Positions 1-64,000 of a stretch of DNA of 64,000 bases are shown here, piece after piece (position 1 is the stretch's first letter; the number at the start of each line of letters is the position of its first letter). The notes beneath the pieces were generated by a model that worked only from the letters and a program-made list of their open reading frames with translations, ran no database searches and was not told where the DNA came from. Both the position numbers and the translations under genes were made by a program. The stretch is from Emiliania huxleyi CCMP1516 (taxonomy: Eukaryota): NCBI RefSeq assembly GCF_000372725.1, contig NW_005202368.1:294293-358292 (forward strand). The letters are read 5' to 3'.

Positions 1-20
1 TGGCCATCGTATTGCCTGGA

Positions 21-440
21 CCTGCGAACGGAGAGGGGCAGGCGGTGAGGACACTCGAGCGACGCGCCCAAGCCGCAGGCGGCGCAGTGTGGTGGAGGGG
101 AGTGGCGGGGGCGGGGGGGCGGGGGCGGGCGACGCGGGCGGCCGCCGCTGCTCCGCGCCGTCGACCCACACCTGCGGAGCAGAGGCAGGCAGCAGGGTCA
201 AGGTGGTCAGCGCGGGCGTCCGGCGGAGAGCTCCGGCTGACGTCTCGTGCGCTGTCTCGCGAGGCAAAAGAGCGGCGCGCAGCCAGGGCGAGTCCGTGTC
301 TGGAGCAGAGAGGCTCGCCGCGCCGCGGGCGGGCACAAGCTGGAGGACAACCTGGCTTGTGGTGAAGGCGACGAGGGGGACGCGCTGCGGAGGTCGAGGG
401 GAACGATCGTGCCGAGGTGAACGCGAGATTCGCAAAAAGA
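21..440. repeat. Dispersed repeat, copy 1 (copy 2 at 12640-13131)
   Basis: Near-identical to 12640-13131 from 'cctgcgaacggagaggggcaggcggtgagg' to 'cgagattcgcaaaaaga'. This copy lacks an internal segment of about 80 bp. Confidence 0.9.
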
Positions 441-789
441 AAATGAAAATCCACGGTCGCCATTTATTTCTGGCTGCCGAGGATGCCACAACTGGAAAAC
501 ACTGTCAGTCTGCCGAGCAGCTGTCGACCGCCGGCAGTTGACCGGCAAGATGAAGTCCACTGCGCTCGCGATCGGGATGTCCGGAACCGCCTCGCCGAGG
601 CGCACAATAGTCCTCAGCCTGGCGAAGGCCAATTCTGTCATCCTGGAAAGCCCAGAGCGGGACGTCAAGAGGCCATTTCGGCCGAAAAGCAGCACTGTTT
701 TGGGCCTTTATTTTATATTACCCAAAAGCTAGGCCCACAACGCCCTCTATCTACCTTTATTTGTTTAGGGGGTCTCAGGGACCCCGTAA

Positions 790-955
790 ATAAATAAATA
801 AAACGGACACCTCTCCTCGGAGATGGGTAAAAAGGAACAGGTCCCCGCCCTGCGGTCTTTGTGCAGGGTTCTTTGTGGGTGTGGTCGGCGACTAGCCGGG
901 GTCGTCCTCCCGATGGGGGACTAGCACTAGCCGTCTTCCACATGGTCCCTCGGGT
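790..955. repeat. Short dispersed repeat (second copy about 4385-4555)
   Basis: Both copies share 'taaataaataa..aaacgg...ggagatgggtaaa...tttgtgcagggttctttgtggg...ctagccggggtcgtcctccc...ggactagcactagccgtc'. Confidence 0.85.
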
Positions 956-1098
956 CCCTGCTGCTCCTAATCTCGTCGTACATCCTCCTGCTGATCTCAG
1001 CAACATCCTGCTCCCTCCCTCGTCTCGCCCTGCGCGTCTGCTCCGCCTCCCCCTCACATAGTTACAATACCTCAAAGTTGAAAACCTCCAAAATAGGC

Positions 1099-1220
1099 CG
1101 TCAGGACTCTGTCAGGACTCCGTCAGGACTCTGTCAGGACTCCGTCAGGACTCTGTCAGGACTCCGTCAGGACTCTGTCAGGACTCTGTCAGGACTCTGT
1201 CAGGACTCTGTCAGGACTCC
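1099..1220. repeat. 11-bp tandem minisatellite (gtcaggactc[t/c])n, about 11 units
   Basis: Directly visible tandem array. Confidence 0.95.
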
Positions 1221-1752
1221 GCCAGGACAACCACTGTCCCCCCGCTGTGAATAGAGCCCTTAGCTAGAGAGTAGGGAGGGGTGTACAGTCGAGTTACTCC
1301 CGAGGGCAGGGACGGCCCTCCACTGAGGGAAAGGGCGCACGGGGACGGTATCGACCCAGCACGCAGCTCTTTCCTCGCGTACATCCAACGAGTTTGCTGG
1401 TCCACAGGCAGGCCAGGCCGTGGTGCTGCTGTGGGCGCTGCCGTGGGCGCTGCCTCGGTCAGCAGTCGGTCAGCCGTCGTCCGCTGCTCGGCGCTGGCCT
1501 GCAGGCCGCCGGTGGCAAATCGGGGGCGCGCGGGCCATGGACGTCGTGGCCGAGCTTTGCTGCCTTCTTGCACGTTGCCGGCTGTAACGTTGCCTGCACA
1601 ATGGCCGCGCCTCTCTTGCTTGTGCGCTTTTCATGGTCGAGCCGAGTGGCGCGAGAGTCTAAACAAAACAACTCTCTCTCACAGCACACAGGCTCGACAC
1701 AGGTGCGAACTGGCGCGTGCTAGTACTATCACCGGCACACCACCGGAGCCGC

Positions 1753-2088
1753 CTAAGCGACTCCGTTAAGAACGGCAATGCACTTAGCTCCGTGCACAAT
1801 GCCGCTGTCCCCGCACGCTAGCTCGTTCACCGTCTGCCACGCCACAGCGGTGTGGAGAACGACAGACAAGCGCTGCATCTGCAGCCCGTGCCAGTTCTTG
1901 GTGGTCCATGTGACCTCATCGAGGTGCTGAGCGTGCGAAAGTTTGTTACTCAGCTGGTCCGCCGCCTGCCGAAGAATTCTGCGGACGCCGTCCCCGAAGC
2001 CGCCGAACGTCTCGAAGTCGAGCAAACGCAGGTCGCAATTCTTCTCCCGCGCGAACCGGTAGTCGCCCTTCTCGTAGGGGGCCGTCAC
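1753..2088 (-). mobile_element. 3' fragment of an RLE-type (CRE/SLACS-like) non-LTR retrotransposon ORF
   Basis: 'LLDFETFGGFGDGVRRIL...W...QRLSVVLHTA' resembles the C-terminal E-x-x-G-G / QRLS region of restriction-like-endonuclease LINEs. Downstream sequence (1660-1757) recurs near 58080-58195. Confidence 0.6.
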
Positions 2089-2444
2089 AGGTGCCCCCGC
2101 CTCCGCCTCCCCCTCACTCTCCCCCTCCTCCTCTTCCGCCGCCGCCGCCTCCGCCTCTGCATCCTCCGCCTCCCTCCCCCCCTAGGCAACCGATGCGAGT
2201 CGACTGGTGTGTGTCGTCGTGGTTTCGTATCAAGAATACTCACTCACTCACACTGAAGCAGTGCAGCCGTCAAAGAGCAGCGCCGACCGGGCGCTTGCGC
2301 CGCTCTCAAACGTGATTAGTGCGGTCGTGCCGTCGAGCAGGACCTTCTCGACGTGGCCGTGGAAGGCTGCGGCGGGCGCGGGAGGGCACGGTGGCTGCGG
2401 ACTGTGGAGGGCAGCGGCTGCTAGCTTAGAATTACACGAGTGTC

Positions 2445-2639
2445 GTGTCGTGTTCTGCTGCGCCCGAGTCCACCATGGGCGGTCAGACGACATGCATAGT
2501 GTGCTTCACTAACCCGAAGTCGCACTCCGCAGTTCCGTGCGGGCACCAGTGCGCGTGTGGGCCTTGCTCTGCCAAGATGGAACGCTGTCCGTACTGCCGG
2601 GGGACAGTCATCATGTGGATGGAGAACCGCTTGGTGTAG
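2445..2639 (+). CDS. C3HC4 RING finger; isolated terminal exon or gene fragment
   Basis: CIVC-x11-PCGHQCACGPC-x6-CPYCR followed shortly by a stop. No upstream exons identified. Confidence 0.75.
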   Translation: MSCSAAPESTMGGQTTCIVCFTNPKSHSAVPCGHQCACGPCSAKMERCPYCRGTVIMWMENRLV

Positions 2640-2893
2640 TTGGTGGGTGGCAGCAGCGACCCTCTTGCTTGCTGCTGCTGCTGCCACTGAGCGTTCGGTT
2701 CCTCCATTAATTCTTGGGTGCCAAAATTCTTTTGTGCGTCTGTGTGTGCCAGTCCGCGCCAGTCTGCGCCCTTGTCGTGCCAGTGTGCTGTGAGACAGGC
2801 GTTGTAAGAATTCTTTTGTTAAATTCTTTTGTGCTAGAGGACGTTGCCGCGAAACCTCGACGAGGCTTTTGGTACGGAACATCGACGGAGGTC

Positions 2894-3534
2894 ATGACCA
2901 CGCTGTTCGCCCTCGCCGCTGCGCACGGCTCTCTGCTGGAGGCCGCGACACGCACATCGCCGGTGCTGCGGCAGGTGGCTCAGCGACTGCTCTGGCGCAG
3001 AATGGCTCTCGAGAACGGTGCCTGCCTTTGCACCGCTCTTGTCGCTAGCCACCTCTGCCATTGCCGCCGCCTTCCAGCCATGCCGCGGCCGTTTTCTTGC
3101 AGGCGCACGCTTCTTCTGCGAGCTGGACCGCGAGATCGAGGTTGCGCCTTCGGGCGGCGCGAAGGGGAGGGCTGTTTGCAAAGGCCGGCCTTAGCAGCAC
3201 CTCGGCCTTTCTCGGCTGCACCTCGGCTGCACATCGTAGGAGGCTGCGCGGTAACTCCCCCCCCCCCCCTCTCTGCGCTAGGTCGACCTCGCAGAAGGCT
3301 CCGTCATCGGGCGGTACACAGGCGAGGCGTGCCCGAGATGTCACTCGAGACGACGCCCAGCGCTCTCCCGGCAGGCCACTGCACAGGCGAGATACCACCG
3401 AGATGCAGCTGAGCGGCAGCCGAGGTACGGGACTCCGCCGTTCGGCTCAGGCGTCGAGATGGGGGAGGACGAGTTCGACGCGTCGCCCTCCACCGGCCTG
3501 TATGCGATGCGAACCAACGGCGTCGTCATCGACG

Positions 3535-3602
<68 letters not shown>

Positions 3603-4250
3603 CCTCTGGCTGATCTCGGACGATCTCGCGCCCCCAGGCGAAGACCCGGACAGGTCCAACTACTGCCGCTTCATCAACCACTCGGTCCGGCGGGCGAACT
3701 GCCAGGCGAGATCCGCCGAGATTCGCCGAGATTTGTCGATCGAGATTCGTCGAGATTCGCCGAGAGGTTGGCCGACACTGCCAGGCGTCGAGATTCGCTG
3801 TTCTTAGCCGATATTAGCCGGTGGTAGCTGGAATGCGAGGCGCCCCTTCTCTGCACCAGTTCATTAACTAACCAAGAGTGAGGCACCTCGGCCGAGGCAT
3901 GAAGGCTGAGGCACGGCTCTTCATGCGCCACACGTCACGTCTCGCATTTTCCCGTGGGGCTCCTGCCTGTCTGGGTGAAGAGTTGCGAGGGTTGCCCGGC
4001 CCTTGCCCCGCCAATTTGTGTGAGTGTGTGTTTACCTTACCTCACCTCACCGTACCTCCATGCGTCAAGCAGGCGACCGAGGCGTGGGAGGACGACTCGC
4101 CCCTCGCCGCCGTGTACCTCGAGACGCTGAGGGACATCGCGGCCGGCGAGGAGCTGCTCTCTTAATTAGTAATCAAGGACGACCTAACAGTACTAATGAG
4201 TTCGTGATTCATTCAGGCGAGGAGCTGCTCTTCGACTACGGCGAGATGCA
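2894..4250 (+). CDS. SET-domain lysine methyltransferase, multi-exon (boundaries approximate; possible frameshift near 3168)
   Basis: Exon peptides 'GLFAK', 'VDLAEGSVIGRYTGE', 'DPDRSNYCRFINHS..ANC' and 'TLRDIAAGEELLFDYG' match the SET motifs RFINHS and ELxFDY. They are separated by GT/GC-AG introns with (GT)n and ccgagat repeats. Confidence 0.8.
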
Positions 4251-5164
4251 GCCGAGATCGATCCGAGATGCGGCCCACATGACATGACATGTGCATGTGC
4301 ATGTCATGTGCATGCAGCCGAGGGGGGGGGGAAGCGGGAGACGCAGGTCGTAGCCCGCGCCGCGGCCGCCGCAGAACGGCGGCTAAATAAATAATAAAAA
4401 ACGGCCAACTCTACTAGGAGATGGGTAAACGAAGCGGAAAGTCCACACGCGATCTTTGTGCAGGGTTCTTTGTGGGGGGGTGGTCGGCGGCTAGCCGGGG
4501 TCGTCCTCCCGAAGAGGGACTAGCACTAGCCGTCCTCCACGTTGTCCTTTGGGTAGACCGGCGGCTCTCGCACACCGCGTCTTTACCTTAGGCGAGGAGT
4601 ACTGGGACGCGCAGCTGCCGCGCTTCTCGCCCCAGCGGCTCGTCGTCGACTACCTGTAGTTGTGTCGCGGCCAGCTCTGTGAAACAATGCGAATTTCGAC
4701 GCTGACCTCAGACATCAAAAGGGCGGTTGTGAGCAACACTGCTCGGCGACTGCCGGCACACTGTGAGACCATGGCGCACGGGTGGGAGGTAAAACCAGCC
4801 CACTTCTTCTCTTCCACCTGGTGGTGCGATGGGCTCCCTCCCTGTCAGCGCGCTGTCAGCCCTCTGTAGCATCAGGTGCAAAGGAAAGTGAGTGGGCTGA
4901 GGTAAAACCACGTCCCCCCCTTGCCCCACCAGGGCACCCACCGCCTCCTCCTCAATTGGGTCCCTCCCCCTCTTCCTCCCCCGCTCCCCCGCGACGCCCC
5001 CCCCTTCCCCCCCCCCCCGCCGCCCCCCCCGCCGCCTCCCCCCTCCCCGTCCCGCGCCCCGGGCCCGGGCGCCTCCTCTCCGCACCCCGCACACAGCACC
5101 CCCCCATTCGCGGAGAGCACCCCGTCCTCTTCATGCAGCCCCTGGCTGTCCCGGCCATACGGCT

Positions 5165-6025
5165 CTAAGCGTGCCGGAGGTAGAAGGTCGACAGCACCCC
5201 CATGCGGGCCGCCGTCTCCACCGAGTCGGCCCTGGGCCCCCGAGGACCCCTCGGCTTGCCCTTGTCGGAGCGCGGCTTCTTCTTGCTGGTGGCCCCGAGC
5301 TGGGTCGCGTCGGCCAGGATCCCCTTCCTCAGCAGATCGCCGTGACAGGACTCAATCCTACCCGCGCATAGGAGCACAAGATCCGTGCCGTCTCGAACCT
5401 TCTGTGCCAGTTCGCGAAGCGCCGCCGACCGCGTCCTCCAGAGTCGATCGGCCTTGTCGTCCAGGAACGCGTCGGCGGTTTCAAGGACGCGGCCCTCGCT
5501 GGAGCGCATCTCCCTCGCCGGCGTGGCCCGGTCGACTCCGTGCCGCGTCGCGGCAGCGCGCGCCGAGGCAGCATCACCCCGGCCCTCCCCCCACATTGCA
5601 TACGCCGCCCGGAGTGCCTCCGTGGCGCAGGTGCACCCTCCATGGTGCCCCCTGCGATCAAAGCACGTGCGCTCCCTGGCCCTTCCAGTCGTGAAGGGCG
5701 TCGCGAGCTCGGGGTGCCTGCCGGCTCTACTGAGATCCACTCGAAGGTGCCCTGCGGGAGTCCTGCCTCCCTGGCCGACGATTCTAACTCGCCCGAGGGC
5801 GAGGTTCGGGGAGGGGCCGCCCCCTCCAGCCCCGCTGCTTTCCGGACCCCCTGCGCCGCGACTTTGCCCGTCGCCCTCCTTCGTCTCGCCCGCCTCGTCA
5901 GGCGCAGGGCCGCCCTCCGCCTCGCCCTCCTCGTCCAGGTCCATACCCGAGAAGCTGCCTTGCGAGTCGGGCTGCCCAGACAGGATGTCCTGCGAGCTTG
6001 CCTCCTCCACCCCGTCCACGTCCAT
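5165..6025 (-). CDS. Hypothetical protein with a DUF4326-like domain; possibly part of a larger degenerate ORF extending to about 7270
   Basis: 'RVDLSRAGRHPELATPF' and 'LRELAQKVRDGTDLVLLCAGRIESCHGDLL' resemble the DUF4326 motifs R..GNPF and L.C.C.P..CHGDVL. Confidence 0.45.
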   Translation of the reverse strand: MDVDGVEEASSQDILSGQPDSQGSFSGMDLDEEGEAEGGPAPDEAGETKEGDGQSRGAGGPESSGAGGGGPSPNLALGRVRIVGQGGRTPAGHLRVDLSRAGRHPELATPFTTGRARERTCFDRRGHHGGCTCATEALRAAYAMWGEGRGDAASARAAATRHGVDRATPAREMRSSEGRVLETADAFLDDKADRLWRTRSAALRELAQKVRDGTDLVLLCAGRIESCHGDLLRKGILADATQLGATSKKKPRSDKGKPRGPRGPRADSVETAARMGVLSTFYLRHA

Positions 6026-7341
6026 GCTCGAGAAGCTCTACTGCGAGTCAGGCTCTTCGATCAGGAAATCCTGCGAGCTCGCCTCCTCTTCGTGATCCTC
6101 GGCCTCCGGGTCTTGGGGCTCTGAGCTAGCCCCCTGTCCCGACAGCTCGCCCCCCCCGCCTCCACCCCCCCCTCGTCTGCGTCGGGGTCCGGGTCGTCGC
6201 CTCGGTCCGCAGCGTGCCGAGCCCGGCTGGCCGGGCGGTCGTTGCCCTCATCAGCGCCAGAGGGGGGCCGATCCCCCCCCCCCCGCTAGGTCCTCGCTAT
6301 CCGTCGCGCTCAGACCGCCGCTATCCGCGGCCTTCTGCCCTCCTGGGCGCCGCGCGGGCCCCCCGCCCCCCCCTACGCCCGAGCCACCCTGGCCGTCGCT
6401 CTCGTCACCACTTCCGTCCTCCCCATCGGGTGGCTCGGGCGACCGGCCCGCCCTCGCCGGAGTCGACAGTCATCTCGTCGGGCTGGTCATCCTCCTCGCC
6501 CTCCAGCTCGTAGTCGGAGACCTCCCGCCCCCCTGCTCCTCGCGCTCGTCGTCGCCCGCCACTCCCCCGGTCCATGCCGATTGTCCGTTCGCGGTGCGCC
6601 ACTGGCTGACGGTCTCCCATATTGCCATGGCGGCGTCGGCGCAGCCTGCTGTGATTTCGCGGGTCACCGTCGACCTGGCCACCGCCGGATCTATGTTGCC
6701 CCTCGCCTCGGCCACCCGCTCCGCCTCCCTTCTGACGGCCCGCGTGCTGGGTTCCGGGACCATCCCTCCTATCACCGAGAGCGTCGTGAGCCAAGCCGAC
6801 GGGAGCTCTCGCCCCTGCCCCAGCCCGTCGATTGTCCGTCGCGCCGTCCGCACAGCCTCCCCGTAGGCCCCCTCGTCACGTATTTGCGCCATGCGATCTA
6901 GTGCTGCCCGGACTCTTCGTTGTTGCCCAGTCGCCACAGAGGGGTCCCCTCGGGGCCCGAGGCTCCAGACGGACCTCAGCGCTAGCCTCAGATCCGTGCG
7001 ATCGACCGTCGCGCAGGCCGAGCACTCCTCCTTGTCGGCGGCCGCATCGCTACTACAGTAGTCGGCAGGCAGCCCCATCATGTTGGCGCACACCATCATG
7101 ATCGCTCCGGTGACCGTGGCCCTTCTGGCCCCACCAGAGGACCCCCGCCACCTCTCCGGCGCCCTTGCGAGCGCGGCCCACACGCTGCCCGGCGCGCCCT
7201 CGCAGATCGCGTCCCAGTCCATGACGGGGAAGCCGTCCACGCCTGTGTGGCATGGGCTGCCCGAGGTCTCGCCAGCCAGCCTGCGTGTCGACCATGCCGC
7301 TAGTCTGGAGCGGCTCATCCTCAGCGGGTTGCGGTCCCCCG

Positions 7342-7593
7342 GGTTTCGACCTCTGCAAGACGGCGACTGCAGCCGATTACTTCCTCGACAAACCCGAGCA
7401 TTGGGTCTACGACCGTTTCTTTGAGCCACTTGTCCGCAGTATCCTTGATGAATTGTGAAAGCGCGGAGCAGTCGATTTCTGTTCTCACGATTTGCATGCA
7501 CGCGTTGAAGGTCACACCCGCACTCACCTTGAGAGTCTGTATGCCATTGCGAGTGATGCCCAGCTGCTCTATCTCTCGCATTGCAAACACCGA
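7342..7593 (-). pseudogene. Diverged partial duplicate of part of the 9031-11536 gene
   Basis: Aligns by eye to 10609-10882 (FAMREIE.LGITRNG...KVSAGV.FNACMQIV.TEIDCS.LSQFIK.TA..WL...VVDP.LGFV.EV..IGC.RRLAEVET). Confidence 0.85.
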
Positions 7594-7734
7594 CCTTGTG
7601 CGGCGGAGCCGTCCAAATCATTCACGTTTCCCGAGCCGTATCCCGTTGATGTTCCGTCTGCCCAGGTACTATTACTTCCACGGCCGCAGTGTTGGCTCTG
7701 AGTGAGAACGTAGGCCCCCGGCCCTCGCACAAGT

Positions 7735-8583
7735 CTAGTCCATTTCACTGTGGCACAGCTCGCGTTACAAAACCTTGATTTGACCATTTGCGCAAAAAGG
7801 TACATCTCGGTGCCTTCCAGAGGCAGCTGCGACCCCGCCGNNNNNNNNNNNNNNNNNNNNNNNNNNNNNNNNNNNNNNNNNNNNNNNNNNNNNNNNNNNN
7901 NNNNNNNNNNNNNNNNNNNNNNNNNNNNNNNNNNNNNNNNCGTCAAAGCTAGGAGCGACGTGCGACCTGTCAGAGCTCTATCTCCGGTCGCAGCTGCCTC
8001 TGCGCGTCCTGGGTATGTACCTTTGTTGCGCGCCGGAGACGACTCGACGCCGCTGAGATCGGAGATCAAGCTCTGACAGGTCGCACGTCGCTCCTAGCTT
8101 TGACGCCGACGTGACTCACCCGTGCAGAGCGCATCAGGACACGGTCTCGACACGCTCGGTACGACGCCTGCGACCCGTCTCGGGTCAGGTGGCACGACGC
8201 TCATCGCGCCTGCCAGCGCTGCCGTACAGGTTGCCACGACGAGGTCGAGCACGCTTCTATACGCTCGCCGAGCCTTCCTTTCCATCCCATTAGACAGCCC
8301 GGGAACGGTGGCGGTCAGAGGCAAAGCCTACGAGGGGTGGTGGAACCACATGTCACAGCTACTGCCGGCTCGACCCCACGATAGCCTCCGAAGGCTGACT
8401 TTGCGGCACCATCATCGGACGACGTCGGCGAGTTGGGTCGCTCTCGCGGTAGCCAGATGACCTCTCATACTAGTATCATCGGCCATGGCCGCAGGAAGCG
8501 CGGGGGAGGGCGCTGGCAGCAACACGGAGCTCCGTTGGACGCGTTTTCAAGATTAGCGTGTCAGAGTGAATTGGAACTAGCCC
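7735..8583. mobile_element. MITE-like element, copy 1 (degenerate TIRs, gap over the internal hairpin)
   Basis: Highly similar to 38742-39502. Ends are ctagtccatttcact ... agtgaattggaactagccc. Confidence 0.8.
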
Positions 8584-9030
8584 AAAGAGTTCGATTAAAG
8601 CCGTACTCACTCACTCACGAGCTCGATTGCCAAGTCATCTTTAACCGTCGTCTCATATCGCAGATATACACAACACTCAACGCGTCAGTCCGTACGTCAG
8701 TATCTCAACGCGTCAGTCAGTACCAAAACGCTCTCTCAACCACAAGCCCCAACGGCCACGTCCCACGACCACGAGTCCCACCCAGGGAGTGCTCGCGCTG
8801 TCCCTATCTCCCTAACTGATCCTGCGGTGGCCACGCTCGGGCTCGAGAGTCTCACTGCGCGGTCTGCGCGCGTGCCTCGTCGCCAAGCCCCCTCCCCCCT
8901 CCCCCCCTCCCCCCCTCCCCCCTCCAGGTTTATCTCCCAGCCTGCCTGCTCCAGCCTCCACGCGGAGCCTCCAACCCGCGGCGCCGCCGACGAGTCAACT
9001 GCCCAAAGACAACGAAGCGCACCAAGCGGA

Positions 9031-11536
9031 TCAGAGGTTGTAGGTCGGATAGGCCGTTTTACGACCGTTTGGAGCGCTGACACCCGTCTGCTGGTCGAGC
9101 ACCTTGTAAACCCCATCTCCATGCTCGCAGGAGAAGGTCCACGAGATGGGGTCTCGACTTGGCATGTCGTTGGCGGTATAGAGCTTGTACGACGCGACGG
9201 CGCTTGTGATGGACGGTGAGAGCGTGAGAGTGACGACGACATTGGTTGAGGAGGTGGAGCAGCAGTTCTTGGTGTTGGTTCTGCCATCGATGAGCTTGAG
9301 CGAGCCCTCTTGTGCGTTCTTATCTCCACCCACGTTGCTGACGCAGTCCGTCACGGAGAGCTGTGACCCGCTGCTCTCGTACAGCCGGATCTCACTCAAC
9401 TGCCACTGGCTTCGAGCTGTGCCCCCTCGCGACTGGGTGAACTCGAATCGGCACTTGGACGGAGCTATGGGAGGCGATGCATACTCAAACTCCGGCCCCA
9501 AAGGCTGTATTGCTGTATTGTCATTGGAGAACGCAAGCGTCTTCGCGATCGCGCGGCGGACGATGAAGTGACCGAACGGGTGCGCATTGCCGATCTGATC
9601 ATCAGGCGAGCCGAAGTTGCTACTCCAGTCGATCCCGGTGGGGACCCCGAGGCACGCCGCGGGAGACTCGCTCCCGGGGAGCGTGATTCCGATGCCGACC
9701 TTGACGTGCGGGTAGGGCACATAGGCCCACACACCGATCTGGGCGTAAATGCTGTATCCGGACCCCTGCGTTTGGGCAAGCGCGACCTGGTCCGGTTCAT
9801 ATTCGATGTAGGGCGTCAGCTGCGTGTTGAGGTTCTCGCAAAGGCCGGTCAGCCCCGAAGTGGTTGCCGCGCCGCACACTGCCAGGTCTGCGCCGACCTT
9901 GGCCTCCCACCTGACGCCCGCCTCTCCAGAGACGACGACCACAACGGCGATGTAGGCCTCCAGGAGAAAGTTGATGTAAACGTAAGCGCCCACACTCACC
10001 GAGAGGCTCGCAGACACAGCGCCCTGGGCGGCCAGAGTGACGCCATCCCCAGCTTCCGACCTCTCTGCGACGCTGGAGCCGCGGCCATCCATCGTGATTG
10101 TCCAGCTGCGATGGTAGCCGACCCGGCCCTCGACGACCGCCTGGCCCTGAAAGCTGGCGCGCATCTCGAGTGGCAGCCCCATCTCGAATGTCGAGGTGAG
10201 GCCAAAGCCTAGGAGGAGTGGCACGACACTTAATGGCAGCGTTTGGCTAAACCTCACCTTTTCGCCGAGCAAGTGCTCCATCAGGTCCAGTTGGCGATGC
10301 TCTTCCATTGCCAAGGCTGCTTCCGCCTTGATCGCCACAGACGCCTCGAGCGTAAACTTTGTGACGATCTTACCAATCTCCAGGTAGCCGGCTTGCTCCG
10401 TCATCCGGCGGCGGCCGATGTCCTTAAATCGAGCGACAGCAGCATCAGCGAGCTTCTCTCGGATAATCTGCTCGCCGCGCTGGAGCGCGTCCACCATCAG
10501 GGTGCTGTGGAGAGTGGCGTCCTTGTGCGCTTCGTGAAGCCGGCGGTGGCCATCGCCACTGACGTTCCGCAAGGCGGTGACTGCGATCTCGTGCAATACG
10601 GTTCGCGCGGTTTCGACCTCTGCAAGACGGCGACGGCAGCCGATCCCTTCTTTTACCTTAGTTTGTACTTCGTCGACAAACCCAAGGATTGGGTCTACGA
10701 CCTGTGTGTTGAGCCAATTTGCCGCAGTAGTCTTGATGAATTGGGAAAGCCCGGAGCAGTCGATTTCTGTTTTCACGATTTGCATGCACGCGTTGAAGTT
10801 CACACCCGCACTCACCTTGAGAACCTTCTCGCCGTTGCGAGTGATGCCCAGCGGCTCTATCTCTCGCATTGCAAACACCGACCCCGCCGCACAAGATTCG
10901 TCCGCGCCCTCTGGGACCAGGCAGATTTCTCCAATCTTCTGGAGACTTTCCAGCACAAAATTCTGCACCACGTTGCAGCCAAAGTTAACCAAAGGCGCTA
11001 TGAGCTGGTTGCTCAGCTTGTTTACGATCCAATCGAGTGCCTCCTCAATCGAGTCGCGGAGTTCGTCCACAACGCTGCAAACTGCCTTAACGCCAGCATT
11101 ATAGGCAGCATTAACGGCAGTCGTGCCTGCATTATAGGCCGTCGTGGCCGTGTACACGACCGCCCTTCCAAGCCCCCAAAAAAGGCGGCGCCGGGAAAGG
11201 TGGCGGCGGGCGTGGCGGAAGCCACTCGAGTGGTCCGAGTGGTTGTGCACGAGTTCAAACATCTCGCGTCCGGGAAGAATGAGCGTGTTCATGAGTTGAG
11301 TGATGCCGTTCGTGTCGAGGGACTCGCCAAGCGGGGTGACAAGATCGCCAAGCGCAGCCATATTTGCCTGCGTCAACGGCTGGAGTTCAGGGGTGAAGCC
11401 CAGAGGGGGAGAAGGCTTGGGAAGCGAGGGGGAGAGGTGGGGGGAAGCGAAGGGGGTGGGAGGGGTGTGGAATGGACGGGGTTGTGCAAGGCGATCGCCT
11501 GTGCCCGGCAAAGATGCAAGTCAGGCCGACGATGGT
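9031..11536 (-). CDS. Probably secreted protein with a C-terminal F5/8 type C (discoidin/galactose-binding-like) domain; 5' exon uncertain
   Basis: 826-codon ORF. The C-terminus 'WQLSEIRLY...EGSLKLIDGRTNTK...SYKLYTANDMPSRDPISWTF' is typical of F5/8C-like modules. A hydrophobic candidate first exon MTIVGLTCIFAG starts at 11536. Several RRRL-type motifs are present. Confidence 0.7.
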
Positions 11537-12639
11537 CATCGAGTTGAAGACGGCGGCGCGGCGACGATGTCGCCGACGCCCTCCTCCGACTCGGTCACGA
11601 GCGGGGCGAATCACCGTGAAGAACGCGGGCGCCGAAGACCCGACCGCTTTCGGGGGGGGGGTGGGTCCGCAGCGTTGAAAGCCGAGCACGTTTGCGATGG
11701 CACTTGCCATGTGTCGCCCTCGCCCTTGCGCGCGACGACGATGGAGGAGAGAGCGAGTCGGGGACGGAGGTGCCGGAGGAGAGCACGATGGTGCCCATCA
11801 CGATGCCCGGGATGTTGAGGATGCAGAGCCGACGCACGTGTACTGGACGCAGGCCACCTGGGGGCGGGGGGGGAATAAGGCTTGCGGTGGGGAGGCGGGT
11901 GGGTGGAGGGAAGTGCAGAAGGGTGTGGCGAGGGGGTTGGCGGGGAGGGCGGTGCGGGGGGGAGGTGGTGACTGTTGGTGAGGGGGGAAGGGGTGCGAGG
12001 TGGTGGGTGTGTGGGTGTGTGGGTGTGTGCAGAGTTGGGCCGGCGGTGCGGCGGCAGCGCACGTGATGAGGATGCAGATCCAGGCGACCGACATGCCGAA
12101 GTTCCACGTGAACCAGTACTTGCACTTGTCGCGCATCGACTCCGGCATCGACAGCTTGAAGGCGGAGATAAGCGGACACGAGAAGGCCGATGCAATTATA
12201 CGAGGAGGAGGAGGGACTCGTACCGGCAAGGAGGAGGAGGTCGAGAGCGAAGAAGAAGAGGAAGAAGAAGAGGAGGAGGACGGAGAGGATGTAGAACGGA
12301 GAAGTCGCACAGCACAGGGAACTTGGTGATAGGGAAGTGGGCTGTGTTTGCGTTTCTTTGTGGGGACGTTGGAAGGGTGGAGGCATCTAGATGGAGATGA
12401 AGAGCGAGGCGCACCTCAGACTCGGCACCTGATCGGACGGAGGCAGCCCGGTGAGCGGGGGGAGAAATAGAGGATGCGGCGGCGGCCGGCGGACGGCGCT
12501 CAGCGCGCATGGGCAAATTCAGCGCGGAGCGGGCGGCGCAGGCCCGGAGCCCTAGCGCGGGCGTGGCGCGGCAGGGCGCGGCGCGGGCGCGGTGGCGCGC
12601 AGAGATGCTGGCCACGCTGCTCGACCGGCGGTGGCCGCA

Positions 12640-13300
12640 CCTGCGAACGGAGAGGGGCAGGCGGTGAGGACACTCGAGCGACGCGCCCAAGCCGCAGGCG
12701 GCGCAGTGTGGTGGAGGGGAGGAGGCGGCGGCGCGCAAAAGCGGCGCGCCGCCGGCGAGGGTGTGGGATCGGGGCGGCGGCGAGCACGCAGCGGCGTGTC
12801 GGGGGCGGGGGGGCGGGGGCGGGCGACGCGGGCGGCCGCCGCCGCTCCGCGCCGTCGACCCACACCTGCGGAGCAGAGGCAGGCAGCAGGGTCAAGGTGG
12901 TCAGCGCGGGCGTCGGGCGGAGAGCTCCGGCTGACGTCTCGTGCGCTGTCTCGCGAGGCAAAGGAGCGGCGCGCAGCCAGGGCCCGTGTCTGGAGCAGAG
13001 AGGCTCGCCGCGCCGCGGGCGGGCACAAGCTGGAGGACAACCTGGCTTGTGGTGAAGGCGACGAGGGGGACGCGCTGCGGAGGTCGAGGGGAACGATCGT
13101 GCCGAGGTGAACGCGAGATTCGCAAAAAGAATTTCACAAAAAGGCTCTCGCACACGCACGATTCACACGACAGACAAGGCGCAGACGACGGCTTCCTTAG
13201 AAGCCATTGTCCTCGCCACAAGAGCCGGCGTCCGAAATCCCCTCCTCCGACACCCGCCCCACCCCACCCCACCCCGGACCCCTCCCCAAAGCCCCACCCC
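12640..13300. repeat. Composite repeat: copy 2 of 21-440, followed by a segment also found at 51958-52131
   Basis: 'aaaagaatttca...cacacgcacgattcacacgacagacaaggcgcagacgacggcttccttagaagcc...cccaaagcccca' occurs at both 13125-13295 and 51960-52131. Confidence 0.9.
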
Positions 13301-13470
13301 GTCCCGACCCACCCCGCCCTCCCCGCCGGACCCTCCCCAAAGCCGCAATCGACTCCGCCCCCCATCTGCGCGTGCGCTCGCCACCCGCGCCGCCGTCTCC
13401 CCCATGCGCACTTGCGCCAGCAGCCGTCCCGCCTGGCGCCTCGCCCGCCGCCCGCCGCCTCGCCCGGTCC

Positions 13471-14250
13471 TCACGCCCGCCCGCTCGACCGCCGCCTCCG
13501 CTGGCGTCCTGACAGCCGCCCCGCCCGCCACCTGATCCACGCCCTTGTCCAGCAGCCTTTCCTTGTATCTGTGGTAAAAGTTGTCGTCAATGCCCGCACG
13601 CTCGAAGAGAGGCCTGAGCCCCTCTCTCGGGTCGATGGCGGGCGGAGCCGACCGGCAAAGATCTTCGTGTCGCCGATGCAGGGCAGGTCCCCGATCACGC
13701 CCTGGTAAATGTACAAGTCCGTCCTCGTAGTGCTGTGCTCGCAGTGAAACTCGTGCTCCACCGCGCCGCGCCCAAGCTTGCCCCGCAGCAGCTCGACAAG
13801 GTCCAGGAGGACCTCCTTGTGCCGCCTGCGGTGGCCCGCCGCGCCGTCGTTCTGCGCCACGTCGCCGAGGGCGTCAAAGGGCAGATCGTGCTGGCTGTAG
13901 ATGCCGTCCGCCATGACGTCCGTCATCATCGACAGGTGCAATCCGAAGCGGCGCTGCAGCGCGAAGCGCAGCACGTACGAGGGCAGACGGAAGTGCGCGC
14001 GGGTCGGGATCGCGTTCAAGAATGCACCCGCGCCGAACTGGCTCGCCGAGACAAACCGCACCTGCTCCCTCCTCCCTGCGCGGCCCGCCGCCGCATGCAT
14101 CTCCCTCCAGGCCGAATGGTGAATCGTCGCGGAGTATGAATCGGCGCTGAGCGTGTTGTAGAAGATTGCTGCGCGAGCTCCATTCAGTAAGCGGAAGGTA
14201 TGCATGTGCCGGGGGCAGCCCTCTCGGGTTGTAGATGCGGTAGGTAGGTA
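13471..14250 (-). mobile_element. Fragment of an RLE-type (CRE-like) non-LTR retrotransposon (post-RT region / endonuclease)
   Basis: 'AGAFLNAIP....L....RFALQRRFGL', 'DALGD....GHRRRH' and 'RTDLYI...IGDTKI' match the AGAWLxAxP / RH / RxD...D motif order of RLE LINEs. Confidence 0.7.
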
Positions 14251-14989
14251 CCTCCTATCCCAAAAGTTATTTAGTACCACCCCCCTACCGCCGCCCAGTA
14301 CGTGCTCCGCAGCTGAGCCCACGCACCCCACAGCAGCTCAGGGACACAATGAGCTCGCATACAAGTGCTGGTACGCACAGCTCGACGCGTACTCGAATGC
14401 TGCCACTGTCATTCTAGCCGGCGAGCGGCGGCGTCACAGCGTCGACTCTCGCATCGAGATGAGACGCACTGCTTGCCCAGACGCGCGCCTTGGCGCGCTC
14501 CTGTGGTGCAGGAGGAAGGCCAGCGGTCGTGCTGCGCAGGCCCGGCCGTCTGGCTGAAGGGAGCAGCAGCTGGCGCTCAACAGCAGCGCTGGCGAGCGGC
14601 GCAGCCACACCACACTCCCGCCAAGCCACGTGTCATTTCCCGCCAAGATTTGGCGCCAAAATGGCACTTTAGTGTCCACCTAGCCACGTGGTCGCGGCCT
14701 GAAGCTCCAAGCTTCTGGGAGTGAGGTGCACACATCGAGGACTCCATTTGTGTGCAGGCGGCACCCTTCCGATCGTTCGCCGATGTCCGAAACCGGGGTG
14801 AAGCCATCGCGACCGGTACTCTACCGGTCGCACCGTTGCTTGACGGCGCCTGGGGACGTACGCATCGCGACGAAGGTGTGAATGTGAAATCTCGCCGTAC
14901 TAAGCGGCGTTTTTCAAAGGAGCCTCGCGCGGGGATATGGGACCGGGGCTAGGGTTATCGGAGGTGGAGAATTAAAACGGGCCCCCCAA

Positions 14990-15424
14990 CTTGTGCCGCC
15001 TGCGGTGGCCCGCCGCGCCGTCGTTCTGCGCCACGTCGCCGAGGGCGTCAAAGGGCAGATCGTGCTGGCTGTAGATGCCGTCCGCCATGACGTCCGTCAT
15101 CATCGACAGGTGTAATCCGAAGCGGCGCTGCAGCGCGAAGCGCAGCACGTACGAGGGCAGACGGAAGTGCGGCGCGGGTCGGGATCGCGTTCAAGAATGC
15201 ACCCGCGCCGAACTGGCTCACCGAGACAAACCGCACCTGCTCCCTCCTCCCTGCGCGGCCCGCCGCCGCATGCATCTCCCTCCAGGCCGAATGGTGAATC
15301 GTCGCGGAGTATGAATCGGCGCTGAGCGTGTTGTAGAAGATTGCTGCGCGAGCTCCATTCAGTAAGCGGAAGGTATGCATGTGCCGGGGGCAGCCCTCTC
15401 GGGTTGTAGATGCGGTAGGTAGGT
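14990..15424 (-). mobile_element. Near-identical local duplicate of 13816-14250 (frameshifted retroelement fragment)
   Basis: Direct repeat of about 435 bp with a 1-bp insertion near 15171. Confidence 0.85.
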
Positions 15425-15592
15425 AGGTAGGTAGAAAGGTGAAGAAAACAGTCAGGCTTGGACTGGACACCAACGCGGTATGGCGGTAGGCGGCCCCAAG
15501 AGTTGTTCACAGCTGGGGGGGGAACAACTCTCACAGAAACTTCTGGGAAACAACTCCCACGAGAACGCCGTTCCCAGATCTCCCACCTTTCG

Positions 15593-18500
15593 ATGCGCCT
15601 CCTTCTGCTCGGCCTGCTTGCGGGGCTCGCGGTCGCCGAGAGCGGCCCGACCCTCATCCCTGGCGACGCCCTCGGCTCGGACTCGGCCATGCACGCCAGC
15701 ATCGACCACGACTGGAAGACCTGCTCCGCCTTTCACGGCTGCCGCGGCGGCGACCGTTCGGAGAAGATGGTGAGTGTCGAACTCGCCGGCGCCGGCGCGG
15801 CCGGATCGAGCGCACATCACGCGCCGAACGCCTCCGCGTCGCTCGCCGGCGCGGAGGCCCACAAGTGCACCATGAACGAGTGCCCGTGCGCGACCAGCGA
15901 GTCTGGGGACGCAAACGTGTGCTGCAAGGACAACAAGTTGAGCGAGTTCTCGATCGAGGGCGATTCGGCGCGCGCCACTCCTGGCCGGCCCTCCCTCCGC
16001 GAGGGCTGGTGGTGCTGCGCCTCTGCGGCGGTGCTGCTCCTCGAAGCGTGCGGCGCCTGCTGGCTGCTGCTGGGGCAGCGGGCGCCGCGCTCCGGTGCAG
16101 CCTCGCGGCAGCGATCCAGCAAGGCGGTCCGTCCCCGGCTGAGCAAAAAGGGCCGCGGCCGCGGCTCGCACCGGCGACCGAAGCCGCGCGGACCGCAGGT
16201 GCGCAAATGCAAGTCGCCGTCCGGCTCTGGCGGCACTGGCACTAGCGCTGGCGCCGCCGCCGGCGCTGGCATCCGCTGCACTGGCATCCGCGCCGGTCTC
16301 AAGCAGGCAACCGGCCGCGTGCAGAGCAGCTTTGCGGGTGCCCCATGCGCCACCATGTGCATCTGGTCTTGCTTCATCCGCACCGGCCTCTGCGCGTCTG
16401 TGGCCGGCCCGGCGGCCAGCAGGGCGGTCCTTCCCCGGCTGAGCAAGAGCCGCAGCTCGGTGGCCTACTTGCTCCTGCTGCTCGTTTTCTTCCCCGTGGC
16501 TCGGGCTGGCTCGGGCGAGGCTGGCTCGGGGGGCGAGGCTGATTGCGCGGACGATGCAGCGTTCAGAGATCCTTACGGCTACAGTTGCTCCGACTGGCTC
16601 GGATATGATTGCAGCTTCTACACGGGCTACAGTCCAGTTGAATTGGCCATTCTCCGCGAAAACTGCCCTCTCAGCTGCGGCAGTTGTTCGCCACCGCCGC
16701 TCCAGCCGCTACCCCCGCTGCCGCCACCACCACCCTCTGCACCGCCGACGCCACCTCTGCTCCCGCCACCACCGCCGCCGCCACCTCTGCTCCCGCCACC
16801 ACCGCCGCCGCCACCTCTGCTCCCGCCACCACCGCCGCCGCCGCTGCCTCCGCCGTGTCCGCCGACGCCGCCACTGTCCCCCTCCCCCTCTCCCCTCTTC
16901 CTCGACCAAACCCCATCCGCAGACGGCCGCCGCCGCTTCCCGCTGCCGGCCGTCCGCCCAAGCGGCAGTTTTGCTTACCCGCCGTTGCCAAACTGCTCCG
17001 CCACCAACAGGGTCGGGTGCATCGGTGTCCCAATGACGGTTCTGTCGCCGCTGGCAGCCTGGAACGGCTCGCTGGAGTTGGCGGGCGATGTGGCCGACTA
17101 CTTCACTTCGGCCGTCGATGGAGACTTGGGGTTCACCATCCCTGGAGGGAGCAGCAACACTTACTCCACTTCGGTGGCGGACGTCGACGGGGACGGGAAC
17201 ATGGACGTCGTCGTCGGCAACTACGGCGAAGAGAACCAAGTCCTCTTTGGGAGCGCGGGCGGAAGGACCTTCTCCGAGGTCGCCCTTCCTGGAGGGAGCA
17301 GCAACACTTACTCCACCTCGGTGGCGGACGTCGACCGGGACGGGAACATGGACATCGTCGTCGGCAACTACGGCGAAGCGAACCAGGTCCTCTTTGGGAG
17401 CGCGGGCGGAAGGACCTTCTCCGAGTTCGCCCTTCCTGGAGGGAGCAGGAACACGTACTCCACCTCGGTGGCGGACGTCGACGGGGACGGGAACATGGAC
17501 ATCGTCGTCGGCAACTACGGCGAAGCGAACCAGGTCCTCTTTGGGAGCGCGGGCGGAAGGACCTTCTCCGAGTTCGCCCTTCCTGGAGGGAGCAGCAACA
17601 CTTACTCCACCTCGGTGGCGGACGTCGACCGGGACGGGATCGTGGACGTCGTTGTCGGCAACCACGGCACAGAGAACCAGGTCCTGTTTGGGAGCGCGGG
17701 TGGGAGGGCCTTCTCCGAGGTCGCCCTTCCCGGAGGGAGCAGGTACACTTACTCCACCTCGGTGGCGGACGTCGACCAGGACGGGAACATGGACATCGTT
17801 ATCGGCAACCTCGGCGCAGCGAACCAGGTCCTCTTTGGGAGCGCGGATGGAAGGACCTTCTCCGAGTTCGCCCTTCCTGGAGGGAGCAGGTACACTTACT
17901 CCACCTCGGTGGCGGACGTCGACCGGGATGGCATCCTGGACATCGTCGTCGGCAACTCCGGCGCAGCGAACCAGGTCCTGTTTGGGAGCGCGGGTGGGAG
18001 GGCCTACTCCGATGTCGCCCTTCCTGGAGGGAGCAGGAACACGTACTCCACCTCGGTGGCGGACGTCGACCAGGACGGGATCNNNNNNNNNNNNNNNNNN
18101 NNNNNNNNNNNNNNNNNNNNNNNNNNNNNNNNNNNNNNNNNNNNNNNNNNNNNNNNNNNNNNNNNNNNNNNNNNNNNNNNNNNNNNNNNNNNNNNNNNNN
18201 NNNNNNNNNNNNNNNNNNNNNNNNNNNNNNNNNNNNNNNNNNNNNNNNNNNNNNNNNNNNNNNNNNNNNNNNNNNNNNNNNNNNNNNNNNNNNNNNNNNN
18301 NNNNNNNNNNNNNNNNNNNNNNNNNNNNNNNNNNNNNNNNNNNNNNNNNNNNNNNNNNNNNNNNNNNNNNNNNNNNNNNNNNNNNNNNNNNNNNNNNNNN
18401 NNNNNNNNNNNNNNNNNNNNNNNNNNNNNNNNNNNNNNNNNNNNNNNNNNNNNNNNNNNNNNNNNNNNNNNNNNNNNNNNNNNNNNNNNNNNNNNNNNNN

Positions 18501-21500
18501 NNNNNNNNNNNNNNNNNNNNNNNNNNNNNNNNNNNNNNNNNNNNNNNNNNNNNNNNNNNNNNNNNNNNNNNNNNNNNNNCGGTGGCGGACGTCGACCGGG
18601 ACGGGAACATGGACGTCGTCGTCGGCAACTACGGCGCAGCGAACCAAGTCCTCTTTGGGAGCGCGGGCGGAAGGAACTTCTCCGAGGTCGCCCTTCCTGG
18701 AGGGAGCAGGAATACGTACTCCACCTCGGTGGCGGACGTCGACGGGGACGGGAACATGGACATCGTTGTCGGCAACTACGGCGAAGCGAACCAGGTCCTG
18801 TTTGGGAGCGCAGGTGGGAGGGGTTTCACCGAGTTCGCCCTTCCTGGAGGGAGCGGGCAAACTCGCTCCACTTCGGCGGCGGACGTCGATGGGGACGGGA
18901 TCCTGGACATCGTCGTCGGCAACAAGTACGCAGCGAACCAAGTCCTCTTTGGGAGCACGGGCGGAAGGACCTTCACCGAGGTCGCCCTTCCTGGAGGGAA
19001 CACAAGTACTCGCTCCACCTTGGTGGCGGACGTCGACGGGGACGGGAACATGGACGTCGTTGTCGGCAACTACGGCGCAGCGAACCAGGTCCTGTTTGGG
19101 AGCGCGGGCGGAAGGAACTTCACCAAGGTCGCCCTTCCTGGAGGGAGCAGGAACACGTACTCCACCTCGGTGGCGGACGTCGACGGGGACGGGATCGTGG
19201 ACATCGTGGTCGGCAACTTCGGCACAGAGAACCAGGTCTTTTTTGTTGGCTTCTGCCCGACGGGAGGTGCACAGGTCCACGGCAAGAGCTGGTGCTACAA
19301 GTGCCCTTCCTTCATGGGACTCGCGGGCGCCTCCTGCGTGGAGTGCCTCCCCGACTTTGTGCAGCAGCCCGGGAGCGGAGAGCTCTGCGCATCAGACCCC
19401 TGCCCCCTTGGCGAGCGCCCGTTCGGCAGCGACGCGTGCACCGCTTGCAAGGACAAGCCGGGCGTCTTCTACAACACCAGCGCCGCCGCGGCGCGCACAG
19501 AGCGCGACTCAACCACATGGATTCAACCCAGTTGCGTGGAGTGCCCAATGGGCAGCGTCGCGAACGGTGTCGCCGTCGACGAGTGCTTTGCTTGCGCTGC
19601 GGGTTCGTACCAGAACCTGATTGGCCAGGCCGAGTGCAAGCGGTGCCCCGCGGGCCAGTTTCAGCCGGAGCGCGGACAGACGTCGTGCGACAGGTGTGCC
19701 ACGGGCGGATACTGTGATGATGCCGAGAACTGTGGCGGCGGCTTCACGCCCTGCCCAGCGGGTACATTCAACGAGAAGACGGGTAGCAGCTCGTCCGACG
19801 CCTGTCAGCCGTGCCCCCCCGGAACCTCTAGCCCGACCGCCGGCGCAGACAGCAGCGAGACGTGCGCGAGCTGCCGTGCTGGGACGTTTGGTGGCGAGCC
19901 CGGGCTGAGTGAGTGCACGGACTGCCCTCCCGGCGCGTCGTCAAACCAAGGGAGCGATTCGTGCGAATCGTGTGAGGCGGGCTCTTACGCCGCCAACGCT
20001 GGCCAGGGCCAGTGCATCCCATGTCCTCATCCCCTCGGTAGTGGGCGCGGCGACGTCATTTGCTCCGTCTGCATGAAGGACTACTACCTGCTCTCGAGCG
20101 CCGACCCCGACGACATCTTCAAATCCCCGACCGATTACTGCAAGTCCTGCCCGCCGAACGCCGACTGCCCAGTCAACACGACTCTCCAGTCCCTCGGTAT
20201 CCCGGCCGGCTTCTGGCGCGCTAGCCCCTTCAGCGCCGTGTTGACAGAGTGCGGCGGCTTTGGCGGCGATGGCGAGGCCGGCAAGCAGCGATGCGCCGGC
20301 AGCGAGGCAAAGGCCTCTCGTCGCCGGAGGATGGAGGCTTCGGACGAGTACTGCGCTTCCGGCTTCACTGGCCCGGAGTGCCAGCTCTGCGTCGCAGCGA
20401 ATCACTACCTCGTCGACGGATACACGTGCGAAGAATGCGCTCCGCGCGCCGCTGTGGCTGGCCGCATTGTCGCCCTCGTCATCGGTGCCTGTATTGCCTG
20501 TGGCCTCGCGGTTTGGGCCTACAGCATGACGAAATGGCGGAAGGAGCGCTTCATCGGCCGCGTGCTCCGCTTTGCCGATCGTGCCGTCTACATTTACGTC
20601 GCGATCGGCCTCACGGCCAAGACCAAGGTTCTAATAGATGCTCCCGTTGGTTGGGAACCGATATTAGCAAGCGCCGACCTCGGTGATAGTCCATATTAGC
20701 AAGCTAATAACCGACCTGATAGGTGCTCTTTGGATTCTACCAGATCTGCACCGTGTTGTCCTCCACCTACTCGGCGCGGCTGCCGCCAGAGTACACGGGC
20801 TGGACCGACAAGCTGGCTAATACGGTCTCAATCGACTGGTCTGGCCTTTTCCTGCCGCAGCAGTGCCTCGGCTACGATTTGCGGCTGCTCGCCATCGCTC
20901 TCTCGCCCGTCGCCTTCATCGCACTGCTCATGGCAGCCGGGATAAGCCTGCGGCTCTACCGCTGGCGTGCCGCGCCGCCACCGCGCCCAATGGAAGCGAC
21001 GCCGGGAGCCGACACCGATGCAGCATTCGGCCTCGTGGAAGCATCGATGTCGGTGATGTCGGCGATCGCTGACGCGATAAACGCAGACGAGGACGCTCCG
21101 CGTGCGGCGCCGTGGTATGCTGAGGCGGCCCTCGGCGTCCTCGATCTCACGCCTGCCGGTTTGGTGCTCATCTTCTGCTTCGTGCCCTCCATCAGCGCCT
21201 CCATCTTCCGCGCGTGGTCATGCAAGGTAATGCCCCCAAACTGTTGACTGCTGCCGAAACCGACCCCCCTTCAGCGCTCGCCGTGTGTCGCTCATAGGCC
21301 TACACCATCTCTCCGCCCGACTCGCCTCTCGAGCAGGTCTCCTACATGCGGCTGGACGCGAGCGTCGAATGCTACACCGAGGATCACGAGTCCATCGCCG
21401 ACCTCGCCATCGGCCTTATCGCCCTGTGGCCTGCGGGCTCGCTGATCCTCTTCACTTCGCTCCTCGTCGCCTGCTACAAGCCGCTACAGGCCAAGAGGCC

Positions 21501-23488
21501 GAATGCCCTGACGCGGGCCACCGGCTTCCTCCACCGGGAGTACAAGAAAAAATGCTACTGGTGGGAGGTGGTCGAGCTGGCGCGCAAGCTCGTGCTCACG
21601 GGCTTCGTGCTGCTGATCCCGGAGAAGAGCGCCTTCCTTCGCCTCGTGGTGGCGACCCTCGTCTGCTCCTTCTACGCCGTCGTGCTCGCCGTCGTGCGGC
21701 CCTTCAAGCGGGTCGAGGATAACGTGCTGGCCGTGGTGCGCCAGCCACCCCTCACCCCCTTTACACTTGCTAAAGCGAGGCACGGCTTGGATTGCAGGCC
21801 ACCAGCCTCGTGCTCCTCCTCCTCTTCCTCGCCGCGAACTGGACGACCATCTTCCTCGGTATCATTGAGCGCTCCAGCGTCGACACCGCCGATGCAGTCC
21901 TCGGCTTCGATAACCTGTCTGAGATCATCAACTCGATGCTCGTCCTCGTCGGCGTGACGCTGCTCTTCTTCCTCATCGGTGCCGTCTTCTCCGCCCGCCA
22001 CGCCAAGGAGGTTCCCACGATCCGCCTCGTCTCGACCAACCAGCCGCCCGAGCTGAGCGTCGGGATGGGCATCACGTGGCATCTCTTCAACAGCCACATC
22101 TGGAGTACCGGTCAAGACGCCGTCGCGGTCATCAAGAAGCAGCTGCAGATCCTGCTGCCTGGCATCAAGATCTTCCTCGACGCGCGCGCATGCTGCCCAG
22201 TCGCGCTGCATGGCGAGCAAAGCCCCTCTGACGCACCGCGGTGCGCGCATAGGTAGATGACCTCAAGGATATCGGAGCGCTCGAGGAGTACATCCAGCGC
22301 TCGCAGGTCATCCTCTTCTTCCTCTCTAGGGGCTACTTCAAGTCCAGGGCGCCTCATGCTTCTATCCTGCCTCTGTCATAGCCCAAGCTCCCTTGCCTCA
22401 CCCCGTGCCCGCCTGTGCGCCATAGAACTGCCTTCGAGAGGTCCGCTCGTCGCTCGAGATGGACAAGCCGCTCGTCCTCGTCCAAGAGGCCGACCCGGCC
22501 AAGGGCGGCGGGACGCTACCAGCGCTGCGCGCAGAGTGCCCCGAGGAGCTCCAGCCCGACATCTTTGACAAGGACTGGCCGCTCACGATCTGGTACCGGA
22601 TCAAGGAGTTTCAGATTGTCTCGCTCAAGATCACCGCCGAGGCGCCCCCGCCCGCAGCCAGAGCCCCTCCGCAGTCCTCTCCCTCTCCCGACCAACCCCA
22701 CTTGAACTCTACAGGCGCTGCTCCTTTGTTCGCCCAACTTTCTGGACAGCACCTCCCTTCCGCTCACAGTGACGGGCGAGCTGCGGATCAGGGCATTCGG
22801 CTTCTCCACGTTCGCAAAGGTCTGGGCCTCTCCGGCCAACGCCGGCGCAAAGGAGCTGGCCGATGAGCTCGTCGCCGCCTTTCCCGGCCTCACCGTCTCC
22901 ACCGCCGAGGAGGCTGGCGACGCGACCCACATGCTGCTCTACCTCAACGAGCACAGCTTCAGCGACGAGCGGCTGGCCGAGCAGGTTACGCAGGCGCGCC
23001 AGGACAGGCTGCCGATCGTCATGGCGCACGAGAACGACCCGGACCGCGGCGGCTGCGAGTTCGCCAAGTTTTTTGAGACCACGCCGCAGGTGGAGCGAGT
23101 GACACCCGTCCTGAGCCTCCCCTCCCCCCACAAACCTCTCCTTCCAACGCCGCAGGAGCTCATCGCGGGCGGGCTCTACAAGGACCTCGCGCGCTCGTGC
23201 TTCCCCGGGCGCCACCGCGAGGCGCGCGCTCGCCCCCTCGCCGCCTGGTGGGCGCTCACCGGCCGTCACGCCGCGCTGCTCAACCCGCCCCCCGCGTAGG
23301 CGTCGCTCGTGCTCCTCGCAAAGGGTCTCGGCGCGACTCCGGTCAAGAGCGCCGACCTCAGATCGAGCATCGTGCGCCGCACGTCAACGGCCTTCCGCAG
23401 CCTTGGCGGCGTCCGGCTCCGCGCCTCAGAGCGCTCAACCTCGGGAGAAGCCGAGGCAGCGACGTCGGCATCGGCAGAGCACGTGTAG
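15593..23488 (+). CDS. Receptor-like protein A: ShKT-like Cys domain, poly-Pro, FG-GAP repeat array, GCC2/ephrin-receptor-like Cys-rich repeats, about 8-9 TM helices, TIR plus a second TIR-like domain
   Basis: Signal-like MRLLLLGLLAGLAVA at 15593 (true start uncertain). Inferred introns: 20628-20722, 21227-21297, 21736-21797, 22182-22252, 22349-22425, 22642-22714, 23090-23155, 23222-23299. Splicing gives 'WHLFNSHIWSTGQDAVAVIKKQLQILLPGIKIFLDVDDLKDIGALEEYIQRSQVILFFLSRGYFKSRNCLREV' (TIR). Stop TAG ends at 23488. The frame across the N gap cannot be verified. Confidence 0.85.
17141..19245 (+). repeat. Coding tandem repeat of 147 bp (49-aa FG-GAP/VCBS blades), at least 12 units, interrupted by a gap
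   Basis: Units start at 17141, 17288, 17435, 17582, 17729, 17876 and 18023, and after the gap at about 18696, 18843, 18990 and 19137. Each has the Ca-binding-type motif DVDGDGxxD. Confidence 0.95.
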
Positions 23489-23881
23489 CCGAGTAGAGCG
23501 GCGTTGAGAGCGTGGCATCTGCTGCAAGCGCCAGTGGGGTGGCGGGAGCCGCGTCTCCCACGTAGCGATGGCGTAACCGCAAACTAGTTGAGGGTCGTCC
23601 CACGGTCCTGTGCTCATCACCAGGATGCCAGAGGGGCACGGCCCGGTGCGCTCTTTGCGTGAGGGCCTAGTGGGAATGCGCAATTGCGTCGTGAGCGACC
23701 CGCGCCGTACGGGGTGTGCGTGTGGAGGGTGAGTTGACCAGGGTTGTGCGTTGGGCCCTCCTGCTCGGCTCCAGCGAGTAGACAAGTGTTGTCATCAGCT
23801 TGTCATCAACAGAGTAGAAGGATCTGACCTCGGGGCCGATGTGGCCAAGCGGCAAGGTCATGCCAAGGCGAGGCAGAGGTC

Positions 23882-24136
23882 ATGCCAGGAGAGAAAGACG
23901 ACCACAAGATTGTACACGCCGACATCACACTCGCAGAGGGAGACGCCGAAGAAGGATTAGGACAGCACAGGCGGATTGGAGTAAGACTAGACGACTGGGA
24001 CGAGGCGGAATGGGCGACGTACGGGTCCATGAAGAACATGTGGCAAATAGGAGGAGAGACGTGGACAAGGACGGGACGACCTCGATCGCGTCCTCTGCCA
24101 GCTTGCGAGGACCGCACGCGCCAGTGGGTCCATTGA
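23882..24136 (+). mobile_element. Possible LINE fragment (end of an AP-endonuclease domain)
   Basis: 'DDHKIVHADI' resembles the terminal SDHxxV motif. The match is short and isolated. Confidence 0.25.
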
Positions 24137-24185
24137 CCACGCCGTATGGCACCTCTCGCGCGTCCACCCGCTCGCACTACACCTT

Positions 24186-24473
24186 TCGCGCGCCTGACCC
24201 AGGCGCGAGAAACGAATCTGCGAGGCGTGGCCGCTTATGCGGTCCGATGGGGAGGAACGGGGCGAGCCCCCTCCAACCCACCCGCGCTAGGTCTCGGGTT
24301 TGACGCATGGGGTCACTCCCGCGAAACTCGTGAACTAGCCGGGGCAGTCGGAGAAGGGGCAACTCCGTGCACTGACGGTCGGCCGCCAGAAAACACGCCT
24401 GCGTGGATCGCGTCACACCAATCCTCGCTACCCAACGCGGCCAAAGAATATCCACCTCGAGAACCTCGAGAAC
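24186..24473 (-). mobile_element. SINE-like dispersed repeat (reverse orientation copy)
   Basis: Reverse complement of the family at 41857-42430, 43667-44015, 50421-50615 and 56381-56577. Confidence 0.8.
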
Positions 24474-25069
24474 ACCTTTCACTCCGCCGCCATCTCCGCC
24501 GCCATCGTTCACCGCCGACGCCCTCACCATTCAGAACTCCCGGCTGCCACCCCAACCGCCGCGCCGCCCGCCGCCGATGGCCCGGCCGCCACCGTCACCG
24601 TTGGCGGCCGCCTCCCGCCCTCCCGCACCGCCGCCCTCGCCACTGCCACCCGCGCCGCCGCCTCGCCAACGCTGCCGCCGACCCACCCTCCCGCCCGCCG
24701 CCGCTGCCGCCACGCCGCCGCTGCCGCCCTCCGGGCCGCCTCCTGCCCCGCCACCTGCCTCGCCGCCGCCCACGCGACTGGCCTCGCCGCCGCCAACGTC
24801 ACCGCCCTCCCCACCGCCCTCCCCACCGCCCTCCCCTCCGCTCTCACCGCCGCCGACGCGCCGCCACGCCGCCTCTGCCTGCCGGCCTCCTGCGTTCTCG
24901 CCCCACCTCCCACACACCACCACCGACCTCCCCGCGCCCCCACACGCCGGCCCCGCGCACCCACGCCACCACCATCGCCCACGTCGCCCTCCCCGACCCC
25001 CACCCCGCGCCCCAGGCTCTTCACAGCTCCGCTCGGGGCGTCCTGGCGCCGCCGCCCCAACCGCTGCGG

Positions 25070-26312
25070 AGCGCGAAAGGGGGGCGCGCTGCGGCTCGCT
25101 GGCGGAGGTGAAGCCCCCCAGAGCGGGAGCTGGCGGGCCGGGGGCGTCGGTCGTGTGCGCGGCGGCACCCGTGCCACCGGGACGGGCCGAGGTGGCCCGC
25201 GGGGCAGACGTGAAGGGCCGTTTGGTGCGCCCCGGCGGCCTCCTGCACGGCGGCCGCCGGGGCCGGTTTGGACTGTGTTTGGGGGGGTGGAGGGGTCCGA
25301 TGGCCGGTGTTATGGTCGTTTATCACCCTCCTATCACCCACTTACCGCCCCCGGCCGTGGGGACCTCTCCAGACGCCGCCATTCATGATTTAAAAGGGTC
25401 CTGCCGACGCTCATCACAGTGCGGCGGAGCCTGCCGGAAAAAATCCGGGGTTTAGCTGGCATATCTCGGGCCCACCTTAGAGCTAGGGCATGATCTTAGG
25501 TGTTCTGGATAGCCCACAAGGGTCTTCTGTGGCATGGTAGCGGTGGTTTTGCGCGAGGCGTTCATTCAAAAATCACCATTTCCCCCACTAATGTTCATGT
25601 TCATGTTCATGTTCACACTTGAGGCAAACCCCACTTTGGGACCTGTTTGAGGCGGTGTGGCGGCACTCACAGGGCACGGGAAGCTCTCCCGCCGCGTCTG
25701 CGTGGCCCGCCCGAGCCGCGGGGAACGGCGCGCGCCCCTCCCGGCGGAGCTGGGTGCGGCAGACGGGCCCACGGGTCGGTTCCGGGCCGATTTGGGGCCG
25801 TTCTGTGTAGTTCTGGGTCAAAATCGAGCTACCGGCCGGCATAGCCCTTCCAGCGCCGGCCGGGGGCTGCGGCGGCGCGCGGCGCGCGGCGGGCAAGCTG
25901 CCTGCTGGCGGGCGGCGCTTCTAGTCGTGATTTTAGTGCCGCGTAGGTCGCCCTTCGGCCACTTCTCGGGCGTGCGGCCGCGGTGCGCGAAAGGGGGGCG
26001 CGCTGCGGCTCGCTGGCGGAGGTGAAAGCGGGAGCTGGCGGGCCGGGGGCGTCGGGCGGGTGCGTGAAGGGCCGTGGTGGCCCGTGTGGCGGTCGTGAAG
26101 GGCCGTTTGGTGCGCCCCGGCGGCCTCGTGCACGGCGGCCGCCGGAGCCGGTTTGGACTGTGTTTGGGGGGGTGGGGAGGGGTCCGATGGCCGGTGTTAT
26201 GGTCGTTTATCACCCTCCTATCACCCACTTACCGCCCCCGGCCGTGGGGGCCTCTCCAGACGCCGCCATTTATGATTTCAAAGGGTCCTGCCGACGCTCA
26301 TCACAGTGCGGC
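25070..26312. repeat. Direct repeat pair of about 330-350 bp (25070-25425 and 25986-26312)
   Basis: Both copies run from 'gcgcgaaaggggggcgcgctgcggctcgctggcggaggtgaa' to 'aaagggtcctgccgacgctcatcacagtgcggcg'. Confidence 0.9.
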
Positions 26313-26861
26313 GCGAGCCTCTCCTTGCCCCAAAACACCTCGCGCGGTGTGTGTGGAGAAGTTTACCTTACCTTACCCTTACCTCTCTTTCCGTCCCGAG
26401 CGCCGAGGTACACGCACAAGTCTTTCTGTCTCTTTCAACACGTAACCTTTTTAAAGCCAGGCTTTTTCAACACGTAACCAGACTAGTTCCTCGTGGCCGG
26501 TCCCGGCGGGCGTGCATGGCGTCGGCAGCGCCTCCGGCACGCTGGCCAGGCTCGACACCTTCCCCAGAGGACCACTCCCGTGAGCCCGGCGGCGACGGCA
26601 AAGAGCACCGCCCCGCCCAGCGTGCCGCCGAGCATGGAGCGGAGGGGCACCATCGACCCCGCGCCCTCCTCAGCGAGGCTCGCCCCTGCTGTGCCGCTGT
26701 CGGGCGCGTAGAGCGCGTAGAGCGCGTCGGAATCTAGTCCGAGGCACGCGCTCACCGCACTCTGGGCGCTCATAGCGCCCTCGGCGACGGCAAGCACGGC
26801 GGCTCCACCGCCCGAGGCCGACTCGGGCGCACACCCCCTCGTGCGCCGCATGCCTTGGTTA

Positions 26862-27474
26862 TCACGCGCCCTGCAACGCTTGCTCGTAGACCCTGCGGCG
26901 CGCCACCGCCTTCGGGTTGGCCGGGTCGTACCGCAAGACGTGGAGCGTGTCTGCGAGCGCCGCCTCGGGCTCGCGCATCTGCTGCCTGTTCACACCTCGG
27001 GCCGTGAACGGCGTGCCTTCACACCTCGACGCCTCGGGCTCCGCCTCTGCCGCCCACGGTGTGAATACGCCGAGGGCAGGGTGTGAATACGGTGTTGTGC
27101 AATGCACTCGGAGCCCAGCGAGAATACAGTGGCTTCGAACAGAGCTGAATGCAGCGGAATCGAGCCTCCTCTCGAGTGCTCGGGTGACACTGATCTCCCC
27201 CTCCCCCCCCCCCCCCCTCCCTCCCTCTAGAGCTCTGCTGCCGGCACGCTGCGCGGTTGGAGTAGCAAGCGAGCGCCAGGTCGGTGTACGCGCACGGCAA
27301 CACCTAGGTACCCGTCACTGACCACTCACTCTCAGCAATGCACAGCTAGTCGGCCGCACTCGCGCGGCCGCACCGCGAGCGCGCGGCTGTACGCCCCTGC
27401 GGCCGCCTCGAAGCGCGACTCGCGGTACGCCTCGTTGCCGCGCTCCTTGAGGGCGAGCGCCTGTGGACGAGATC
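26862..27474 (-). CDS. TPR-repeat protein, 3' exons (5' part lost in the gap)
   Basis: Exon peptides 'ALALKERGNEAYRESRFEAAAGAYSRAL', 'LACYSNRAACRQQ' and 'MREPEAALADTLHVLRYDPANPKAVARR' fit a co-chaperone-type TPR triplet. Confidence 0.8.
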
Positions 27475-28445
27475 NNNNNNNNNNNNNNNNNNNNNNNNNN
27501 NNNNNNNNNNNNNNNNNNNNNNNNNNNNNNNNNNNNNNNNNNNNNNNNNNNNNNNNNNNNNNNNNNNNNNNNNNNNNNNNNNNNNNNNNNNNNNNNNNNN
27601 NNNNNNNNNNNNNNNNNNNNNNNNNNNNNNNNNNNNNNNNNNNNNNNNNNNNNNNNNNNNNNNNNNNNNNNNNNNNNNNNNNNNNNNNNNNNNNNNNNNN
27701 NNNNNNNNNNNNNNNNNNNNNNNNNNNNNNNNNNNNNNNNNNNNNNNNNNNNNNNNNNNNNNNNNNNNNNNNNNNNNNNNNNNNNNNNNNNNNNNNNNNN
27801 NNNNNNNNNNNNNNNNNNNNNNNNNNNNNNNNNNNNNNNNNNNNNNNNNNNNNNNNNNNNNNNNNNNNNNNNNNNNNNNNNNNNNNNNNNNNNNNNNNNN
27901 NNNNNNNNNNNNNNNNNNNNNNNNNNNNNNNNNNNNNNNNNNNNNNNNNNNNNNNNNNNNNNNNNNNNNNNNNNNNNNNNNNNNNNNNNNNNNNNNNNNN
28001 NNNNNNNNNNNNNNNNNNNNNNNNNNNNNNNNNNNNNNNNNNNNNNNNNNNNNNNNNNNNNNNNNNNNNNNNNNNNNNNNNNNNNNNNNNNNNNNNNNNN
28101 NNNNNNNNNNNNNNNNNNNNNNNNNNNNNNNNNNNNNNNNNNNNNNNNNNNNNNNNNNNNNNNNNNNNNNNNNNNNNNNNNNNNNNNNNNNNNNNNNNNN
28201 NNNNNNNNNNNNNNNNNNNNNNNNNNNNNNNNNNNNNNNNNNNNNNNNNNNNNNNNNNNNNNNNNNNNNNNNNNNNNNNNNNNNNNNNNNNNNNNNNNNN
28301 NNNNNNNNNNNNNNNNNNNNNNNNNNNNNNNNNNNNNNNNNNNNNNNNNNNNNNNNNNNNNNNNNNNNNNNNNNNNNNNNNNNNNNNNNNNNNNNNNNNN
28401 NNNNNNNNNNNNNNNNNNNNNNNNNNNNNNNNNNNNNNNNNNNNG

Positions 28446-28842
28446 GGGAGGTGTGGGGAGGTCCGGGGAGATGTGGGGAGGTGTGGGGAGCTGAGAAAAG
28501 GTGTGGGGAGGTGTGGGGAGGTGTGGGGAGCTGCGGGGAGATGTGGGGAGGTGTGGGGAGGTGTGGGGAGGTGTGGGCAAGGTGTGGGGAGGTGTGGGGA
28601 GATGTGGGGAGGTGTGGGGAGGTGTGGGAAGTCGTGGGAAGGTGTGGGGAGGTGTGGGGAGGTCTGGGGAGGTGTGGGGAGGTGTGGGGAGGTGTGGGGA
28701 GGTGTGGGGAGGTGTGGGGAGGTGTGGGGAGGTGTGGGGAGATGTGGGGAGGTGTGGGGAGGTGTGGGGAGGTGTGGGGAGGTGTGGGGAGGTGTGGGAA
28801 GATGTGGGGAGGTGTGGGGAGGTGTGGGGAGATGTGGGGAGA
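28446..28842. repeat. 10-bp minisatellite (gtgtggggag)n adjacent to the gap
   Basis: About 40 units visible; the array likely continues into the N gap. Confidence 0.95.
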
Positions 28843-29056
28843 TTTCCGACAAAGGCCTCCTCGAGCCTGACCCGGAAGGCTGTCTCTCGGCCATCTCTCG
28901 GCCATCTCTCGGCCTTCTCTCGGCCATCTCTCGGCTGCCTCTCGCCTGCCCCACCCGTCGGCGATGCCGTCCAACCGCAGCAAGGCACCGCGCGTCTTTC
29001 GGCCGACCACGCGCCCCCACGGCCGCTCCCGCACCGGCGTGCCTCCGCCCACCTCC

Positions 29057-29206
29057 AAGGTCAGGTAAGGTCAGGTAACCTTCTCAACACACGCGAGGTG
29101 GTGGGGCAAGGGCCGGGCAGTCCCTCGCGTCTCCACGTCTAACGACAGGAGCCCCACGGCATTCAAAGTGCAAGGCCAAGTGCGCGTGGGTGAGCGGTGG
29201 GTGTGC

Positions 29207-29273
<67 letters not shown>

Positions 29274-29380
29274 CGTGTGTGTGCGTGTGTGCGTGTGTGT
29301 GTGCGTGCGTGCGTGTGAGCGGTGTGTGAGCGGTGTGTGAGCGGTGTGTGTGCGTGTGAGCGGTGTGTGTGCGTGTGTGC
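29057..29380 (+). mobile_element. Short (GT)n-tailed dispersed element (copies at 48259-48450 and 56701-56922)
   Basis: Shared 'ggtaa..ttctc.acaca..cgaggtggtggggcaaggg...ccctcgcgtctccacgtctaacgacaggagccccacggcatt.aaagtg...gtgcgcgtgggtgagcggt' followed by (GT)n. Confidence 0.8.
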
Positions 29381-29559
29381 CCCCACCTCCACCCACATCC
29401 GAACCGTCATGCCTCGGGGGGCAGCGGGCCCCGCCGCCTATGTACCAACGGACCAACCCATTCACTCTTAACACTCCGAGCCGTCAGTGCCGCGGGAGGG
29501 GCACGCCACGCCGCCTAGACGCGGCGGAAAATCTCCCCGTATCTCCCCGTATCTCGCCA

Positions 29560-31000
29560 TATCTCGAGGCGCGGCTGCCGCCGCGAGGGCACGACGGGCG
29601 CGAGTGCTGCAAGGCAAGCACGGCCGAAGACGCGTCCTCTCTAGTGGGAGAACACGATTCCGTGTCCCGCTTCTCTAGGCCCCAGAGACGAGATCTGGGG
29701 AGATACGGCGGGGGGGGGAGATAGGGGGAGATCTTCCGCTTCTAAGCCCCACCGCCGTCGTTGCAGCCGCGGCCTGCCACCGCACCGCCGGAGCACTCCC
29801 GGCGTTGCGCGCGGCCCGCGGCCCGCCTGTTGCATATCTCCCCGTATCTCCCCGCATCCCCCTGTATCTCGCGGCGTGCGGGCAGAGAGAGAGGGGGAGG
29901 GGGGGGGGCGAGGGGCGAGCTAGCACCCCAAGTCCACTGGACCACACCTTCCTCCCGCCTTCACTACTTGTGTCTTCCTACACGTTGTCCTTCCCTACTG
30001 TGTCTCCACTACACGTTGTGTGTGTACTGGCCCGCCAGCATCGCCGACGCGCAGCCAGCCCTCGCACGGCTCGCGGCAGCCTGTCCACAGCAACCCGCCC
30101 TGGTCAGACGCTGTCCACAGCGCAGCCAGCCCTCGCACGGCTCGCAAGCAGCCTGGCTTGAAGAAGTCAGCCTCCAGCCGCGCCCAGCCGCCCACCTATC
30201 TCGGCTCGATCTCGGCTCGATCTCGGCTCGATCTCGGCTCTATCTCGGCTCGATCTCGGCTCGATCTCGGCTCGATCTCGGCTCGATCTCGGCGTCAAGC
30301 CGCCAGACCTGTCAGGACCCTGCTCCGCAACTAGCGAGGCGAGATACGTGGAGATTTGGGGAGATCTGCCCAGCAGCCCGCCTCCAAATCGCAACGCACG
30401 ACACGCCCCGCCGCTCGCTTGCCAATCGGCGGACCACCTATGGGGAGATCTGGGGAGATCTGGGGAGATCTGGGGAGATGCGCTTGCCACTCGGAGGACC
30501 ACCCGGGCTCTCGCAGACCACGGCGTGCGGCGTCGCGCGCACGCGGTACCTCCGCACCTGTTCACAGCTGCCGGCTGTGAAGAGACGCCGTTCACACTCA
30601 CAGCGCACGCGGTGCTTCCGTACCTCCCGCGCCGCCCGGTCGTCCACCGGCGCCAGCAGCACTCCGAGCCCGATCTTGGCGCCGCTGAGCAGCATCCAGC
30701 CCTCGCCTGGATGAAGATTCCGGGAAAGTTCCGAGCCGGCTCCGGGAAGGCTCGTCGGACGCAGCTTCCAGCCATCGCCTCCTCCGCCCAGCCCTCCCTT
30801 TGGCGCGCCTCCGAAGCGCTCGTCCCGCAGCCGCACCCACCCCCCCGTCTCGCCTAGATGCGAGAGCCCCGAGGAAAGGTCACGGAAAGGTCCGAGAAGC
30901 TTCGCCTGCAACCAACCCTCCCGTCTCGCCGCCGACCGTGCGCGCGTCTGTTCGGACGACGTCGCCGCACGACTTTGCGCCGACCGCGCGGCCGCCCGGC
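29560..31000 (-). CDS. Probable multi-exon hypothetical protein (structure unresolved)
   Basis: Coding-like blocks ('GGWVRLRDE', 'GEGWMLLSGAKIGLGVLLAPV', 'EGWLRV') alternate with intron-type minisatellites (atctcggctcg, ggggagatct). Confidence 0.3.
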
Positions 31001-31486
31001 GCGTGCCTGTGGCGGGCAGGGCGTCCGACGAACACACTAGGCCTGTGGTGCGGGCTGTGGTGTGGGCGGTGGCGACAGCGGCGACAGCGGCGGCGGTGGA
31101 AGCGGCAGCTGTGCCGGGTGAGTAGAGCTGGCGATGGCGTGCAGCGCCGCTGTGCGTGTACCCACAACGTTTCGGGGTGCGTTCGCGAAGCTGATGCTCT
31201 CTCTGCGCTCGTGTTTGTGGCACTCACCGCACGAGGACCGATGGAGCGTGCACGACACGGTAGATTCCGCTCTCCTCCTTGACGCGTGTCTGGTTGGCGG
31301 ACATCACGTCACAGACGGCCTGTAGAGCGGGTGCGCCTGGTGTGCGTGAGAGGGATGTCGCTGTCGGCCTGCGAGCGAGGTCGCCTCGGCTCCGGGGCGA
31401 GGGCGGCCCACAAGCGCAACGGGGATTTTTCTTCGTAGGTATGCCGTACGAAAGTGTGAACAGGAAGGAGTAGAAAGGGGGGGGGG

Positions 31487-31543
<57 letters not shown>

Positions 31544-31658
31544 CGAAACCCTTGAGTGTGACATGGCTGGTGCGTCTCTCGGAGCGCCTCCATTGAGCGC
31601 GGCCCGGGTCCCCCCCCCCTTTCAAGGGTCCTTTGGGACAAAAGGGGTGAGATTGTGA

Positions 31659-34600
31659 ATGAGCTTGTCTGCGGCGGGGGCCGGCGCGGCTGCAGACGCG
31701 CCGCTGCTCGGCCAGCGCGTCCTGCTCGGCGGGCTCTCCTCCCGCCCCGAGCTAAACGGGCAGCGGGGCGTTGCGCAGAGCTTCGAGGGCGGGAGGTACG
31801 CGGTGGCGCTCGAGGGCGGCGGCGAGAGCGTGCGGGTGCGGCCGGGTAATCTGTCGCCGGCTGCGGCGGAGCGGGCGTCGAGCGGTGCCGCGGCAGCCCC
31901 CGATGCGGTCATCGCAGCAGCGGAGCGTGGCGAGGAGGAGGCGGTGCTGGCGTGGCTTGAGGGCGGCGGGCGGGCCGACGCGACGTACGAGAGAGACGGC
32001 TTGAGCGGCCTCACGCTGCTGATGGGCGCCGCCAACAACGGCCACGAGCGAGTGGTCGAGATGGTGCTGCGGGGCGGGGCAGAGGTCAACCTGCAGAACA
32101 GCAGCGGCTGGACTGCGCTGATGATGGCCGCCTTCCAAGGCCACGAGCGGGTGGTCGACCTGCTGATACGGCGCGGCGCGGAGGTCAACTTGCAGAGCAG
32201 CAAAGGCGTCACCGCGCTGATGCACGCCGCTTCCTTCGGCCGCCCCGCCGTCGTGCGGCGCTTGCTGCGGGCGGGCGCAAACACCGCGGCGCGCAATGCG
32301 AGCGGCAAGACGGCGCCGCAGCTGGCCAAGGAGAAGGGCAACACCGAGTGCGTCGAGGCCTTCAAGAAGCACGTCCAGGAGGTGGTGGCGGGACGGCTCA
32401 CGGCGACGGCAGCCGACGGCGAAGGCGCAGGCGGCGCTTCCTCCGGCGGCGCTTCCTCGGCTGGATCGAGCGTCGCGAAAACGCTATCTCCAGCGGTGGC
32501 GGCGGGGCGGGCGTCAAGCGGTGGCGTGGTAGTCTCCGACGAGGTCGTGGCAGCGGCTGAGCGAGGCGAGGAGGAGGCGGTGCTGGCGTGGCTTGACAGT
32601 GGCGGGCGGGCCGACGCGACGTACGAGAGTGACGGCGTCAGCGGCATCACGCTGCTGATGGTCGCCGCTTGCTACGGCCACGAGCGGGTGGTCGAGTTGC
32701 TGCTGCGACACAGTGCAGAGATCAACCTGCAGAACAGCAAAGGTGGCACCGCGCTGATGGTCGCCGCCCGCACCGGCCACGAGCGGGTGGTCGACTTGCT
32801 GCTGCAGCGCGGCGCGGAGATCGACCTGCAGAACAGCAGCGGCAACACCGCGCTGATGGCTGCCGCCGGCTACGGCCACGAGCGGGTGGTCGAGCTGCTG
32901 CTGCAGCGCGGCGCGGAGATCAACCTGCAGGAAAGCGGCGGCTCCACCGCGTTGATGTTCGCCGCCGGCAACGGCCGCGAGCGGGTGGTCGAGCTGCTGA
33001 TTCGGCGCGGCGCGGAGATCAACCTACAGGACAGCGACGGCGACACCGCGTTGATGACCGCCGCCTTCGGCCACCCCGCCGTCGTGCGGCGCTTGCTGCG
33101 GGCGGGCGCAGACGCGGCGGCGCGCAATGCGAGCGGCACGACGGCGCTCCAGATGGCCAAGGAGCAAGGCCACGCCGCATGCGTGCGCGCCCTCGGGGAG
33201 CATGCGGCGGCGGCGGCGGCGGCTGAGAAGGCGGCGAAGGAGGCGGCGTGGGTTGCGGGGGCGGAGGCGAGGGAGGCGGAGAGAGCGGCGGCAGAGGCGA
33301 CTGCGGCGCGGCATGCCGAGGCGCTGCTGGCGGAGGAGGAGGCGGAGAAGGAGGAGCGCGCCAAGGAGAGCAAGAAGGGCAAGAAGAAGAAGAAGAAGAA
33401 GAGCGGCGGCGGCGAGGCAGACAACGAGGCGCCTGGCCCCAGCGCCACCGCCGATTTGCAGCCGCCAACCCCACCGCCAGCCCCATCTCCTCCGCCCGCC
33501 GACGCAGCCGCCATCGCCGCGGCGGACGAGGCGCTGCAGCAGGCAGTGGCCGCTGGCTCGTACGAGGGACTAGCGAGCGCGCTGGAGGCGTACAGCAGCC
33601 TCGCGAGCCCGGCCGTGCTGGCGGCGGCGAGGCGCGCGCGTGACAAGCTCAAGGAGGCGCGGAGGCGGGACAGCCAGCGGTTGCGCAAGGCGCATGGCGC
33701 GGCGATGGGCGCGCTCAAGTCGCTCGACACCGCAGACAGCCCCTCCGCGCTCCGAGCGGGCATCGCCGCCGCCAGGCCGCACGTGGGCGCGCTGCCTGCT
33801 TTGGCCGAGGAGGTTAGCGCGGCAGAATCGAAGCTGGGAGAGCTGTCTGTCGCCGCCGCGCCAGCCGCGGCGGAGGCGGCTGTTGCTCGGCCAGTCGAGA
33901 TAGCCCTGTCGGACCTCACCGCGGCTACCGACGGGTTTGCAGAGGGCAAGCTGATTGGCAGCGGCGGCTTCAGCCACGTCTACGAGGCGTCGGCCGACCT
34001 CCACCTCTCCCTCGCCGCGCCGCCGCAGCTGCGCCACTTGCCGCTCGTCGTCAAGCGGGCAAAGTCGGGCCAGTCGGGCGGCTTGTCTCGGGCGGAGCTC
34101 GAGGTGAAGCTTCTCAAGGCGGTGAGCCACCCGCACCTGCTGCCGCTGCTCGGCTACTGCCTCTCGCCCGACGGCGTCTGCCTCCTCTCGCCGCTGATGC
34201 GCGGCGGCTCGCTCGAGGCGCGGCTGCGTATCTCGGATCCCGACCGAGCGGCGCAGCTCCGGCGGCTGGGGATGGTAGAGCCGCCGAGGCCGCTGACGTG
34301 GCGGCAGCGCGTTCGCATTGCGTGCGAGGCGACCGAGGCGCTCGTCTACCTCCACTCGAAGGGCATCGTGCACCGCGACGTGAAGCCGGACAACATCCTG
34401 CTCGATGAGGAGCTGACCGCCGTGCTCGCCGACACGGGCTTCGCCAAGGACCAGCGGCCGGACGCGTCTGTTCGCTGCCGCTCGACTGCCCTCTACATGA
34501 CCACGGGCTACCTCTGCCCCTCCATCACCAAGGGGGGCGAGTACTCGAGCAAGACGGACGGCTACGCCATCGGCATCACCCTCCTCGTCTGCCTCACCAG

Positions 34601-35276
34601 CCGCTCCGAGGTGCAGCTCACCGACCGGTGCGAGGAGGAGTTTGACGGACTCTGGACCAACATCGACGCGTCCAAGATCGCAGAGGCGGCGGCGGGGTGG
34701 CCGGATTTAGCGGCGCGCGCTGTCAAGGACCTCGCCAAGGCGGGAGACGGGCAGAAGAGCCTCTGCCACGACAGCTTGCGCAACCGCTGCACGCTACCCG
34801 AGGCTCTCACGACGCTCCGGGGGCTGCTGTGTGGCGCACAAGGCGGGGCGGGGGTGGAGGAGGCTGCGCCGGCACCTGGAGACGAGGCCGCTGCGGCAGC
34901 CGCCCGCACCACCGGGTACGAGCCTTCGCCGCTCTCGGTGCAGGTGCGCGGCATGCGCATGGGCGGCGACGCGCAGGCGCGCATCCAGGACAACATGATG
35001 CTCGCCTTCAAGACGCTGATGCCGCGCCTCGACGCTGCTTACGCCTCGCGCTCTGCGGCGGCGCCCGACAGCTTCGAGGAGCGCATCAACTTTTGGCACC
35101 GCGAGTGCGGCCTGCCGACAGAGCTGCGGAGCCAGCTGCACTCGCTGCGCATCTGGGCGAACGCGGCGAGGCACCACGACGCGGCGAGGTGGCGGAGGGA
35201 CGGGCCGCGCAGCGAGGGGGAGGCTTCGCGGCTCGTGGCCGCGGTGACGGAGACGATCGGGGCGATCGAGGGGTAA
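31659..35276 (+). CDS. Ankyrin-repeat / Pelle-IRAK(RLK)-like protein kinase with an N-terminal SH3-like module and a possible HEPN/DUF4145-like C-terminus
   Basis: Intronless 1205-aa ORF. Two ankyrin blocks (3 and 5 TALMxAAxxGH-type repeats). Kinase motifs 'LSDLTAATDGFAEGKLIGSGGFSHVY', 'LTWRQRVRIA' and 'HRDVKPDNILLD'. C-terminal 'LHSLRIWANAARHH'. Confidence 0.9.
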   Translation: MSLSAAGAGAAADAPLLGQRVLLGGLSSRPELNGQRGVAQSFEGGRYAVALEGGGESVRVRPGNLSPAAAERASSGAAAAPDAVIAAAERGEEEAVLAWLEGGGRADATYERDGLSGLTLLMGAANNGHERVVEMVLRGGAEVNLQNSSGWTALMMAAFQGHERVVDLLIRRGAEVNLQSSKGVTALMHAASFGRPAVVRRLLRAGANTAARNASGKTAPQLAKEKGNTECVEAFKKHVQEVVAGRLTATAADGEGAGGASSGGASSAGSSVAKTLSPAVAAGRASSGGVVVSDEVVAAAERGEEEAVLAWLDSGGRADATYESDGVSGITLLMVAACYGHERVVELLLRHSAEINLQNSKGGTALMVAARTGHERVVDLLLQRGAEIDLQNSSGNTALMAAAGYGHERVVELLLQRGAEINLQESGGSTALMFAAGNGRERVVELLIRRGAEINLQDSDGDTALMTAAFGHPAVVRRLLRAGADAAARNASGTTALQMAKEQGHAACVRALGEHAAAAAAAEKAAKEAAWVAGAEAREAERAAAEATAARHAEALLAEEEAEKEERAKESKKGKKKKKKKSGGGEADNEAPGPSATADLQPPTPPPAPSPPPADAAAIAAADEALQQAVAAGSYEGLASALEAYSSLASPAVLAAARRARDKLKEARRRDSQRLRKAHGAAMGALKSLDTADSPSALRAGIAAARPHVGALPALAEEVSAAESKLGELSVAAAPAAAEAAVARPVEIALSDLTAATDGFAEGKLIGSGGFSHVYEASADLHLSLAAPPQLRHLPLVVKRAKSGQSGGLSRAELEVKLLKAVSHPHLLPLLGYCLSPDGVCLLSPLMRGGSLEARLRISDPDRAAQLRRLGMVEPPRPLTWRQRVRIACEATEALVYLHSKGIVHRDVKPDNILLDEELTAVLADTGFAKDQRPDASVRCRSTALYMTTGYLCPSITKGGEYSSKTDGYAIGITLLVCLTSRSEVQLTDRCEEEFDGLWTNIDASKIAEAAAGWPDLAARAVKDLAKAGDGQKSLCHDSLRNRCTLPEALTTLRGLLCGAQGGAGVEEAAPAPGDEAAAAAARTTGYEPSPLSVQVRGMRMGGDAQARIQDNMMLAFKTLMPRLDAAYASRSAAAPDSFEERINFWHRECGLPTELRSQLHSLRIWANAARHHDAARWRRDGPRSEGEASRLVAAVTETIGAIEG

Positions 35277-35583
35277 ATATATTTGTGTACGAAGTACGAG
35301 ACTCGAGGTGACGAGGTACCCATAAAGCCGTATGAGACACCGTCGATGTGTAAAAGCTAGCCCCCTTCAGGCTTCACAGAGAAAAGAGAGCCGCTCTCGC
35401 TCTCCCTGGCCTGGCGCTCTGTCTGCCCGCACGACGGCCCCGGCGGGGCCGGCGCGCGTCTAACGTATGCCTGCCGCGTGCTACTATAGCGCTCGCGTGT
35501 CGTCGTGTGTGTGTGCCCACCCCCACCGCGGCTGCACTCCCCTCCCCCGGCTCAGCCTCGGCCGCCAGCCGAACCAGCCACCG

Positions 35584-36338
35584 CTACGGCGGCTCGGGCG
35601 CGGCGCGCGGCAAGTCCGAAAAGTCGGCGACAGCGTCGTCGGGCTGCTGCGGCACGCTGCAGCGGTTGTGCCGAGGGTCGAGGTTCATCGAGCAGTACCT
35701 GGCAGAGGCAGCGGCACGCGTAAGCGGCTTGAGAAGGGGGGGTGACTGGGAGCGAGGAGGAGCAGCGAGAGGAGAAGGAGCGAGAGGAGAAGGGACGAGA
35801 CGCGGATGAGAGGCGGGACGAGGGTGGCGGGCGAGCAAGGGGGGGGCTTGCGGAGGACATAGGCGCGGTGGAGCAGTCACCATGGCTCGCCCTCGGCACC
35901 GACCGAGTGGTCGGGCACGATGCGCCACTTGCCACACACATCGCACTGCAGCCAGGTGCAGATGAGATCGGTGCCTTCGTCCACCTCCTCCTCCTCCTCG
36001 TCGTCGTCGTCGCCCCTCTCATGGTGGAGGTCTTCCACGCGAAATCGCTTCGGCCGGGGCAGCCGCGAAGAGCGCGGCCGCTGCGCGTGCAGCAGTAGCT
36101 TGACGCGCCCGCCGCTGACAGTCCGCAGCCGCGCACTCACGGGCGCTTTCGGGTCGAGCGCTACCCGGCTGCCGAGCGAGCAAACGCGGCTGCCCCGCAC
36201 CTTGCCCGCCGCCAAGGCTTTGGCCGCAGCAGCGCCACCATCGCCGTTCGCCTCGCCGGCCCACCGGCGCTGGTCGACGCGCTTCACGCTTAAGCGCAGC
36301 CTCACGCGCACCTCGCCTCCCGAGCGCGCGCTGGGCAC
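35584..36338 (-). CDS. CW-type zinc finger protein (5' end uncertain)
   Basis: Splicing the GT-AG intron 35699-35880 joins 'TWLQCDVCGKWRIVP...EPW' to 'YCSMNLDPRHNRCSVPQ', giving a complete zf-CW. Confidence 0.85.
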
Positions 36339-36748
36339 CGAGAGCTATCCTTCTCCATTCTCCACCCTGAAGGTTCCAGGTCCCGTGCCCTCCGTCGGCA
36401 CCGCGTCCGCGGCGGCCGGGGGGGCCTCCGCGTGCCCCGGGGGGCTTCCCGGCGGCGAGACGGGCTCCGTTCGGGCCAGCGACAACGGGGCGTCGATTGG
36501 CCCCGTCGCACCGGCCGTGTCGTAAAGTCGCTCGGACCGGCCGATCGCGTGGAGTCCTCGGCGGGGGCAACAGCAGCGCGCCGCATCCTCCTCCAGTGTG
36601 TGTGCGCCATCCGCGTTCGAGCAGTGCGGGCCAGCCAGTTGCACAGCGCCACAAGCGGGGCCAGCAGCAGCACCGCCAGCACCGCCCACCCCCAGCCCGT
36701 CAGAGGGGGCGGTGGCGGCTCCTCGCCGTTGGTCGCGTTGTGCGCCAG

Positions 36749-38715
36749 GCCCTCCTGCTCGGCTCCAGCGAGTAGACAAGTCTTGTCATCAACAGAGATC
36801 AGAGTAGATGGATCTGACCTCGGGGCCGATGTGACCAAGCGCTGGTAGCGTGGTCTTACCTCACACCCATGGTCTCACAGTGTGCCGGCAGTCGCCGAGC
36901 AGTGTGTGTCGCTCACACAAGCCGCAGCACAAGTCTGTGACTGTAGACTGAGGGCCAGAGTGTTTGGTATATTACATGAGCGAGAGGCCGAGCAGCTCCA
37001 CCGCGCGGAGGAGCTGGAGGAGGCCAAGCGGCTGGCATCGGCCGTCTGCGAGGTGCAAGAGAAACAGCGCGTGGCGCGCCAGGGGCTTGAGGAGAGCCTC
37101 GAGAGCCTCGAGGCGGAGCGTCGCGAGCGGGCGCGGCTCGACCAAGAGAGACGACCCGCCGGCGCCCACCACGCTAGCGACGCCTCCTCCTCCTGATGTG
37201 ACCAAGCGCTGGTACCGTGGTTTAACCTCACACACCCATGGTCGCACAGTGTGCCGGCAGTCGCTGAGCAGTGTCGCTCACACAAGCCGCAGCACAAGTT
37301 ACTGAGGGCCAGTGAGGGCGAGCCCATCGCTGTGACAGCTGTGGCAGCCGCACAGTAGGCTGTGCCAACTGTGCAGAGCGGGTGAGCAGCAGAGGAGCTG
37401 CTCTCCAGGCTTCTGTCGCAAAGAGGTGCATGCCACCGAAGGCTGAGCCCTGGCTGTCAGGCTGTCAGGTGCTGTCAGGTGATCTGTCGGGCTGTCGGGC
37501 AGCTGTCAGGCACTGTCAGGTGCCTCTCTCAGACCAGCTGTCAGGTGCTGTCAGTGCTGTCGGGTGCTGTCGGGTGCGTGTCTGACAGGCGAGGTGCTCT
37601 GTAGCTGTCGGGTGCTGTCGGAGCTGTCGGGTGTTGCTGTCAGACGCTGTCGGAGCTCTGCTGCTGCTGTCAGACGTTGGGCTGTTGCTGTCAGGTGCTG
37701 TCGGGTGGTCCGCTGTCGGGGTGCTGTCAGAGCCTGAACACACCAGCCACACTTATGACACTATCAAGAGGAGCCGGGCGGTGGCGGGGGCGCTGACGCC
37801 GATGACGCCGGCGGCGGCTACCCAGCTGCCCCCCTCCTACGGCGTGATCACGCCGGCGGCGGCCGCCGCCTGGGGAGCGCAGATGGCGGCGCGGCGCAGG
37901 CGGCGGCGGCGGCACAGACGGCGGCGGCCACCCCCACCCAGACGCCCTAGGCATATGACTGTAGGGCCCCAGAAGGCTAGCTGTGGTAGCTTCATTTGTA
38001 GTAGCACAGCCGCCGGTGGCGGTGCTAGAGAGGGGTCCGCAGAGCGGTGGGGAGGCAGGGTTGAGAGAGAGACCCATGACCATCCCATGACTACATGGGC
38101 CACACTCACATGCACATGTACATGTCTTTGCATGTAATAGTTTTGTTATACCCTCATGGGGCACAAGAAAGAGGCTCTACGGGGTCTGACTGTGTAGAGG
38201 GAGCGGACCGTGAGTTGAGGAAATCGGAGGACGCGACCCACTTCGCCACAGACGGTCCCGCGCCTCGCCGCTAAGACGGGTATACGACCGCGGCTCGTGT
38301 GCGTGTACCCGTCTTTGTCCGGAGTGAAAAGTCCAACGCGCTCGTCGGTGACGGCGTCCTCCAACCTGCGCCGCGCTCGGCGAACCTCGACAGCGCTTTC
38401 GGTGGCATGCAGCTCTTTGCGCCTGAAGCCTGGAGAGCAGCTCCTCTGCTGCTCACACACTCTGCACAGTTGACACAGCCTACTGTGCGGCTGCCACAGC
38501 TGTCACAGCGATGGGCTCGCCCTCACTGGCCCTCAGTCACTTGTGCTGCGGCTTGTGTGAGCGACACTGCTCGGCGACTGCCGGCACACTGTGAGACCAT
38601 GGGTGTGAGGTTAAACCACGCTACCAGCGCTTGGTCACATTAGCCCCGAGGTCAGATCCTTCTACTCTGTTGATGACAAGACTTGTCTACTGGCTAAAGC
38701 CGAGCAGGAGGGCCC
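36749..38715. repeat. Fold-back region with long inverted repeats
   Basis: 36749-36935 and 37196-37440 are inverted relative to 38398-38715. Related pieces occur at 23754-23850 and 4729-4775. Confidence 0.8.
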
Positions 38716-38741
38716 AGCGCACAACCCCTGGTCAACCGTCA

Positions 38742-39502
38742 GGGCTAGTGCCATTTCACTGTGGCACAGCTCGCGTTACAAAACCTTGATTTGACCACAT
38801 TGCGCGAAAAATGTACCTCTCGGTGCCTTCCAGACGCAGCTGCGACCCCGCCGAGTAGACGGCGGCACACAGCAGGTGGCGCGGTGTGCCGCCGTCTACT
38901 CGGCGGGGTCGCTGCTGCCTCTGCGCGTCCTGGGGAGGTACATTTGTTGCGCGCCGGAGACGAGACTCGACGCCGCTGAGATCGGATATCAAGCTCTGAC
39001 AGGTCGCACGTCGCTCCTTTGACGCCGACGTGACTCACCCGTGCAGAGCGCATCAGGACACGGTCTCGACGCGCTCGGTACGACGCCTGCGACCCGTCTC
39101 GGGTCAGGTGGCACGACGCTCATCGCGCCTACCAGCGCTGCCATACAGGTTGCCACGACGAGGTCGAGCACGCTTCTATACGCTCGCCGAGCCTTCCTTT
39201 CCATCCCATTAGGCAGCCTGGGAACGGTGGCGGTCAGAGGCAAAGCCTAAGAGGGGTGGTGGAACCACATGTCACGGCTACTGCCGGCTCGACGCCACGA
39301 TAGCCTCCGAAGGCTGACTTTGCGGCACCATCATCGGACGATGTCGACGAGTTGGGTCGCTCTCGCGGTAGCCAGATGACCTCTCTTCCTAGGAGCATCG
39401 GCCATGGCCGCAGGGAGCGCGGGGGAGGGCGCTGGAAGCAACACGGAGCTCCGTTGGAGACGTTTTCAAGATTAGCGTGTCAGAGTGAAATGGCACTAGC
39501 CC
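38742..39502. mobile_element. MITE-like element with perfect 19-bp TIRs and an internal hairpin
   Basis: TIRs gggctagtgccatttcact (38742-38760) and agtgaaatggcactagccc (39484-39502). No transposase ORF. Second copy at 7735-8583. Confidence 0.9.
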
Positions 39503-41856
39503 AGGGTCCACACCCCGTAGGACGGTCTGTGCTGCTGTCGGGCTGTCAGAGCTGCTGTCAGGCCACTGTGTGCTGTCGGGCTGTCAGGCAGCTGTCAGGC
39601 TGTCACGTTAGGGCCTGACAGCGACGGAGCACCTCGCCTGTCAGACTCTGCTGTCAGGCTGTCAGAACTCAGATACGTGCTGTCTGACTGTCAGAGAAAG
39701 TGCTGTCAGCGCTGTGCCGCTGTCAGGCTGTCGGGCACTGTCAGGCGCTGTCCGGGGCTTGCTGTCAGGCTGCCAGACCAGGGCTCAGACCGAAGGGGCG
39801 CTGTCGAGGCCTTCGCCGAGCGCGGCGCAGATTCGAGATTGGGGGAAGCCGCCACGGACGAGCGCGTTGGACTTTTCACTCCGGACAAAGACGGGGACAC
39901 AGCGGACGGTGCGGGGTGTGTCCCCGTCATAGAGCCGTAGCGGCGAGGCGCGGGACCGTCTGTGGCAAATTGGGTCGCGTCCCCCGATTTCCGTCAACTC
40001 ACGGACACGGTCCTTCCCCCGTACCTGACCTTAAGAGGCGCAGCGCGGGCACGAGGCGCAGCCCGACGCGACGCACGTCGGGGTCGGCGCTCGCGCGCGC
40101 GAACCGCCCGGCGGCCGAAGATGGCCCGCTGCCCTCTGCCGCCCCCTCCGCCGGCCGACCGCGCGCAGCGCCTCGTCGAGCGCCGCGGCCCTGGCCGAGC
40201 CGCGCAGGGGCGGCGCAGCTCCAACCGGCGCGGGTGCAACCATGTTCATCTCTCCGAGCAGGCTCGCGAGGCGCTCGTCCGACGCCGCGTGCCTGCAGCA
40301 AAGGGGGCGCGGTGGTCCAACGCGGCGCGTTACCACGTCAGCAGGGGGGGGGAGGGGGGCACGGCCGCAACCTCCGCGCCTGCCCAGCCTCGCCGCCGCC
40401 TCGGCCGCCGCCGCCTGCCCCTCCCACCGCTCCGCCTGCTCCCTCGCGATCGGGGCGAGCCGTCGCGCCCGCGCGTGCGCCTCGTTGCGCGAGTGCTTCC
40501 CGATGGCCCGCCTGCTCGCGCCGCGCGCCTGCGGACACGCCTCCGACATGTCCTGGACGTGTCCCTTGATTGCGCGCGCGGCCCGCCCCGCCGCGCCCGT
40601 GCAGGCGAGGGTGGGTGTGTGGTGCGAGCAGGCGGGTCGTGGTTCGGCGGGGCGGTCGGTGTGGAGTGCACACGGGTGCACACGGGTGGCAGCAGGAGTG
40701 TCGCTCGAGAGAGAGGTGGGGAGTGGGGGGTGGGAGAGAGAGGTGGGGAGTGGGGGTGGGCGGAGAGCGTCCGGGTTCGGCGAGGAGGGGGCGGGCAGGG
40801 AGAGGGGAGATCGCGGGGAGATCGCGCCTTTGCAGACAAGACCGCGTGCGGCGCCGACGCAGGAGAGTTGGCTGGGCAGCGTGGAGGAGGCGCCAGCCAC
40901 GTCCCGCGGCGAGCTGGCCGCCTCGGCTTGGCCGCGCAAGCGCCGCCGCCGCCCGCGCCGCCGCCGCCCGCGCCGCCGCCGATTGCAGCGATCGTCGCCT
41001 CTCCGCCGAGCCACGCGCTCAGCTGCCACGCATGCATGTGCCAGTCGGCAAGGGCGGCGACCGCATGGCCGGCAGCACCAGCGCCAGCGCCGGCGCCGTC
41101 TCCACACGCGCTGAGCGTCGCACGCCTGCTGAGCGTCGGCCACTCGGGTATAGTGGCCGCGCTTCGTGGAGAAAGCACCCGGGGCGTGGGAGGCGCGCTG
41201 CCCTCGCCTGTCGCCACGCCGGCGGGCAGCCAGTCGGCAAGCGACGGCAGCTTGTCCTGCTGCCTTGGACTGAGCGACGTCTGCGCGATAGCGTCGGCGA
41301 GGTCATCCTCCGCACTCACGACAGCGTCCGCCGCGGCGGAGACCTCGTCCCGGATCTGAGCGGGGAAGAGCAGGCCGTCGTCGAGGCCAAAGCGCCGCGT
41401 GAGGTCAGCGATGAACATTTCGAGGTTTTTTCTGGTCACGGACCCCTCACAACGTTAGAGACGACGAGCTTTTTCTCTTTTTCTCATTCGGCTGGGGCCA
41501 ATCAGTGTGTGAAGTTCAACAGGGTTTATAAACTTTTGGTGTTTATAAACACGGTGTTTATGAACCCGTGTTTAATTGAACACCGCGCCTCTGGCGACCG
41601 CCCCGATAAATGAACTCAACCCTTTTCCTGGCTCACAAGCTAAAGATGTTCACGGGCCCCCACAGGGAGGGCCCTTGCGTAAACCCGGGCAAAGCACTGG
41701 CAATCCTTTCGCACAGCGCGTTCGGCCCGCAGTCTCGCTCGGCGCGCGCTCCTCTGCGCCCACCTAAATTCCTGAGTCGCTGCACCCCGCCAGACCATCC
41801 ACCCACCTGGCCGCCACGCGCAGGAGCCCTCTCTACTGTGAACAGTCGTTATCTCT

Positions 41857-42447
41857 CTCGAGGTTCTCGAGGTGGATATCCTTTGGCCGCGTTGGGTAGC
41901 GAGGATTGGTGTGACGCGATCCACGCACTTGGAGCACTTGGAGTGCAGTCATTCACCGCACATCCAGGGCCGGGGAGCTCAGAAGCGCACCCAGCGGGCC
42001 GGATGATTGGCATCGGGTTGCGGGCAAGAGAGCCCTAGCCCCGGGGGTGCGCGTTCGCAGGGCAAGGGCCTTAAAGTAAACACGGGTCTCGCAGGCGTGT
42101 TTTCTGACGGCCGACCGTCAGCGTGCACGGAGTTGCCCCTTCTCCGACTGCCCCGGCTAGTTCACGAGTTTCGCGGGAGTGACCCCATGCGTCAAACCCG
42201 AGACCTAGCGCGGGTGGGTTGGAGGGGGCTCGCCCCGTTCCTCCCCATCGGGCCGCATAAGCGGCCACGCCTCGCAGATTCGTTTTCGCGCCTGGGTCAG
42301 GCGCGCGGGGCATCCCCCGGGTCGCTCGACCAGCGATCCGAAGAGTGGCCGCTATGCGAAGGAAAGAGTGGGGCCCTCGGGGTACGCCTCCATCCGGCCC
42401 CCTCCGAGGGGGGAAGGGAATTGCGGGGTGGGCCTCTCTATCTCCCA
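41857..42447 (+). mobile_element. SINE-like element flanked by a 22-bp direct repeat (putative TSD)
   Basis: actgtgaacagtcgttatctct occurs at 41835-41856 and 42448-42469. The body matches 4 other copies in the window. Confidence 0.75.
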
Positions 42448-43666
42448 ACTGTGAACAGTCGTTATCTCTATACTAGCAGGTTGGCTCGCTAGTCGCTCGC
42501 CGGCCCGCGCAGCACGCGCGGGCCTTTTTTGTGGTCGGATGTTGGTCGTCTCGAATTTGATCGTGGGCAGGGCGTGAGAAAGCTGGACGGCTCGGTCGAT
42601 GCGAGCCACCAGCTCGTGAGCGACGGGCGCGACGGGTTCCTCGGCGTAGGCTTGGGCGTGGTGAGCAGCGCCGGCGAGAGAGGGACGGCATGCGGCTCCG
42701 AAACGAGCCGCACGGGCTTCATCTGGGCCGCCGAGGCCACCTCCTTGGTCGCGGTGGCGGGCGTGAAGGCGAGGTGGGCCGAGGCAAGCGCTGAACGTGC
42801 CGTGCCGCCTTGCGCCCCTGAGGAGGGACGAGTGTGTGGGGTGCCACGGGCGGGGGGAGGGCACCCCCACGAGGGGCTGCGCTGACGCCGCCTGCCACCC
42901 CACGCACGCCACTGACGCTGTGGGGGCGGCACGATCGAACGCGCTGGTCGGGCGGGCCGTCTGAGTCGCCCAAGCGGTGCTCTGCCGGCCGGTGGACGCG
43001 AGGGTGGCCCAAGAGGGCTCAAAGTACGGAGCCGATACCCGGCCGTCCCGGACGCGTGGCACGCGGGCCAATGGTCCAGCCGTCCTGTGCATGGCTGGAG
43101 CGAAGGAGGGAGAGCTCAGGAGGGCGACGGGGCAGGGAAGGGGGCGATGCGATGCGGCGAGGTCTAATCGGCGGCGTGGAGAGAGGAGGTGCCAAAAGGC
43201 GACTATAGAGAGGCCTCTACGGGTGATATAGTGCGCCATGCCGGCGGGAGAGGTCTCTCACCGCCCCCCGGGCCGTCTCGAAGGGCCGTGCAGCCCACGC
43301 CACGAGGCGCTGCTGGCGGGAGCCTGGAAGGACTTGGCCTCGTTGCACCGCGCCGCGTTGATTCGCGACCACCGTCGGCCGCGGACGGCGTCGGCGTGGC
43401 GGCCGCGGGCGCTCGCGAGACGCGCCGCTCTGCGCTGGTTCGGTTCGTTCGACTCGTTGTGCCGCCGCACGCCCGGCGGCCGCGGGTCCCAGTCTGCAGA
43501 AGTGGTTGCGCGGGCCTCTTCCTTTCGGCCGCGGGACGGCGTCGGGCACGTCGTCGGTCGCAACAGCGGCGCGGCGAGCCGCGGCACGTCGTTGCTGGCG
43601 CTGGTGGTTTGAGGTTGGCATCGTCCAGAGCTCGGTCGACGAGTCTAGAGCTACAGCTGGCCGAGG

Positions 43667-44015
43667 GTTCTCGAGGTTCTCGAGGTGGATATCCTTTGGC
43701 CGCGTTGGGTAGCGAGGATTGGTGTAACCCGAGCCACGGAGGCGTGTTTTCTGGCGGCCGACCGTCAGTGCACGGAGTTGCCACTTCTCCGACTGCCCCG
43801 GCTAGTTCCCGAGGTCGTCGGGTGTGACCCCTTCGTCCCCCGAGACCTAGCGCGGGTGGGTTGGAGGGGGCTCGCCCCGTTCCTCCCCATCGGGCCGCGT
43901 GAGCGGCCTCGCCTCGCAGATTCGTTTTTCGCGCCTGGGTCAGGCGCGCGGGGCATCCCCCGGGTCGCTCGACCAGCGATCCGAAGAGTGGCCGCTATGC
44001 GAGGGAAAGAGCGGG
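43667..44015 (+). mobile_element. SINE-like dispersed repeat copy
   Basis: Begins 'ttctcgaggttctcgaggtggatatcctttggccgcgttgggtagcgagg', like the copy at 41857. Confidence 0.8.
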
Positions 44016-44163
44016 GCCCGAGGGTGCCACATTTGTGCGGAAAGTGGGAAATATATCTCTTTGATGCGCAGCTATTCATAGCCGCGCCTGTTGTTTGTGT
44101 GTGTATCCGCGCTCTTGGCGCGATTACGAGACCTAGGCGTAATCGCTCTCGTACGAGACCTAG

Positions 44164-44280
44164 GTGGCAGACGCGCTCGAGATGCCGTTCCCGGACGAGT
44201 CGTTCGACCTTGTCAGGTCGCTCGAGTCGGGGGAGCACATGCCCGACAAGGAGAAGTTCGTCTCAGAGCTCACGAGAGCT
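44164..44280 (+). pseudogene. Isolated fragment of gamma-tocopherol methyltransferase (VTE4-like SAM methyltransferase)
   Basis: 'VADALEMPFPDESFDLVRSLESGEHMPDKEKFVSELTR' closely matches the VTE4 family motif FDLVWSMESGEHMPDK. No other exons were found nearby. Confidence 0.75.
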
Positions 44281-44526
44281 CTCTCTCCGGCTCTCCGCTC
44301 TCGCTTCGCGCTTCGCCCTCATGCGCGACGCAATTTCGCTAATCTCGACAGTCACTAATAGACAACAACGAACCGCCAACCACGTAGTACACCGATATTC
44401 ACCCGCGCACACCTAAATCTCGCTAGCAAGTGGACGCAAGCTCTCTCCTACGACCTTCGACCTATATACGGTGTACATACGGGCACTCGACATATTCTTC
44501 GCCGGTTTCTCGCTCACCGCTCCTCG

Positions 44527-45762
44527 CTAATTTGGCTGCGCCAAAGCTGGGCCAAAGACATCGAGATGGATGCTCCGCGCGCCCGCCGCCTTGAGCGCCG
44601 CGGACATGTCCGCGAGGAAGGGCGGCGGGCCGCAGAGGAAGAAGTCGCATTCCGCCAGGTACGGCTTGAGGGCGCCCTCCACGAGCGCTGCCGCCTCTGG
44701 CCGCCCGCCCGCGTCTGTGTAGTGGAAATGCGTCCCGGCACTGCTAGCCTCCATCTCCTTCCGAAAGGGGTGCGCCGCCTCGTCCCTGTCTATGTGCAGG
44801 ACGAACTTGACCTGCTCGGGCGCACTGTCGAGAAAGCACTTCATCGGCGTCGCGCCCACCCCTGCCGAGCAGAGCACCGCCGGGCGGCCGCTCAACTTGA
44901 ACGTGCCAAAAGGTGCGGAGACGCCGACGACGTCGCCCTCCTTCATGCCGTGGAGGGCGGAGGAGACGAAGCCGCCCTCGACAAGTTTCGGGCAGCACTG
45001 CAGGTAGTCCTTGCCGGGCGCGTTCGTCACGGTGTAGTGGCGTGGCGTCGAGCCCTGCTTGTGCAGGTGCAGCGTCAGGAACTGGCCTGGCGTGAAGTCG
45101 ATTGGTCCGGCGCCGTCGACAGGCTTGAAGGTGAGCTCCACGCAGTCCGTCGCGACGCGCCGGGTCCCAGCCACCCTGAAGTCCTTCACCCCCTTCCAGC
45201 CGCCACGCCGCCCCGCCGACTCGGCGTAGAGCTTTGCCTCCAGCTCACAAAGGTTCTTGGCGAGAGCAAGCACGGCCTCGCTCCAACCCTCGCCAACCTC
45301 TGGCGTGACAGCGTCGCCCATGACGTGCCCGATAGACTCCATCAGGTTCTGGTGCACGATCGAGTAGTGGCGCGGCTTGACGCCGAGGCCGCAGTGTTTG
45401 TGAGCGATGATCTCCAGCGCCCCCGTCAGCTTGGACAGGTCGTCGATGGAGGTGGCGTAGGCTACGACTGCGTTGGCCAGCGCCATGCGCTGCAACGGCG
45501 GCTCCTTGAACTGATTGGCCGGGTTGAAGAAGGCCTTTGCTTCAGGGCTGTTGCTGAACATGCGAGGGTAGAAGTCGTCGACGATCTCTCTCACCTTGGG
45601 TGCGACCGCCGGTGCTGTCGCCTTGACGATCGCGGCGAAGGGGCAGCCAGACATAGTCACCGCCGGAGACGTCGACTTGACGATTGCGGTGGAGGGACAG
45701 CCAGACATGGTGTCTGCCAGAGATGTCGAGTAGCCGATCGCGGCGGAGGGGCAGCTAGACAT
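44527..45762 (-). CDS. hmp: Flavohemoglobin (nitric oxide dioxygenase), intronless
   Basis: Globin domain (FYxxMF, FNxANQ, IAHKH, HY), FAD-binding motifs (PGQF, RHYTV, GFVS) and NAD-binding motifs (SAGVGATPM, LCGP, FGP). Alternative starts at 45762, 45708 and 45654. Confidence 0.95.
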   Translation of the reverse strand: MSSCPSAAIGYSTSLADTMSGCPSTAIVKSTSPAVTMSGCPFAAIVKATAPAVAPKVREIVDDFYPRMFSNSPEAKAFFNPANQFKEPPLQRMALANAVVAYATSIDDLSKLTGALEIIAHKHCGLGVKPRHYSIVHQNLMESIGHVMGDAVTPEVGEGWSEAVLALAKNLCELEAKLYAESAGRRGGWKGVKDFRVAGTRRVATDCVELTFKPVDGAGPIDFTPGQFLTLHLHKQGSTPRHYTVTNAPGKDYLQCCPKLVEGGFVSSALHGMKEGDVVGVSAPFGTFKLSGRPAVLCSAGVGATPMKCFLDSAPEQVKFVLHIDRDEAAHPFRKEMEASSAGTHFHYTDAGGRPEAAALVEGALKPYLAECDFFLCGPPPFLADMSAALKAAGARSIHLDVFGPALAQPN

Positions 45763-46411
45763 GGCGCGGTGGCTAACGAGCCGGACGCCGCGCACGGAGG
45801 TCATGGGTGAGGTCAAAGGCCGGCAAGGAGATTGCTGACACGTTCAGGCAGGACGTGTTGGCGGCGCCCTTATTGCAAGATAAAAAATCTGGGTGCACCC
45901 AAGTGTCAAGCGTTGAGCACCGGTGTCTCTGGGAATGGTAATAGTATTCCGCATTCATTGCGAGGGCGGACGGTCTCGGGAACCGTACCCATACTACTCA
46001 AAAGTACAATATCTACCACAAAGCATGCAGCAGGTGGGCGTGCGGAGCGTCGGGCATCGGCTCGCCATCCCGGGAGCTTCCCTTGAGCGGCCCGGGCTGG
46101 GACCGACCGCGGGAGGCTGCCTGCCTGCACCAACCAACCAACGGACATGAGCGATCCGCAGTCGTCGAAGAGCCCCCCCCCCCCCCCCCCCTGCTAGTGT
46201 CTGTCGTCGTTCCTACCCCTGATCCTACCCCACGGCACGCTAATGTCTGTCATCTCCAGCGCACAAAAGAAAAATTTGGTTATCCCGCAGGAAACCGGCG
46301 CTCAACCAACACCCCCTTGTTACACCCCACCACCCGAGCTGCAGCAGGTGAGGAAGCTGTCCGCGTCTCTGCTCGGCACGCAGTGGGCCGGGATCGAGTC
46401 GCCCCCCGCCA

Positions 46412-48191
46412 ATGCGCCGGAGTGTTTTGCGGATTCGCTCACTCACTGCCGCTGCGGCCTTGTCCGCCGGCTCCACCCTCCGCTGCGAGCCCTCCGCTCC
46501 CTCAGCAGCCAAGCAGCAGGAGCGCGCGTCGAAGAGTCTCGCCATGCAGCAGGAGGTTTCGGCCGCCGAGAATAGCGGTGCGGCCCGCTTCAACGCCGCC
46601 CAGAACCCGTCCACCTTCCGCGTCGACGTCTCTGTTCAAGCCGAGCCGGAGGTCGCCGCGGCGAAGCGCTTTGAAGAGGAGCTGGACAACGCTCTCGATC
46701 ACCACGCAAAGCTTACCAAGGCCTACTCGCCACCGTCCCTGACTCTCCCACTCGCCACCGTCCCTGACGACTGCTACCAGCATGGCGGCCGCCCTCACCG
46801 CGCCTCCCCCCGTCCTCAAGGTTGACGCCGTCCGTGTGGCCGCCATCGAGGCGCTGCCGCGCATCAAGGCGCCCCTCACCATGGCGCCCCACGTGCCGCC
46901 GCCCATTGAGCGGAGAACGCCGGCCCGCCTCGTCGTCGACTTGTACAGCACGGAGAAGACGATGCCTGTGTCGCCATCCTGCAAGTACCCGTTCTGGACT
47001 TTCAACGACGGCGTGCCGGGGCCGATGATCCGGGCCCGCGTCGGGGACGTGCTCGAGGTACCTACGGCCGCCTCTCCGCCGTAGCCCTTCTCCTCTCGGT
47101 CGCCCCCTCCGCGCCGCGGCCCTGACCCCCGACCCGCCTCCACCAGGTGAACTACACGAATCGGGCCGAGTCGGGCATGGCGCACAACATCGACCTGCAT
47201 AGCGTGGTGGGCCCAGGCGGCGGGGGCCCGTGCCTGTATGCGGAGCAGGACGAGACCAAGACAGGCATTTTCAAGTGCACCTCGCCTGGGCTGTTCGTGT
47301 ACCACTGCGCGGCTGCGCCTGTGCCGGTCCACATTGCGAACGGCATCGCGCGCCGCCTGCCCCGCCGAAGCCCCGGCCTCCCCACCCGCAGCGCTGCGGC
47401 GGTGGGCGCCACCCCTACTAGTCGGCATCTCCCTTCTCTTACCAGGCACCCACCCCTCGCCGCAGGCATGTTTGGCCTCGTGCTTGTGGAGCCAGAGGGC
47501 GGGCTGCCCTCCCCACCGCCACACCGCCTCTGTCTGCTCACCGCCACGCCCGAAACGCCTCGCGAAGGCGCTCTCACCGAAGCGTGCGGCGCGCCGCCTC
47601 CGCGCAGGCGGCCTTCCTCCGGTGGACCGAGAATTCTACGTGGTGCAGCACGAAGTGTACTCCGCCGAGGACGAGGAGGGGTCGAGTGTGCTGGAGCTCG
47701 ACTACGAGGCGGGGCTGCGGGAGAGTCCGACGTATGTGGTCTTCAACGGCCGGGAGGGTGCATTGACCGAGAGGCCGCTGATGGCGAAGCAGGGCGAGCG
47801 CGTGAGGATCTACTTCGGCAACGCCGGGCCCAACCTGATCTCGAGCCTCCACGTGATCGGCGCGATCTTTGACAAGGCCACGTCGTGCTAGTTGCGGGTG
47901 GGGCCCGAGGTTTCGAATTAAGTTGCCTATTACTGCTAGGTCTATCGCGAGGGCGACCTGATCTCGCCGCCGGCGCGGGGTATCGGTGTCACGGCGGTTC
48001 CTGCTGCGGGTACCACCGTGGTCGAGTTTGACGCACTCGTACCCGGCAGCTACACCCTGGTGGACCACAGCATATTCCGCATCGACAAGGGCGCCGTGGG
48101 CTTTCTGAAGGTGAAGGGCGAACCGAGGCCCGACCTGTACGACTCCAAGGAGATGAAGGTGTACTGCGATGGGTGCAAGCTGCACTCGTGA
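46412..48191 (+). CDS. nirK: Copper-containing nitrite reductase (NO-forming), 6 exons, with a putative mitochondrial presequence
   Basis: Inferred exons 46412-46720, 46821-47057, 47147-47342, 47466-47498, 47608-47876 and 47940-48191. Motifs WTFNDGVPGPMIR, HNIDLH, YHC...HIANGM, YVVFNG, NAGPN.ISSLHVIG and LVDH supply the type-1 and type-2 Cu ligands. Confidence 0.93.
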
Positions 48192-48258
48192 GAGGGGGAA
48201 TTGATTGATGGGAAGGCGAAACACAGTCCGACCAACGACTGGGACACCAACGCGTTAT

Positions 48259-48402
48259 GGGTAAGGTAAGGTAAGGGTAAGGTAAACTTCTCCACACACA
48301 CGAGGTGGTGGGGCAAGGGGGGGCAACCCTCGCGTCTCCACGTCTAACGACAGGAGCCCCACGGCATTTAAAGTGTGCAAGGCCCGGTGCGCGTGGGTGA
48401 GC

Positions 48403-48450
<48 letters not shown>
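48259..48450 (+). mobile_element. (GT)n-tailed dispersed element copy
   Basis: Matches 29057-29380 and 56701-56922. Confidence 0.8.
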
Positions 48451-48451
<1 letters not shown>

Positions 48452-48719
48452 CGAAAGTAACGACGGCCATGCTAACGACGGGCGGCACGGTGGTAGGGGC
48501 GAAGGTAGGCCCCTCTAGCATAGCGGAAGGGGAACTAGGCCTACTGGCGACGAGGAGGCTGGAAAAATTCGAGGTATGTAGCATCTACACTGGGGAGATC
48601 TTCCGGACAGGAATCGGGAATACGTATACTCGGTGCGTGTACGTCACTTGCCAGTCCAAATGCGTCGCATTCCGCAGCCCGTCGAACGCCTCCCCCTTCA
48701 AAAATAAATAGAAAACGTC

Positions 48720-49860
48720 AATACATACACGTAATCATCGCGTGCGTGACGGTGCGATGGCCCTGTGGTTGCCTCATACGTACCACGTGTCACGTATACG
48801 GATTATGGATCTCCGCCGGTGCGCCGCGGCCCGCGGGAGGGCGGGGCGTCTTCGACGTATCACGTATCCGCATTACGCATACGTCCTTTTCACCGCAAAG
48901 CTTTGCCCCGGGGACGGTGCAATGGCCCGCGCGGCGGGTGCCTTACGTACCACGTCTCACGTTTCCGGATTATGTATCTCGCCCCGCGCGCCCCCGAGCC
49001 CCCCCCCCCTTACGTATCACGCATACGCATTACGCATTACGTATGTTTCATCCTTCGTAGTCCAAGGCAATGTTACAAAGCATAAATTGTACAAAGACAA
49101 TGGCAGTGAAGTGCCAAGAGAGACACCTTCTCCGCCGACAGTCAAACAGTTCCCTCGAGGTCTCACAGGACCCACACACAGCAGATTGCAGAGGCGCGCG
49201 GGCAGCCCGAGCGGCAGCGCCAGTGCGCGCACATAAAGGGGGGGGGGGTGGGGGGTTAGGGGGTGGCTGTCGAGGGCTATGCCCGAGTCTGTTGTTACCA
49301 GCGCACATACAACCCCAGCCAACTTATGGCAGCCCGAGCGGCAGCGCCAGTGCGCGCACATAAAGGGGGTTGGGGGGGGGATGCGTAATACGTATGCGTA
49401 ATACGTGGTGCGTAAGCCCTCTCCGACACCTTGGGCGTGCAAATGCGTAATACGTATGCGTAATACGTGAGGCGTAACCCCCGTCAGCCACCACTTCTCA
49501 CTCGAATCCGGAATGCGTGTGCGTAGTACGTGGTGCGGAGGCCCTCTCCGCACACCTTGGGCGTGCGAAGCTGCGTAAAACGTATGCGTAATACGTGAGG
49601 CGTAACCCCCGTCAGCCACCACTTCTCACTCGAATCCGGAATGCGTGTGCGTAGTACGTGGTGCGGAGGCCCTCTCCGACACCTTGGGCGTGCGAATGCA
49701 TCAAGCGTATGCGTAATGCGTGAGGCGTAACCCCCGCCGGCCGCCACTTCTCACTCGAATCCGGAATGCGTGTGCGTAGTACGTGGGGCGTAGCGCGCCT
49801 TGAGAGGCACACCCCGATCGGCCGAAGGTGGATGCAGAAGACAGATTCGTAATACGCAAG
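48720..49860. repeat. TACG/CGTA-motif-rich region including about 3 tandem units of 125-128 bp
   Basis: 'cgaatccggaatgcgtgtgcgtagtacgtgg' at about 49503, 49631 and 49756. tacgcattacg motifs on the left face atgcgtaatacg motifs on the right. Confidence 0.85.
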
Positions 49861-50118
49861 ACATTTGTAGCTCCCTCAGGCGCCACTTGGCTCGGGCACG
49901 ACACCGAAATACGCGCCGTCTGGCCGACGCACTATGGATCGCGGGCGCGTATTTACATAACATGGCCGATCTGTGCATTCTGGGCGACTACATATGCGTA
50001 GCAGTACAGACAACCTCCCGTACCTGTGCAAGAGGGTGCGGAGAGTGAGTTGAGGAAATGAATTCCTACCTGTGTACGGCTTTATGGCGCGCGCGGGCGG
50101 GCTGATTGCTTCAGCAGT

Positions 50119-50235
<117 letters not shown>

Positions 50236-50949
50236 AAAACCAACAACGAACAAGTAATCACGACTCTCACAAGTGTGAAGTGATCACGTACGATGTAGCA
50301 CTAGCAGTTGTGGCTCGTGGTCGTGCGAGTGCATACAACCCGAGCGTGCGAACTGCGAACGCGACCTCGCTCCTCGGGGGCTGCAGGGAAGGGCGGTGTA
50401 AGTAGCCGATCCTCGAAGTCCGCCCCGTTCCTCCCCATCGGGCCGCATAAGCGGCCACGCCTCGCAGATTCGTTTCTCGCGCCTGGGTCAGGCGCGCGGG
50501 GCATCCCCCGGGTCGCTCGACCAGCGATAGCGATCCGAAGAGTGGCCGCTATGCGAAGGAAAGAGCGGGGCCTCGACGCCTCAGTCCGGCCCTCCGAGGG
50601 GGGAAGGGAATTGCGGGAGCAATCCTGGGAGTGCGGCTGCCGATTGAAGTGCTACGGAACACCCGCCATAAAAACGGTATGGCGGTGGAATGCTCTCTAC
50701 TGCCGCGGCGCCCCTGTCGGTGCGAAGGCGCCCGGCGGGGGCCGCGCGCTTGGTCCTTGCTCTCCTTGAGGTGCTCCAAGATTGCAACATCGTGCGGCAA
50801 GAGACAAGACGATACAAGAATTTGCAATTTCCGGCGGAGTTTTTAGTTCCTAGATCAAATCCCGAAGAAAAATAGTACACACGCCTAGCAGCCTAACTAC
50901 GCCACGCATCTCTCCGGTCGGGCCGCGGCGTGGGCTGCGCGCCGGGCTG

Positions 50950-51615
50950 TCAGCAGGACGTCGCGCTCCGGTCGTGGCACAGGTTGGTGATCCAGTGCGT
51001 GTACTCGCCCAGCTCGACGCCGAGCGCGTCGGCGACGTGCTGCAGCAGTGTGGAAAAGAAGTGGATGTTCTTGACGAAGATGGTTGCGTTCTGCATGCGC
51101 ACGATGCCCGTGCACTTGAGCTTGCCATCCTCCAGATACAGGTGCAGCTCGCGGCAGCACTTGTTCATCCCCTGCACCGTCCAATCGTTGGCCTCGCTGC
51201 CGCCCGCGCCGCCCGCCTCGCAGCCCGTGAAGGGGAAGGTGATCGTCGCGCGCTTCGAGAGCGGCTCCAAGCGGAGGCAGTCGATCGCGTTGGCTATCTT
51301 CCGCGTGATGCCTGCGCGGTAGTCGCCCTGATCGCCGCCGCGCTCCTGGAGCTGCCACTGCGCAGCCTCCTCCGGCGTGTACTCCCAGCCCATATTTTTC
51401 TTCGTGTAGTACTCCAGCGCGCCTACCGGGAAGAGCTCCGTTGGCACCGTTGATGCGGCGACAGAGACGTCCTCGATCACCGCGACAAAGTTGCGGACGA
51501 CGTACTCGCCTCCCGGTTGAGTGATCTCGCGGAGGTGAGCGTACAGCTCCTTTGCAGTTGGAAAGTGAACGAACCCGGCGTTGAGGTTCCGGCACGGGGC
51601 GTGTTGGGACGCCAT
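50950..51615 (-). CDS. Divergent thymidylate synthase / dCMP hydroxymethylase-fold protein
   Basis: Intronless 221 aa. 'IDCLRLEPLSKRA', 'KCCRELHLYLEDGKLKCTGIVRMQNA' and 'KNIHFFSTLLQHVADALGVELGEYTHWI' follow the TS motif order. Confidence 0.75.
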   Translation of the reverse strand: MASQHAPCRNLNAGFVHFPTAKELYAHLREITQPGGEYVVRNFVAVIEDVSVAASTVPTELFPVGALEYYTKKNMGWEYTPEEAAQWQLQERGGDQGDYRAGITRKIANAIDCLRLEPLSKRATITFPFTGCEAGGAGGSEANDWTVQGMNKCCRELHLYLEDGKLKCTGIVRMQNATIFVKNIHFFSTLLQHVADALGVELGEYTHWITNLCHDRSATSC

Positions 51616-52377
51616 ATCGCGGCCAACGGGGCCGGCGGCCGTGGCGCAAGTGTAGCCCCTCGAGAACGCCCCGCCCGCACGTGAGACCTCGAGAGAAGCT
51701 TCTCTCGAGGTTCTCGAGGTGGATATCCTTTGAGAGAAGCTTCCCGAGCGTCAAGAGTGTGTACTCACACTCACTCACCCACGTCAAGAACGGGCTTACT
51801 TTGGCGGGCAACGGGGTGGCTGCTGGGAGGCGTGAATCGGCAAACCCCGCCCGGAAAGTGCGGCAAAAATATATCGCGGCCAACGGGGCTGGACTCGTGC
51901 TGATGGACCCAGCCGAGATGCCCAACCAGTCGGAGCCGCGCCGAACGCTGACGCTTTTGAAAAGAATTTCAAATTAAAGACTCCCGCACACGCACGATTC
52001 ACACGACAGACAAGGCGCAGACGACGGCTTCCTTAGAAGCCATCGTCCTCGCCACAAGAGCCGGCGTCCGAAATCCCCTCCTCCGACACCCGCCCCACCC
52101 CACCCCACCCCGGACCCCTCCCCAAAGCCCCACAGGCAAAACTTTCAGATCTAAGCGCGTGTCTTAGCCAAGGCTCGCGCCTACACGTGTAGGTGCTTGT
52201 GTCAGACACGCGCCCACACGTGCAGGTGCGAGCCCTACAAGCTAACATGAGCGCCCGTGTTGGGGGACCATACCACAGCCCGCCAAAAACTCAACCCGTG
52301 TGTCTCGCAACCCTGGCCCGCGACGTCCACTTTAAGCCGAAGGGGCGCCCTACCGCCGACCGGCGCTGCCGAGAGCC

Positions 52378-53261
52378 ATGCCGGGCGCGATGTCGGAGGG
52401 CGAGAATGCCATGTTCGGCGCCCTCTGCGGCTGCATCGAGACGACGCTGCTGCAGTCGACCAACTACTGGAAGAATGCGGCGCAGCAGGGGCTGCCCTTC
52501 ACGCTCAACCCGTCTGTGCTCTACCGTGGGTATGTCGCCAACCTATTCAACAACGGCGCGGCGACGTCGTCCCAGTTTTTCTTTGGTGGCATCATCAAGA
52601 AGTCCATGACTGGCGGCGCCGACCGGCCGCTCACGGGATCAGAGACCATCACCGCCGCTGTCGGTGCCGGCGTGCTCTCCGGGCCGGTCTGCAGCCCAAT
52701 CGAGCTGGTCATGATCCAGCAGCAGCGCAAGGGTGGCAGCCTGTTCGGCACGGCGGCTGAACTCGCGCGCGGAGGCCACCTCACCCGTGGCACGACGGGG
52801 ATGATGCTGCGAGAAGGCTCCCGCCGCCGCCTCTGTCGCCGCCGCCGCCACCCTCCGCTACCAGCCACGCGGCCCGGCCCTGCCCCTCCACAGGCCTCTT
52901 TTGCGGCGGCTACATGGGCGTGACGCCCGTGATGCGTGGTTGGCTTCGCGAGAACTACCCCGACTCGATTGGATCGACCGAGGACCGCGCGAGGCTGGCC
53001 GCCACCCTCATCTCGACGCCGGTCTGCTCCTTTGCCTCGCATCCGCCCGACACGCTCAAGACCTGCCTGCAGGGCGACGTCGAGCGGACCAAATTTGGCG
53101 GATACAGCCAGACCGCGAGCACGCTCGTTGGAGAGAGCGGCTATCCCGCCCTCTGGCGCGGGCTGCCCTGGCGCTGCTTACGCCAGATATGCGCCGTCTT
53201 CATCTTCGACAAGCTGAGCGCAGAGCTCGCGCCACGCATCTTCCCGCACGCCTTCCACTGA
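52378..53261 (+). CDS. Mitochondrial carrier family (SLC25) protein, 2 exons
   Basis: Carrier signatures 'SPIELVMIQQQ' and 'HPPDTLKTCLQ', plus LYRG/LWRG. The GC-AG intron 52817-52893 joins REG|LFCGGYMG. Confidence 0.9.
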
Positions 53262-54329
53262 TCTGCCGCGATACTGGGCGGTGTGTGCACCGGACGGTGT
53301 GTGTGCACTCTCTGGCATGGGGCTGGGGCGGAGTTGGTCCTGGGACGAGGCGCGTCTGCACTTGTTGCTCGAGAGAGGGTTGCGCCCCTTGCGGGTGCAG
53401 GGACCGCAGCGAGCAGGGCGAGGTCGAGCAGAAACGCTCTCGCTCGGATGCCGCATCGCCCACAACTGTCGCATGCGTATCCGACACCCCTGTGCAAAGT
53501 TCCCGCCTGATCGATCGGGTTTGGCGATCCCGATCGGAAGCCGGATCCGTTACGCGTTAGTCGAGTGTTCGTTGAGCGTTTTCGTCTCAATCCGGATTGC
53601 GGATGGCCCCATGATGGCCCGCAGGCAAAGCCAGAAGGCGCCGCGTGGACCGATCAATCCGATTGTTAACGCGATTTCTCCGCCGCGCGCGCGCGCACCC
53701 CGGTCTGAGACAGAGCTCAGAGGTCTGAGAGAGGTGTGGCTGTGGGGGGTGTGCGGGTGTGGCCGGTTCCTTTTTGTCCTAGCATTTTTTTATTTCACGT
53801 ATGGAAAAGCATGCTAGTAGCTAGAGCGGCGCGGCGCACAAGAACTATCCTGTGAGTTTCTCTCTGCTTCTCCGCCTGTCCCGCGACCTGTCCCGCCGGG
53901 CATTGCGCAACGCCTTGTGCTGGGCAACCTCCAGGGCCTCTCGGCAATGGAATCTCGCTCTCACGTCAGTCATTTCTAGTGAGGAGCACCCAGCGCATCT
54001 TTCGCTTCTTCTCGAGGGAGAGGGTCAGCGTGCGTAGCGAGCCAGGCCCGTCCTCGATGTGCCACTCGCAGTCGGCCGCCTATAGTGGACCGGGGGTAGG
54101 CCAACGCCAGGCGCACACCGCCAGTGTGCGCATACAGCGAGCTGAGGGCGTGGCGGCGGCATCGTGCGGAGAGGGGGGGAGGGGGGGAGGGGGGGGGGGG
54201 GGAAGAGCACACACGGACCGCCCGAAGACGGGGGAACGGCTGCGGCGACACAGTCGGGCACAGTACAGAGGACAGAGGAGTGCAGGTCTCCTCGAACGCC
54301 CTTGGTCGTGCAGGGGGGCCAGTCTGGCG

Positions 54330-55688
54330 CATCTCTGGGTAAGCGGCGTTGATCGGCTGGAAGAGCTTCCCGCAGAGAGGCTCGCGCTTCCCCTCCGGCA
54401 ACGTGCCTGGCGACGGGGAGAAGGGGAGATCTGGGGAGATCTGGGGAACTCCGCTTCCCCTCCGGCAGAGGCTGCCTGGCAATGGTGATCAGCGCTGATG
54501 AGTGAGTCAATCACTGTCTCCCGCCCTCCGGCTGCGGCGCCGACGCTCAGCCGCGCCCACTGCTCCTTGAGATCGAGCCGCACCTGGGAGGTGCCGTGGA
54601 CGTGTCGTGGACGTGTCGTGGACAGGTCTCCGCACTTGTCCGCGCGCGCGGGCCGCGCCTACGGCACCGAAACGGCGCAGGCGACTACACAGAGAAAGCG
54701 GGCGAGGAGCGCGCGTCCTCGGGCGCGAGCCGCACGTCCCTCGACTTTGTGCCTGCCGGCAGCGTGACCCGCACCGTCACCTCCTCCCCCCCGTCTTCCC
54801 AGGACAGCTCCCCACCCCCGCCCGCCGCCGCTTCGCCCGCCGCCGCCCCACCCGCCGCCGCCCCACCCGCCGCCGCTTCGCCCGCCGCCGCGGCGCCGTC
54901 GAGCAGCCGCGGGGCCCCGGGGGGCCGCGGCGGCGGCGCCGCCGCGGCGGCTGCCGCCACCGACCCGCGCCGGCCCTCGGCGAGCCCCGCCCGGCGTGGC
55001 GGGCGGAGCTCCCCCCCCCCCGCAGGGCCGCCCCGGGGCCCCGCCCCGCCTGCCCCGCGCGGCGGGGCCCCCGCCCCCGGGGGCCCGGCCGATGCTCGAC
55101 CCGCGATTTGAGCCGCCCGCGGACTGCCGCCGTGGGCGCCGCCGTGGGTGCCGCCTTGGCCGCCGCCTTGGCCGCCGCCTGGGCCGCCTCCAGCCAGCCG
55201 CGCTCTGTGAGCAGCTGCGGCGCAGCCTCTCCTCCGAGCCGTAGCTGGCCGGCTGCGGGAGCCCCATAGGCGAGGCGGCCCACGAAGCAGTCGCCGCGCA
55301 CGGCTCGCGGCTGGCCGGCAGCCTGCGTCAGGAGCGACGCTCGCTCGTTGGGAGGCAGGCCCTTGAGGCCGCCATGCCGGTCGTACATCAGGACGACAGA
55401 GTCAGACCCGACAACAAGGCCGGTCGAGTTTGGCGGCAGCAGCACGAGCGCGGCAGCGCCGTTGAGCGCCTTGAGCGCGGCGTAGACGTCGTCCGGGACG
55501 GTTAGCGCCTGGGCGTACGAAGTGCCGGTGTGCGCCTCGACGGCAGCGAGGTCGCACCTCTCCTTGCTGGCAAACTTGCTCGCGCCGAGGTGCTCGTCCA
55601 CCGCGGCGCGCGCCTCGCCGAGGCTCGCGACCTCTCGCGGCTGCGGCGGGCTGCTCTTGTCGCACGGGAGCAGCGTCCAGACCACCAT
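54330..55688 (-). CDS. Probable CS (p23/NudC-like) domain protein, multi-exon, boundaries uncertain
   Basis: 'LSWEDGGEEVTVRVTLPAGTKSRDV', then 'LDLKEQWARLSV' and 'LCGKLFQPI', fit a CS domain. The N-terminal exon starts MVVWTLLP at 55688. Confidence 0.55.
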
Positions 55689-56380
55689 CTCGGCGACGTG
55701 CGCGCAGCTGGCAGCTGAACGCGAGCTCGAAAAATACTCACAACAAAGTACAAAGCCTCGAGGTGGATAGGTGAGCCACACCGAACGTACCGAGCGAAGA
55801 GCCGAGCGGAAGGAGGACGGGGAAGATGACTCCGAGGAGGACGAACCAGTGGAAATCCAGTTGTCAGATGTCACGATGCATCCGAAGGGGACCCCAGCGC
55901 CGGCATCATCCGTAGAGGCACGAGTGTTCGAAGAGAGAGTGGACCTGAGCAACAACATGACCTGTAGGCAAATGATCGGAGTGGGAGTCAGAAATGTGGT
56001 CCTTGCGCGAGGGGAGCTCGATAGACTCGAGGGGCCAGGATACGCCGCGAGGAGGACGGAGTTGCGCCGAAAGGCGAAAGAAGCCGCGAGAACAAGGGAC
56101 CGGCAGGCGGCGGCGTCGCAGGACGAGGCAGAAGAGAACGACGCGACAGAGGAGGAAGTGACAAGGGAGAGAACGACGAGAGTGGGACGACCGCGAGGTG
56201 GCATGAAGGTTGCAGCGAGAATCGGCGAGAGACTGCGAAGAGAGATAGGAAGAGGCAGACTCCCTAGGGTGGGCGACGGCTAGCGCACCACACACCTCTC
56301 CTTAAAATCCCTGTGTGGTGGCGGCGTGCCGTCCTCCCATCCCTCCCTTGGGTTGTCTGTTTTCTTTCTTTCTTTCTTTT

Positions 56381-56837
56381 CCTTTGGCCGCGTTGGGTAG
56401 CGAGGATTGGTGTAACCTGTAACCCGAGCCACGGAGGCGTGTTTTCTGACGGCCGACCGTCAGTGCACGGAGTTGCCCCTTCTCCGACTGCCCCGGCTAG
56501 TTCCCGAGGTCGTCGGGTGTGACCCCTGCGTCCCCCGAGACCTACCTACCTAGCGCGGGTGGGTTGGAGGGGGCTCGCTGCGGTAAAGGGGCCCCGCCAG
56601 AGCCGGAAACTTTAGGCGGAGCGAGCGCCAAACGGCTATTGCTCTCCACTACTACCGCGAAATTGCCGTGAAATCTGCTTTGCCGCCAAAGCGTGTGACG
56701 AAGGTAAGGTAAGGTAAGGTAAACTTCTCCACACACACGATGTGGTGGGGCAAGGGGGGGCAACCCTCGCGTCTCCACGTCTAACGACAGGAGCCCCACG
56801 GCATTCAAAGTGCAAGGCCCGGTGCGCGTGGGTGAGC

Positions 56838-56922
<85 letters not shown>
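56381..56922 (+). mobile_element. SINE-like repeat fragment (56381-56577) and a (GT)n-tailed element copy (56701-56922)
   Basis: Both match other copies in the window. Confidence 0.75.
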
Positions 56923-56923
<1 letters not shown>

Positions 56924-58275
56924 ACGTCACTGCATCCTCTGCCGGTTCCTCCCGTCGCCTCTTCTTTGTTCGAATGTTTTTCAATCCATCCTTCACGAAG
57001 CCCTCCCATGTAGCTAGCGTTCTTTGCGAATGTCTCGAAATGGCCAGCAGGCGCTGTCTGCTCGCGGCCTGTGCCCCCGGGCCGCTCGTCCTCCTCGCCC
57101 TTCTTTCGTCCTCCCGTCCCTCCCCTCCACCATGGCCTCCTCGGTACTTCTTTCTCCATCCGCCTCGCCCTGCCTTTTCGTATCGTGCCGTTCGCCCTCC
57201 ATTCGGTGACCTCCATGGCTGTCCGCCTCCTTTTGGGTGGCGCTCTCGATACCGTTGGGTCAACCTCGACGTCGCTGTCGCCCTCCCCGTCCCCGCCGTC
57301 GCCTGTGCCTCGGTTCGCGTCATTGGTAGCGTTTCCGTTGCCCCCTCGTGCTCCGCCGTCGCCCTCTCTGCTCGGGCCGTTCGCGATTTCGCTCCTCCTG
57401 CGTGTCGCCCCTCCGTCTCCTCCCCTGCCTTCGTCGTCATCGTCGCTGTCGCGTTTAAGCCCTCCGGTCCCTCGATTCCCTCGTCTATCCCCTCCGCTGC
57501 GTCGTCCCAGTTTATATCCTCATCTCTGTGCGTGTTTTCGTTCCCTCCCCTTCTCCATCGTTGTCGCCTCCGTCGACTGTGGCGCTGCCTCTTCCCTCGC
57601 CTCCGTCCTCCTCGTCTCGCCTGGCCATCGTCCCGTGTCTCCTCGTCCTCGCCATCGCCTTGGCCGTTGTCTACCTGTTCATCGTGTCCCCTGCTGGTGG
57701 TGGCATCGCCGTTGGCTTCCTCTCTCCCACTTTCCTCCCTGCCCCTCTCGCTGTCTGGTGTTAATGGACCCCCTTCCTCTCCCTCGCCGCCGTCACCGTC
57801 ACCATCCCCGTCGCTCCCGCCCTCCATCCCCGCCGCCCTTTGTCTCACACTCGTCTCTGCCATGTCCGCCGTCGCCGCCGTCCTGTCTGCTGCTCTGGGC
57901 TCCGTTGTACAGTCGCTTATTGTTGCTCAGGATTAGCTCTCGCACCAGGACAGCCTCCTGCTCGTTACTTTGGCTTGCCGATATGCATCCAAAGTTCCAC
58001 GCTAGCTCCTCCTTCGTGTGACGAGGTTTGCCACGAAAAAGTCTCCCCAGCTGGAAATGGGGGTAACTGGGCGAAATGAGCAAACACTGGGGACGGGACT
58101 GGCATGGCACTAACACAGGTACACCACGGGAGCCGCCTAAGAATTTAAGGACAACTCTCTCTCTCTCACAGCAGACAGGCTCGACACAGGCGCGGACGGC
58201 AAAGCATCTCAAACCCTAAGTCCACCCGCACGGCCGAACACGGACCGCGAGACCGTTGACACCGCAACACACTAG

Positions 58276-61200
58276 CTAGACGGATTGCTGACCCGCCGAT
58301 GTCTCGTGGCCGACGTCGCCACCGTCGTGGTCGCCGCCGCCGCCGCGGACCGACCGTTCGAAGAGGCCGCCAACGGCGCGGCAGACGAGGCTCTTCCAGC
58401 GGCGGAGGTCAACCCTTGCCCGGGCCGGAGTCGCGCCGAGGCCCTTAGCCACGAGCACGAGCGACACCTATGGAGGGGCTCGCGGGCGTCACGCGGGGGA
58501 AACCGGCGCGGAGAACGCCCTCCGCTGCCGCGCGCCTCGTGGTGGCGCCCCGGGTAGCACGATTTCGCCAGGTCCTTGTAGAGGCCTCCGGCGATGAGCT
58601 CCTGCGGTGCATTGGAAGGAGAGGTGGAGGGCATGGGACACGGCGGGATGGCCGCGCCTCTGAGAGAGTCGCTCTCCTGCGGCGTGGTCTCAAAGAAGCG
58701 CGAGAAGGGCACGCCGCCCTTTTCGGGGTCGTTCTCGTGCGCCATCACGATCGGCAGCCTGTCCTCGCGCGCCTGCCTGACCTGCTCGGCCAGCCTCTCG
58801 TCCGACCAGGTGTCCTCGTTGAGGTAGAGCAGCATGTGCGTCGCGTCGCCGGCGCGGCGCGGCGCCGAGCGGCGCATGATACTGGAGAAGCGGCCCGAAG
58901 CCCGGGATGCGACAGAGCCGCGGTCCTCGGCCGTGGAGACGGTGAGGCCGGCGAAGGCGGCGGCGAGCTCGTTGGCCAGATCCACCGACCCCGCGTTGGC
59001 CGGCGAGGCCCAGAGCGTCACGGGCTTCGCAAGGGCGAACGAGTGGATGCGCGGCTCACCCGGCACGTACAGGCCGAGGGCGTCCAGCCCGTCGTAGTCG
59101 GGCGAGCAGAGGAGCACCGCCTGTGGGTGCAAAGCGGGAACGTCCAGATACTAGAGAGAGAGGGGCGCGGTGTATGAACTAACGGCGCCTCGACGATGGT
59201 CTTGAGCGAGACGCGCTGGAACTCCTCGATGCGATACCACGTCGTCTGCGTGCGGCCCTGGTCAAAGATGTCCGACTGCAGTTCGTCAGGGCACTCATCG
59301 CGCAGCGCCTGCAGCGTCCCGCCGCCCTTGGCCGGGTCTGCTTCTTGCACGAGGACGAGCGGCTTGCTCTGCTCGAGCGTCGCCCGGATCTCGCGGAGGC
59401 AATTCTGGCGGCGCGCGCGGAGCGAAGGGTGAGCTGCGGGGAGTGTCGAGGGGGGGCTCGGCGGCTCGCGCTGCGTTGGGGAGGCGTGGCCGGGCGGCGT
59501 GCGAGCGCCGGTGAGCGGAAGTAGCCCTGCGAGAGGAAGAAGAGAATCATTTGCGTGCGCCGGATGTACTCCTCGAGCGCCCCGATGTCTTTGAGATCAT
59601 CGACCTATGAGTACAAGACGCGCTGTCAGAGGCGCTGTCTCCCTGTACGCGGCGCGATGAACATGCGCGCGCGCGCGTCGAGAAAGACTTTGATGCCTGG
59701 CAGCAGCAGCTGCAGCTCGCTCTTGATGACTCCGACGGTGTCTTGACCAGTCGACCTATTCGGGGTCGGGGATGCCTCATGCGCGGTTCGGACCCTCTTC
59801 TTCCCTCCGCAGCTGTGATTCACCAAATGTGCGAGAGGAAGAGGTGCCACGCGAGGCCCCGCGCGAGGGTGAGTTCGGGCGGCTGCTTGGTGGAGACAAG
59901 GCGGATCGTTGGGACCTTGGCCGTGAGGCGGGCGGCGACGACGGCGCCGGCGAGGGAGATCAAGAGCGCAACGCCGGCCAGGCCGATCATCGTGCTGACG
60001 ATCGGGTTAAGCTTGCTGAAACCGAATACGGCAGAGGCATCATCGGTTCCGGAGCGCTCCACGATTCGGAGGAAGATGGTGGTCCAATTGGCGCCGAGGA
60101 AGACGATGAGGAGGATGAGGCTCATCGCGACGGCGAGGACAGAATCCTCGACACGCTTGTACGGCTTGGTGGCGGCGACGAGCGCGACGTAGCAGGAACA
60201 GATGAGGGTTGCCACCACGAGCCGAAGCAAGGCATTCTCCTCCGGGATCAGCAGGACGAAGCCCGTCAGCACGAGCTTGCGCGCCAGCTCCAACGCCTCC
60301 CACCAGTAAAAGGTCGTTTTGTACTCCCGATGGAGGAAGGCGGTCGCTCGCGTCAGCGCCGTCGGCGTCTTGGCCTGCAGCGGCTTGTGGCAAGCGAAGA
60401 GGAGCGCCGTGAACAGGACCAGCGAGCCGACGGGCCAGAGGACGATGAGGCCGATGGCGAGGCCGGGGATAGACTCGTGATCCTCGGTGCCGCACTCGAC
60501 GCTCGCGTCCAATCGCATGTAGGAGACCTGCCGCAGCGACTCGCCGGGCGGAGAGACAGTGTAGGCCTATCAGCAGCAACCCCCTAGGACTGAGGGTGGT
60601 GTGTATGCAATGGCATTCCTCAGCTGGAGGCGCCTGGCAACTCCACGCGCGGAAGATGGAGGCGCTGATGGAGGGCACAAAGCAGAAGACGAGCACGAGG
60701 CCGGCCGGCGTGAGGTCGAGGAGGCCGGCCAGTGCGTACCACGGCCTCGCGTGCGGCGCCGGGGCGGCGCGCCAGCCGTGGAGCCGCAGGCTTACTCCAG
60801 CGATCATTAGCAGCGCTATGAGGGCGATGGGCGAGAGGGCGATGCCGAGCAGCCGCAAACCGTAGCCGAGGCACTGCTGTGGCAAGTAAAGGCCCGACCA
60901 GTCGATGGAGACGGCGTCGGCCACTGCGTCGGTCCAGCCCGTGTACTCTGGAGGCAGACGCGTGGAGTAGGTGGTGGACAAGACGGTGACAATCTGGTAG
61001 AAGCCAAACAGGATCTTGAACTTGGCCGTGAGGCCGATCGCGATGTACCAGTAGACGGCACGGTCCGCGAGGCGAAGCAGACGGCCGATGCAGCGCTTCT
61101 CCCGCCACTCTGTCATGCTGTAGCAATACGCCGCGAGGCCGCACGCGACGCAGAGGCCGAGGATGAGGCCGACGATGCGGCCAGCCGCCGCGCCGCGCGG

Positions 61201-64000
61201 AGCGCACTCCACGCACGCGTCGCCGTCGGCAAGGTAGTGATTATCCGCGACGCAGAGCTGGCACTCGGGGCCGGCGAAGCCAGGGGCGCAGTACTTTGAG
61301 CCCGCCTCCACCATCCTCCGGCGGCGAGAGGCCTCTCTCGCCACCGGCTCGCTGCCGGCGCATCGCGTCTTGCCGGCCTTGCCATCGCCGCCAAAGAGAC
61401 GGCACTCTGTCATCACGGCGCTGGAGGGGCTGGCGCGCCAAAAGCCGCGCTTGACGCCGAGGGTCTCGAGGGTGGTATTGTCTGAGCAGACAGCGTGCGT
61501 CGGGCAAGGCTTGCAGTACTTGGTCGGGGATTTGAAGATGTCGTCCGGGTCGGCAGTCAAGGTCGGCAGGTAGTAGCCGCCCATGCAAAACGAGCAGGTG
61601 CTGCTGCCGTCGGCCGAGCTGAGGGGGTGAGGGCACGGGACGCAAAGGCCCTGGCCGGCGTTGGCGGCGTAATTGCCAGCCTCGCACTCGTCGCACGCGA
61701 AGCTGCCTGCCTTCGACGAGGTGCCGGGAGGGCAAGGCTCGCACTTGGCCTGCCCCTTGTTTTCGGCAAAAGTGCCAGGCGAGCACGGCGTCGGCTCGAT
61801 GCTGCCCGTGGAGCAGGCGCTGCCGGCGGGGCAGGCCGTGCACTCGCCCGCGTCGGCGAGGTCGGTCGCGTTCGCGTAAGTGCCGGAAACGCAAGGAAGC
61901 GCCGCCGCCGCGCCAACGGCGCAGTAGTGACCCGGCAAACACGCCTTGCACTCCGTCTTGCCGGTCTCATTCTGGTACGTGCCGCCGGCGCAGGGCGTGC
62001 ACTCGCCCTGCCCGTACGCGTCCGTGTACGACCCCTTGGCGCACACCGACTGCTCGGTGGAGCCGGCGGCGGCGAAGTGGCCCGGAGCGGCGTCGGTGCA
62101 CTCGCTCGCGGCGGTGAGGTTTGTGGCGTTCGAGTACGACCCGGCGGAGCAAGCAAGGGGGACTTCCGCGGTCCCTCTCGGGCAATAGCGGCCAGCAACG
62201 CAGGGCAGCGGCTCATAGGTCGCCTCTGTGGGGCACTGGGAGCCAGCGGGGCAGGGGCCGGCGCAGCTGCTGCTCGACTGGTCCTCGGGGTCGGCCGAGC
62301 CGAGGAGGCCGGCGGCGCAGGCGAAGGGGAAGTCCTGCTCGACGGGGAGAAGCGGCAGCTGGTAGAGGCTCTTGCCGAGGAGGGAGGGATCGCCGCCGGT
62401 CTCGTTGTTCCAGTTGCACGGCTGCACAAAGGTCGTGTCCTGGCAGTGCCACTCGCTTTTGACGTCGAGGGTGAGCGCGCAATGATCGCGGTGCTCGAGG
62501 CAAGCCGTTTGCTTCGGTGTAGGTTTGCCGTTGACGTCGTTGCCGTAAGAGCACGCCTCCCGGTACACCTCGCAGCGCGCGTTTGGCAGCCAGCGGCCGG
62601 CCGGGGCGGGGAGGGTGTAGGAGACCTCGCCAGCGAGTAGGAAGACGGAATTCCCCTGACCCTCAGCAGAGCAGCCGCTGATGAGGGTGCCGTCGCTCAG
62701 GGAGGTGCGCCCACCCGCCGAGTAAAGGCCGCCGCCAGACTCTGTGGCGATGCAGTTGGAGATGGTTGAGCGGGCCAGGCTGGCTGAGCCCGACGCAACG
62801 TACACTGCTCCGCCTCGCCTGGCATTGCAATCGGAGATGGTGGAGTCGGTCACGTTGAGGTCGGTGCCCCACGTGTATGTCGCTCCGCCGTCCTGCCAAG
62901 GAGGCGCGACAGGCCTTGTGGAGGGGCTGCAAGCACGAGGGGAGGCGCGGCGAGGCGGGCGGTGACTCTCCTTGCCTTGTCTTGAGCCTACTCACCTCTT
63001 CATGGGCGGTGTGGAGCTGCAAGGAAGTGGCTAGCTCTACGCGGCGCACAAAGTAAGCCGAGCAGCCCGTCGCCTTCGAGCTGGTTATCGAGACCGCACC
63101 GCTCTCAAGCGCGTTGACGACGCCGCCATACTGCGGTTGCGAGGAGAGAGCGGGGTGAGGCAGCCGTGGCCCTCTCCATCGCTCGCCCCGCTGCTATGTG
63201 GTGCAGGCTGCAGGGCGGCGGCTAGCTCTAAGCGGCGCACAGTGGCAGAGCAGTTCCTCAGGGTCGAGTCGATTATCGAGACCGCACCGCTGTTCACCGC
63301 GTAGACGACGCCGCCGTACTGCGGTTGCGAGGAGAGAGTGGGATGAGGCCAGCCGTGTCCCTCTCTATCTCTCGCCCCGTGGCTGCGAGGCGCACCTCGC
63401 CAGCCCAGCAGCCAGTCACGGTCGAGCCGATTATCGAGACCGCACTGCTGTCAGACGCGTGGACGACGCCGCCGTACTGCGGTTGCGAGGAGGGAGAGCG
63501 GGATATTAGGTAGGCGTGCCCTCCCCATCTCTCGCCCTGCTGCTGTCCGGCACTGCAGGGCGGCTAGCTCTAGCGCACATAAGAAGCAGAGCAGTCTCTG
63601 ACCGTCGAGTCGATGATCTCGACGTCGCCTGCGCCTTTCGCGTTCACAGCGCCGCCCCACTGCGGTTGCGAGAAGAAAGCGGGGTGAGACTGCCGTGGTC
63701 CATCTCACGCCCCGCTGCCGTATGGCGCTACTGGAGGTGGCTAGCTCTATGCGGCGCACCCTTTCAGCCGAGCAGCCAATCACGTTCGATCTGGTTATCG
63801 AGACCGCACCGCTGTTCCACGCCCTGACGACGCCGCCGGACTGCGGTTGCGAGGAGAGAGCGGGGTGAGGCAGACGGGCCCTCTATTTCTCGCCCCGATG
63901 CCGTGCGGCGCTGCAGGGCGGGCTGCTAGCTCTGCGCGGCGCACCCGGCCAGCCAAGCAGCCCGTCACGGTCGTGTCGATGAGCGAGACCACACTGCGAT
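58276..64000 (-). CDS. Receptor-like protein B (5'-truncated by the window edge): right-handed beta-helix/PMP-like repeats, Cys-rich GCC2-like repeats, about 8-9 TM helices, TIR plus a second TIR-like domain
   Basis: Paralogue of 15593-23488 from the Cys-rich stalk to the C-terminus (RLDASVEC, FLHREYK, WHLFLSHIWSTGQD, KVFLDVDDLKDIGALEEYI, NCLREI, ELIAGGLYKDLA). Long exon 62892-60634. Upstream mini-exons of 78-81 bp encode GGVV/GGAV repeats. Confidence 0.88.

Follow-up and report, generated by a model that had tools for sequence, protein, structure and literature searches.

A main result of this analysis is that two genes within a 64,000-nucleotide stretch of the Emiliania huxleyi CCMP1516 genome (contig NW_005202368.1; hereafter the window) share an architecture in which an ectodomain and its Cys-rich stalk are followed by nine predicted membrane helices and two TIR units, and that they belong to a large protein family expanded in haptophytes. 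What an earlier note had observed in these genes, here designated gene A and gene B, is confirmed, but its presentation of 15593-64000 as one feature is not: the genes lie 35 kb apart, with unrelated genes between them. Splicing yields open frames for both (Table 1), and six intron positions are common to the eight introns located after the N gap in gene A and the seven located past the repeat exons in gene B.

Table 1. Features of gene A and gene B (positions in the window)
Feature	Position	Strand	Remarks
Gene A, whole	15593..23488	+	about 2,430 aa; ATG 15593, stop 23488; N gap 18083-18579
Gene A, exons	15593-20627 (holds N gap), 20723-21226, 21298-21735, 21798-22181, 22253-22348, 22426-22641, 22715-23089, 23156-23221, 23300-23488	+	
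Leader, gene A	15593..16510	+	from sequence; true start putative
ShK-like six-Cys domain, gene A	16541..16690	+	Pfam ShK E 0.0018, 19.2 bits, below 20.9 cut-off
FG-GAP beta-propeller repeats, gene A	17084..19250	+	49 aa each; 7 upstream, 5 downstream of N gap
Cys-rich stalk, gene A	19251..20450	+	Ephrin_rec_like repeats (Pfam)
Nine-helix membrane core, gene A	20451..22004	+	predicted; mapped from homologue P0008 model
TIR1, gene A	22074..22726	+	FLDVDD motif; catalytic-position Glu codon 22438-22440
TIR2, gene A	22811..23329	+	degenerate duplicate; Gln at Glu position, 22982-22984
Gene B, 5'-incomplete	58276..64000	-	stop 58276-58278; 5' end past 64000
Gene B, exons	62892-60634, 60566-59824, 59755-59677, 59604-59509, 59404-59189, 59120-58677, 58601-58536, 58467-58276, plus upstream repeat exons	-	
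Beta-helix-type repeats, gene B	62617..63998	-	putative fold, from paralogues
Cys-rich stalk, gene B	61192..62322	-	Ephrin_rec_like E 6e-12
Nine-helix membrane core, gene B	59922..61191	-	predicted; 74% identical to gene A
TIR1, gene B	59109..59852	-	Glu codon 59390-59392; 76% identical to gene A
TIR2, gene B	58438..59024	-	Gln at 58782-58784; 81% identical to gene A over aligned residues

The leader of gene A runs from a signal-peptide-like start through a small Cys-rich segment, a hydrophobic segment and a basic stretch to a second signal-like segment, all with putative roles, and hydrophobic-basic-hydrophobic leaders of a similar kind occur in the relatives P0001, P0003, P0004, P0185 and P0209. 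After the ShK-like domain, a Pro-rich linker (to about 16890) leads to the FG-GAP repeats, which probably total 14-15 and may form two propellers; Pfam FG-GAP_3 matches them at E 1e-46 and 2e-35. One unbroken frame of 682 codons links these repeats to the stalk and reaches as far as helix 1, and it is joined by splicing to the next exon in two sequencing runs presumed to be RNA. The earlier note had made its reading depend on transcripts that link the ectodomain to the membrane and TIR exons: splice joints are present for six of the eight gene A introns in contigs of the presumed RNA runs, but none of these contigs spans the whole distance from ectodomain to TIR. The public model of gene A (P0009, EMIHUDRAFT_108214) comprises leader and chassis and skips the ectodomain.

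Six mini-exons carry the gene B repeats; their lengths range from 18 codons (cut) to 27, a phase-0 GT-AG intron comes after each, and the set appears to be the product of tandem exon-intron duplication. A beta-helix fold, as the earlier note had it, is suggested by the repeat pattern and by two paralogues (P0003 and P0209) that score with Pfam Beta_helix, although the repeats themselves had no Pfam score in scans of the window exons. Joints fitting four of the seven introns of gene B occur in short contigs only, possibly derived from paralogues, and no mini-exon joint was seen in contigs of the presumed RNA runs. The intron at 58676 has a GA donor and no joint among the contigs; as it is 75 nt long and in frame, it could be retained.

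Comparison of the two proteins by BLASTP reveals 719 identical residues out of 1,195 (60%, E 0.0). Over 40-residue windows of the alignment, identity is 22-35% up to post-gap residue 440 (position 19899) and 50-82% afterwards, with the exception of one insertion in gene A and of the tail, and the FG-GAP region reaches a local score of merely 35 against the N-terminal part of gene B. The genes are hence alike from the last Cys-rich repeats through the helices to the TIR units and carry unrelated ectodomains, just as had been proposed from the letters of the sequence. Pfam likewise recovers the domains named at the time, with FG-GAP_3 in gene A and Ephrin_rec_like in both genes.

The membrane core of both genes was mapped from the model of a homologue (P0008; pLDDT 85, pTM 0.84), all modelled structures being those of homologues and not of the window's spliced proteins. 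It predicts nine helices, narrowing an initial estimate of about 8-9. Together with the model, the distribution of Lys/Arg in the loops of gene A (7, 5, 8 and 3 inside; 2, 2, 1 and 1 outside) and that of sequons in the window genes (the ectodomains have 5 and 7, the tails 0) predict an N-out/C-in topology, in agreement with the cytoplasmic TIR domains supposed before. Near-invariant Cys residues (97-100%) sit in outside loops of the core, and TIR1 begins about 23 residues past helix 9, with no kinase between. Foldseek found no solved structure for the core model at E <= 0.001 and the best VIA match had a Z of 7.7, with none reaching 8; these searches show neither a new nor a different fold. 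An IMG/VR scan returned 98 pattern matches and 0 relatives, and a CeV 'Toll-like receptor' was discarded as a relative, since it matches the TIR fold only weakly (rank 22, with 15% identity).

The modelled TIR1 of homologue P0015 resembles the SARM1 TIR (Z 14.3, rmsd 2.2, 129 aligned residues), which bears out the predicted TIR fold on a homologue of the window proteins, and the same search gives IL-1RAcPb at Z 13.8 and MyD88 at Z 12.7. Pfam TIR_2 matches spliced relatives and none of the window's single short exons. The putative catalytic Glu is indeed kept in both genes (NCLREV in A, NCLREI in B) and in 153 of 154 TIR1 sequences of relatives, preceded by Cys in 148 of them; the family profile places it opposite the HKE Glu of C. 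elegans TIR-1, in a weak match (E 0.013). Glu-bearing protist TIRs have been reported to produce cADPR (bioRxiv 10.64898/2026.04.20.719644) and a membrane-tethered amoeba TIR to be an NADase (bioRxiv 10.64898/2026.04.30.722052), as far as the accessible parts of these preprints go. TIR1 likely cuts NAD+ to signal. The second TIR-like unit is homologous to the first (HHalign 94.4%, E 8.8e-8, 61 columns) and alternates strand and helix in the model, but it has Gln instead of Glu in both window genes (Glu is found in 84 of 146 relatives) and lacks the FLDVD-type BB-loop motif, which is present in 197 of 226 TIR1 and 3 of 208 TIR2 sequences. It is a degenerate duplicate and likely non-catalytic. 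A complex prediction for TIR1 and TIR2 of P0012, in which the alignment went unused, scored 0.00 and speaks neither for nor against pairing. NELF-C/D rows in the family-profile search were set aside as below cut-off or repeat by-products, and Pfam matches to UNC80_C, TcdB_midN and Dockerin as under cut-off or arising from repeats.

Core, TIR1 and TIR2 occur together in 201 of the 229 proteins examined, and well over 100 other proteins hold the full architecture within a single ORF. A search at E <= 1e-30 gave 4,446 matches, of which the best 150 were looked at; this figure is expected to take in core-only and Cys-repeat proteins and is therefore not the size of the family. The named members are all haptophytes (Gephyrocapsa/Emiliania and Prymnesium), a range based on few named matches. 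At least ten ectodomain types can be recognized by profile, including beta-helix, two FG-GAP types, Venus flytrap, Kelch, Bmp, GH19, LamG, C-type lectin, WD40, MAM, GPS, CUB and NMT1-like domains; among 55 long ectodomains scanned, 24 carry a named sensor domain and 14 proteins have no Pfam match at all. Neither the window exons nor the nine-helix members scanned with Pfam matched any LRR family. Venus flytrap, Bmp, GPS and beta-helix ectodomains are as compatible with the sensing of nutrients, adhesion or mechanical cues as they are with defence.

The modular family with swapped ectodomains that the earlier note envisaged is therefore upheld by at least ten types and by the sister of gene A, P0185, which is 86, 93 and 95% identical in core, TIR1 and TIR2 and has different ectodomain repeats. 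The FG-GAP region of gene A thus appears to be a recent swap, even if faulty public models, as seen in P0009, make the P0185 ectodomain no surer than its own model. On the tree, ectodomain labels change 11 times, as against 19.4 with shuffled labels, and this clustering indicates that swapping is slow and occasional instead of free. The accompanying notion of a constant membrane-TIR chassis is not supported in that form, since core and TIR pair exchange too and the TIR pair is also found on single-pass receptors (7 of 229). FG-GAP ectodomains are found on related cores without a TIR (5 of 24), and some members have C2, EF-hand or PDZ tails. We infer that new receptors arise by recombination at module borders, chiefly in the repetitive stalk.

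Multi-pass TIR genes are known to be virus-induced in the same alga (Shaler et al. 2025, PMC12489294), and the accessible text of that study describes TIR genes whose products have several membrane helices or an extracellular part, notes a conserved Glu and proposes a receptor-like role. In its available tables, 15 TIR genes show differential expression, and four of these look like family members. The TIR string of one of them, cogent2074_i1, labelled a cytoplasmic, core-resistance TIR gene and up in five of five resistant comparisons, is identical to member P0020, which has a membrane core, a TIR pair and a RING domain; this published marker can thus be re-read as part of a membrane receptor and not a soluble NADase. 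Two members are up in lytic infection (cluster 3, log2 2.6-2.9 and 5.1-6.2), and one of the four, cogent9830_i1, is lowered in cells that have recovered. The five resistant comparators include two flagellated strains, so that induction could be a life-cycle effect, and the same tables gave 0 matches each for the public model of gene A and the nearest gene B model. Pattern recognition may be a function of the family, on the basis of the expression of other members in this one published study.

We give roughly even chances to the view that these proteins are receptor NADases sensing biotic threats, for instance a virus. The variable outer domain, set on the Cys-rich stalk, would bind a ligand, and the nine-helix core would relay the signal or cluster the receptors. 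Inner TIR1 would be activated by self-assembly, as SARM1 and plant TIRs are, and would cleave NAD+ into an ADP-ribose-type messenger, while TIR2, without catalysis of its own, would either restrain TIR1 or take part in the assembly; the messenger would most likely report a biotic threat, for example a viral one. The same receptor-enzyme mechanism might serve to sense nutrients, surfaces, mates or life-cycle cues, which we regard as rather unlikely. The Venus flytrap, Bmp, NMT1-like and GPS ectodomains agree with such a role, as do the flagellated comparators, the absence of the window genes from the available infection tables, the slow swapping and the purifying selection between A and B (crude dN/dS 0.32-0.49). 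Nonetheless, two members rise in lytic infection itself in the accessible data, Glu-bearing TIRs are mostly linked to immunity or cell death, and GH19, lectin and LamG ectodomains would suit microbial glycans.

It seems quite unlikely that the core is the working part, an ectodomain-gated, calcium-permeable channel of FLC/Pkd2 type (PF06011) with the TIR pair as a regulatory add-on. Repeated weak profile similarity in the second half of the core suggests remote kinship, but every score is below the 28.5-bit cut-off, both on gene A exon 21298-21735 (E 6e-4, 19.2 bits) and in the seven of 44 members matching at E <= 0.01 (best 25.5 bits). The best viral fold match of the core is a giant-virus protein named after PF06011 (E 5e-3, TMt 0.38), the HHsuite table of PMC12489294, in its accessible part, lists TRP and TIR for one member, and Pkd2, described in the available source as passing calcium on stretch, also has nine predicted helices, N out and C in, a match in helix count. 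The C2, EF-hand and PDZ tails and the FG-GAP ectodomains on TIR-less cores point the same way. On the other hand, the conserved core residues are mainly Cys, Pro and aromatic, and the TIR pair on single-pass receptors implies that output is possible without the nine-helix core. That TIR1 is a TLR-style scaffold recruiting cytoplasmic TIR adaptors, with no meaningful enzyme activity, is improbable: the Glu kept in all but one TIR1 is absent from most TLR and interleukin-receptor TIRs, even though IL-1RAcPb and MyD88 match nearly as well as SARM1 and the alga has soluble TIR proteins. That the ectodomain-TIR fusions stem from assembly or annotation errors, or that the two copies are dead, could be suspected from the N gap and ectodomain-less public model of gene A and from the GA donor and thin RNA cover of gene B; the open frames, the spliced 682-codon frame and the many single-ORF relatives render this highly improbable.

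Building on the receptor-NADase reading, one may speculate, with little confidence, on a haptophyte combinatorial immune repertoire whose exchangeable cassettes would be three, namely a sensor, a nine-helix core of FLC/Pkd2 type and a TIR with its pseudo-TIR, and in which each protein would be sensor, channel and enzyme: ligand would switch TIR1 on, ADP-ribose messenger and core calcium flux would trigger an antiviral state, and repertoire differences among strains would help set which algae survive giant-virus infection in blooms. The family offers concrete candidates for the means by which bloom-forming algae perceive giant viruses and withstand them; our literature search found no characterised surface immune receptor of bloom-forming algae. 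A search that covered mainly open papers, in one instance with weak wording, found the architecture undescribed beyond Shaler et al. (2025).

A nine-pass core joined to a catalytic TIR and a pseudo-TIR would be a design distinct from those of SARM1, TLRs and plant NLRs; it would also provide a handle on the role of the poorly understood FLC/Pkd2-like fold. One close precedent is the set of receptor-like, multi-helix TIR genes with conserved Glu in the same alga (PMC12489294); the accessible text of that study does not define the family, its nine-helix core, the second TIR or the exchange of ectodomains. SARM1, C. elegans TIR-1 and plant TNL TIR NADases are the best fold match, sharing with TIR1 a DVD-type motif after beta-B and the Glu on helix alpha-C. 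SARM1 and plant TNLs are cytoplasmic and under ARM-SAM or NB-LRR control, whereas control here would be external, via the multi-pass core, and a degenerate TIR follows in tandem. TLR and IL-1 receptors, choanoflagellate TLRs and Kinase TLRs (PMC6040629) have the same order of outer domain, membrane and inner TIR. The label of Toll-like receptor analogue holds for the predicted cytoplasmic C-terminal TIR and is otherwise loose, because the family lacks LRR and Ig hallmarks, has two TIRs and nine predicted helices in place of one, keeps an enzyme-type Glu and shows at least ten outer domain types; choanoflagellate Kinase TLRs differ also by the kinase between their membrane helix and TIR. The core weakly resembles fungal FLC and fission-yeast Pkd2 proteins and not TLRs, but no Ig-like lipid-binding domain was seen in the family, and the available description of Pkd2 includes no TIR. 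In the accessible part of 10.64898/2026.04.30.722052, Dictyostelium TirC is a membrane-tethered TIR NADase with one helix and no ectodomain, and TirE has two diverged tandem TIRs and RCC1 repeats; neither is a multi-pass receptor, unlike the family described here. Finally, class C and adhesion GPCRs place a Venus flytrap with Cys-rich region, or a GPS, ahead of a multi-pass core, as do some members of this family, but they possess seven helices instead of the nine predicted here, and the members would signal through the TIR pair fused to the core.

The DNA from 15593 to 64000, the span given in the earlier note, holds two separate genes (A and B), both of which splice to open frames, with six intron positions in common and donors that are GT, GC and, once, GA. 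Over 1,195 residues the models share 60% identity. Identity is 22-35% at first, then exceeds 60% from about window position 19899, within the Cys-rich stalk, and amounts to 51% in the stalk, 74% in the membrane core, 76% in the first TIR domain (TIR1) and 81% in the second (TIR2), bearing out the proposed likeness of the two genes from the Cys-rich repeats through the helices to the TIRs. The closest named matches are Emiliania (Gephyrocapsa) huxleyi proteins. The public model of gene A (EMIHUDRAFT_108214) keeps leader and chassis and skips the entire ectodomain, and thus conceals the architecture.

Table. Features of the two receptor genes and of the surrounding window
Feature	Position	Strand	Description
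Gene A	15593-23488	+	Open frame after splicing; 8 introns after the N gap
Gene A leader	15593-16510	+	Hydrophobic-basic-hydrophobic, before the mature ectodomain
Gene A ectodomain		+	ShK-like domain (score below cut-off), Pro-rich linker, FG-GAP repeats (Pfam)
Gene B	58276 to beyond 64000	-	Open frame after splicing; 7 introns after the repeat exons
Gene B GA-donor intron	58602-58676	-	In frame; GT at the same position in gene A
Gene B repeat exons	63050-63998	-	Each beta-helix-type repeat its own exon; phase-0 introns near-identical
Open frame	9034-11520	-	829 codons; no Pfam family at E <= 0.1
Ankyrin-kinase ORF	31659-35273	+	One exon, 1,205 aa; ~8 ankyrin repeats and protein kinase domain
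Flavohaemoglobin-like ORF	44530-45843	-	Globin and FAD_binding_6 (Pfam)
Spliced gene	~46900-48250	+	Head to head with the flavohaemoglobin-like ORF; no Pfam match for its pieces
Dispersed repeat pair	13816-14250; 14990-15425		99% over 436 bases
Dispersed repeat pair	7986-8584; 38907-39503		95% over 601 bases

The GA-donor intron of gene B could be retained. Elsewhere in the window, one dispersed-repeat copy stops about 170 bases before gene A, and the spliced gene beside the flavohaemoglobin-like ORF resembles, by its motifs, a copper nitrite reductase, so that a putatively NO-making enzyme and an NO-removing one adjoin.

The ectodomain of gene A has FG-GAP repeats, as had been proposed, of which 12 are visible around the N gap, each 49 residues long. 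That of gene B consists of short repeats, one per mini-exon, and here the beta-helix assignment stands by resemblance to paralogues that score as beta-helix in Pfam, since gene B's own repeat piece obtained no such score in the scan. With one exon per repeat and near-identical phase-0 introns, repeat number can change through exon duplication. The leader at the putative start of gene A recurs in several paralogues and may serve as an internal signal or form an additional membrane hairpin.

The model of a homologous core (P0008; 60 sequences, pLDDT 85, pTM 0.84) has nine membrane helices. When these are mapped on genes A and B, Lys and Arg are commoner in inside than in outside loops, the outside loops hold near-invariant Cys, every sequon of ectodomain or tail sits on the ectodomain side, and TIR1 comes after helix 9; the TIRs are hence predicted to be cytoplasmic. 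The core matches PF06011, the fungal FLC/Pkd2 family, repeatedly and weakly (E 6e-4 on a window exon; E <= 0.01 in 7/44 relatives), with every score below the cut-off, and the best viral fold match of the model is a giant-virus protein named for the same family. Kinship with FLC/Pkd2 is likely, and the core is not a formal member of PF06011. The top viral fold matches, BFVD A0A5J6VHI1 and A0A5J6VI06 (Megaviridae, giant viruses), one of them named TRP ion channel, may be related to the nine-helix core.

TIR2, noted earlier as a second TIR-like unit, is confirmed as a diverged TIR duplicate (HHalign 94.4%). At the catalytic Glu site it carries Gln in genes A and B and, across 146 relatives, Glu in 84, Gln in 22 and Asp in 9; an FLDVD-type motif occurs in 3 of 208 TIR2s, and the segment matching the TIR1 BB-loop region ranges from 13 to 180 residues in length. 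Residues conserved within TIR2 itself (F, P and A at 98-99%) and purifying selection (crude dN/dS 0.46) make a structural or regulatory job likely.

A profile run against 1.84 billion representatives, from which the best 150 matches were taken, places this architecture in a wider family. Core, TIR1 and TIR2 occur together in 201 of the 229 proteins examined, in seven a single helix precedes the TIR pair, and most others stop shortly after the last matched module. All named members are haptophytes, including at least 15 models in E. huxleyi CCMP1516 (some probably alleles), Prymnesium parvum and a single-pass form in Haptolina brevifila; most matches are unnamed, leaving room for a wider range. 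Beta-helix ectodomains, many labelled with a purpose-built profile, account for 39 of 59 labelled nine-helix members, and other types include two FG-GAP types, Venus flytrap, Kelch with Bmp, GH19, LamG, C-type lectin, WD40, MAM, GPS and CUB; tails include RING, PDZ, C2 and EF-hand. Two proteins (P0027, P0182) hold two core-TIR-TIR units in a single ORF, either by tandem fusion or by read-through of adjoining genes.

The notion of swapped sensors on a constant chassis holds for the sensors and fails for the chassis. In a FastTree phylogeny of 152 chassis sequences, gene A is nested in a beta-helix paralogue clade (support 95-97), distant from other FG-GAP members, and its sister P0185, with TIRs 93-95% identical, shows in its public model other repeats together with a region of beta-helix type. 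Ten ectodomain states require 11 changes over 58 labelled rows versus 19.4 with shuffled labels (0/300 shuffles reached as few as 11); ectodomain types thus pass on mainly by descent and are swapped now and then. The chassis itself is a mosaic: identity to gene A is 31-36% in the core and 72-73% in TIR1 for three relatives (P0184, P0186, P0187), whose cores cluster with a remote clade (100) and whose TIRs join that of gene A (96). Receptor kinases with a single membrane pass and related cores that lack a TIR also carry similar FG-GAP ectodomains. The exchanged cassettes are three, not two.

Multi-pass TIR genes of this alga are already published, and the literature searched held no account of the family, the nine-helix core, the pseudo-TIR or the three-way exchange. 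The accessible parts of Shaler et al. 2025 (PMC12489294) list 15 differentially expressed TIR genes and describe some, with an extracellular region or with several membrane helices, as possible receptors. Four of the 15 resemble family members (three judged by eye from partial sequences and annotations); two of these rise in infection and one belongs to an early cluster and later falls. The fourth, cogent2074_i1, which like one other TIR gene is up in 5/5 resistant comparisons (log2 5.97-15.67), is labelled cytoplasmic there. Over 82 residues its TIR string is the same as that of P0020, a model with core, both TIRs and RING to which the table annotation also points, and its transcript begins where the last membrane helix ends; it is therefore likely to represent a membrane member read without its 5' end, a short isoform being possible. 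Two points weigh against making too much of this link: the window genes were not found when the available tables were searched by two model names, and two of the resistant comparators are flagellated strains.

TIR domains such as those of SARM1 and plants need self-assembly. In the most likely reading, a ligand on the ectodomain would cluster or rearrange the receptor, whereupon TIR1 would assemble and convert NAD+ to an ADP-ribose messenger, TIR2 either restraining or aiding assembly, in surveillance of biotic threats; to this mechanism as a whole we give an even chance. The same enzyme might instead sense non-immune cues, a rather unlikely reading. That the protein is a channel first, which the likely FLC/Pkd2 kinship and the calcium passage through Pkd2 upon stretch (reported in PMC9727806) would favour, is improbable.

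A TLR-style scaffold appears more doubtful still. In the TIR model of a homologue (P0015, pLDDT 77.5), TIR1 finds its best fold match in the SARM1 TIR (Z 14.3, rmsd 2.2, 129 aligned), followed by IL-1RAcPb, TIR-1 and RPS4 (Z 13.8-13.2), and with near-equal Z for enzyme and adaptor TIRs the fold cannot tell one from the other. The catalytic-site Glu, first noted in both genes, is kept in 153/154 aligned TIR1s, and because of it TIR1 leans to the enzyme type rather than the adaptor. According to the accessible text of 10.64898/2026.04.20.719644, that Glu defines catalytic TIRs and is absent from most TLR TIRs, and several Glu-bearing protist TIRs make cADPR. An artefact is very improbable. Contigs from four runs, their RNA origin guessed, contain joints for six of the eight gene A introns, including the joint between the ectodomain/helix-1 exon and the exon that follows, as well as pieces that show zero differences inside the ectodomain; none of these contigs covers gene A end to end, and paralogues contribute to them. 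Gene B has joints for four of seven introns, in short pieces only.

The family would work like a receptor-coupled TIR enzyme. It is not a Toll-like receptor, since TLRs, as defined in the available part of PMC6040629, combine LRRs with a single-pass membrane segment, whereas Pfam scans showed no LRR here and the core is predicted to have nine helices. In its membrane core the likeness, a weak one, is rather to Pkd2, for which nine helices are predicted as well (10.1101/2022.08.11.503631, accessible portion).

Follow-up and report, generated by a model that had tools for sequence, protein, structure and literature searches.

Vertebrate RNase L is an antiviral enzyme activated by 2-5A that binds to its ankyrins. 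It consists of an ankyrin block, a pseudokinase and a KEN RNase domain, arranged in that order (PMC3710099; PMC10942766). Other described proteins come close to this arrangement in different ways: (i) Ire1 has a luminal sensor, a transmembrane segment, a kinase and a KEN domain; (ii) RAZR / PD-T7-4, an antiphage RNase of bacteria, carries its sensor, a zinc finger, at the N-terminus of a DUF4145-type HEPN domain and has neither kinase nor ankyrin (as described in PMC13017515); and (iii) DZIP3/hRUL138, CXorf38 and Swt1-like proteins show lineage-specific expansion and join a HEPN domain to shuffled repeat sensors, ankyrin included, and they are listed in Table 1 of PMC3710099 without a kinase and chiefly in animals. 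In the same table, DUF4145 proper is listed for bacteria, archaea and dsDNA viruses.

The gene described here lies in a window (the whole stretch of DNA analysed, 64,000 nucleotides) of Emiliania huxleyi CCMP1516 and corresponds to one open frame on the forward strand, 31659-35276, which encodes 1205 aa with zero in-frame stops. This ORF is real. Contigs of four public runs cover it, with coverage thinning at both ends; these contigs comprise many variant pieces and, since the kind of run is uncertain, they give no measure of transcription. According to the translation and Pfam, the whole ORF has the order ankyrin, helical domain, kinase and HEPN-type tail, all features being on the forward strand. 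It begins with a small module (aa 13-70, 31695-31868) without a Pfam family, which presumably resembles an SH3-like module widespread in algal proteins and for which no counterpart was found in the other proteins of this analysis. Two ankyrin blocks follow, at about aa 84-241 (31908-32381) and aa 298-512 (32550-33194), the second having arisen by internal duplication of the first (69% identity). Pfam gives 8 Ank stretches in total, together with Pkinase, in agreement with the roughly eight repeats and the kinase of the original prediction. After them come an Ala/Glu-rich helix, a Lys run (KKGKKKKKKK, aa 572) and a Pro-rich linker (33195-33500), again without a Pfam family. Directly before the kinase stands a conserved Ala-rich helical domain (aa 615-740, 33501-33878), which belongs to no known domain family and is one part of the core of this gene family. 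Of 53 long members, the query itself among them, phmmer matches it in 50; five shuffles and the reversed sequence gave zero matches. This domain had been missed in the original prediction. The kinase (aa 745-1058, 33891-34832; Pfam Pkinase at aa 761-1050) is joined to the tail by a variable linker (34833-34919) that is predicted to be disordered (pLDDT <50) and has dN/dS values of 0.36-0.86 and many indels.

The order of ankyrin, kinase and RNase-type domain on which a comparison with RNase L and Ire1 turns is present in the translation and its Pfam annotation. As in RNase L, the protein is soluble, with an ankyrin N-terminus, a kinase fold in the middle and a predicted HEPN-superfamily domain at the C-terminus. 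Unlike RNase L, (i) the algal kinase is of RLK/Pelle/IRAK type and keeps its catalytic residues; (ii) the tail resembles DUF4145 and matches no KEN profile; (iii) there is an extra helical domain before the kinase and a predicted flexible linker before the tail; and (iv) the family is multi-copy, with interchangeable N-terminal repeats (Ank, Sel1, Arm). The convergence on RNase L that had been proposed is borne out in the sense of the same order made of different parts. Ire1 is similar in having a likely active kinase directly before a HEPN-superfamily domain, but the algal protein lacks transmembrane and luminal domains, and its kinase class and HEPN family are different ones. With RAZR / PD-T7-4 it shares a putative sensor at the N-terminus of a predicted DUF4145-type HEPN domain, and with DZIP3/hRUL138 and its like the shuffled repeat sensors and the lineage-specific expansion.

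Both sequence and fold place the kinase in the Pelle/IRAK class. RLK/IRAK-group kinases are the best 53 of 60 phmmer matches listed, and the top 14 rows of the VIA fold search are RLK/Pelle/IRAK kinases (IRAK4: Z 29.2, rmsd 2.5, 270 aligned). IRAK4, IRAK1, BIK1 and PBL2, that is, IRAK/Pelle and plant receptor-like cytoplasmic kinases, are the best sequence and fold matches among those listed; RNase L and Ire1 are not among the kinase or tail matches listed by phmmer, Foldseek and VIA. All the motifs quoted earlier occur in the translation (LSDLTAATDGF...IGSGGF, LTWRQRVRIA, HRDVKPDN, DTG, GYLCPS). The algal protein differs from IRAK/Pelle kinases by having DTG in place of DFG, no Glu at the APE position, ankyrins instead of a death domain, and a C-terminal HEPN-type domain. 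The DTG and APE-Glu changes had been pointed out from the start and are there; nevertheless, K799, E815, D907, K909, N912 and D925 are kept, an HRDxKxxN-type loop is found in 37 of 37 family rows and DTG in 35 of 37. As DTG is a hallmark of the family, decay of a single copy was rejected as an explanation of these changes. The kinase, whose activation loop is disordered in the predicted model, is likely active.

The tail (aa 1088-1205, 34920-35273) is very probably a DUF4145-type HEPN domain, with the HEPN fold itself being predicted. With E<=0.1 as the threshold, 21 of 86 relatives match DUF4145 (PF13643), the best of them at 9.6e-6, and one relative alone, P0132, exceeds the gathering cut-off (26 bits for a cut-off of 23.1). 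The tail of the window copy matched no Pfam, PADLOC or NCBIfam family, and in the PDB neither the tail sequence nor profiles made from it found a solved chain, all matches being at chance level. KEN, which we take to be Pfam Ribonuc_2-5A, is not among the 20 Pfam families matched by any of the 86 relatives at E<=0.1; likewise, the PD-T7-4 model is absent among the 25 of 36 PADLOC families listed for them. The predicted model has six helices (pLDDT 87.7); fold ranking and profile evidence, at middling scores, point to the all-helical domain of about 100-120 aa expected of HEPN. The best row of the VIA search is 1wwp (Z 9.3, rmsd 3.1, 101 aligned), below the Z of about 13 that VIA asks for helical bundles, followed by HepT 5yep (Z 8.5), 2hsb (8.3) and 9fcv (8.1). 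Four of the top 14 rows presumably belong to the HEPN superfamily and one is unplaced. The other nine belong to it by title or by the entries of PMC3710099 and PMC13017515. The Foldseek rows with the best TM are also HEPN proteins, with no match at E<=0.001, and the Atlas offers, as leads only, unnamed clusters at up to 0.91 and HEPN/DUF4145 clusters at 0.83-0.84. Chance is far from sufficient to explain the tail: at least 25 full-length relatives match at E<=2e-40, and the family forms 149 clusters at 50% identity. The tail also carries a purifying signal (dN/dS 0.27 for a set of 8 paralogues and 0.33 for four members of its own subclade); among near-identical copies the value is 0.57, and 0.48 for the window gene against L031, these pairs not being independent.

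The predicted active-site segment, R1164-x2-A1167-N1168-x2-R1171-H1172-x-D1174 (35148-35180), lies within the motifs quoted for the tail, FEERINFW and LHSLRIWANAARHH, both of which are in the translation (H1161 codon at 35139). RNxxxH is the most conserved polar segment of the tail, and R1164 (107 of 112 aligned representatives), N1168 (103/112) and H1172 (95/107) are near-invariant, with D1174 kept in 91 of 107. The original prediction had been staked on a HEPN fold and on conserved R, N and H residues, and the analysis finds both, the fold as a model-based prediction. In the DUF4145 RNase RAZR, R146 and H154 are described as essential (PMC13017515); R1164 and H1172 are likewise eight residues apart, an equivalence by spacing and not by alignment. 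Many HEPN families have an acidic Ex3[KR] element further upstream. It is not clearly kept here: of 106 rows, 56 have D and 15 have E at D1125, and R1123 is found in 77 of 103.

The window copy reads ANAARH, which departs from the canonical Rx4-6H, where a polar residue follows the R, and retains N and H. Two Arg sites, four residues apart, occur in the family. Of 115 motif-bearing representatives, 85 use the first alone and 29 the second alone, while one has Arg at both and none lacks it; the canonical-site Arg is hence found in 86 and His in 109. Arg at 1167 and at 1171 are nearly mutually exclusive, and all 29 copies without Arg1167 have Arg1171. The Ala at the canonical position had been seen correctly, and it marks a subclade (xNxxRH) with Arg four residues on. 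The doubt about nuclease activity that had been drawn from it is weakened because most relatives are RNxxxH, the subclade has the later Arg and R1164 is near-invariant. When the motif columns are left out of tree building, 5 changes fall at each Arg site, and 5 of 5 independent pairs are concordant, which corresponds to p 0.0625, with the possibility that recombination among paralogues inflates the number of pairs; L004, for instance, has a kinase 80% like P0099 and a tail 95% like the window gene. RNAASH copies that sit within the ANAARH group encode the Arg as AGG, versus CGC in distant members, which points to a separate regain of Arg.

Every named member of the family is a haptophyte. A literature search, outside which most subscription papers lay, gave no description of it. 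Its expansion is dispersed (26 culture contigs represent 12 loci as defined by their flanks), N-termini have been swapped between members (Ank, Sel1, Ank+Arm, cold-shock domain) and broken copies are present, features that would be typical of defence families. None of 13 pattern matches on viral contigs is a relative, and plasmids searched with P0132 gave no match. Of 190 pattern matches in prokaryote genomes, L081 alone passed (E 3e-6), and it was rejected, as it lies outside any ORF of the frame and antisense to another gene.

The gene had also been said to lie between two TIR receptor genes. Paralogous, intron-rich TIR-like genes with repeats and multiple transmembrane segments do exist at about 15.4-23.4 kb (forward strand) and 58-64 kb (reverse strand); they are 59-77% alike, and a motif suggests that they are TIR genes. 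The Atlas adds, as a lead only, a score of 0.90 to a haptophyte cluster of which 15% of the members carry TIR_2, and Pfam found no family in unspliced pieces of these genes. However, about 8 and 23 kb separate them from the ORF, stretches that hold other genes and a 970-base N gap, and five window pieces gave no tblastn match in 80 related loci (512 kb; 21 loci of at least 10 kb). Neither did 36 neighbour ORFs show a TIR family, although gene linkage is weak evidence in eukaryotes and diverged TIRs may escape such queries. Because the linkage is not conserved at related loci, a functional link to the TIR neighbours was rejected.

The reading that we prefer, whose chances we consider about even, is that ankyrins, RLK/Pelle/IRAK kinase and predicted DUF4145-type HEPN domain form an inducible, infection-sensing, RNA-cutting switch. 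In this reading a trigger, probably infection, would be sensed by the variable N-terminal repeats; two copies would meet through the helical domain and the kinase; and their HEPN tails would pair to build one active site from R1164, N1168, H1172 and a second Arg, which would cut cellular and viral RNA and halt translation. Dimerisation of the tails with a composite active site and metal-independent RNase chemistry are suggested by analogy with known HEPN enzymes, and the sensing and defence role by the behaviour of the family. Given that the tail hangs on a disordered linker, kinase and RNase need not be rigidly coupled in the manner of RNase L. All the evidence from structure and motifs would fit equally well an active HEPN RNase under kinase control that serves stress signalling, regulated mRNA decay or programmed death unrelated to infection, nearer to Ire1 than to RNase L, and neither a TIR gene nor any other immune gene is a conserved neighbour. 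Such a role is nonetheless unlikely: the protein has no transmembrane or luminal domain, and the family is dispersed and multi-copy, with swapped sensors and broken copies, whereas housekeeping stress sensors are usually single-copy, as is established for Ire1.

Comparably improbable is that the family was an RNase but its xNxxRH subclade, to which the window gene belongs, has lost all or part of its catalytic power and serves as a regulator that binds RNA or dimerises, perhaps pairing with RNxxxH paralogues in a dominant-negative way. The Ala in place of the canonical Arg, the coexistence of ANAARH and RNxxxH among paralogues 91-99% identical and the dN/dS among near-identical copies speak for it; yet R1164, N1168, H1172 and D1174 are kept, Arg1171 never fails where Arg1167 is missing, and the subclade is under purifying selection. 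Moreover, near-identical natural copies of the window gene are all in the same Arg state, so some genomes may rely on the xNxxRH form. That the tail is an unrelated helical bundle for protein interaction, coincidentally HEPN-like, in one of many haptophyte repeat-kinases, is very improbable: three independent lines (DUF4145 in relatives, HEPN-led fold ranking and RNxxxH conservation) agree against it, even if the window tail has no direct profile match and its best Z is middling for a helical domain. Finally, a selfish or mobile toxin-like cassette, spread by ectopic copying without host benefit, would account for intronless ORFs and for copies whose similarity mostly ends near the stop codon, with many different flanks. 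The four-part architecture has, however, been long conserved across the clusters, and a shallow search saw no mobile-element signature or antitoxin, which makes this extremely improbable.

To our knowledge, how bloom-forming haptophytes resist or abort giant-virus infection is a largely open matter. We tentatively propose, as a somewhat doubtful extension of the preferred RNase-switch reading, that haptophytes independently combined a Pelle/IRAK kinase with a DUF4145 RNase of bacterial type into an equivalent of RNase L and expanded it into a family, with swappable sensors, shutdown of translation in giant-virus infection and two interchangeable sites in which the catalytic Arg is shifted by one helical turn (RNxxxH versus xNxxRH). 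If true, a kinase-HEPN switch with the exact domain order of RNase L would have arisen independently once more in eukaryotes, and in a unicellular alga an effector RNase would be coupled directly to a Pelle/IRAK kinase. The Arg swap offers a natural experiment on HEPN catalysis, in domains that motif scans for Rx4-6H would label dead, and the family is a concrete, testable candidate effector against haptophyte giant viruses.

The ORF at 31659-35276 (+) lies in GC-rich, eukaryotic DNA and is a single open frame of 1205 aa, in whose translation all the motifs quoted in the original prediction were found. Eight ankyrin stretches and a kinase (aa 761-1050) are recognized in the protein by Pfam. 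The named proteins closest to it are EMIHUDRAFT_468558 of Emiliania huxleyi (87% in the C-terminal tail, aa 1088-1205, and 91% over kinase plus tail) and one from Chrysochromulina tobinii, which points to a haptophyte as the source of the DNA. Searches with the tail returned 25 full-length relatives among 248 candidates and, in a second search, 63 short relatives among 94. A profile built from 44 of these tail relatives was then run against 1.84 billion proteins, yielding 149 clusters at 50% identity. A kinase is present in most of the 35 longer members scanned, the N-termini of which include ankyrin, Sel1 and cold-shock domains, and one related locus combines ankyrin with armadillo. By contrast with these varied N-termini, a helical domain (aa 615-740) is common to 50 of 53 long members, the window protein itself counted, while the control searches (five shuffles and the reversed sequence) gave no match. 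The family therefore consists of a constant core (helical domain, kinase and tail) with an exchangeable repeat N-terminus. Every member whose organism is named comes from a haptophyte, but most members are environmental sequences, so that the family may range more widely; pattern scans of viral contigs and prokaryote genomes found no true relative. The weakest profile match, P0220 (E 2e-4; 51 alignment columns, probability 93.8), looks like a separate protein with an N-terminal DUF4145. It has 480 aa, its DUF4145-like domain reads ANKARH, with the motif Arg shifted as in the window gene, and its C-terminal domain is unrelated.

The window tail itself has no direct match in any domain-family library searched. 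Among 86 aligned relatives, DUF4145 is by far the commonest family, matched by 21 at E<=0.1, and one relative, P0132, exceeds the curated DUF4145 cut-off; KEN is matched by none of the 86 at that threshold. The AlphaFold model of the tail is all-helical (pLDDT 87.7). With this model Foldseek gave no match at E<=0.001, and its highest matches by TM are HEPN proteins (2hsb, 0.59; Cas13, 0.56-0.57; YutE, 0.50). VIA ranks 1wwp first (Z 9.3, rmsd 3.1, 101 aligned), followed by HepT 5yep (Z 8.5), 2hsb (8.3) and 9fcv (8.1), all scores for the tail lying below the cut-off that VIA sets for a helical bundle. Four of the best 14 VIA matches are presumably HEPN-superfamily members. Nine others are placed there by title or by the consulted portions of two papers (PMC3710099; PMC13017515), and one is unplaced. 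The HEPN/DUF4145 identity originally proposed is supported by the relatives and the fold rankings alike and, because three lines agree rather than because of fold scores alone, the predicted domain is very probably HEPN.

As for the kinase, the best 53 of the 60 listed sequence matches fall among plant RLK/RLCK and IRAK kinases, with BIK1 at E 1.6e-26, and the best 14 VIA matches of its predicted fold are all of the IRAK or RLK/Pelle type, with IRAK4 at Z 29.2 (rmsd 2.5, 270 aligned). It retains the Lys, the alphaC Glu, the catalytic loop and the Mg-binding Asp; the APE Glu is missing. Of 37 rows of the family that were compared, 35 have DTG and all have the catalytic loop, so both are family hallmarks. 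The kinase probably binds ATP and may be catalytically active.

A motif pattern requiring the upstream R/H, W/G and N was passed by 115 of the 149 representatives, the 34 dropped being mostly fragments or apparently frameshifted copies. Arg stands at the canonical site alone in 85, four residues later alone in 29 (the kind to which the window gene belongs, with A1167 and R1171), at both in one and at neither in none; the His is retained in 109. On a tree that left out the motif columns and kept 109 rows, once redundant ones and a single long branch had been taken out, each Arg site changes five times and 5/5 independent pairs are concordant (p 0.0625); a quick tree gives seven changes instead. 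Twelve flank-defined loci were distinguished among 26 culture-metagenome contigs, with tails 91-99% identical in DNA (11 comparable without gaps), of which five read ANAARH and seven RNAASH. Because the first-Arg codon is AGG in RNAASH copies versus CGC in distant members, these copies suggest that the first Arg was regained independently while the second was lost. The pattern may also owe something to recombination between paralogues, and at one related locus, L004, a distant-type kinase is joined to a tail 95% like that of the window gene. This kinase is 80% like that of the distant relative P0099, and the arrangement (L004, 696-1826) is either a tail swap or a chimeric mis-assembly.

The canonical Arg is indeed absent, as originally noted, but the doubt about activity drawn from it is weakened by the RNxxxH motif of most relatives, the presence of R1171 and the near-invariance of R1164 (107 of 112 aligned rows). 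In RAZR, a DUF4145 antiphage RNase, R146 and H154 are given as essential in the portion consulted (PMC13017515), and R1164 and H1172 match this pair by their spacing of eight residues. According to the consulted part of another source, other basic residues may stand in for the motif Arg in some HEPN families (PMC3710099). The tail evolves under purifying selection: dN/dS is 0.27 over 28 pairs of eight paralogues, 0.33 within the subclade of the window gene (six pairs), 0.33-0.48 between the window gene and three loci, and 0.57 among near-identical copies. The window copy is more likely than not to be active.

Two paralogous, large, intron-rich TIR-like genes flank the window gene, one at 15458-23400 (+), about 8 kb upstream, and the other at 58272-64000 (-), about 23 kb downstream, both multi-exon. 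To this extent the original prediction stands, the TIR identity of these repeat/multi-TM genes being a lead only; a functional link finds no support, as pieces of them match none of 80 related loci and the 36 neighbour ORFs scanned there belong to unrelated families. Between them lie, besides the window gene, a TPR fragment, an N gap, a CW-finger gene, a flavohaemoglobin, a copper-oxidase-like gene and a mitochondrial carrier. The placing of the window gene between the two is most simply explained as coincidence. In both genes a multi-TM region and two TIR-like segments accompany repeats of the FG-GAP and/or ephrin-receptor-like Cys type. The latter of the two segments matches haptophyte clusters at 0.93-0.94 in Atlas, and the genes look like a large haptophyte receptor family. 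Paralogue neighbours at related loci (L009, 6206-8518; L020, 5236-7251; L036, 10805-13510) include Sel1-U-box, ART-WWE and TPR proteins, with no neighbour gene common to several of them.

Elsewhere in the window, the flavohaemoglobin (44527-45816, -; globin and FAD/NAD domains by Pfam) adjoins the multi-exon copper-oxidase-like gene (about 46780-48200, +; weak Cu-oxidase_3 match), which on visual inspection looks like a copper nitrite reductase; the two may form a pair that handles nitric oxide. A long ORF of about 220-266 aa (50950-51750, -) has no Pfam match and carries what we take by eye to be thymidylate-synthase-like motifs. Stretches shared among ORF translations at 24100-24530, 42050-42450, 43680-44240 and 50305-50770 mark a repeated element, which is probably either dispersed repetitive DNA or a mobile element of the non-autonomous kind.

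By analogy of architecture, the window gene would work like RNase L, but it probably lies outside the RNase L/Ire1 family and represents another arrangement of sensor, kinase and HEPN domain. The consulted portion of one survey lists kinase and ankyrin fusions for KEN, assigns DUF4145 to bacteria, archaea and dsDNA viruses, and in its main text makes no mention of Emiliania or haptophytes (PMC3710099). No published description of this family was found in literature covered mostly at abstract level. In the model of kinase plus tail, the domains are joined by a linker of pLDDT <50, so coupling by proximity seems more likely than KEN-like rigid packing. Dimerisation is required of HEPN RNases and is promoted by the sensor domain in RNase L and Ire1, according to the part consulted (PMC10942766). 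By analogy, once the repeats bound a ligand or a pathogen protein, copies of the protein would gather and their HEPN tails would pair. Natural copies that are nearly identical are followed by many different flanks, and the 1.2 kb flank of the window copy is found at two loci (96% identity). The family may serve in defence, as its scattered expansion, its exchange of sensors and the broken copies among its members suggest.

What the first reader, a model, noticed from the sequence alone, without database searches (positions are those of the whole stretch)
44527..48191. Head-to-head nirK / flavohemoglobin pair: an NO source and NO sink sharing a promoter region
Seen: hmp (-) and an intron-containing nirK (+) diverge from an intergenic region of about 650 bp (45763-46411). 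All Cu ligands are present in NirK. Established: NirK reduces nitrite to NO, and flavohemoglobin oxidises NO to nitrate. Eukaryotic nirK is patchily distributed, and NO production has been reported in virus-infected E. huxleyi. Inference: a co-regulated, NOS-independent NO module (nitrite to NO to nitrate) for signalling, hypoxia or defence in a marine alga.
Basis: partly seen in the sequence, partly recalled or inferred. Interest (0 to 1): 0.8.

Follow-up and report, generated by a model that had tools for sequence, protein, structure and literature searches.

The report
Algal nitric-oxide maker beside its remover
In a bloom-forming marine alga, a spliced gene for an enzyme predicted to make nitric oxide from nitrite sits head to head with a gene for an enzyme predicted to remove it; both are known kinds of enzyme and shared control is untested, but the first is a candidate source of this alga's unexplained nitric oxide.

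Summary
Observation confirmed and refined. An intronless flavohemoglobin gene (hmp, minus strand) and a six-exon copper nitrite reductase gene (nirK, 431 aa, no stops) diverge with 607 bp between first ATGs. RNA contigs join four of five nirK introns; all copper ligands and both catalytic residues are present.

The shared-promoter module is not shown. One metagenome contig 99.6% identical across hmp has unrelated sequence from about 85 bp upstream. An unrelated divergent pair 3.4 kb away is spaced 762 bp. No conserved linkage was found, but the synteny test was weak.

NirK falls in the known eukaryotic clade, carries a presequence-like N-terminus, and is already listed for E. huxleyi. Hmp nests among dinoflagellate flavohemoglobins, so a recent bacterial origin is not supported for either gene.

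Best reading: a likely mitochondrial nitrite-reducing electron sink next to a general NO dioxygenase, complementary but loosely linked. It matters because the source of NO in E. huxleyi is stated to be unresolved. One published nitrite addition gave no algal NO. Interest 0.42.

The parts
44527..45804 (-). hmp, intronless flavohemoglobin (425 aa from ATG 45804; 411 aa from 45762; homologues start at the third repeat, about 45654)
   Evidence: unbroken RNA contigs in X1, X2, X4, X9
45605..45762 (-). 2.9 tandem copies of a 54-nt unit that triplicate the Met-Ser-x-Cys-Pro start of the globin
   Evidence: model pLDDT under 50 for residues 1-52
44343..45864 (-). extent of hmp transcript contigs (contigs do not prove a start site)
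45805..46411 (.). 607-bp region between first ATGs; holds a multi-copy piece (about 45971-46012) and a poly-C run; similarity to L001 ends at 45889
46412..46720 (+). nirK exon 1: Arg/Ser/Ala-rich start without acidic residues (presequence-like, predicted) and a motif shared with the nearest homologues
   Evidence: X1 contig 46474-46714
46821..47057 (+). nirK exon 2 (5' border inferred)
   Evidence: 3' joint in X1 and X2
47147..47342 (+). nirK exon 3: three type-1 ligands, two type-2 ligands, catalytic Asp
47466..47498 (+). nirK exon 4, 33 nt, holds the type-1 Met
   Evidence: joints on both sides in X1
47608..47876 (+). nirK exon 5: catalytic His
47940..48191 (+). nirK exon 6: last type-2 His and C-terminal CxxCxxH

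Best explanation
An intact, spliced nirK of the eukaryotic clade lies head to head with an intronless, transcribed flavohemoglobin gene; NirK likely works in the mitochondrion, reducing nitrite to NO as an extra electron sink when oxygen is low or nitrite builds up, and Hmp likely acts as the cell's general NO dioxygenase, turning NO from NirK, bacteria or infection back into nitrate. The two would be complementary but only loosely linked: hmp likely arrived later as a dinoflagellate-type, intron-free copy beside a long-resident nirK, and each gene likely has its own promoter. Shown: gene structures, residues, transcription, tree positions. Inferred: location, electron donor (cytochrome c, by analogy with fungi), conditions, order of arrival.
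For: Splicing and ligands. NirK sits with Naegleria, nematode, Chlamydomonas and Rhabdomonas proteins (SH-like 94, 32 rows), apart from nearly all GTDB bacteria; one MAG labelled Coxiellaceae lies just outside. First 25 residues: 5 Arg, 0 Asp/Glu; homologues have like extensions. Fungal NirK is described as coupled to the mitochondrial chain and Chlamydomonas NirK as predicted mitochondrial and dark-induced (passages of PMC4686598, PMC6783311, PMC7412212). Table 2 of PMC7412212 lists NIRK but no CYP55, FLV or HCP for E. huxleyi, leaving Hmp as the evident NO sink. Hmp lies in a 100/100 clade whose 6 named members are all dinoflagellates; AU p 0.035 against holding those 6 together without it. 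hmp has 0 introns, nirK 5. L001 upstream differs.
Against: Two genes of one short reaction chain as direct neighbours is unlikely by chance (about 1 in 10,000 for this pair if the genome has some 30,000 genes, a recalled figure), which favours selected linkage, though the pair was picked after the fact. No targeting predictor was run. Adding nitrite to algae gave no NO signal in PMC10356946 (passages). The three nearest Hmp relatives (P0002-P0004, 74-80%) are unnamed and may be haptophytes, the AU test was set after seeing the tree and used no mixture model, and codon GC3 of both genes is host-like (0.85, 0.84). L001 is a single contig and could be chimeric.
Confidence: 0.5

Rival explanations
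1. First reader's module: both genes are driven together from a shared bidirectional promoter and form an NOS-independent NO source and sink for signalling or defence.
For: Divergent layout, 607 bp apart; low chance of such neighbours; both transcribed in X1 and X2; a 16-nt motif (14 of 16 matches) lies before each gene in its own direction; no nos gene found and the NO source called unresolved in PMC10356946; NO rises in infection in PMC6461841.
Against: Motif reached by 9 of 200 shuffles and 24 of 112 window tiles and absent from L001; L001 lacks the region beyond 45889; multi-copy DNA lies between the genes; unrelated divergent pair at 762 bp; no linkage in 80 bacterial nirK loci.
Confidence: 0.27
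2. nirK is a rarely used or decaying gene that makes little NO in vivo; algal NO comes from nitrate reductase or another route, and hmp is there for outside NO.
For: No full-length E. huxleyi NirK among the 120 listed of 1185 hits, while Hmp has 11 cluster members; X1 also holds an intron-retaining piece and a one-base gap at 46678 at depth 3.9; lysates were reported to make NO through nitrate reductase.
Against: Frame open over 431 aa, all ligands kept, short branch (0.083), spliced in two studies, exon 2 identical on 8 other contigs; X3 matches the window at 46678.
Confidence: 0.13
3. The adjacency is an assembly join at a repeat, or a strain-specific arrangement.
For: No listed contig bridges 45890-46245; L001 differs on both sides of hmp.
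Against: No N between the genes; L001's downstream flank matches repeats found elsewhere in this window, which fits ordinary repeat polymorphism.
Confidence: 0.1

Closest known systems
Eukaryotic copper nitrite reductase NirK (with fungal Clade 1g of Pold et al. 2024, PMC10999283; AniA-like solved relatives 1kbv, 2zoo, 6the)
   Same: Two-domain CuNiR with all ligands; groups with other eukaryotic NirKs; that paper and PMC7412212 (XP_005783766.1) already name an E. huxleyi NirK (passages). That it is this locus is likely but was not checked.
   Different: Neither set of passages mentions a flavohemoglobin neighbour; no P450nor partner is listed for E. huxleyi; activity is stated to be unknown.
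Flavohemoglobin / NO dioxygenase (Hmp, Yhb1; solved 3ozu, 1gvh, 4g1b)
   Same: Globin, FAD and NAD parts with the heme-pocket residues aligned; a 425-aa cluster member is named nitric oxide dioxygenase of Emiliania huxleyi in UniRef.
   Different: Belongs to a marine-protist clade dominated by dinoflagellates; triplicated Cys-Pro start; below the bacterial equivalog cut-off.
Fungal NirK with P450nor and flavohemoglobin (Fusarium, Cylindrocarpon; Kim et al. 2010)
   Same: NirK and flavohemoglobin were already tied together functionally in a fungus (title seen in reference lists; text not seen, co-induction recalled).
   Different: Fungi reduce NO to N2O by P450nor; gene adjacency was not found in the passages read of PMC6161760.
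Chlamydomonas nitrate-NO-nitrate cycle (NR/NOFNiR with THB1) and NirK/CYP55
   Same: An algal NO source paired with a globin NO dioxygenase returning nitrate.
   Different: Uses nitrate reductase and a truncated globin, on separate chromosomes by their gene ids.

Membership tests
Copper nitrite reductase NirK | Type-1 Cu ligands His, Cys, His, Met | tested here: met
   47183, 47306, 47330, 47468; labels recalled
Copper nitrite reductase NirK | Type-2 Cu ligands (three His) and catalytic Asp and His | tested here: met
   47198, 47303, 48066; 47192, 47850
Copper nitrite reductase NirK | Whole two-domain coverage of TIGR02376 | tested here: met
   four exons scanned singly tile 11-323 of 326; the joined protein was not scored against the cut-off
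Copper nitrite reductase NirK | Nitrite-to-NO activity, trimer | not testable with these tools
   needs enzyme assay
Eukaryotic (mitochondrial) NirK clade | Groups with eukaryotic NirKs | tested here: met
   FastTree, 105 rows, SH-like 94; no fungal row in the set
Eukaryotic (mitochondrial) NirK clade | Mitochondrial targeting | tested here: inconclusive
   composition only; no predictor, no localisation
Flavohemoglobin | Globin fused to FAD/NAD reductase | tested here: met
   model pTM 0.72
Flavohemoglobin | Heme-pocket Tyr, Phe, Gln, Leu, proximal His, Tyr and Glu; FAD and NAD motifs | tested here: met
   aligned identical to 3ozu/1cqx; FAD motif ends in Thr not Ser as in most of the clade; helix labels recalled
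Flavohemoglobin | NCBIfam NF009805 equivalog cut-off 432 bits | tested here: not met
   286.6 bits; a model made for prokaryote annotation, so it lowers only 'bacterial Hmp equivalog'
Flavohemoglobin | NO dioxygenase activity | not testable with these tools
   needs assay
Bidirectional-promoter gene pair / metabolic gene cluster | Divergent, under 1 kb apart | tested here: met
   607 bp
Bidirectional-promoter gene pair / metabolic gene cluster | Co-expression | not testable with these tools
   only contigs were available for this organism; they cannot rank expression
Bidirectional-promoter gene pair / metabolic gene cluster | Conserved linkage or conserved intergenic element | tested here: inconclusive
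   0 of 38 hmp loci (36 under 3 kb) and 0 of 80 bacterial nirK loci; L001 differs upstream; no haptophyte genome searchable

The most novel reading that the evidence does not exclude
A coccolithophore built a two-gene NO switch by setting a dinoflagellate-derived flavohemoglobin in front of its mitochondrial nirK: NirK is the missing source of the NO seen in virus infection and population collapse, Hmp hides it under air (which would explain why nitrite addition showed no NO), and under low oxygen the pair could even yield N2O in an alga that lacks P450nor and flavodiiron proteins.
Probability: 0.15. Interest if true: 0.8.

Novelty: new member of a known kind. Interest (0 to 1): 0.42.

Why it matters
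E. huxleyi blooms end through viruses and bacteria, and NO is implicated in both, yet PMC10356946 states that no nos gene was found and that the algal NO machinery is unresolved. The passages read there name NOA, NOS and nitrate reductase, not an algal NirK; PMC6461841 has 0 occurrences of nirK or globin. This locus gives two named, spliced-or-transcribed candidates with exact exon borders, so the question can be put to existing RNA-seq series and to enzyme assays. If the pair is only loosely linked, it remains a modest case of an NO-detoxifying gene shared between dinoflagellates and a haptophyte.

Tried and rejected
Exon 2 starting at ATG 46782 or an intron 46721-46780: out of frame with exon 1; rejected for 46721-46820. 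One-base gap at 46678 in an X1 contig: depth 3.9, absent in X3, and it would break a motif kept in homologues; treated as error or minor allele. Absence of nirK cover in X4 and X9, and the 0.32-0.33 word share of 11 runs: contigs cannot show absence, not used as evidence. Raw-read runs X15 and X16 are other organisms (22 and 1 reads laid): no expression data. Viral contigs: 61 pattern matches, 0 Hmp relatives. Rfam 43500-50000: 0 matches at E 0.1. Dinoflagellate spliced-leader tail (recalled motif): 1 of 38 hmp loci at one mismatch or fewer, none upstream of either window gene; uninformative. Other nitrogen-oxide genes nearby: none among 76 ORFs scanned of the 150 best-scoring. Search with exon 1 against 1.84 billion representatives returned only its own fragment. 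IQ-TREE run for NirK did not finish, so FastTree was used; rows under 340 aa were left out except named ones and P0121, and 29 of 80 bacterial loci were used. No own genome is held, so copy number and other NO genes could not be checked. No fold search or Atlas result was obtained. Earlier scan notes: none bore on this. Kim 2009, Shoun 2012 and Sperfeld 2022 were not held; the last has expression tables that may bear on co-expression.

Full report
What is there. The minus strand holds one open frame from 45804 to 44527. It matches Globin and FAD_binding_6 above their Pfam cut-offs and solved flavohemoglobins at E 5e-55, with the heme-pocket and cofactor residues in register (the residue labels are recalled). 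Unbroken contigs cover it in 4 of the 4 RNA-labelled or RNA-guessed contig runs laid that hold it whole (X1, X2, X4, X9), so it has no intron. The first 52 residues are disordered in the model and come largely from a 54-nt unit in 2.9 copies.

On the plus strand four pieces tile the NirK model TIGR02376. Run X1 joins four introns, X2 two of them; three of these four are GC-AG, a habit of this species that I recall but did not test. The first intron has no RNA joint. Of 66 frame-keeping donor-acceptor pairs, 46721-46820 scored best against 7 homologues, and exon 1 carries a nine-residue motif found in the nearest homologues. The six-exon model has 431 residues, no stop, all seven copper ligands and both catalytic residues. 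X1 also holds a piece that retains intron 4 and a one-base gap at 46678 at depth 3.9; X3, which reads through introns like DNA, matches the window there. Exon 2 is identical on 8 other contigs, so the gene is not peculiar to this assembly.

Origins. In a FastTree of 105 NirKs the window's protein sits in a group of 32 with Naegleria, nematode, Chlamydomonas and Rhabdomonas proteins (SH-like 94); its nearest neighbours are unnamed; GTDB bacteria fall outside, the nearest being one MAG labelled Coxiellaceae. This fits Pold et al. (PMC10999283, passages), who place E. huxleyi NirK with the fungal clade. Its first 25 residues hold 5 Arg and no acidic residue, as in a mitochondrial presequence; this is a prediction by eye. 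Hmp lies inside a 100/100 clade of 21 of 32 rows whose 6 named members are all dinoflagellates (the same in the 111-row tree). Holding the 6 together without it costs 21 log units, AU p 0.035, a weak result: the test was chosen after the tree, used LG+G4, and the three closest relatives are unnamed. Both genes have host-like GC3. So neither looks like a fresh bacterial gene; hmp may be a later, intron-free arrival from a dinoflagellate-type donor.

Is it a module? For: neighbours in one reaction chain are unlikely by chance, and both are transcribed in X1 and X2. Against: metagenome contig L001 is 99.6% identical over 1618 nt around hmp but has unrelated sequence beyond 45889 and 44272 (best local score of the upstream 253 nt reached by 43 of 100 shuffles). 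Multi-copy DNA lies at about 45971-46012. A thymidylate-synthase-like ORF and a mitochondrial carrier diverge 762 bp apart only 3.4 kb away, so the layout itself is not rare here. A 16-nt motif before both genes is reached by 9 of 200 shuffles and 24 of 112 window tiles. No NirK was found in 38 hmp loci, but 36 are under 3 kb and most look like transcripts; no Hmp in 80 of 419 bacterial nirK loci. No haptophyte genome could be searched, so synteny is open. No listed contig bridges 45890-46245, so the adjacency rests on this assembly.

How it likely works. By analogy with fungi and Chlamydomonas (passages of PMC4686598, PMC6783311, PMC7412212), NirK would take electrons from cytochrome c in the mitochondrion and reduce nitrite to NO in the dark or at low oxygen. 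E. huxleyi accumulates and releases nitrite in exponential growth (PMC10356946, passages). Table 2 of PMC7412212 lists NIRK but no CYP55, FLV or HCP for it, so Hmp is the evident sink, returning nitrate under air and also removing bacterial NO. An upstream ATG could add a weak presequence to Hmp, but starts differ between alleles, so I do not rely on it. Against an active NO source: nitrite added to algae gave no NO signal, and lysate NO was credited to nitrate reductase (PMC6461841, passages). An efficient Hmp or an uninduced nirK could explain the first; that is inference.

What is known. Both families are well known and an E. huxleyi NirK is in print. NirK and flavohemoglobin were linked functionally in the fungus Cylindrocarpon (title only). 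I found no description of the adjacency in ten full-text searches, judged from listings, abstract starts and keyword passages of ten papers (also PMC6161760, PMC10889981, PMC3020322, PMC5307856); no paper was read whole, no supplement was seen, and subscription papers such as Wisecaver 2016 (recalled) are outside the library.

Verdict. A real, correctly read gene pair of two known enzymes; the co-regulated module is plausible (about 0.27) but unshown, and one contig speaks against a fixed shared promoter. Its value is as a concrete, testable candidate for the unresolved NO source and sink of a major bloom alga. Interest 0.42.

Noticed in passing
window 48165-48188 (nirK C-terminus): A C-terminal CxxCxxH motif is kept in 97 of 105 full-length hits, eukaryotic and Omnitrophota-type alike; a word search of PMC10999283 found no mention. 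Possibly a further metal site.
   Followed up: partly
window 45605-45762: The Cys-Pro start typical of this flavohemoglobin clade is triplicated; Cys-Pro is recalled as a heme-regulatory motif.
   Followed up: partly
window 50953-51615 (-): Single-exon ORF of about 220 aa with only weak thymidylate synthase matches (E 0.003, far below cut-off), head to head with a mitochondrial carrier gene at 52378.
   Followed up: partly
window 44164-44271 (+): Isolated methyltransferase fragment (Methyltransf_11) between a dispersed repeat and the hmp 3' end; similarity to L001 stops at its edge (44272).
   Followed up: partly
window 43667-44019, 42079-42376, 24187-24473, 50421-50617, 56380-56578; and 48263-48450, 29057-29243, 56701-56885: Two families of dispersed repeats at about 90-97% identity flank the pair; a 125-bp tandem array lies at 49387-49790.
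   Followed up: no
window 15443-23296 and 31659-35273: Large FG-GAP/ephrin-like repeat membrane protein gene and an ankyrin-repeat protein kinase.
   Followed up: no
P0149, P0155, P0177, P0184: Nematodes (Panagrolaimus, Ditylenchus, Aphelenchoides) carry NirK that groups with the eukaryotic clade.
   Followed up: no
P0192, P0197, P0217: Bacterial NirKs of about 530 aa carry an extra N-terminal domain PF01814 (hemerythrin, name recalled), a possible NO-handling fusion.
   Followed up: no

What the first reader, a model, noticed from the sequence alone, without database searches (positions are those of the whole stretch)
62893..64000. One-repeat-per-exon cassette array with homologous phase-0 introns in the receptor ectodomain
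Seen on the minus strand: exons 63760-63840 (SGGVVRAWNSGAVSITRSNVIGCSAER), 63579-63659 (WGGAVNAKGAGDVEIIDSTVRDCSASY), 63396-63476 (YGGVVHASDSSAVSIIGSTVTGCWAGE), 63241-63318 (YGGVVYAVNSGAVSIIDSTLRNCSAT) and 63050-63130 (YGGVVNALESGAVSITSSKATGCSAYF), plus a partial exon from 63945. Each encodes one beta-helix turn. All introns are phase 0 and begin GTGCGC (usually followed by ...AGAGCTAGC), and five of six end CTCGCAACCGCAG. Scaffold residues are constant while the residues after GGVV and at exon ends vary. Inference: exon+intron units were amplified as cassettes, so skipping or unequal crossover keeps the frame and could diversify the binding surface, recalling Dscam/VLR-type or brown-algal repeat-exon shuffling.
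Basis: partly seen in the sequence, partly recalled or inferred. Interest (0 to 1): 0.85.

Follow-up and report, generated by a model that had tools for sequence, protein, structure and literature searches.

The report
Shuffled beta-helix cassettes in algal receptors
A family of predicted surface receptors in what is likely the bloom-forming alga Emiliania builds its outer domain from one small exon per protein coil, separated by near-copies of one intron; the cassettes were likely swapped between related genes and likely selected to vary at a few positions predicted to face outward, which would give the alga a varied sensing repertoire, possibly for viruses or microbes.

Summary
Observation confirmed. 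Five 78-81-nt exons plus a partial one each encode one predicted right-handed beta-helix coil and are separated by homologous phase-0 introns. They belong to an intact gene: beta-helix, Cys-rich stalk, about seven membrane helices, TIR-like tail. Named relatives are Emiliania huxleyi hypothetical proteins.

The cassette is family-wide. The same intron occurs in 5 other distinct loci and as read-through in 45 of 71 protein hits. Complete arrays hold 1 or 3 cassettes, against at least 5 here.

Between the same paralogues, cassette introns are 63-87% identical while ordinary introns are 43-59%. Cassettes are as alike between genes as within them, and the genes are mosaics. This points to exchange between paralogues.

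Codons 1, 6 and 8 fit positive selection (omega about 6); neutral simulations with recombination reached that score 0 of 62 times, though one came close. One RNA-like run shows the cassettes spliced. Exon skipping, strain-level number variation, somatic rearrangement and the ligand are not shown.

It works like brown-algal LRR/TPR exon shuffling and fungal HNWD repeat exchange, on a new scaffold and receptor type. I found no description in the searched library.

The parts
63945..64000 (-). Partial cassette exon (window edge), RSVVSLIDTTVTGCLAGR from 63998
63841..63944 (-). Cassette intron 1, 104 nt, phase 0, GT-AG
63760..63840 (-). Cassette exon, 27 aa, one predicted beta-helix coil
63660..63759 (-). 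Cassette intron 2, 100 nt
63579..63659 (-). Cassette exon of cap-end type (GAGDVEIIDS), found here inside the array
   Evidence: 81-85% to cap ends of L002/L009, 57-65% to other cassettes
63477..63578 (-). Cassette intron 3, 102 nt
63396..63476 (-). Cassette exon, 27 aa; nearest relative is in another gene (L001, 88%)
63319..63395 (-). Cassette intron 4, 77 nt (internal deletion)
63241..63318 (-). Cassette exon, 26 aa
63131..63240 (-). Cassette intron 5, 110 nt
63050..63130 (-). Last cassette exon, 27 aa
62893..63049 (-). Terminal intron, 157 nt; cassette-type 5' end, different 3' end shared with L007
   Evidence: z 10.9 vs L007
60634..62892 (-). Large exon: last beta-helix coils, LPAPAG Cys domain, Ephrin_rec_like (GCC2/3-type) Cys-rich stalk, first three predicted TM helices
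   Evidence: (PF07699 E 5.6e-12, 5 stretches)
59824..60566 (-). Exon with four further predicted TM helices and the start of the TIR-like domain
59189..59755 (-). TIR-like domain over three exons (59677-59755, 59509-59604, 59189-59404), with a CLRE glutamate
   Evidence: RNA joints of relatives; contiguous paralogue L001 hits TIR_2 at E 7.5e-6, 26.9 bits, below cut-off 28
58272..59120 (-). C-terminal exons (58677-59120, 58536-58601, 58272-58467) to the stop; one GA-donor intron at 58602-58676
   Evidence: 75-nt joint
15443..23446 (+). Paralogue in the same window: same stalk-TM-TIR chassis (47-84% aa identity) with a 49-aa FG-GAP repeat array in the sensor position; no introns in the sequenced repeats, N gap 18083-18579

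Best explanation
The array is the variable part of a predicted beta-helix sensor in a large family of likely coccolithophore membrane receptors with a TIR-like tail; each exon encodes one predicted coil, and the shared intron likely serves as the homology at which cassettes are duplicated, lost and exchanged between paralogous genes, while selection likely diversifies a few residues predicted to line one face. Shown: phase-0 symmetric exons, homologous introns within and between genes, variable cassette number among paralogues, mosaic genes, hypervariable codons 1, 6, 8, 9, 26, 27 beside near-invariant neighbours, splicing of family cassettes in one RNA-like run. Inferred: crossover or conversion inside the shared ~100-nt intron always adds, removes or swaps whole coils in frame; residues 6 and 8 point out from the GGVVxA strand and 9, 26, 27, 1 sit in the flanking loops, the groove that binds ligand in solved beta-helices; ligand binding would signal through the TM bundle to the TIR domain. 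The ligand (viral or bacterial surface, glycan, or self/non-self marker) is unknown; non-self sensing is the most likely role. Diversification is taken to be heritable (germline), not somatic.
For: Intact 1,516-aa partial reading frame, no internal stop. Model of relative P0130: three strands per 27-aa repeat, pLDDT 88-98 by ten-residue block, best matches are right-handed beta-helices, Z 25.3, rmsd 3.2, 267 aligned. Same cassette in 6 of 11 metagenome loci, 5 distinct; intron read-through in 45 of 71 profile hits. Window vs L001/L002: 15 cassette-intron pairs 0.63-0.87 (z 9.7-17.6); 8 ordinary-intron pairs 0.43-0.59 (seven z <= 1.1, one z 3.0); fourfold-site differences 0.14 among cassettes against 0.37 and 0.52 in the TM exon. 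Intron identity within loci 0.846 (17 pairs), between loci 0.853 (74 pairs); 4 of 4 ordinary window exons have their nearest neighbour in another locus. Mosaic: the first 110 aa of the large exon are 77-80% identical to L007/L009 with no hit in L001/L002, while the TM4-7 region is 69% to L002 and 35% to L007. M1a vs M2a 2dL 28.05, omega 6.1, sites 1, 6, 8; holds on a star tree and without the window exons (18.5-22.2); 0 of 62 recombining neutral simulations reached 28.5. Site variability repeats in 45 further protein cassettes (Spearman 0.88); 56 distinct residue combinations in 57 cassettes. Run X2: depth 0 in 5 of 6 wholly intronic bins, 735-4,439 in exon bins. G. huxleyi TIR genes with extracellular or multi-TM N-termini respond to EhV infection (PMC12489294 section 20).
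Against: The selection test uses only 12 exons of 25 codons and my own code; one neutral simulation reached 27.0 and three more reached 19-22. A tree-free comparison with intron columns is weak: 9 of 50 vs 6 of 105 sites above 0.5 (p 0.02), 6 of 50 vs 4 of 105 above 0.6 (p 0.08). L009's four introns cluster together (0 of 500 shuffles as low; weak branch support), so local duplication also acts. The metagenome loci may be chimeric joins in a repetitive family and are not independent samples. TIR hits are below Pfam's cut-off. No link to infection for this family: a supplement search of PMC12489294 gave one Ephrin_rec_like gene and one beta-helix gene among regulated genes, neither tied to it. 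Outward orientation comes from strand alternation, not coordinates; the model is of a relative, not the window protein. Two metatranscriptome contigs cover exon 5 with intron sequence.
Confidence: 0.62

Rival explanations
1. Neutral repeat turnover: one recent cap+cassette module spread through the family by duplication; exposed residues drift under relaxed constraint, and the domain is a spacer or adhesin with no selected variability.
For: Recent tandem duplication is visible (two L009 exons 91% identical; near-identical repeats in P0143). The cap exon is also young between L002 and L009 (fourfold difference 0.25 vs 0.56 downstream), so one module spread could explain much. Recombination inflates codon tests (maximum 27.0).
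Against: First and second codon positions at sites 1, 6, 8, 9, 26, 27 reach pairwise differences of 0.5-0.77 at one or both positions, against 0.15 for intron columns and 0.14 for fourfold sites; codon 7, between them, stays GCG in 10 of 13. Drift cannot exceed the neutral rate.
Confidence: 0.2
2. Dscam-like alternative splicing is the main diversifier: near-identical splice sites let any cassette be skipped in frame.
For: All exons are phase 0-0 with the same donors and acceptors. X2 shows joints spanning one or more cassettes, e.g. 63317 to 63585 in 3 contigs. Brown-algal ROCO LRR exons are alternatively spliced (PMC11378527 section 11).
Against: Where letters between the sides are printed they differ from the window. 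The joints join a cap-end coil to a consensus cassette, the normal first junction of any paralogue. No conserved docking-type structure: z -0.04 to -1.15 for 5 introns and 0 of 16 pairs with a compensatory change. Only 15 of 214 joints were shown, so skipping is untested rather than excluded.
Confidence: 0.1
3. The intron is a mobile Introner-like element, or a constrained functional element, whose copies are alike for reasons other than cassette exchange.
For: A family of near-identical introns in many genes is the Introner hallmark (recalled). DNA runs show very high summed depth at the intron 3' end, 49,378 against about 45 for unique contigs in X8 (not a copy number).
Against: All 14 copies parsed from DNA sit at the same codon boundary of the same repeat. 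No other copy in the 64-kb window apart from a 24-nt match. The flanking exon scaffold is equally young at fourfold sites. No structure signal. An Introner origin of the first copy is not excluded.
Confidence: 0.05
4. Assembly artefact: arrays and mosaics are misjoins between paralogues at shared repeats.
For: The window is a draft with three N gaps; several metagenome contigs end inside arrays; no listed contig spans the array.
Against: Near-exact pieces across exon-intron borders in three runs. E. huxleyi CCMP1516 gene models carry 1 to 6 cassettes behind MAM, CUB or LamG domains. The frame is intact.
Confidence: 0.03

Closest known systems
Brown-algal ROCO LRR and NB-ARC-TPR exon-shuffled candidate immune receptors (PMC3341825, passages; PMC11378527, abstract and section 11)
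   Same: One repeat per exon, constant intron phase, a few positively selected positions per repeat on one face, variable repeat content across paralogues.
   Different: Here the repeat is a beta-helix coil (78-81 nt, phase 0, against 72 nt, phase 2), the protein is a predicted multi-TM surface receptor with a TIR-like tail and no ROC-COR or NB-ARC, and the introns are short homologues shared between genes. No inverted or intronic spare exons were seen; alternative splicing is not shown.
Fungal HNWD/NLR repeats with high internal conservation (Podospora; PMC13449251, passages)
   Same: Near-identical repeats with about four hypervariable positions under diversifying selection, concerted evolution, repeat exchange between genes, sensor modules swapped on a shared chassis.
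   Different: Those are cytosolic NLRs with WD40, ANK or TPR repeats; here the repeats are intron-separated beta-helix coils with no NTPase. Length polymorphism between strains is untested here.
G. huxleyi TIR receptor-like genes regulated in EhV infection (PMC12489294, passages, section 20, supplement search)
   Same: Same likely species; extracellular region or several TM helices before a TIR domain with a conserved glutamate.
   Different: The parts I read describe no beta-helix sensor, exon cassettes or shuffling; identity with this family is not established.
Right-handed parallel beta-helix proteins (polysaccharide lyases, tailspikes, adhesins; PF13229)
   Same: Fold (Z up to 25.3); GG-hydrophobic strand motif; groove formed by PB1 with T1 and T3 loops (PMC8952511, passages).
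   Different: No catalytic residue is conserved at the groove; it is the most variable surface. Sequence identity to solved chains is at most 17%.
Dscam1 and lamprey VLR (recalled; VLR also in PMC3341825 passages)
   Same: Modular cassettes that diversify a binding surface.
   Different: No mutually exclusive exon clusters, docking structure, incomplete germline gene or somatic assembly shown; the gene is readable as a complete in-frame array.

Membership tests
Brown-algal-type repeat-exon-shuffled receptors | One repeat per exon in constant phase | tested here: met
Brown-algal-type repeat-exon-shuffled receptors | Positive selection at a few sites per repeat | tested here: met
   (2dL 28; 0 of 62 recombining nulls, max 27.0); small sample
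Brown-algal-type repeat-exon-shuffled receptors | LRR or TPR repeat with ROC-COR or NB-ARC domain | tested here: not met
   beta-helix, Ephrin_rec_like, TM and TIR-like parts instead; N-terminus of the window gene lies outside the window
Brown-algal-type repeat-exon-shuffled receptors | Alternative splicing of repeat exons | tested here: inconclusive
   contigs only; skip-like joints fit paralogues
High-internal-conservation repeat sensors (HNWD type) | Repeats 80-100% identical with a few hypervariable positions | tested here: inconclusive
   ordinary exons average 0.80-0.82 nt identity, introns 0.85; hypervariable sites present; borderline on identity
High-internal-conservation repeat sensors (HNWD type) | Repeat exchange between paralogous genes | tested here: met
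   indirect, from relative divergence and mosaicism
High-internal-conservation repeat sensors (HNWD type) | Repeat-number polymorphism between strains | not testable with these tools
   no genome held; no contig spans the array
High-internal-conservation repeat sensors (HNWD type) | NACHT or NB-ARC NTPase | tested here: not met
   none in the window gene's exons or full-length relative P0028
Right-handed parallel beta-helix | Three-strand coils forming a beta-helix | tested here: met
   model of relative P0130; PF13229 E 1.5e-4, below cut-off
TIR-domain receptor | TIR domain | tested here: inconclusive
   TIR_2 26.9 and 26.7 bits against cut-off 28 in L001 and P0028; the two window TIR exons scanned gave no hit alone
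TIR-domain receptor | NADase activity of the catalytic glutamate | not testable with these tools
   CLRE present; its assignment as the catalytic residue is recalled
Dscam/VLR-type somatic diversification | Cell-level isoform or DNA rearrangement diversity | not testable with these tools
   no raw or long reads were offered
Introner elements | Copies at unrelated positions in unrelated genes | tested here: inconclusive
   14 of 14 parsed copies at one repeat boundary, but the search pattern required the exon start; none elsewhere in the window

The most novel reading that the evidence does not exclude
Emiliania keeps a genome-wide pool of interchangeable intron-flanked beta-helix cassettes and N-terminal modules that recombine fast enough, within blooms or clonal lineages and perhaps also by exon skipping, to give a combinatorial TIR-receptor repertoire that sets which viruses or bacteria a strain recognises: an anticipatory-style immune repertoire in a single-celled alga.
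Probability: 0.15. Interest if true: 0.92.

Novelty: new variant of a known kind. Interest (0 to 1): 0.72.

Why it matters
How bloom-forming algae recognise their giant viruses, and why strains differ in susceptibility, is open; TIR receptor-like genes were only recently tied to infection in this species. This family offers concrete candidates with a visible diversification mechanism and three named selected positions, so strain genotype can be tested against virus host range. It extends repeat-cassette diversification from brown algae and fungi to a third algal lineage and scaffold. It also shows that the family is mis-modelled: 45 of 71 protein hits contain translated intron, and the named E. 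huxleyi models are fragments.

Tried and rejected
No whole genome is held, so copy number and the upstream part of the array could not be read.

Viral contigs: one match to the intron end, a chance hit in an unrelated phage. Five of 11 metagenome matches (L003, L004, L008, L010, L011) were chance, and L006 repeats L005; these six were dropped before the counts.

RNA structure in the intron: no signal. A PDB sequence search with the cassette profile gave only E 2.1. The Foldseek 'pdb' search was never run because the queue was full; the fold rests on VIA-align. The top structural match is a complex whose peptide appears from a search listing (PMC12643943) to be designed, so it says nothing about a natural ligand.

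Summed contig depth was rejected as a copy number; it shows only 'many copies'. Skip-like joints in X2 were rejected as proof of skipping. The four metatranscriptomes showed joints only in the 3' part among the 15 of 78 listed.

Literature: searches found no description of this cassette family; the library lacks most subscription papers, and one supplement of PMC12489294 was too large to read. That GC and GA donors are common in E. huxleyi is recalled; one search did not confirm it. Earlier scan notes returned nothing. No complex prediction was sent, since no partner is known.

Full report
Observation. The exons, peptides, phases and splice motifs are as reported. Introns 1-5 are homologous far beyond shuffles (0.60-0.83 against 0.47 +/- 0.03), and the ~185-bp unit occurs nowhere else in the window. 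Three independent runs hold near-exact pieces across exon-intron borders.

The gene. Downstream on the minus strand I built a 14-exon partial model of 1,516 aa with no internal stop. It runs: cassettes; a large exon with the last beta-helix coils, a Cys domain and an Ephrin_rec_like stalk; about seven hydrophobic helices, one weak; a TIR-like domain; and a C-terminal domain. RNA contigs of relatives join across six of the 3' introns at matching or near-matching sizes. The TIR call rests on paralogues that score just under Pfam's cut-off. A full-length relative, P0028, has Beta_helix, Ephrin_rec_like and TIR_2. Of 10 profile hits looked up, 7 are named E. huxleyi CCMP1516 hypothetical proteins, so the window is likely Emiliania/Gephyrocapsa; this is inferred, as no genome is held.

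Fold. The model of relative P0130 has ten-residue pLDDT means of 88-98 over the three cassette-like repeats and three strands per repeat; the top matches are right-handed beta-helices (best Z 25.3, rmsd 3.2, 267 aligned). From strand alternation I infer that residues 5, 7, 13, 15, 20 and 23 face inward and that 6 and 8, with loop residues 9, 26, 27 and 1, form one outer groove. In solved beta-helices PB1 with the T1 and T3 loops binds substrate (PMC8952511, passages); naming the GGVVxA strand PB1 is my assignment.

A family-wide cassette. A pattern scan gave 11 metagenome loci, 6 real and 5 distinct. Two hold whole arrays: L002 has a cap exon, one cassette and an end exon; L009 has a cap exon, three cassettes and an end exon; every intron in them is the same element, and their N-terminal domains differ. 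A cassette profile found 71 representatives at E <= 0.001; 45 contain translated intron, and others carry up to 6 spliced cassettes behind MAM, CUB or LamG domains. P0162 matches the window's first full cassette except at codon 8. In run X2, whose library is not on record, depth is 0 in 5 of 6 wholly intronic bins (20 in the sixth) and high on exons, and loose ends read cassette end joined to cassette start; family cassettes are therefore spliced, and a 113-nt piece identical to the start of the large exon is present.

Cassettes are younger than their genes. Comparing the window with L001 and L002, 15 cassette-intron pairs are 0.63-0.87 identical, while 8 ordinary introns at shared positions are 0.43-0.59, seven at shuffle level and one at z 3.0. 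Fourfold sites differ by 0.14 among cassettes and by 0.37 and 0.52 in the TM exon. Identity is the same within and between loci (introns 0.846 and 0.853; permutation p 0.68), 4 of 4 ordinary window exons are closest to an exon of another locus, and one internal exon is a copy of the cap-end coil. L009's introns do cluster, so local duplication also occurs. The window gene is a mosaic: 77-80% to L007/L009 just after the array, 69% to L002 but 35% to L007 in the TM4-7 region. These data show past exchange or a recent spread of the module between paralogues; they give no rate, and metagenome misjoins cannot be excluded.

Selection. Codons 1, 6, 8, 9, 26 and 27 differ at replacement positions far above intron (0.15) and fourfold (0.14) levels, while codon 7 is nearly fixed. 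My codon models on 12 exons (the cap-type exon left out, codons 1-25) give omega 6.1 for 13% of sites, 2dL 28.05, sites 1, 6 and 8. The result holds with 13 exons, on a star tree and on the 8 non-window exons; 0 of 62 neutral simulations with recombination reached it, but the maximum was 27.0. A tree-free Fisher test is only marginal (p 0.02 and 0.08). The same sites vary in 45 further protein cassettes, and 57 cassettes give 56 combinations at sites 1, 6, 8, 9.

What is not shown. Skip-like joints in X2 fit paralogue splicing, and most joints were not listed. The intron has no conserved structure. No data address strains, somatic change or ligand.

Mechanism. Most likely (0.62): the shared intron and scaffold provide homology for in-frame gain, loss and exchange of coils between genes, selection diversifies the groove, and binding would signal through the TIR-like tail. 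A defence role is inferred from the architecture and from infection-regulated TIR receptor-like genes in G. huxleyi (PMC12489294, passages, section 20 and a supplement search), which I could not tie to this family. A paralogue at 15443-23446 carries the same chassis with a 49-aa FG-GAP repeat array instead, which suggests that sensors are swapped on a common receptor body.

Comparison and novelty. It works like brown-algal LRR/TPR exon shuffling (PMC3341825, passages; PMC11378527, abstract and section 11) and fungal HNWD repeat exchange (PMC13449251, passages), but lacks their repeat types and NTPase or GTPase domains and is a member of neither. Six searches found no description, within a library that lacks most subscription papers. 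Verdict: real, a new variant of a known kind, interest 0.72.

Noticed in passing
window 15443-23446 (+): Paralogue with the same stalk-TM-TIR chassis but a 147-bp FG-GAP repeat array (84-92% matches between copies, split by an N gap) as sensor, with variable positions 6, 7, 29 and 31 among 10 parsed repeats.
   Followed up: partly
window 58602-58676 (-): Intron with a GA donor; five other introns of the gene use GC donors; a 75-nt RNA joint matches.
   Followed up: partly
window 31659-35276 (+): Ankyrin-repeat protein kinase with 99-bp tandem repeats of 76-85% matches.
   Followed up: no
window 44527-45843 (-): Globin plus FAD-binding domain, flavohemoglobin-like.
   Followed up: no
window 9031-11520 (-): 829-aa open frame without a Pfam hit, containing RRRL motifs like those in the stalk of the receptor family.
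   Followed up: no
window 5918-6088: Two copies of an 81-bp repeat, unrelated to the cassette by BLAST.
   Followed up: no
P0148, P0130: Adjacent cassettes without translated intron: two in P0148 between intron-bearing neighbours, three in P0130; intron loss or a spliced source.
   Followed up: no
L009 2652-3936 (-): N-terminal lectin-like region between proline linkers ahead of the beta-helix cap; Pfam hits below cut-off.
   Followed up: partly
window 63029-63195: Two metatranscriptome contigs cover exon 5 with flanking intron sequence: DNA, pre-mRNA or intron retention.
   Followed up: no
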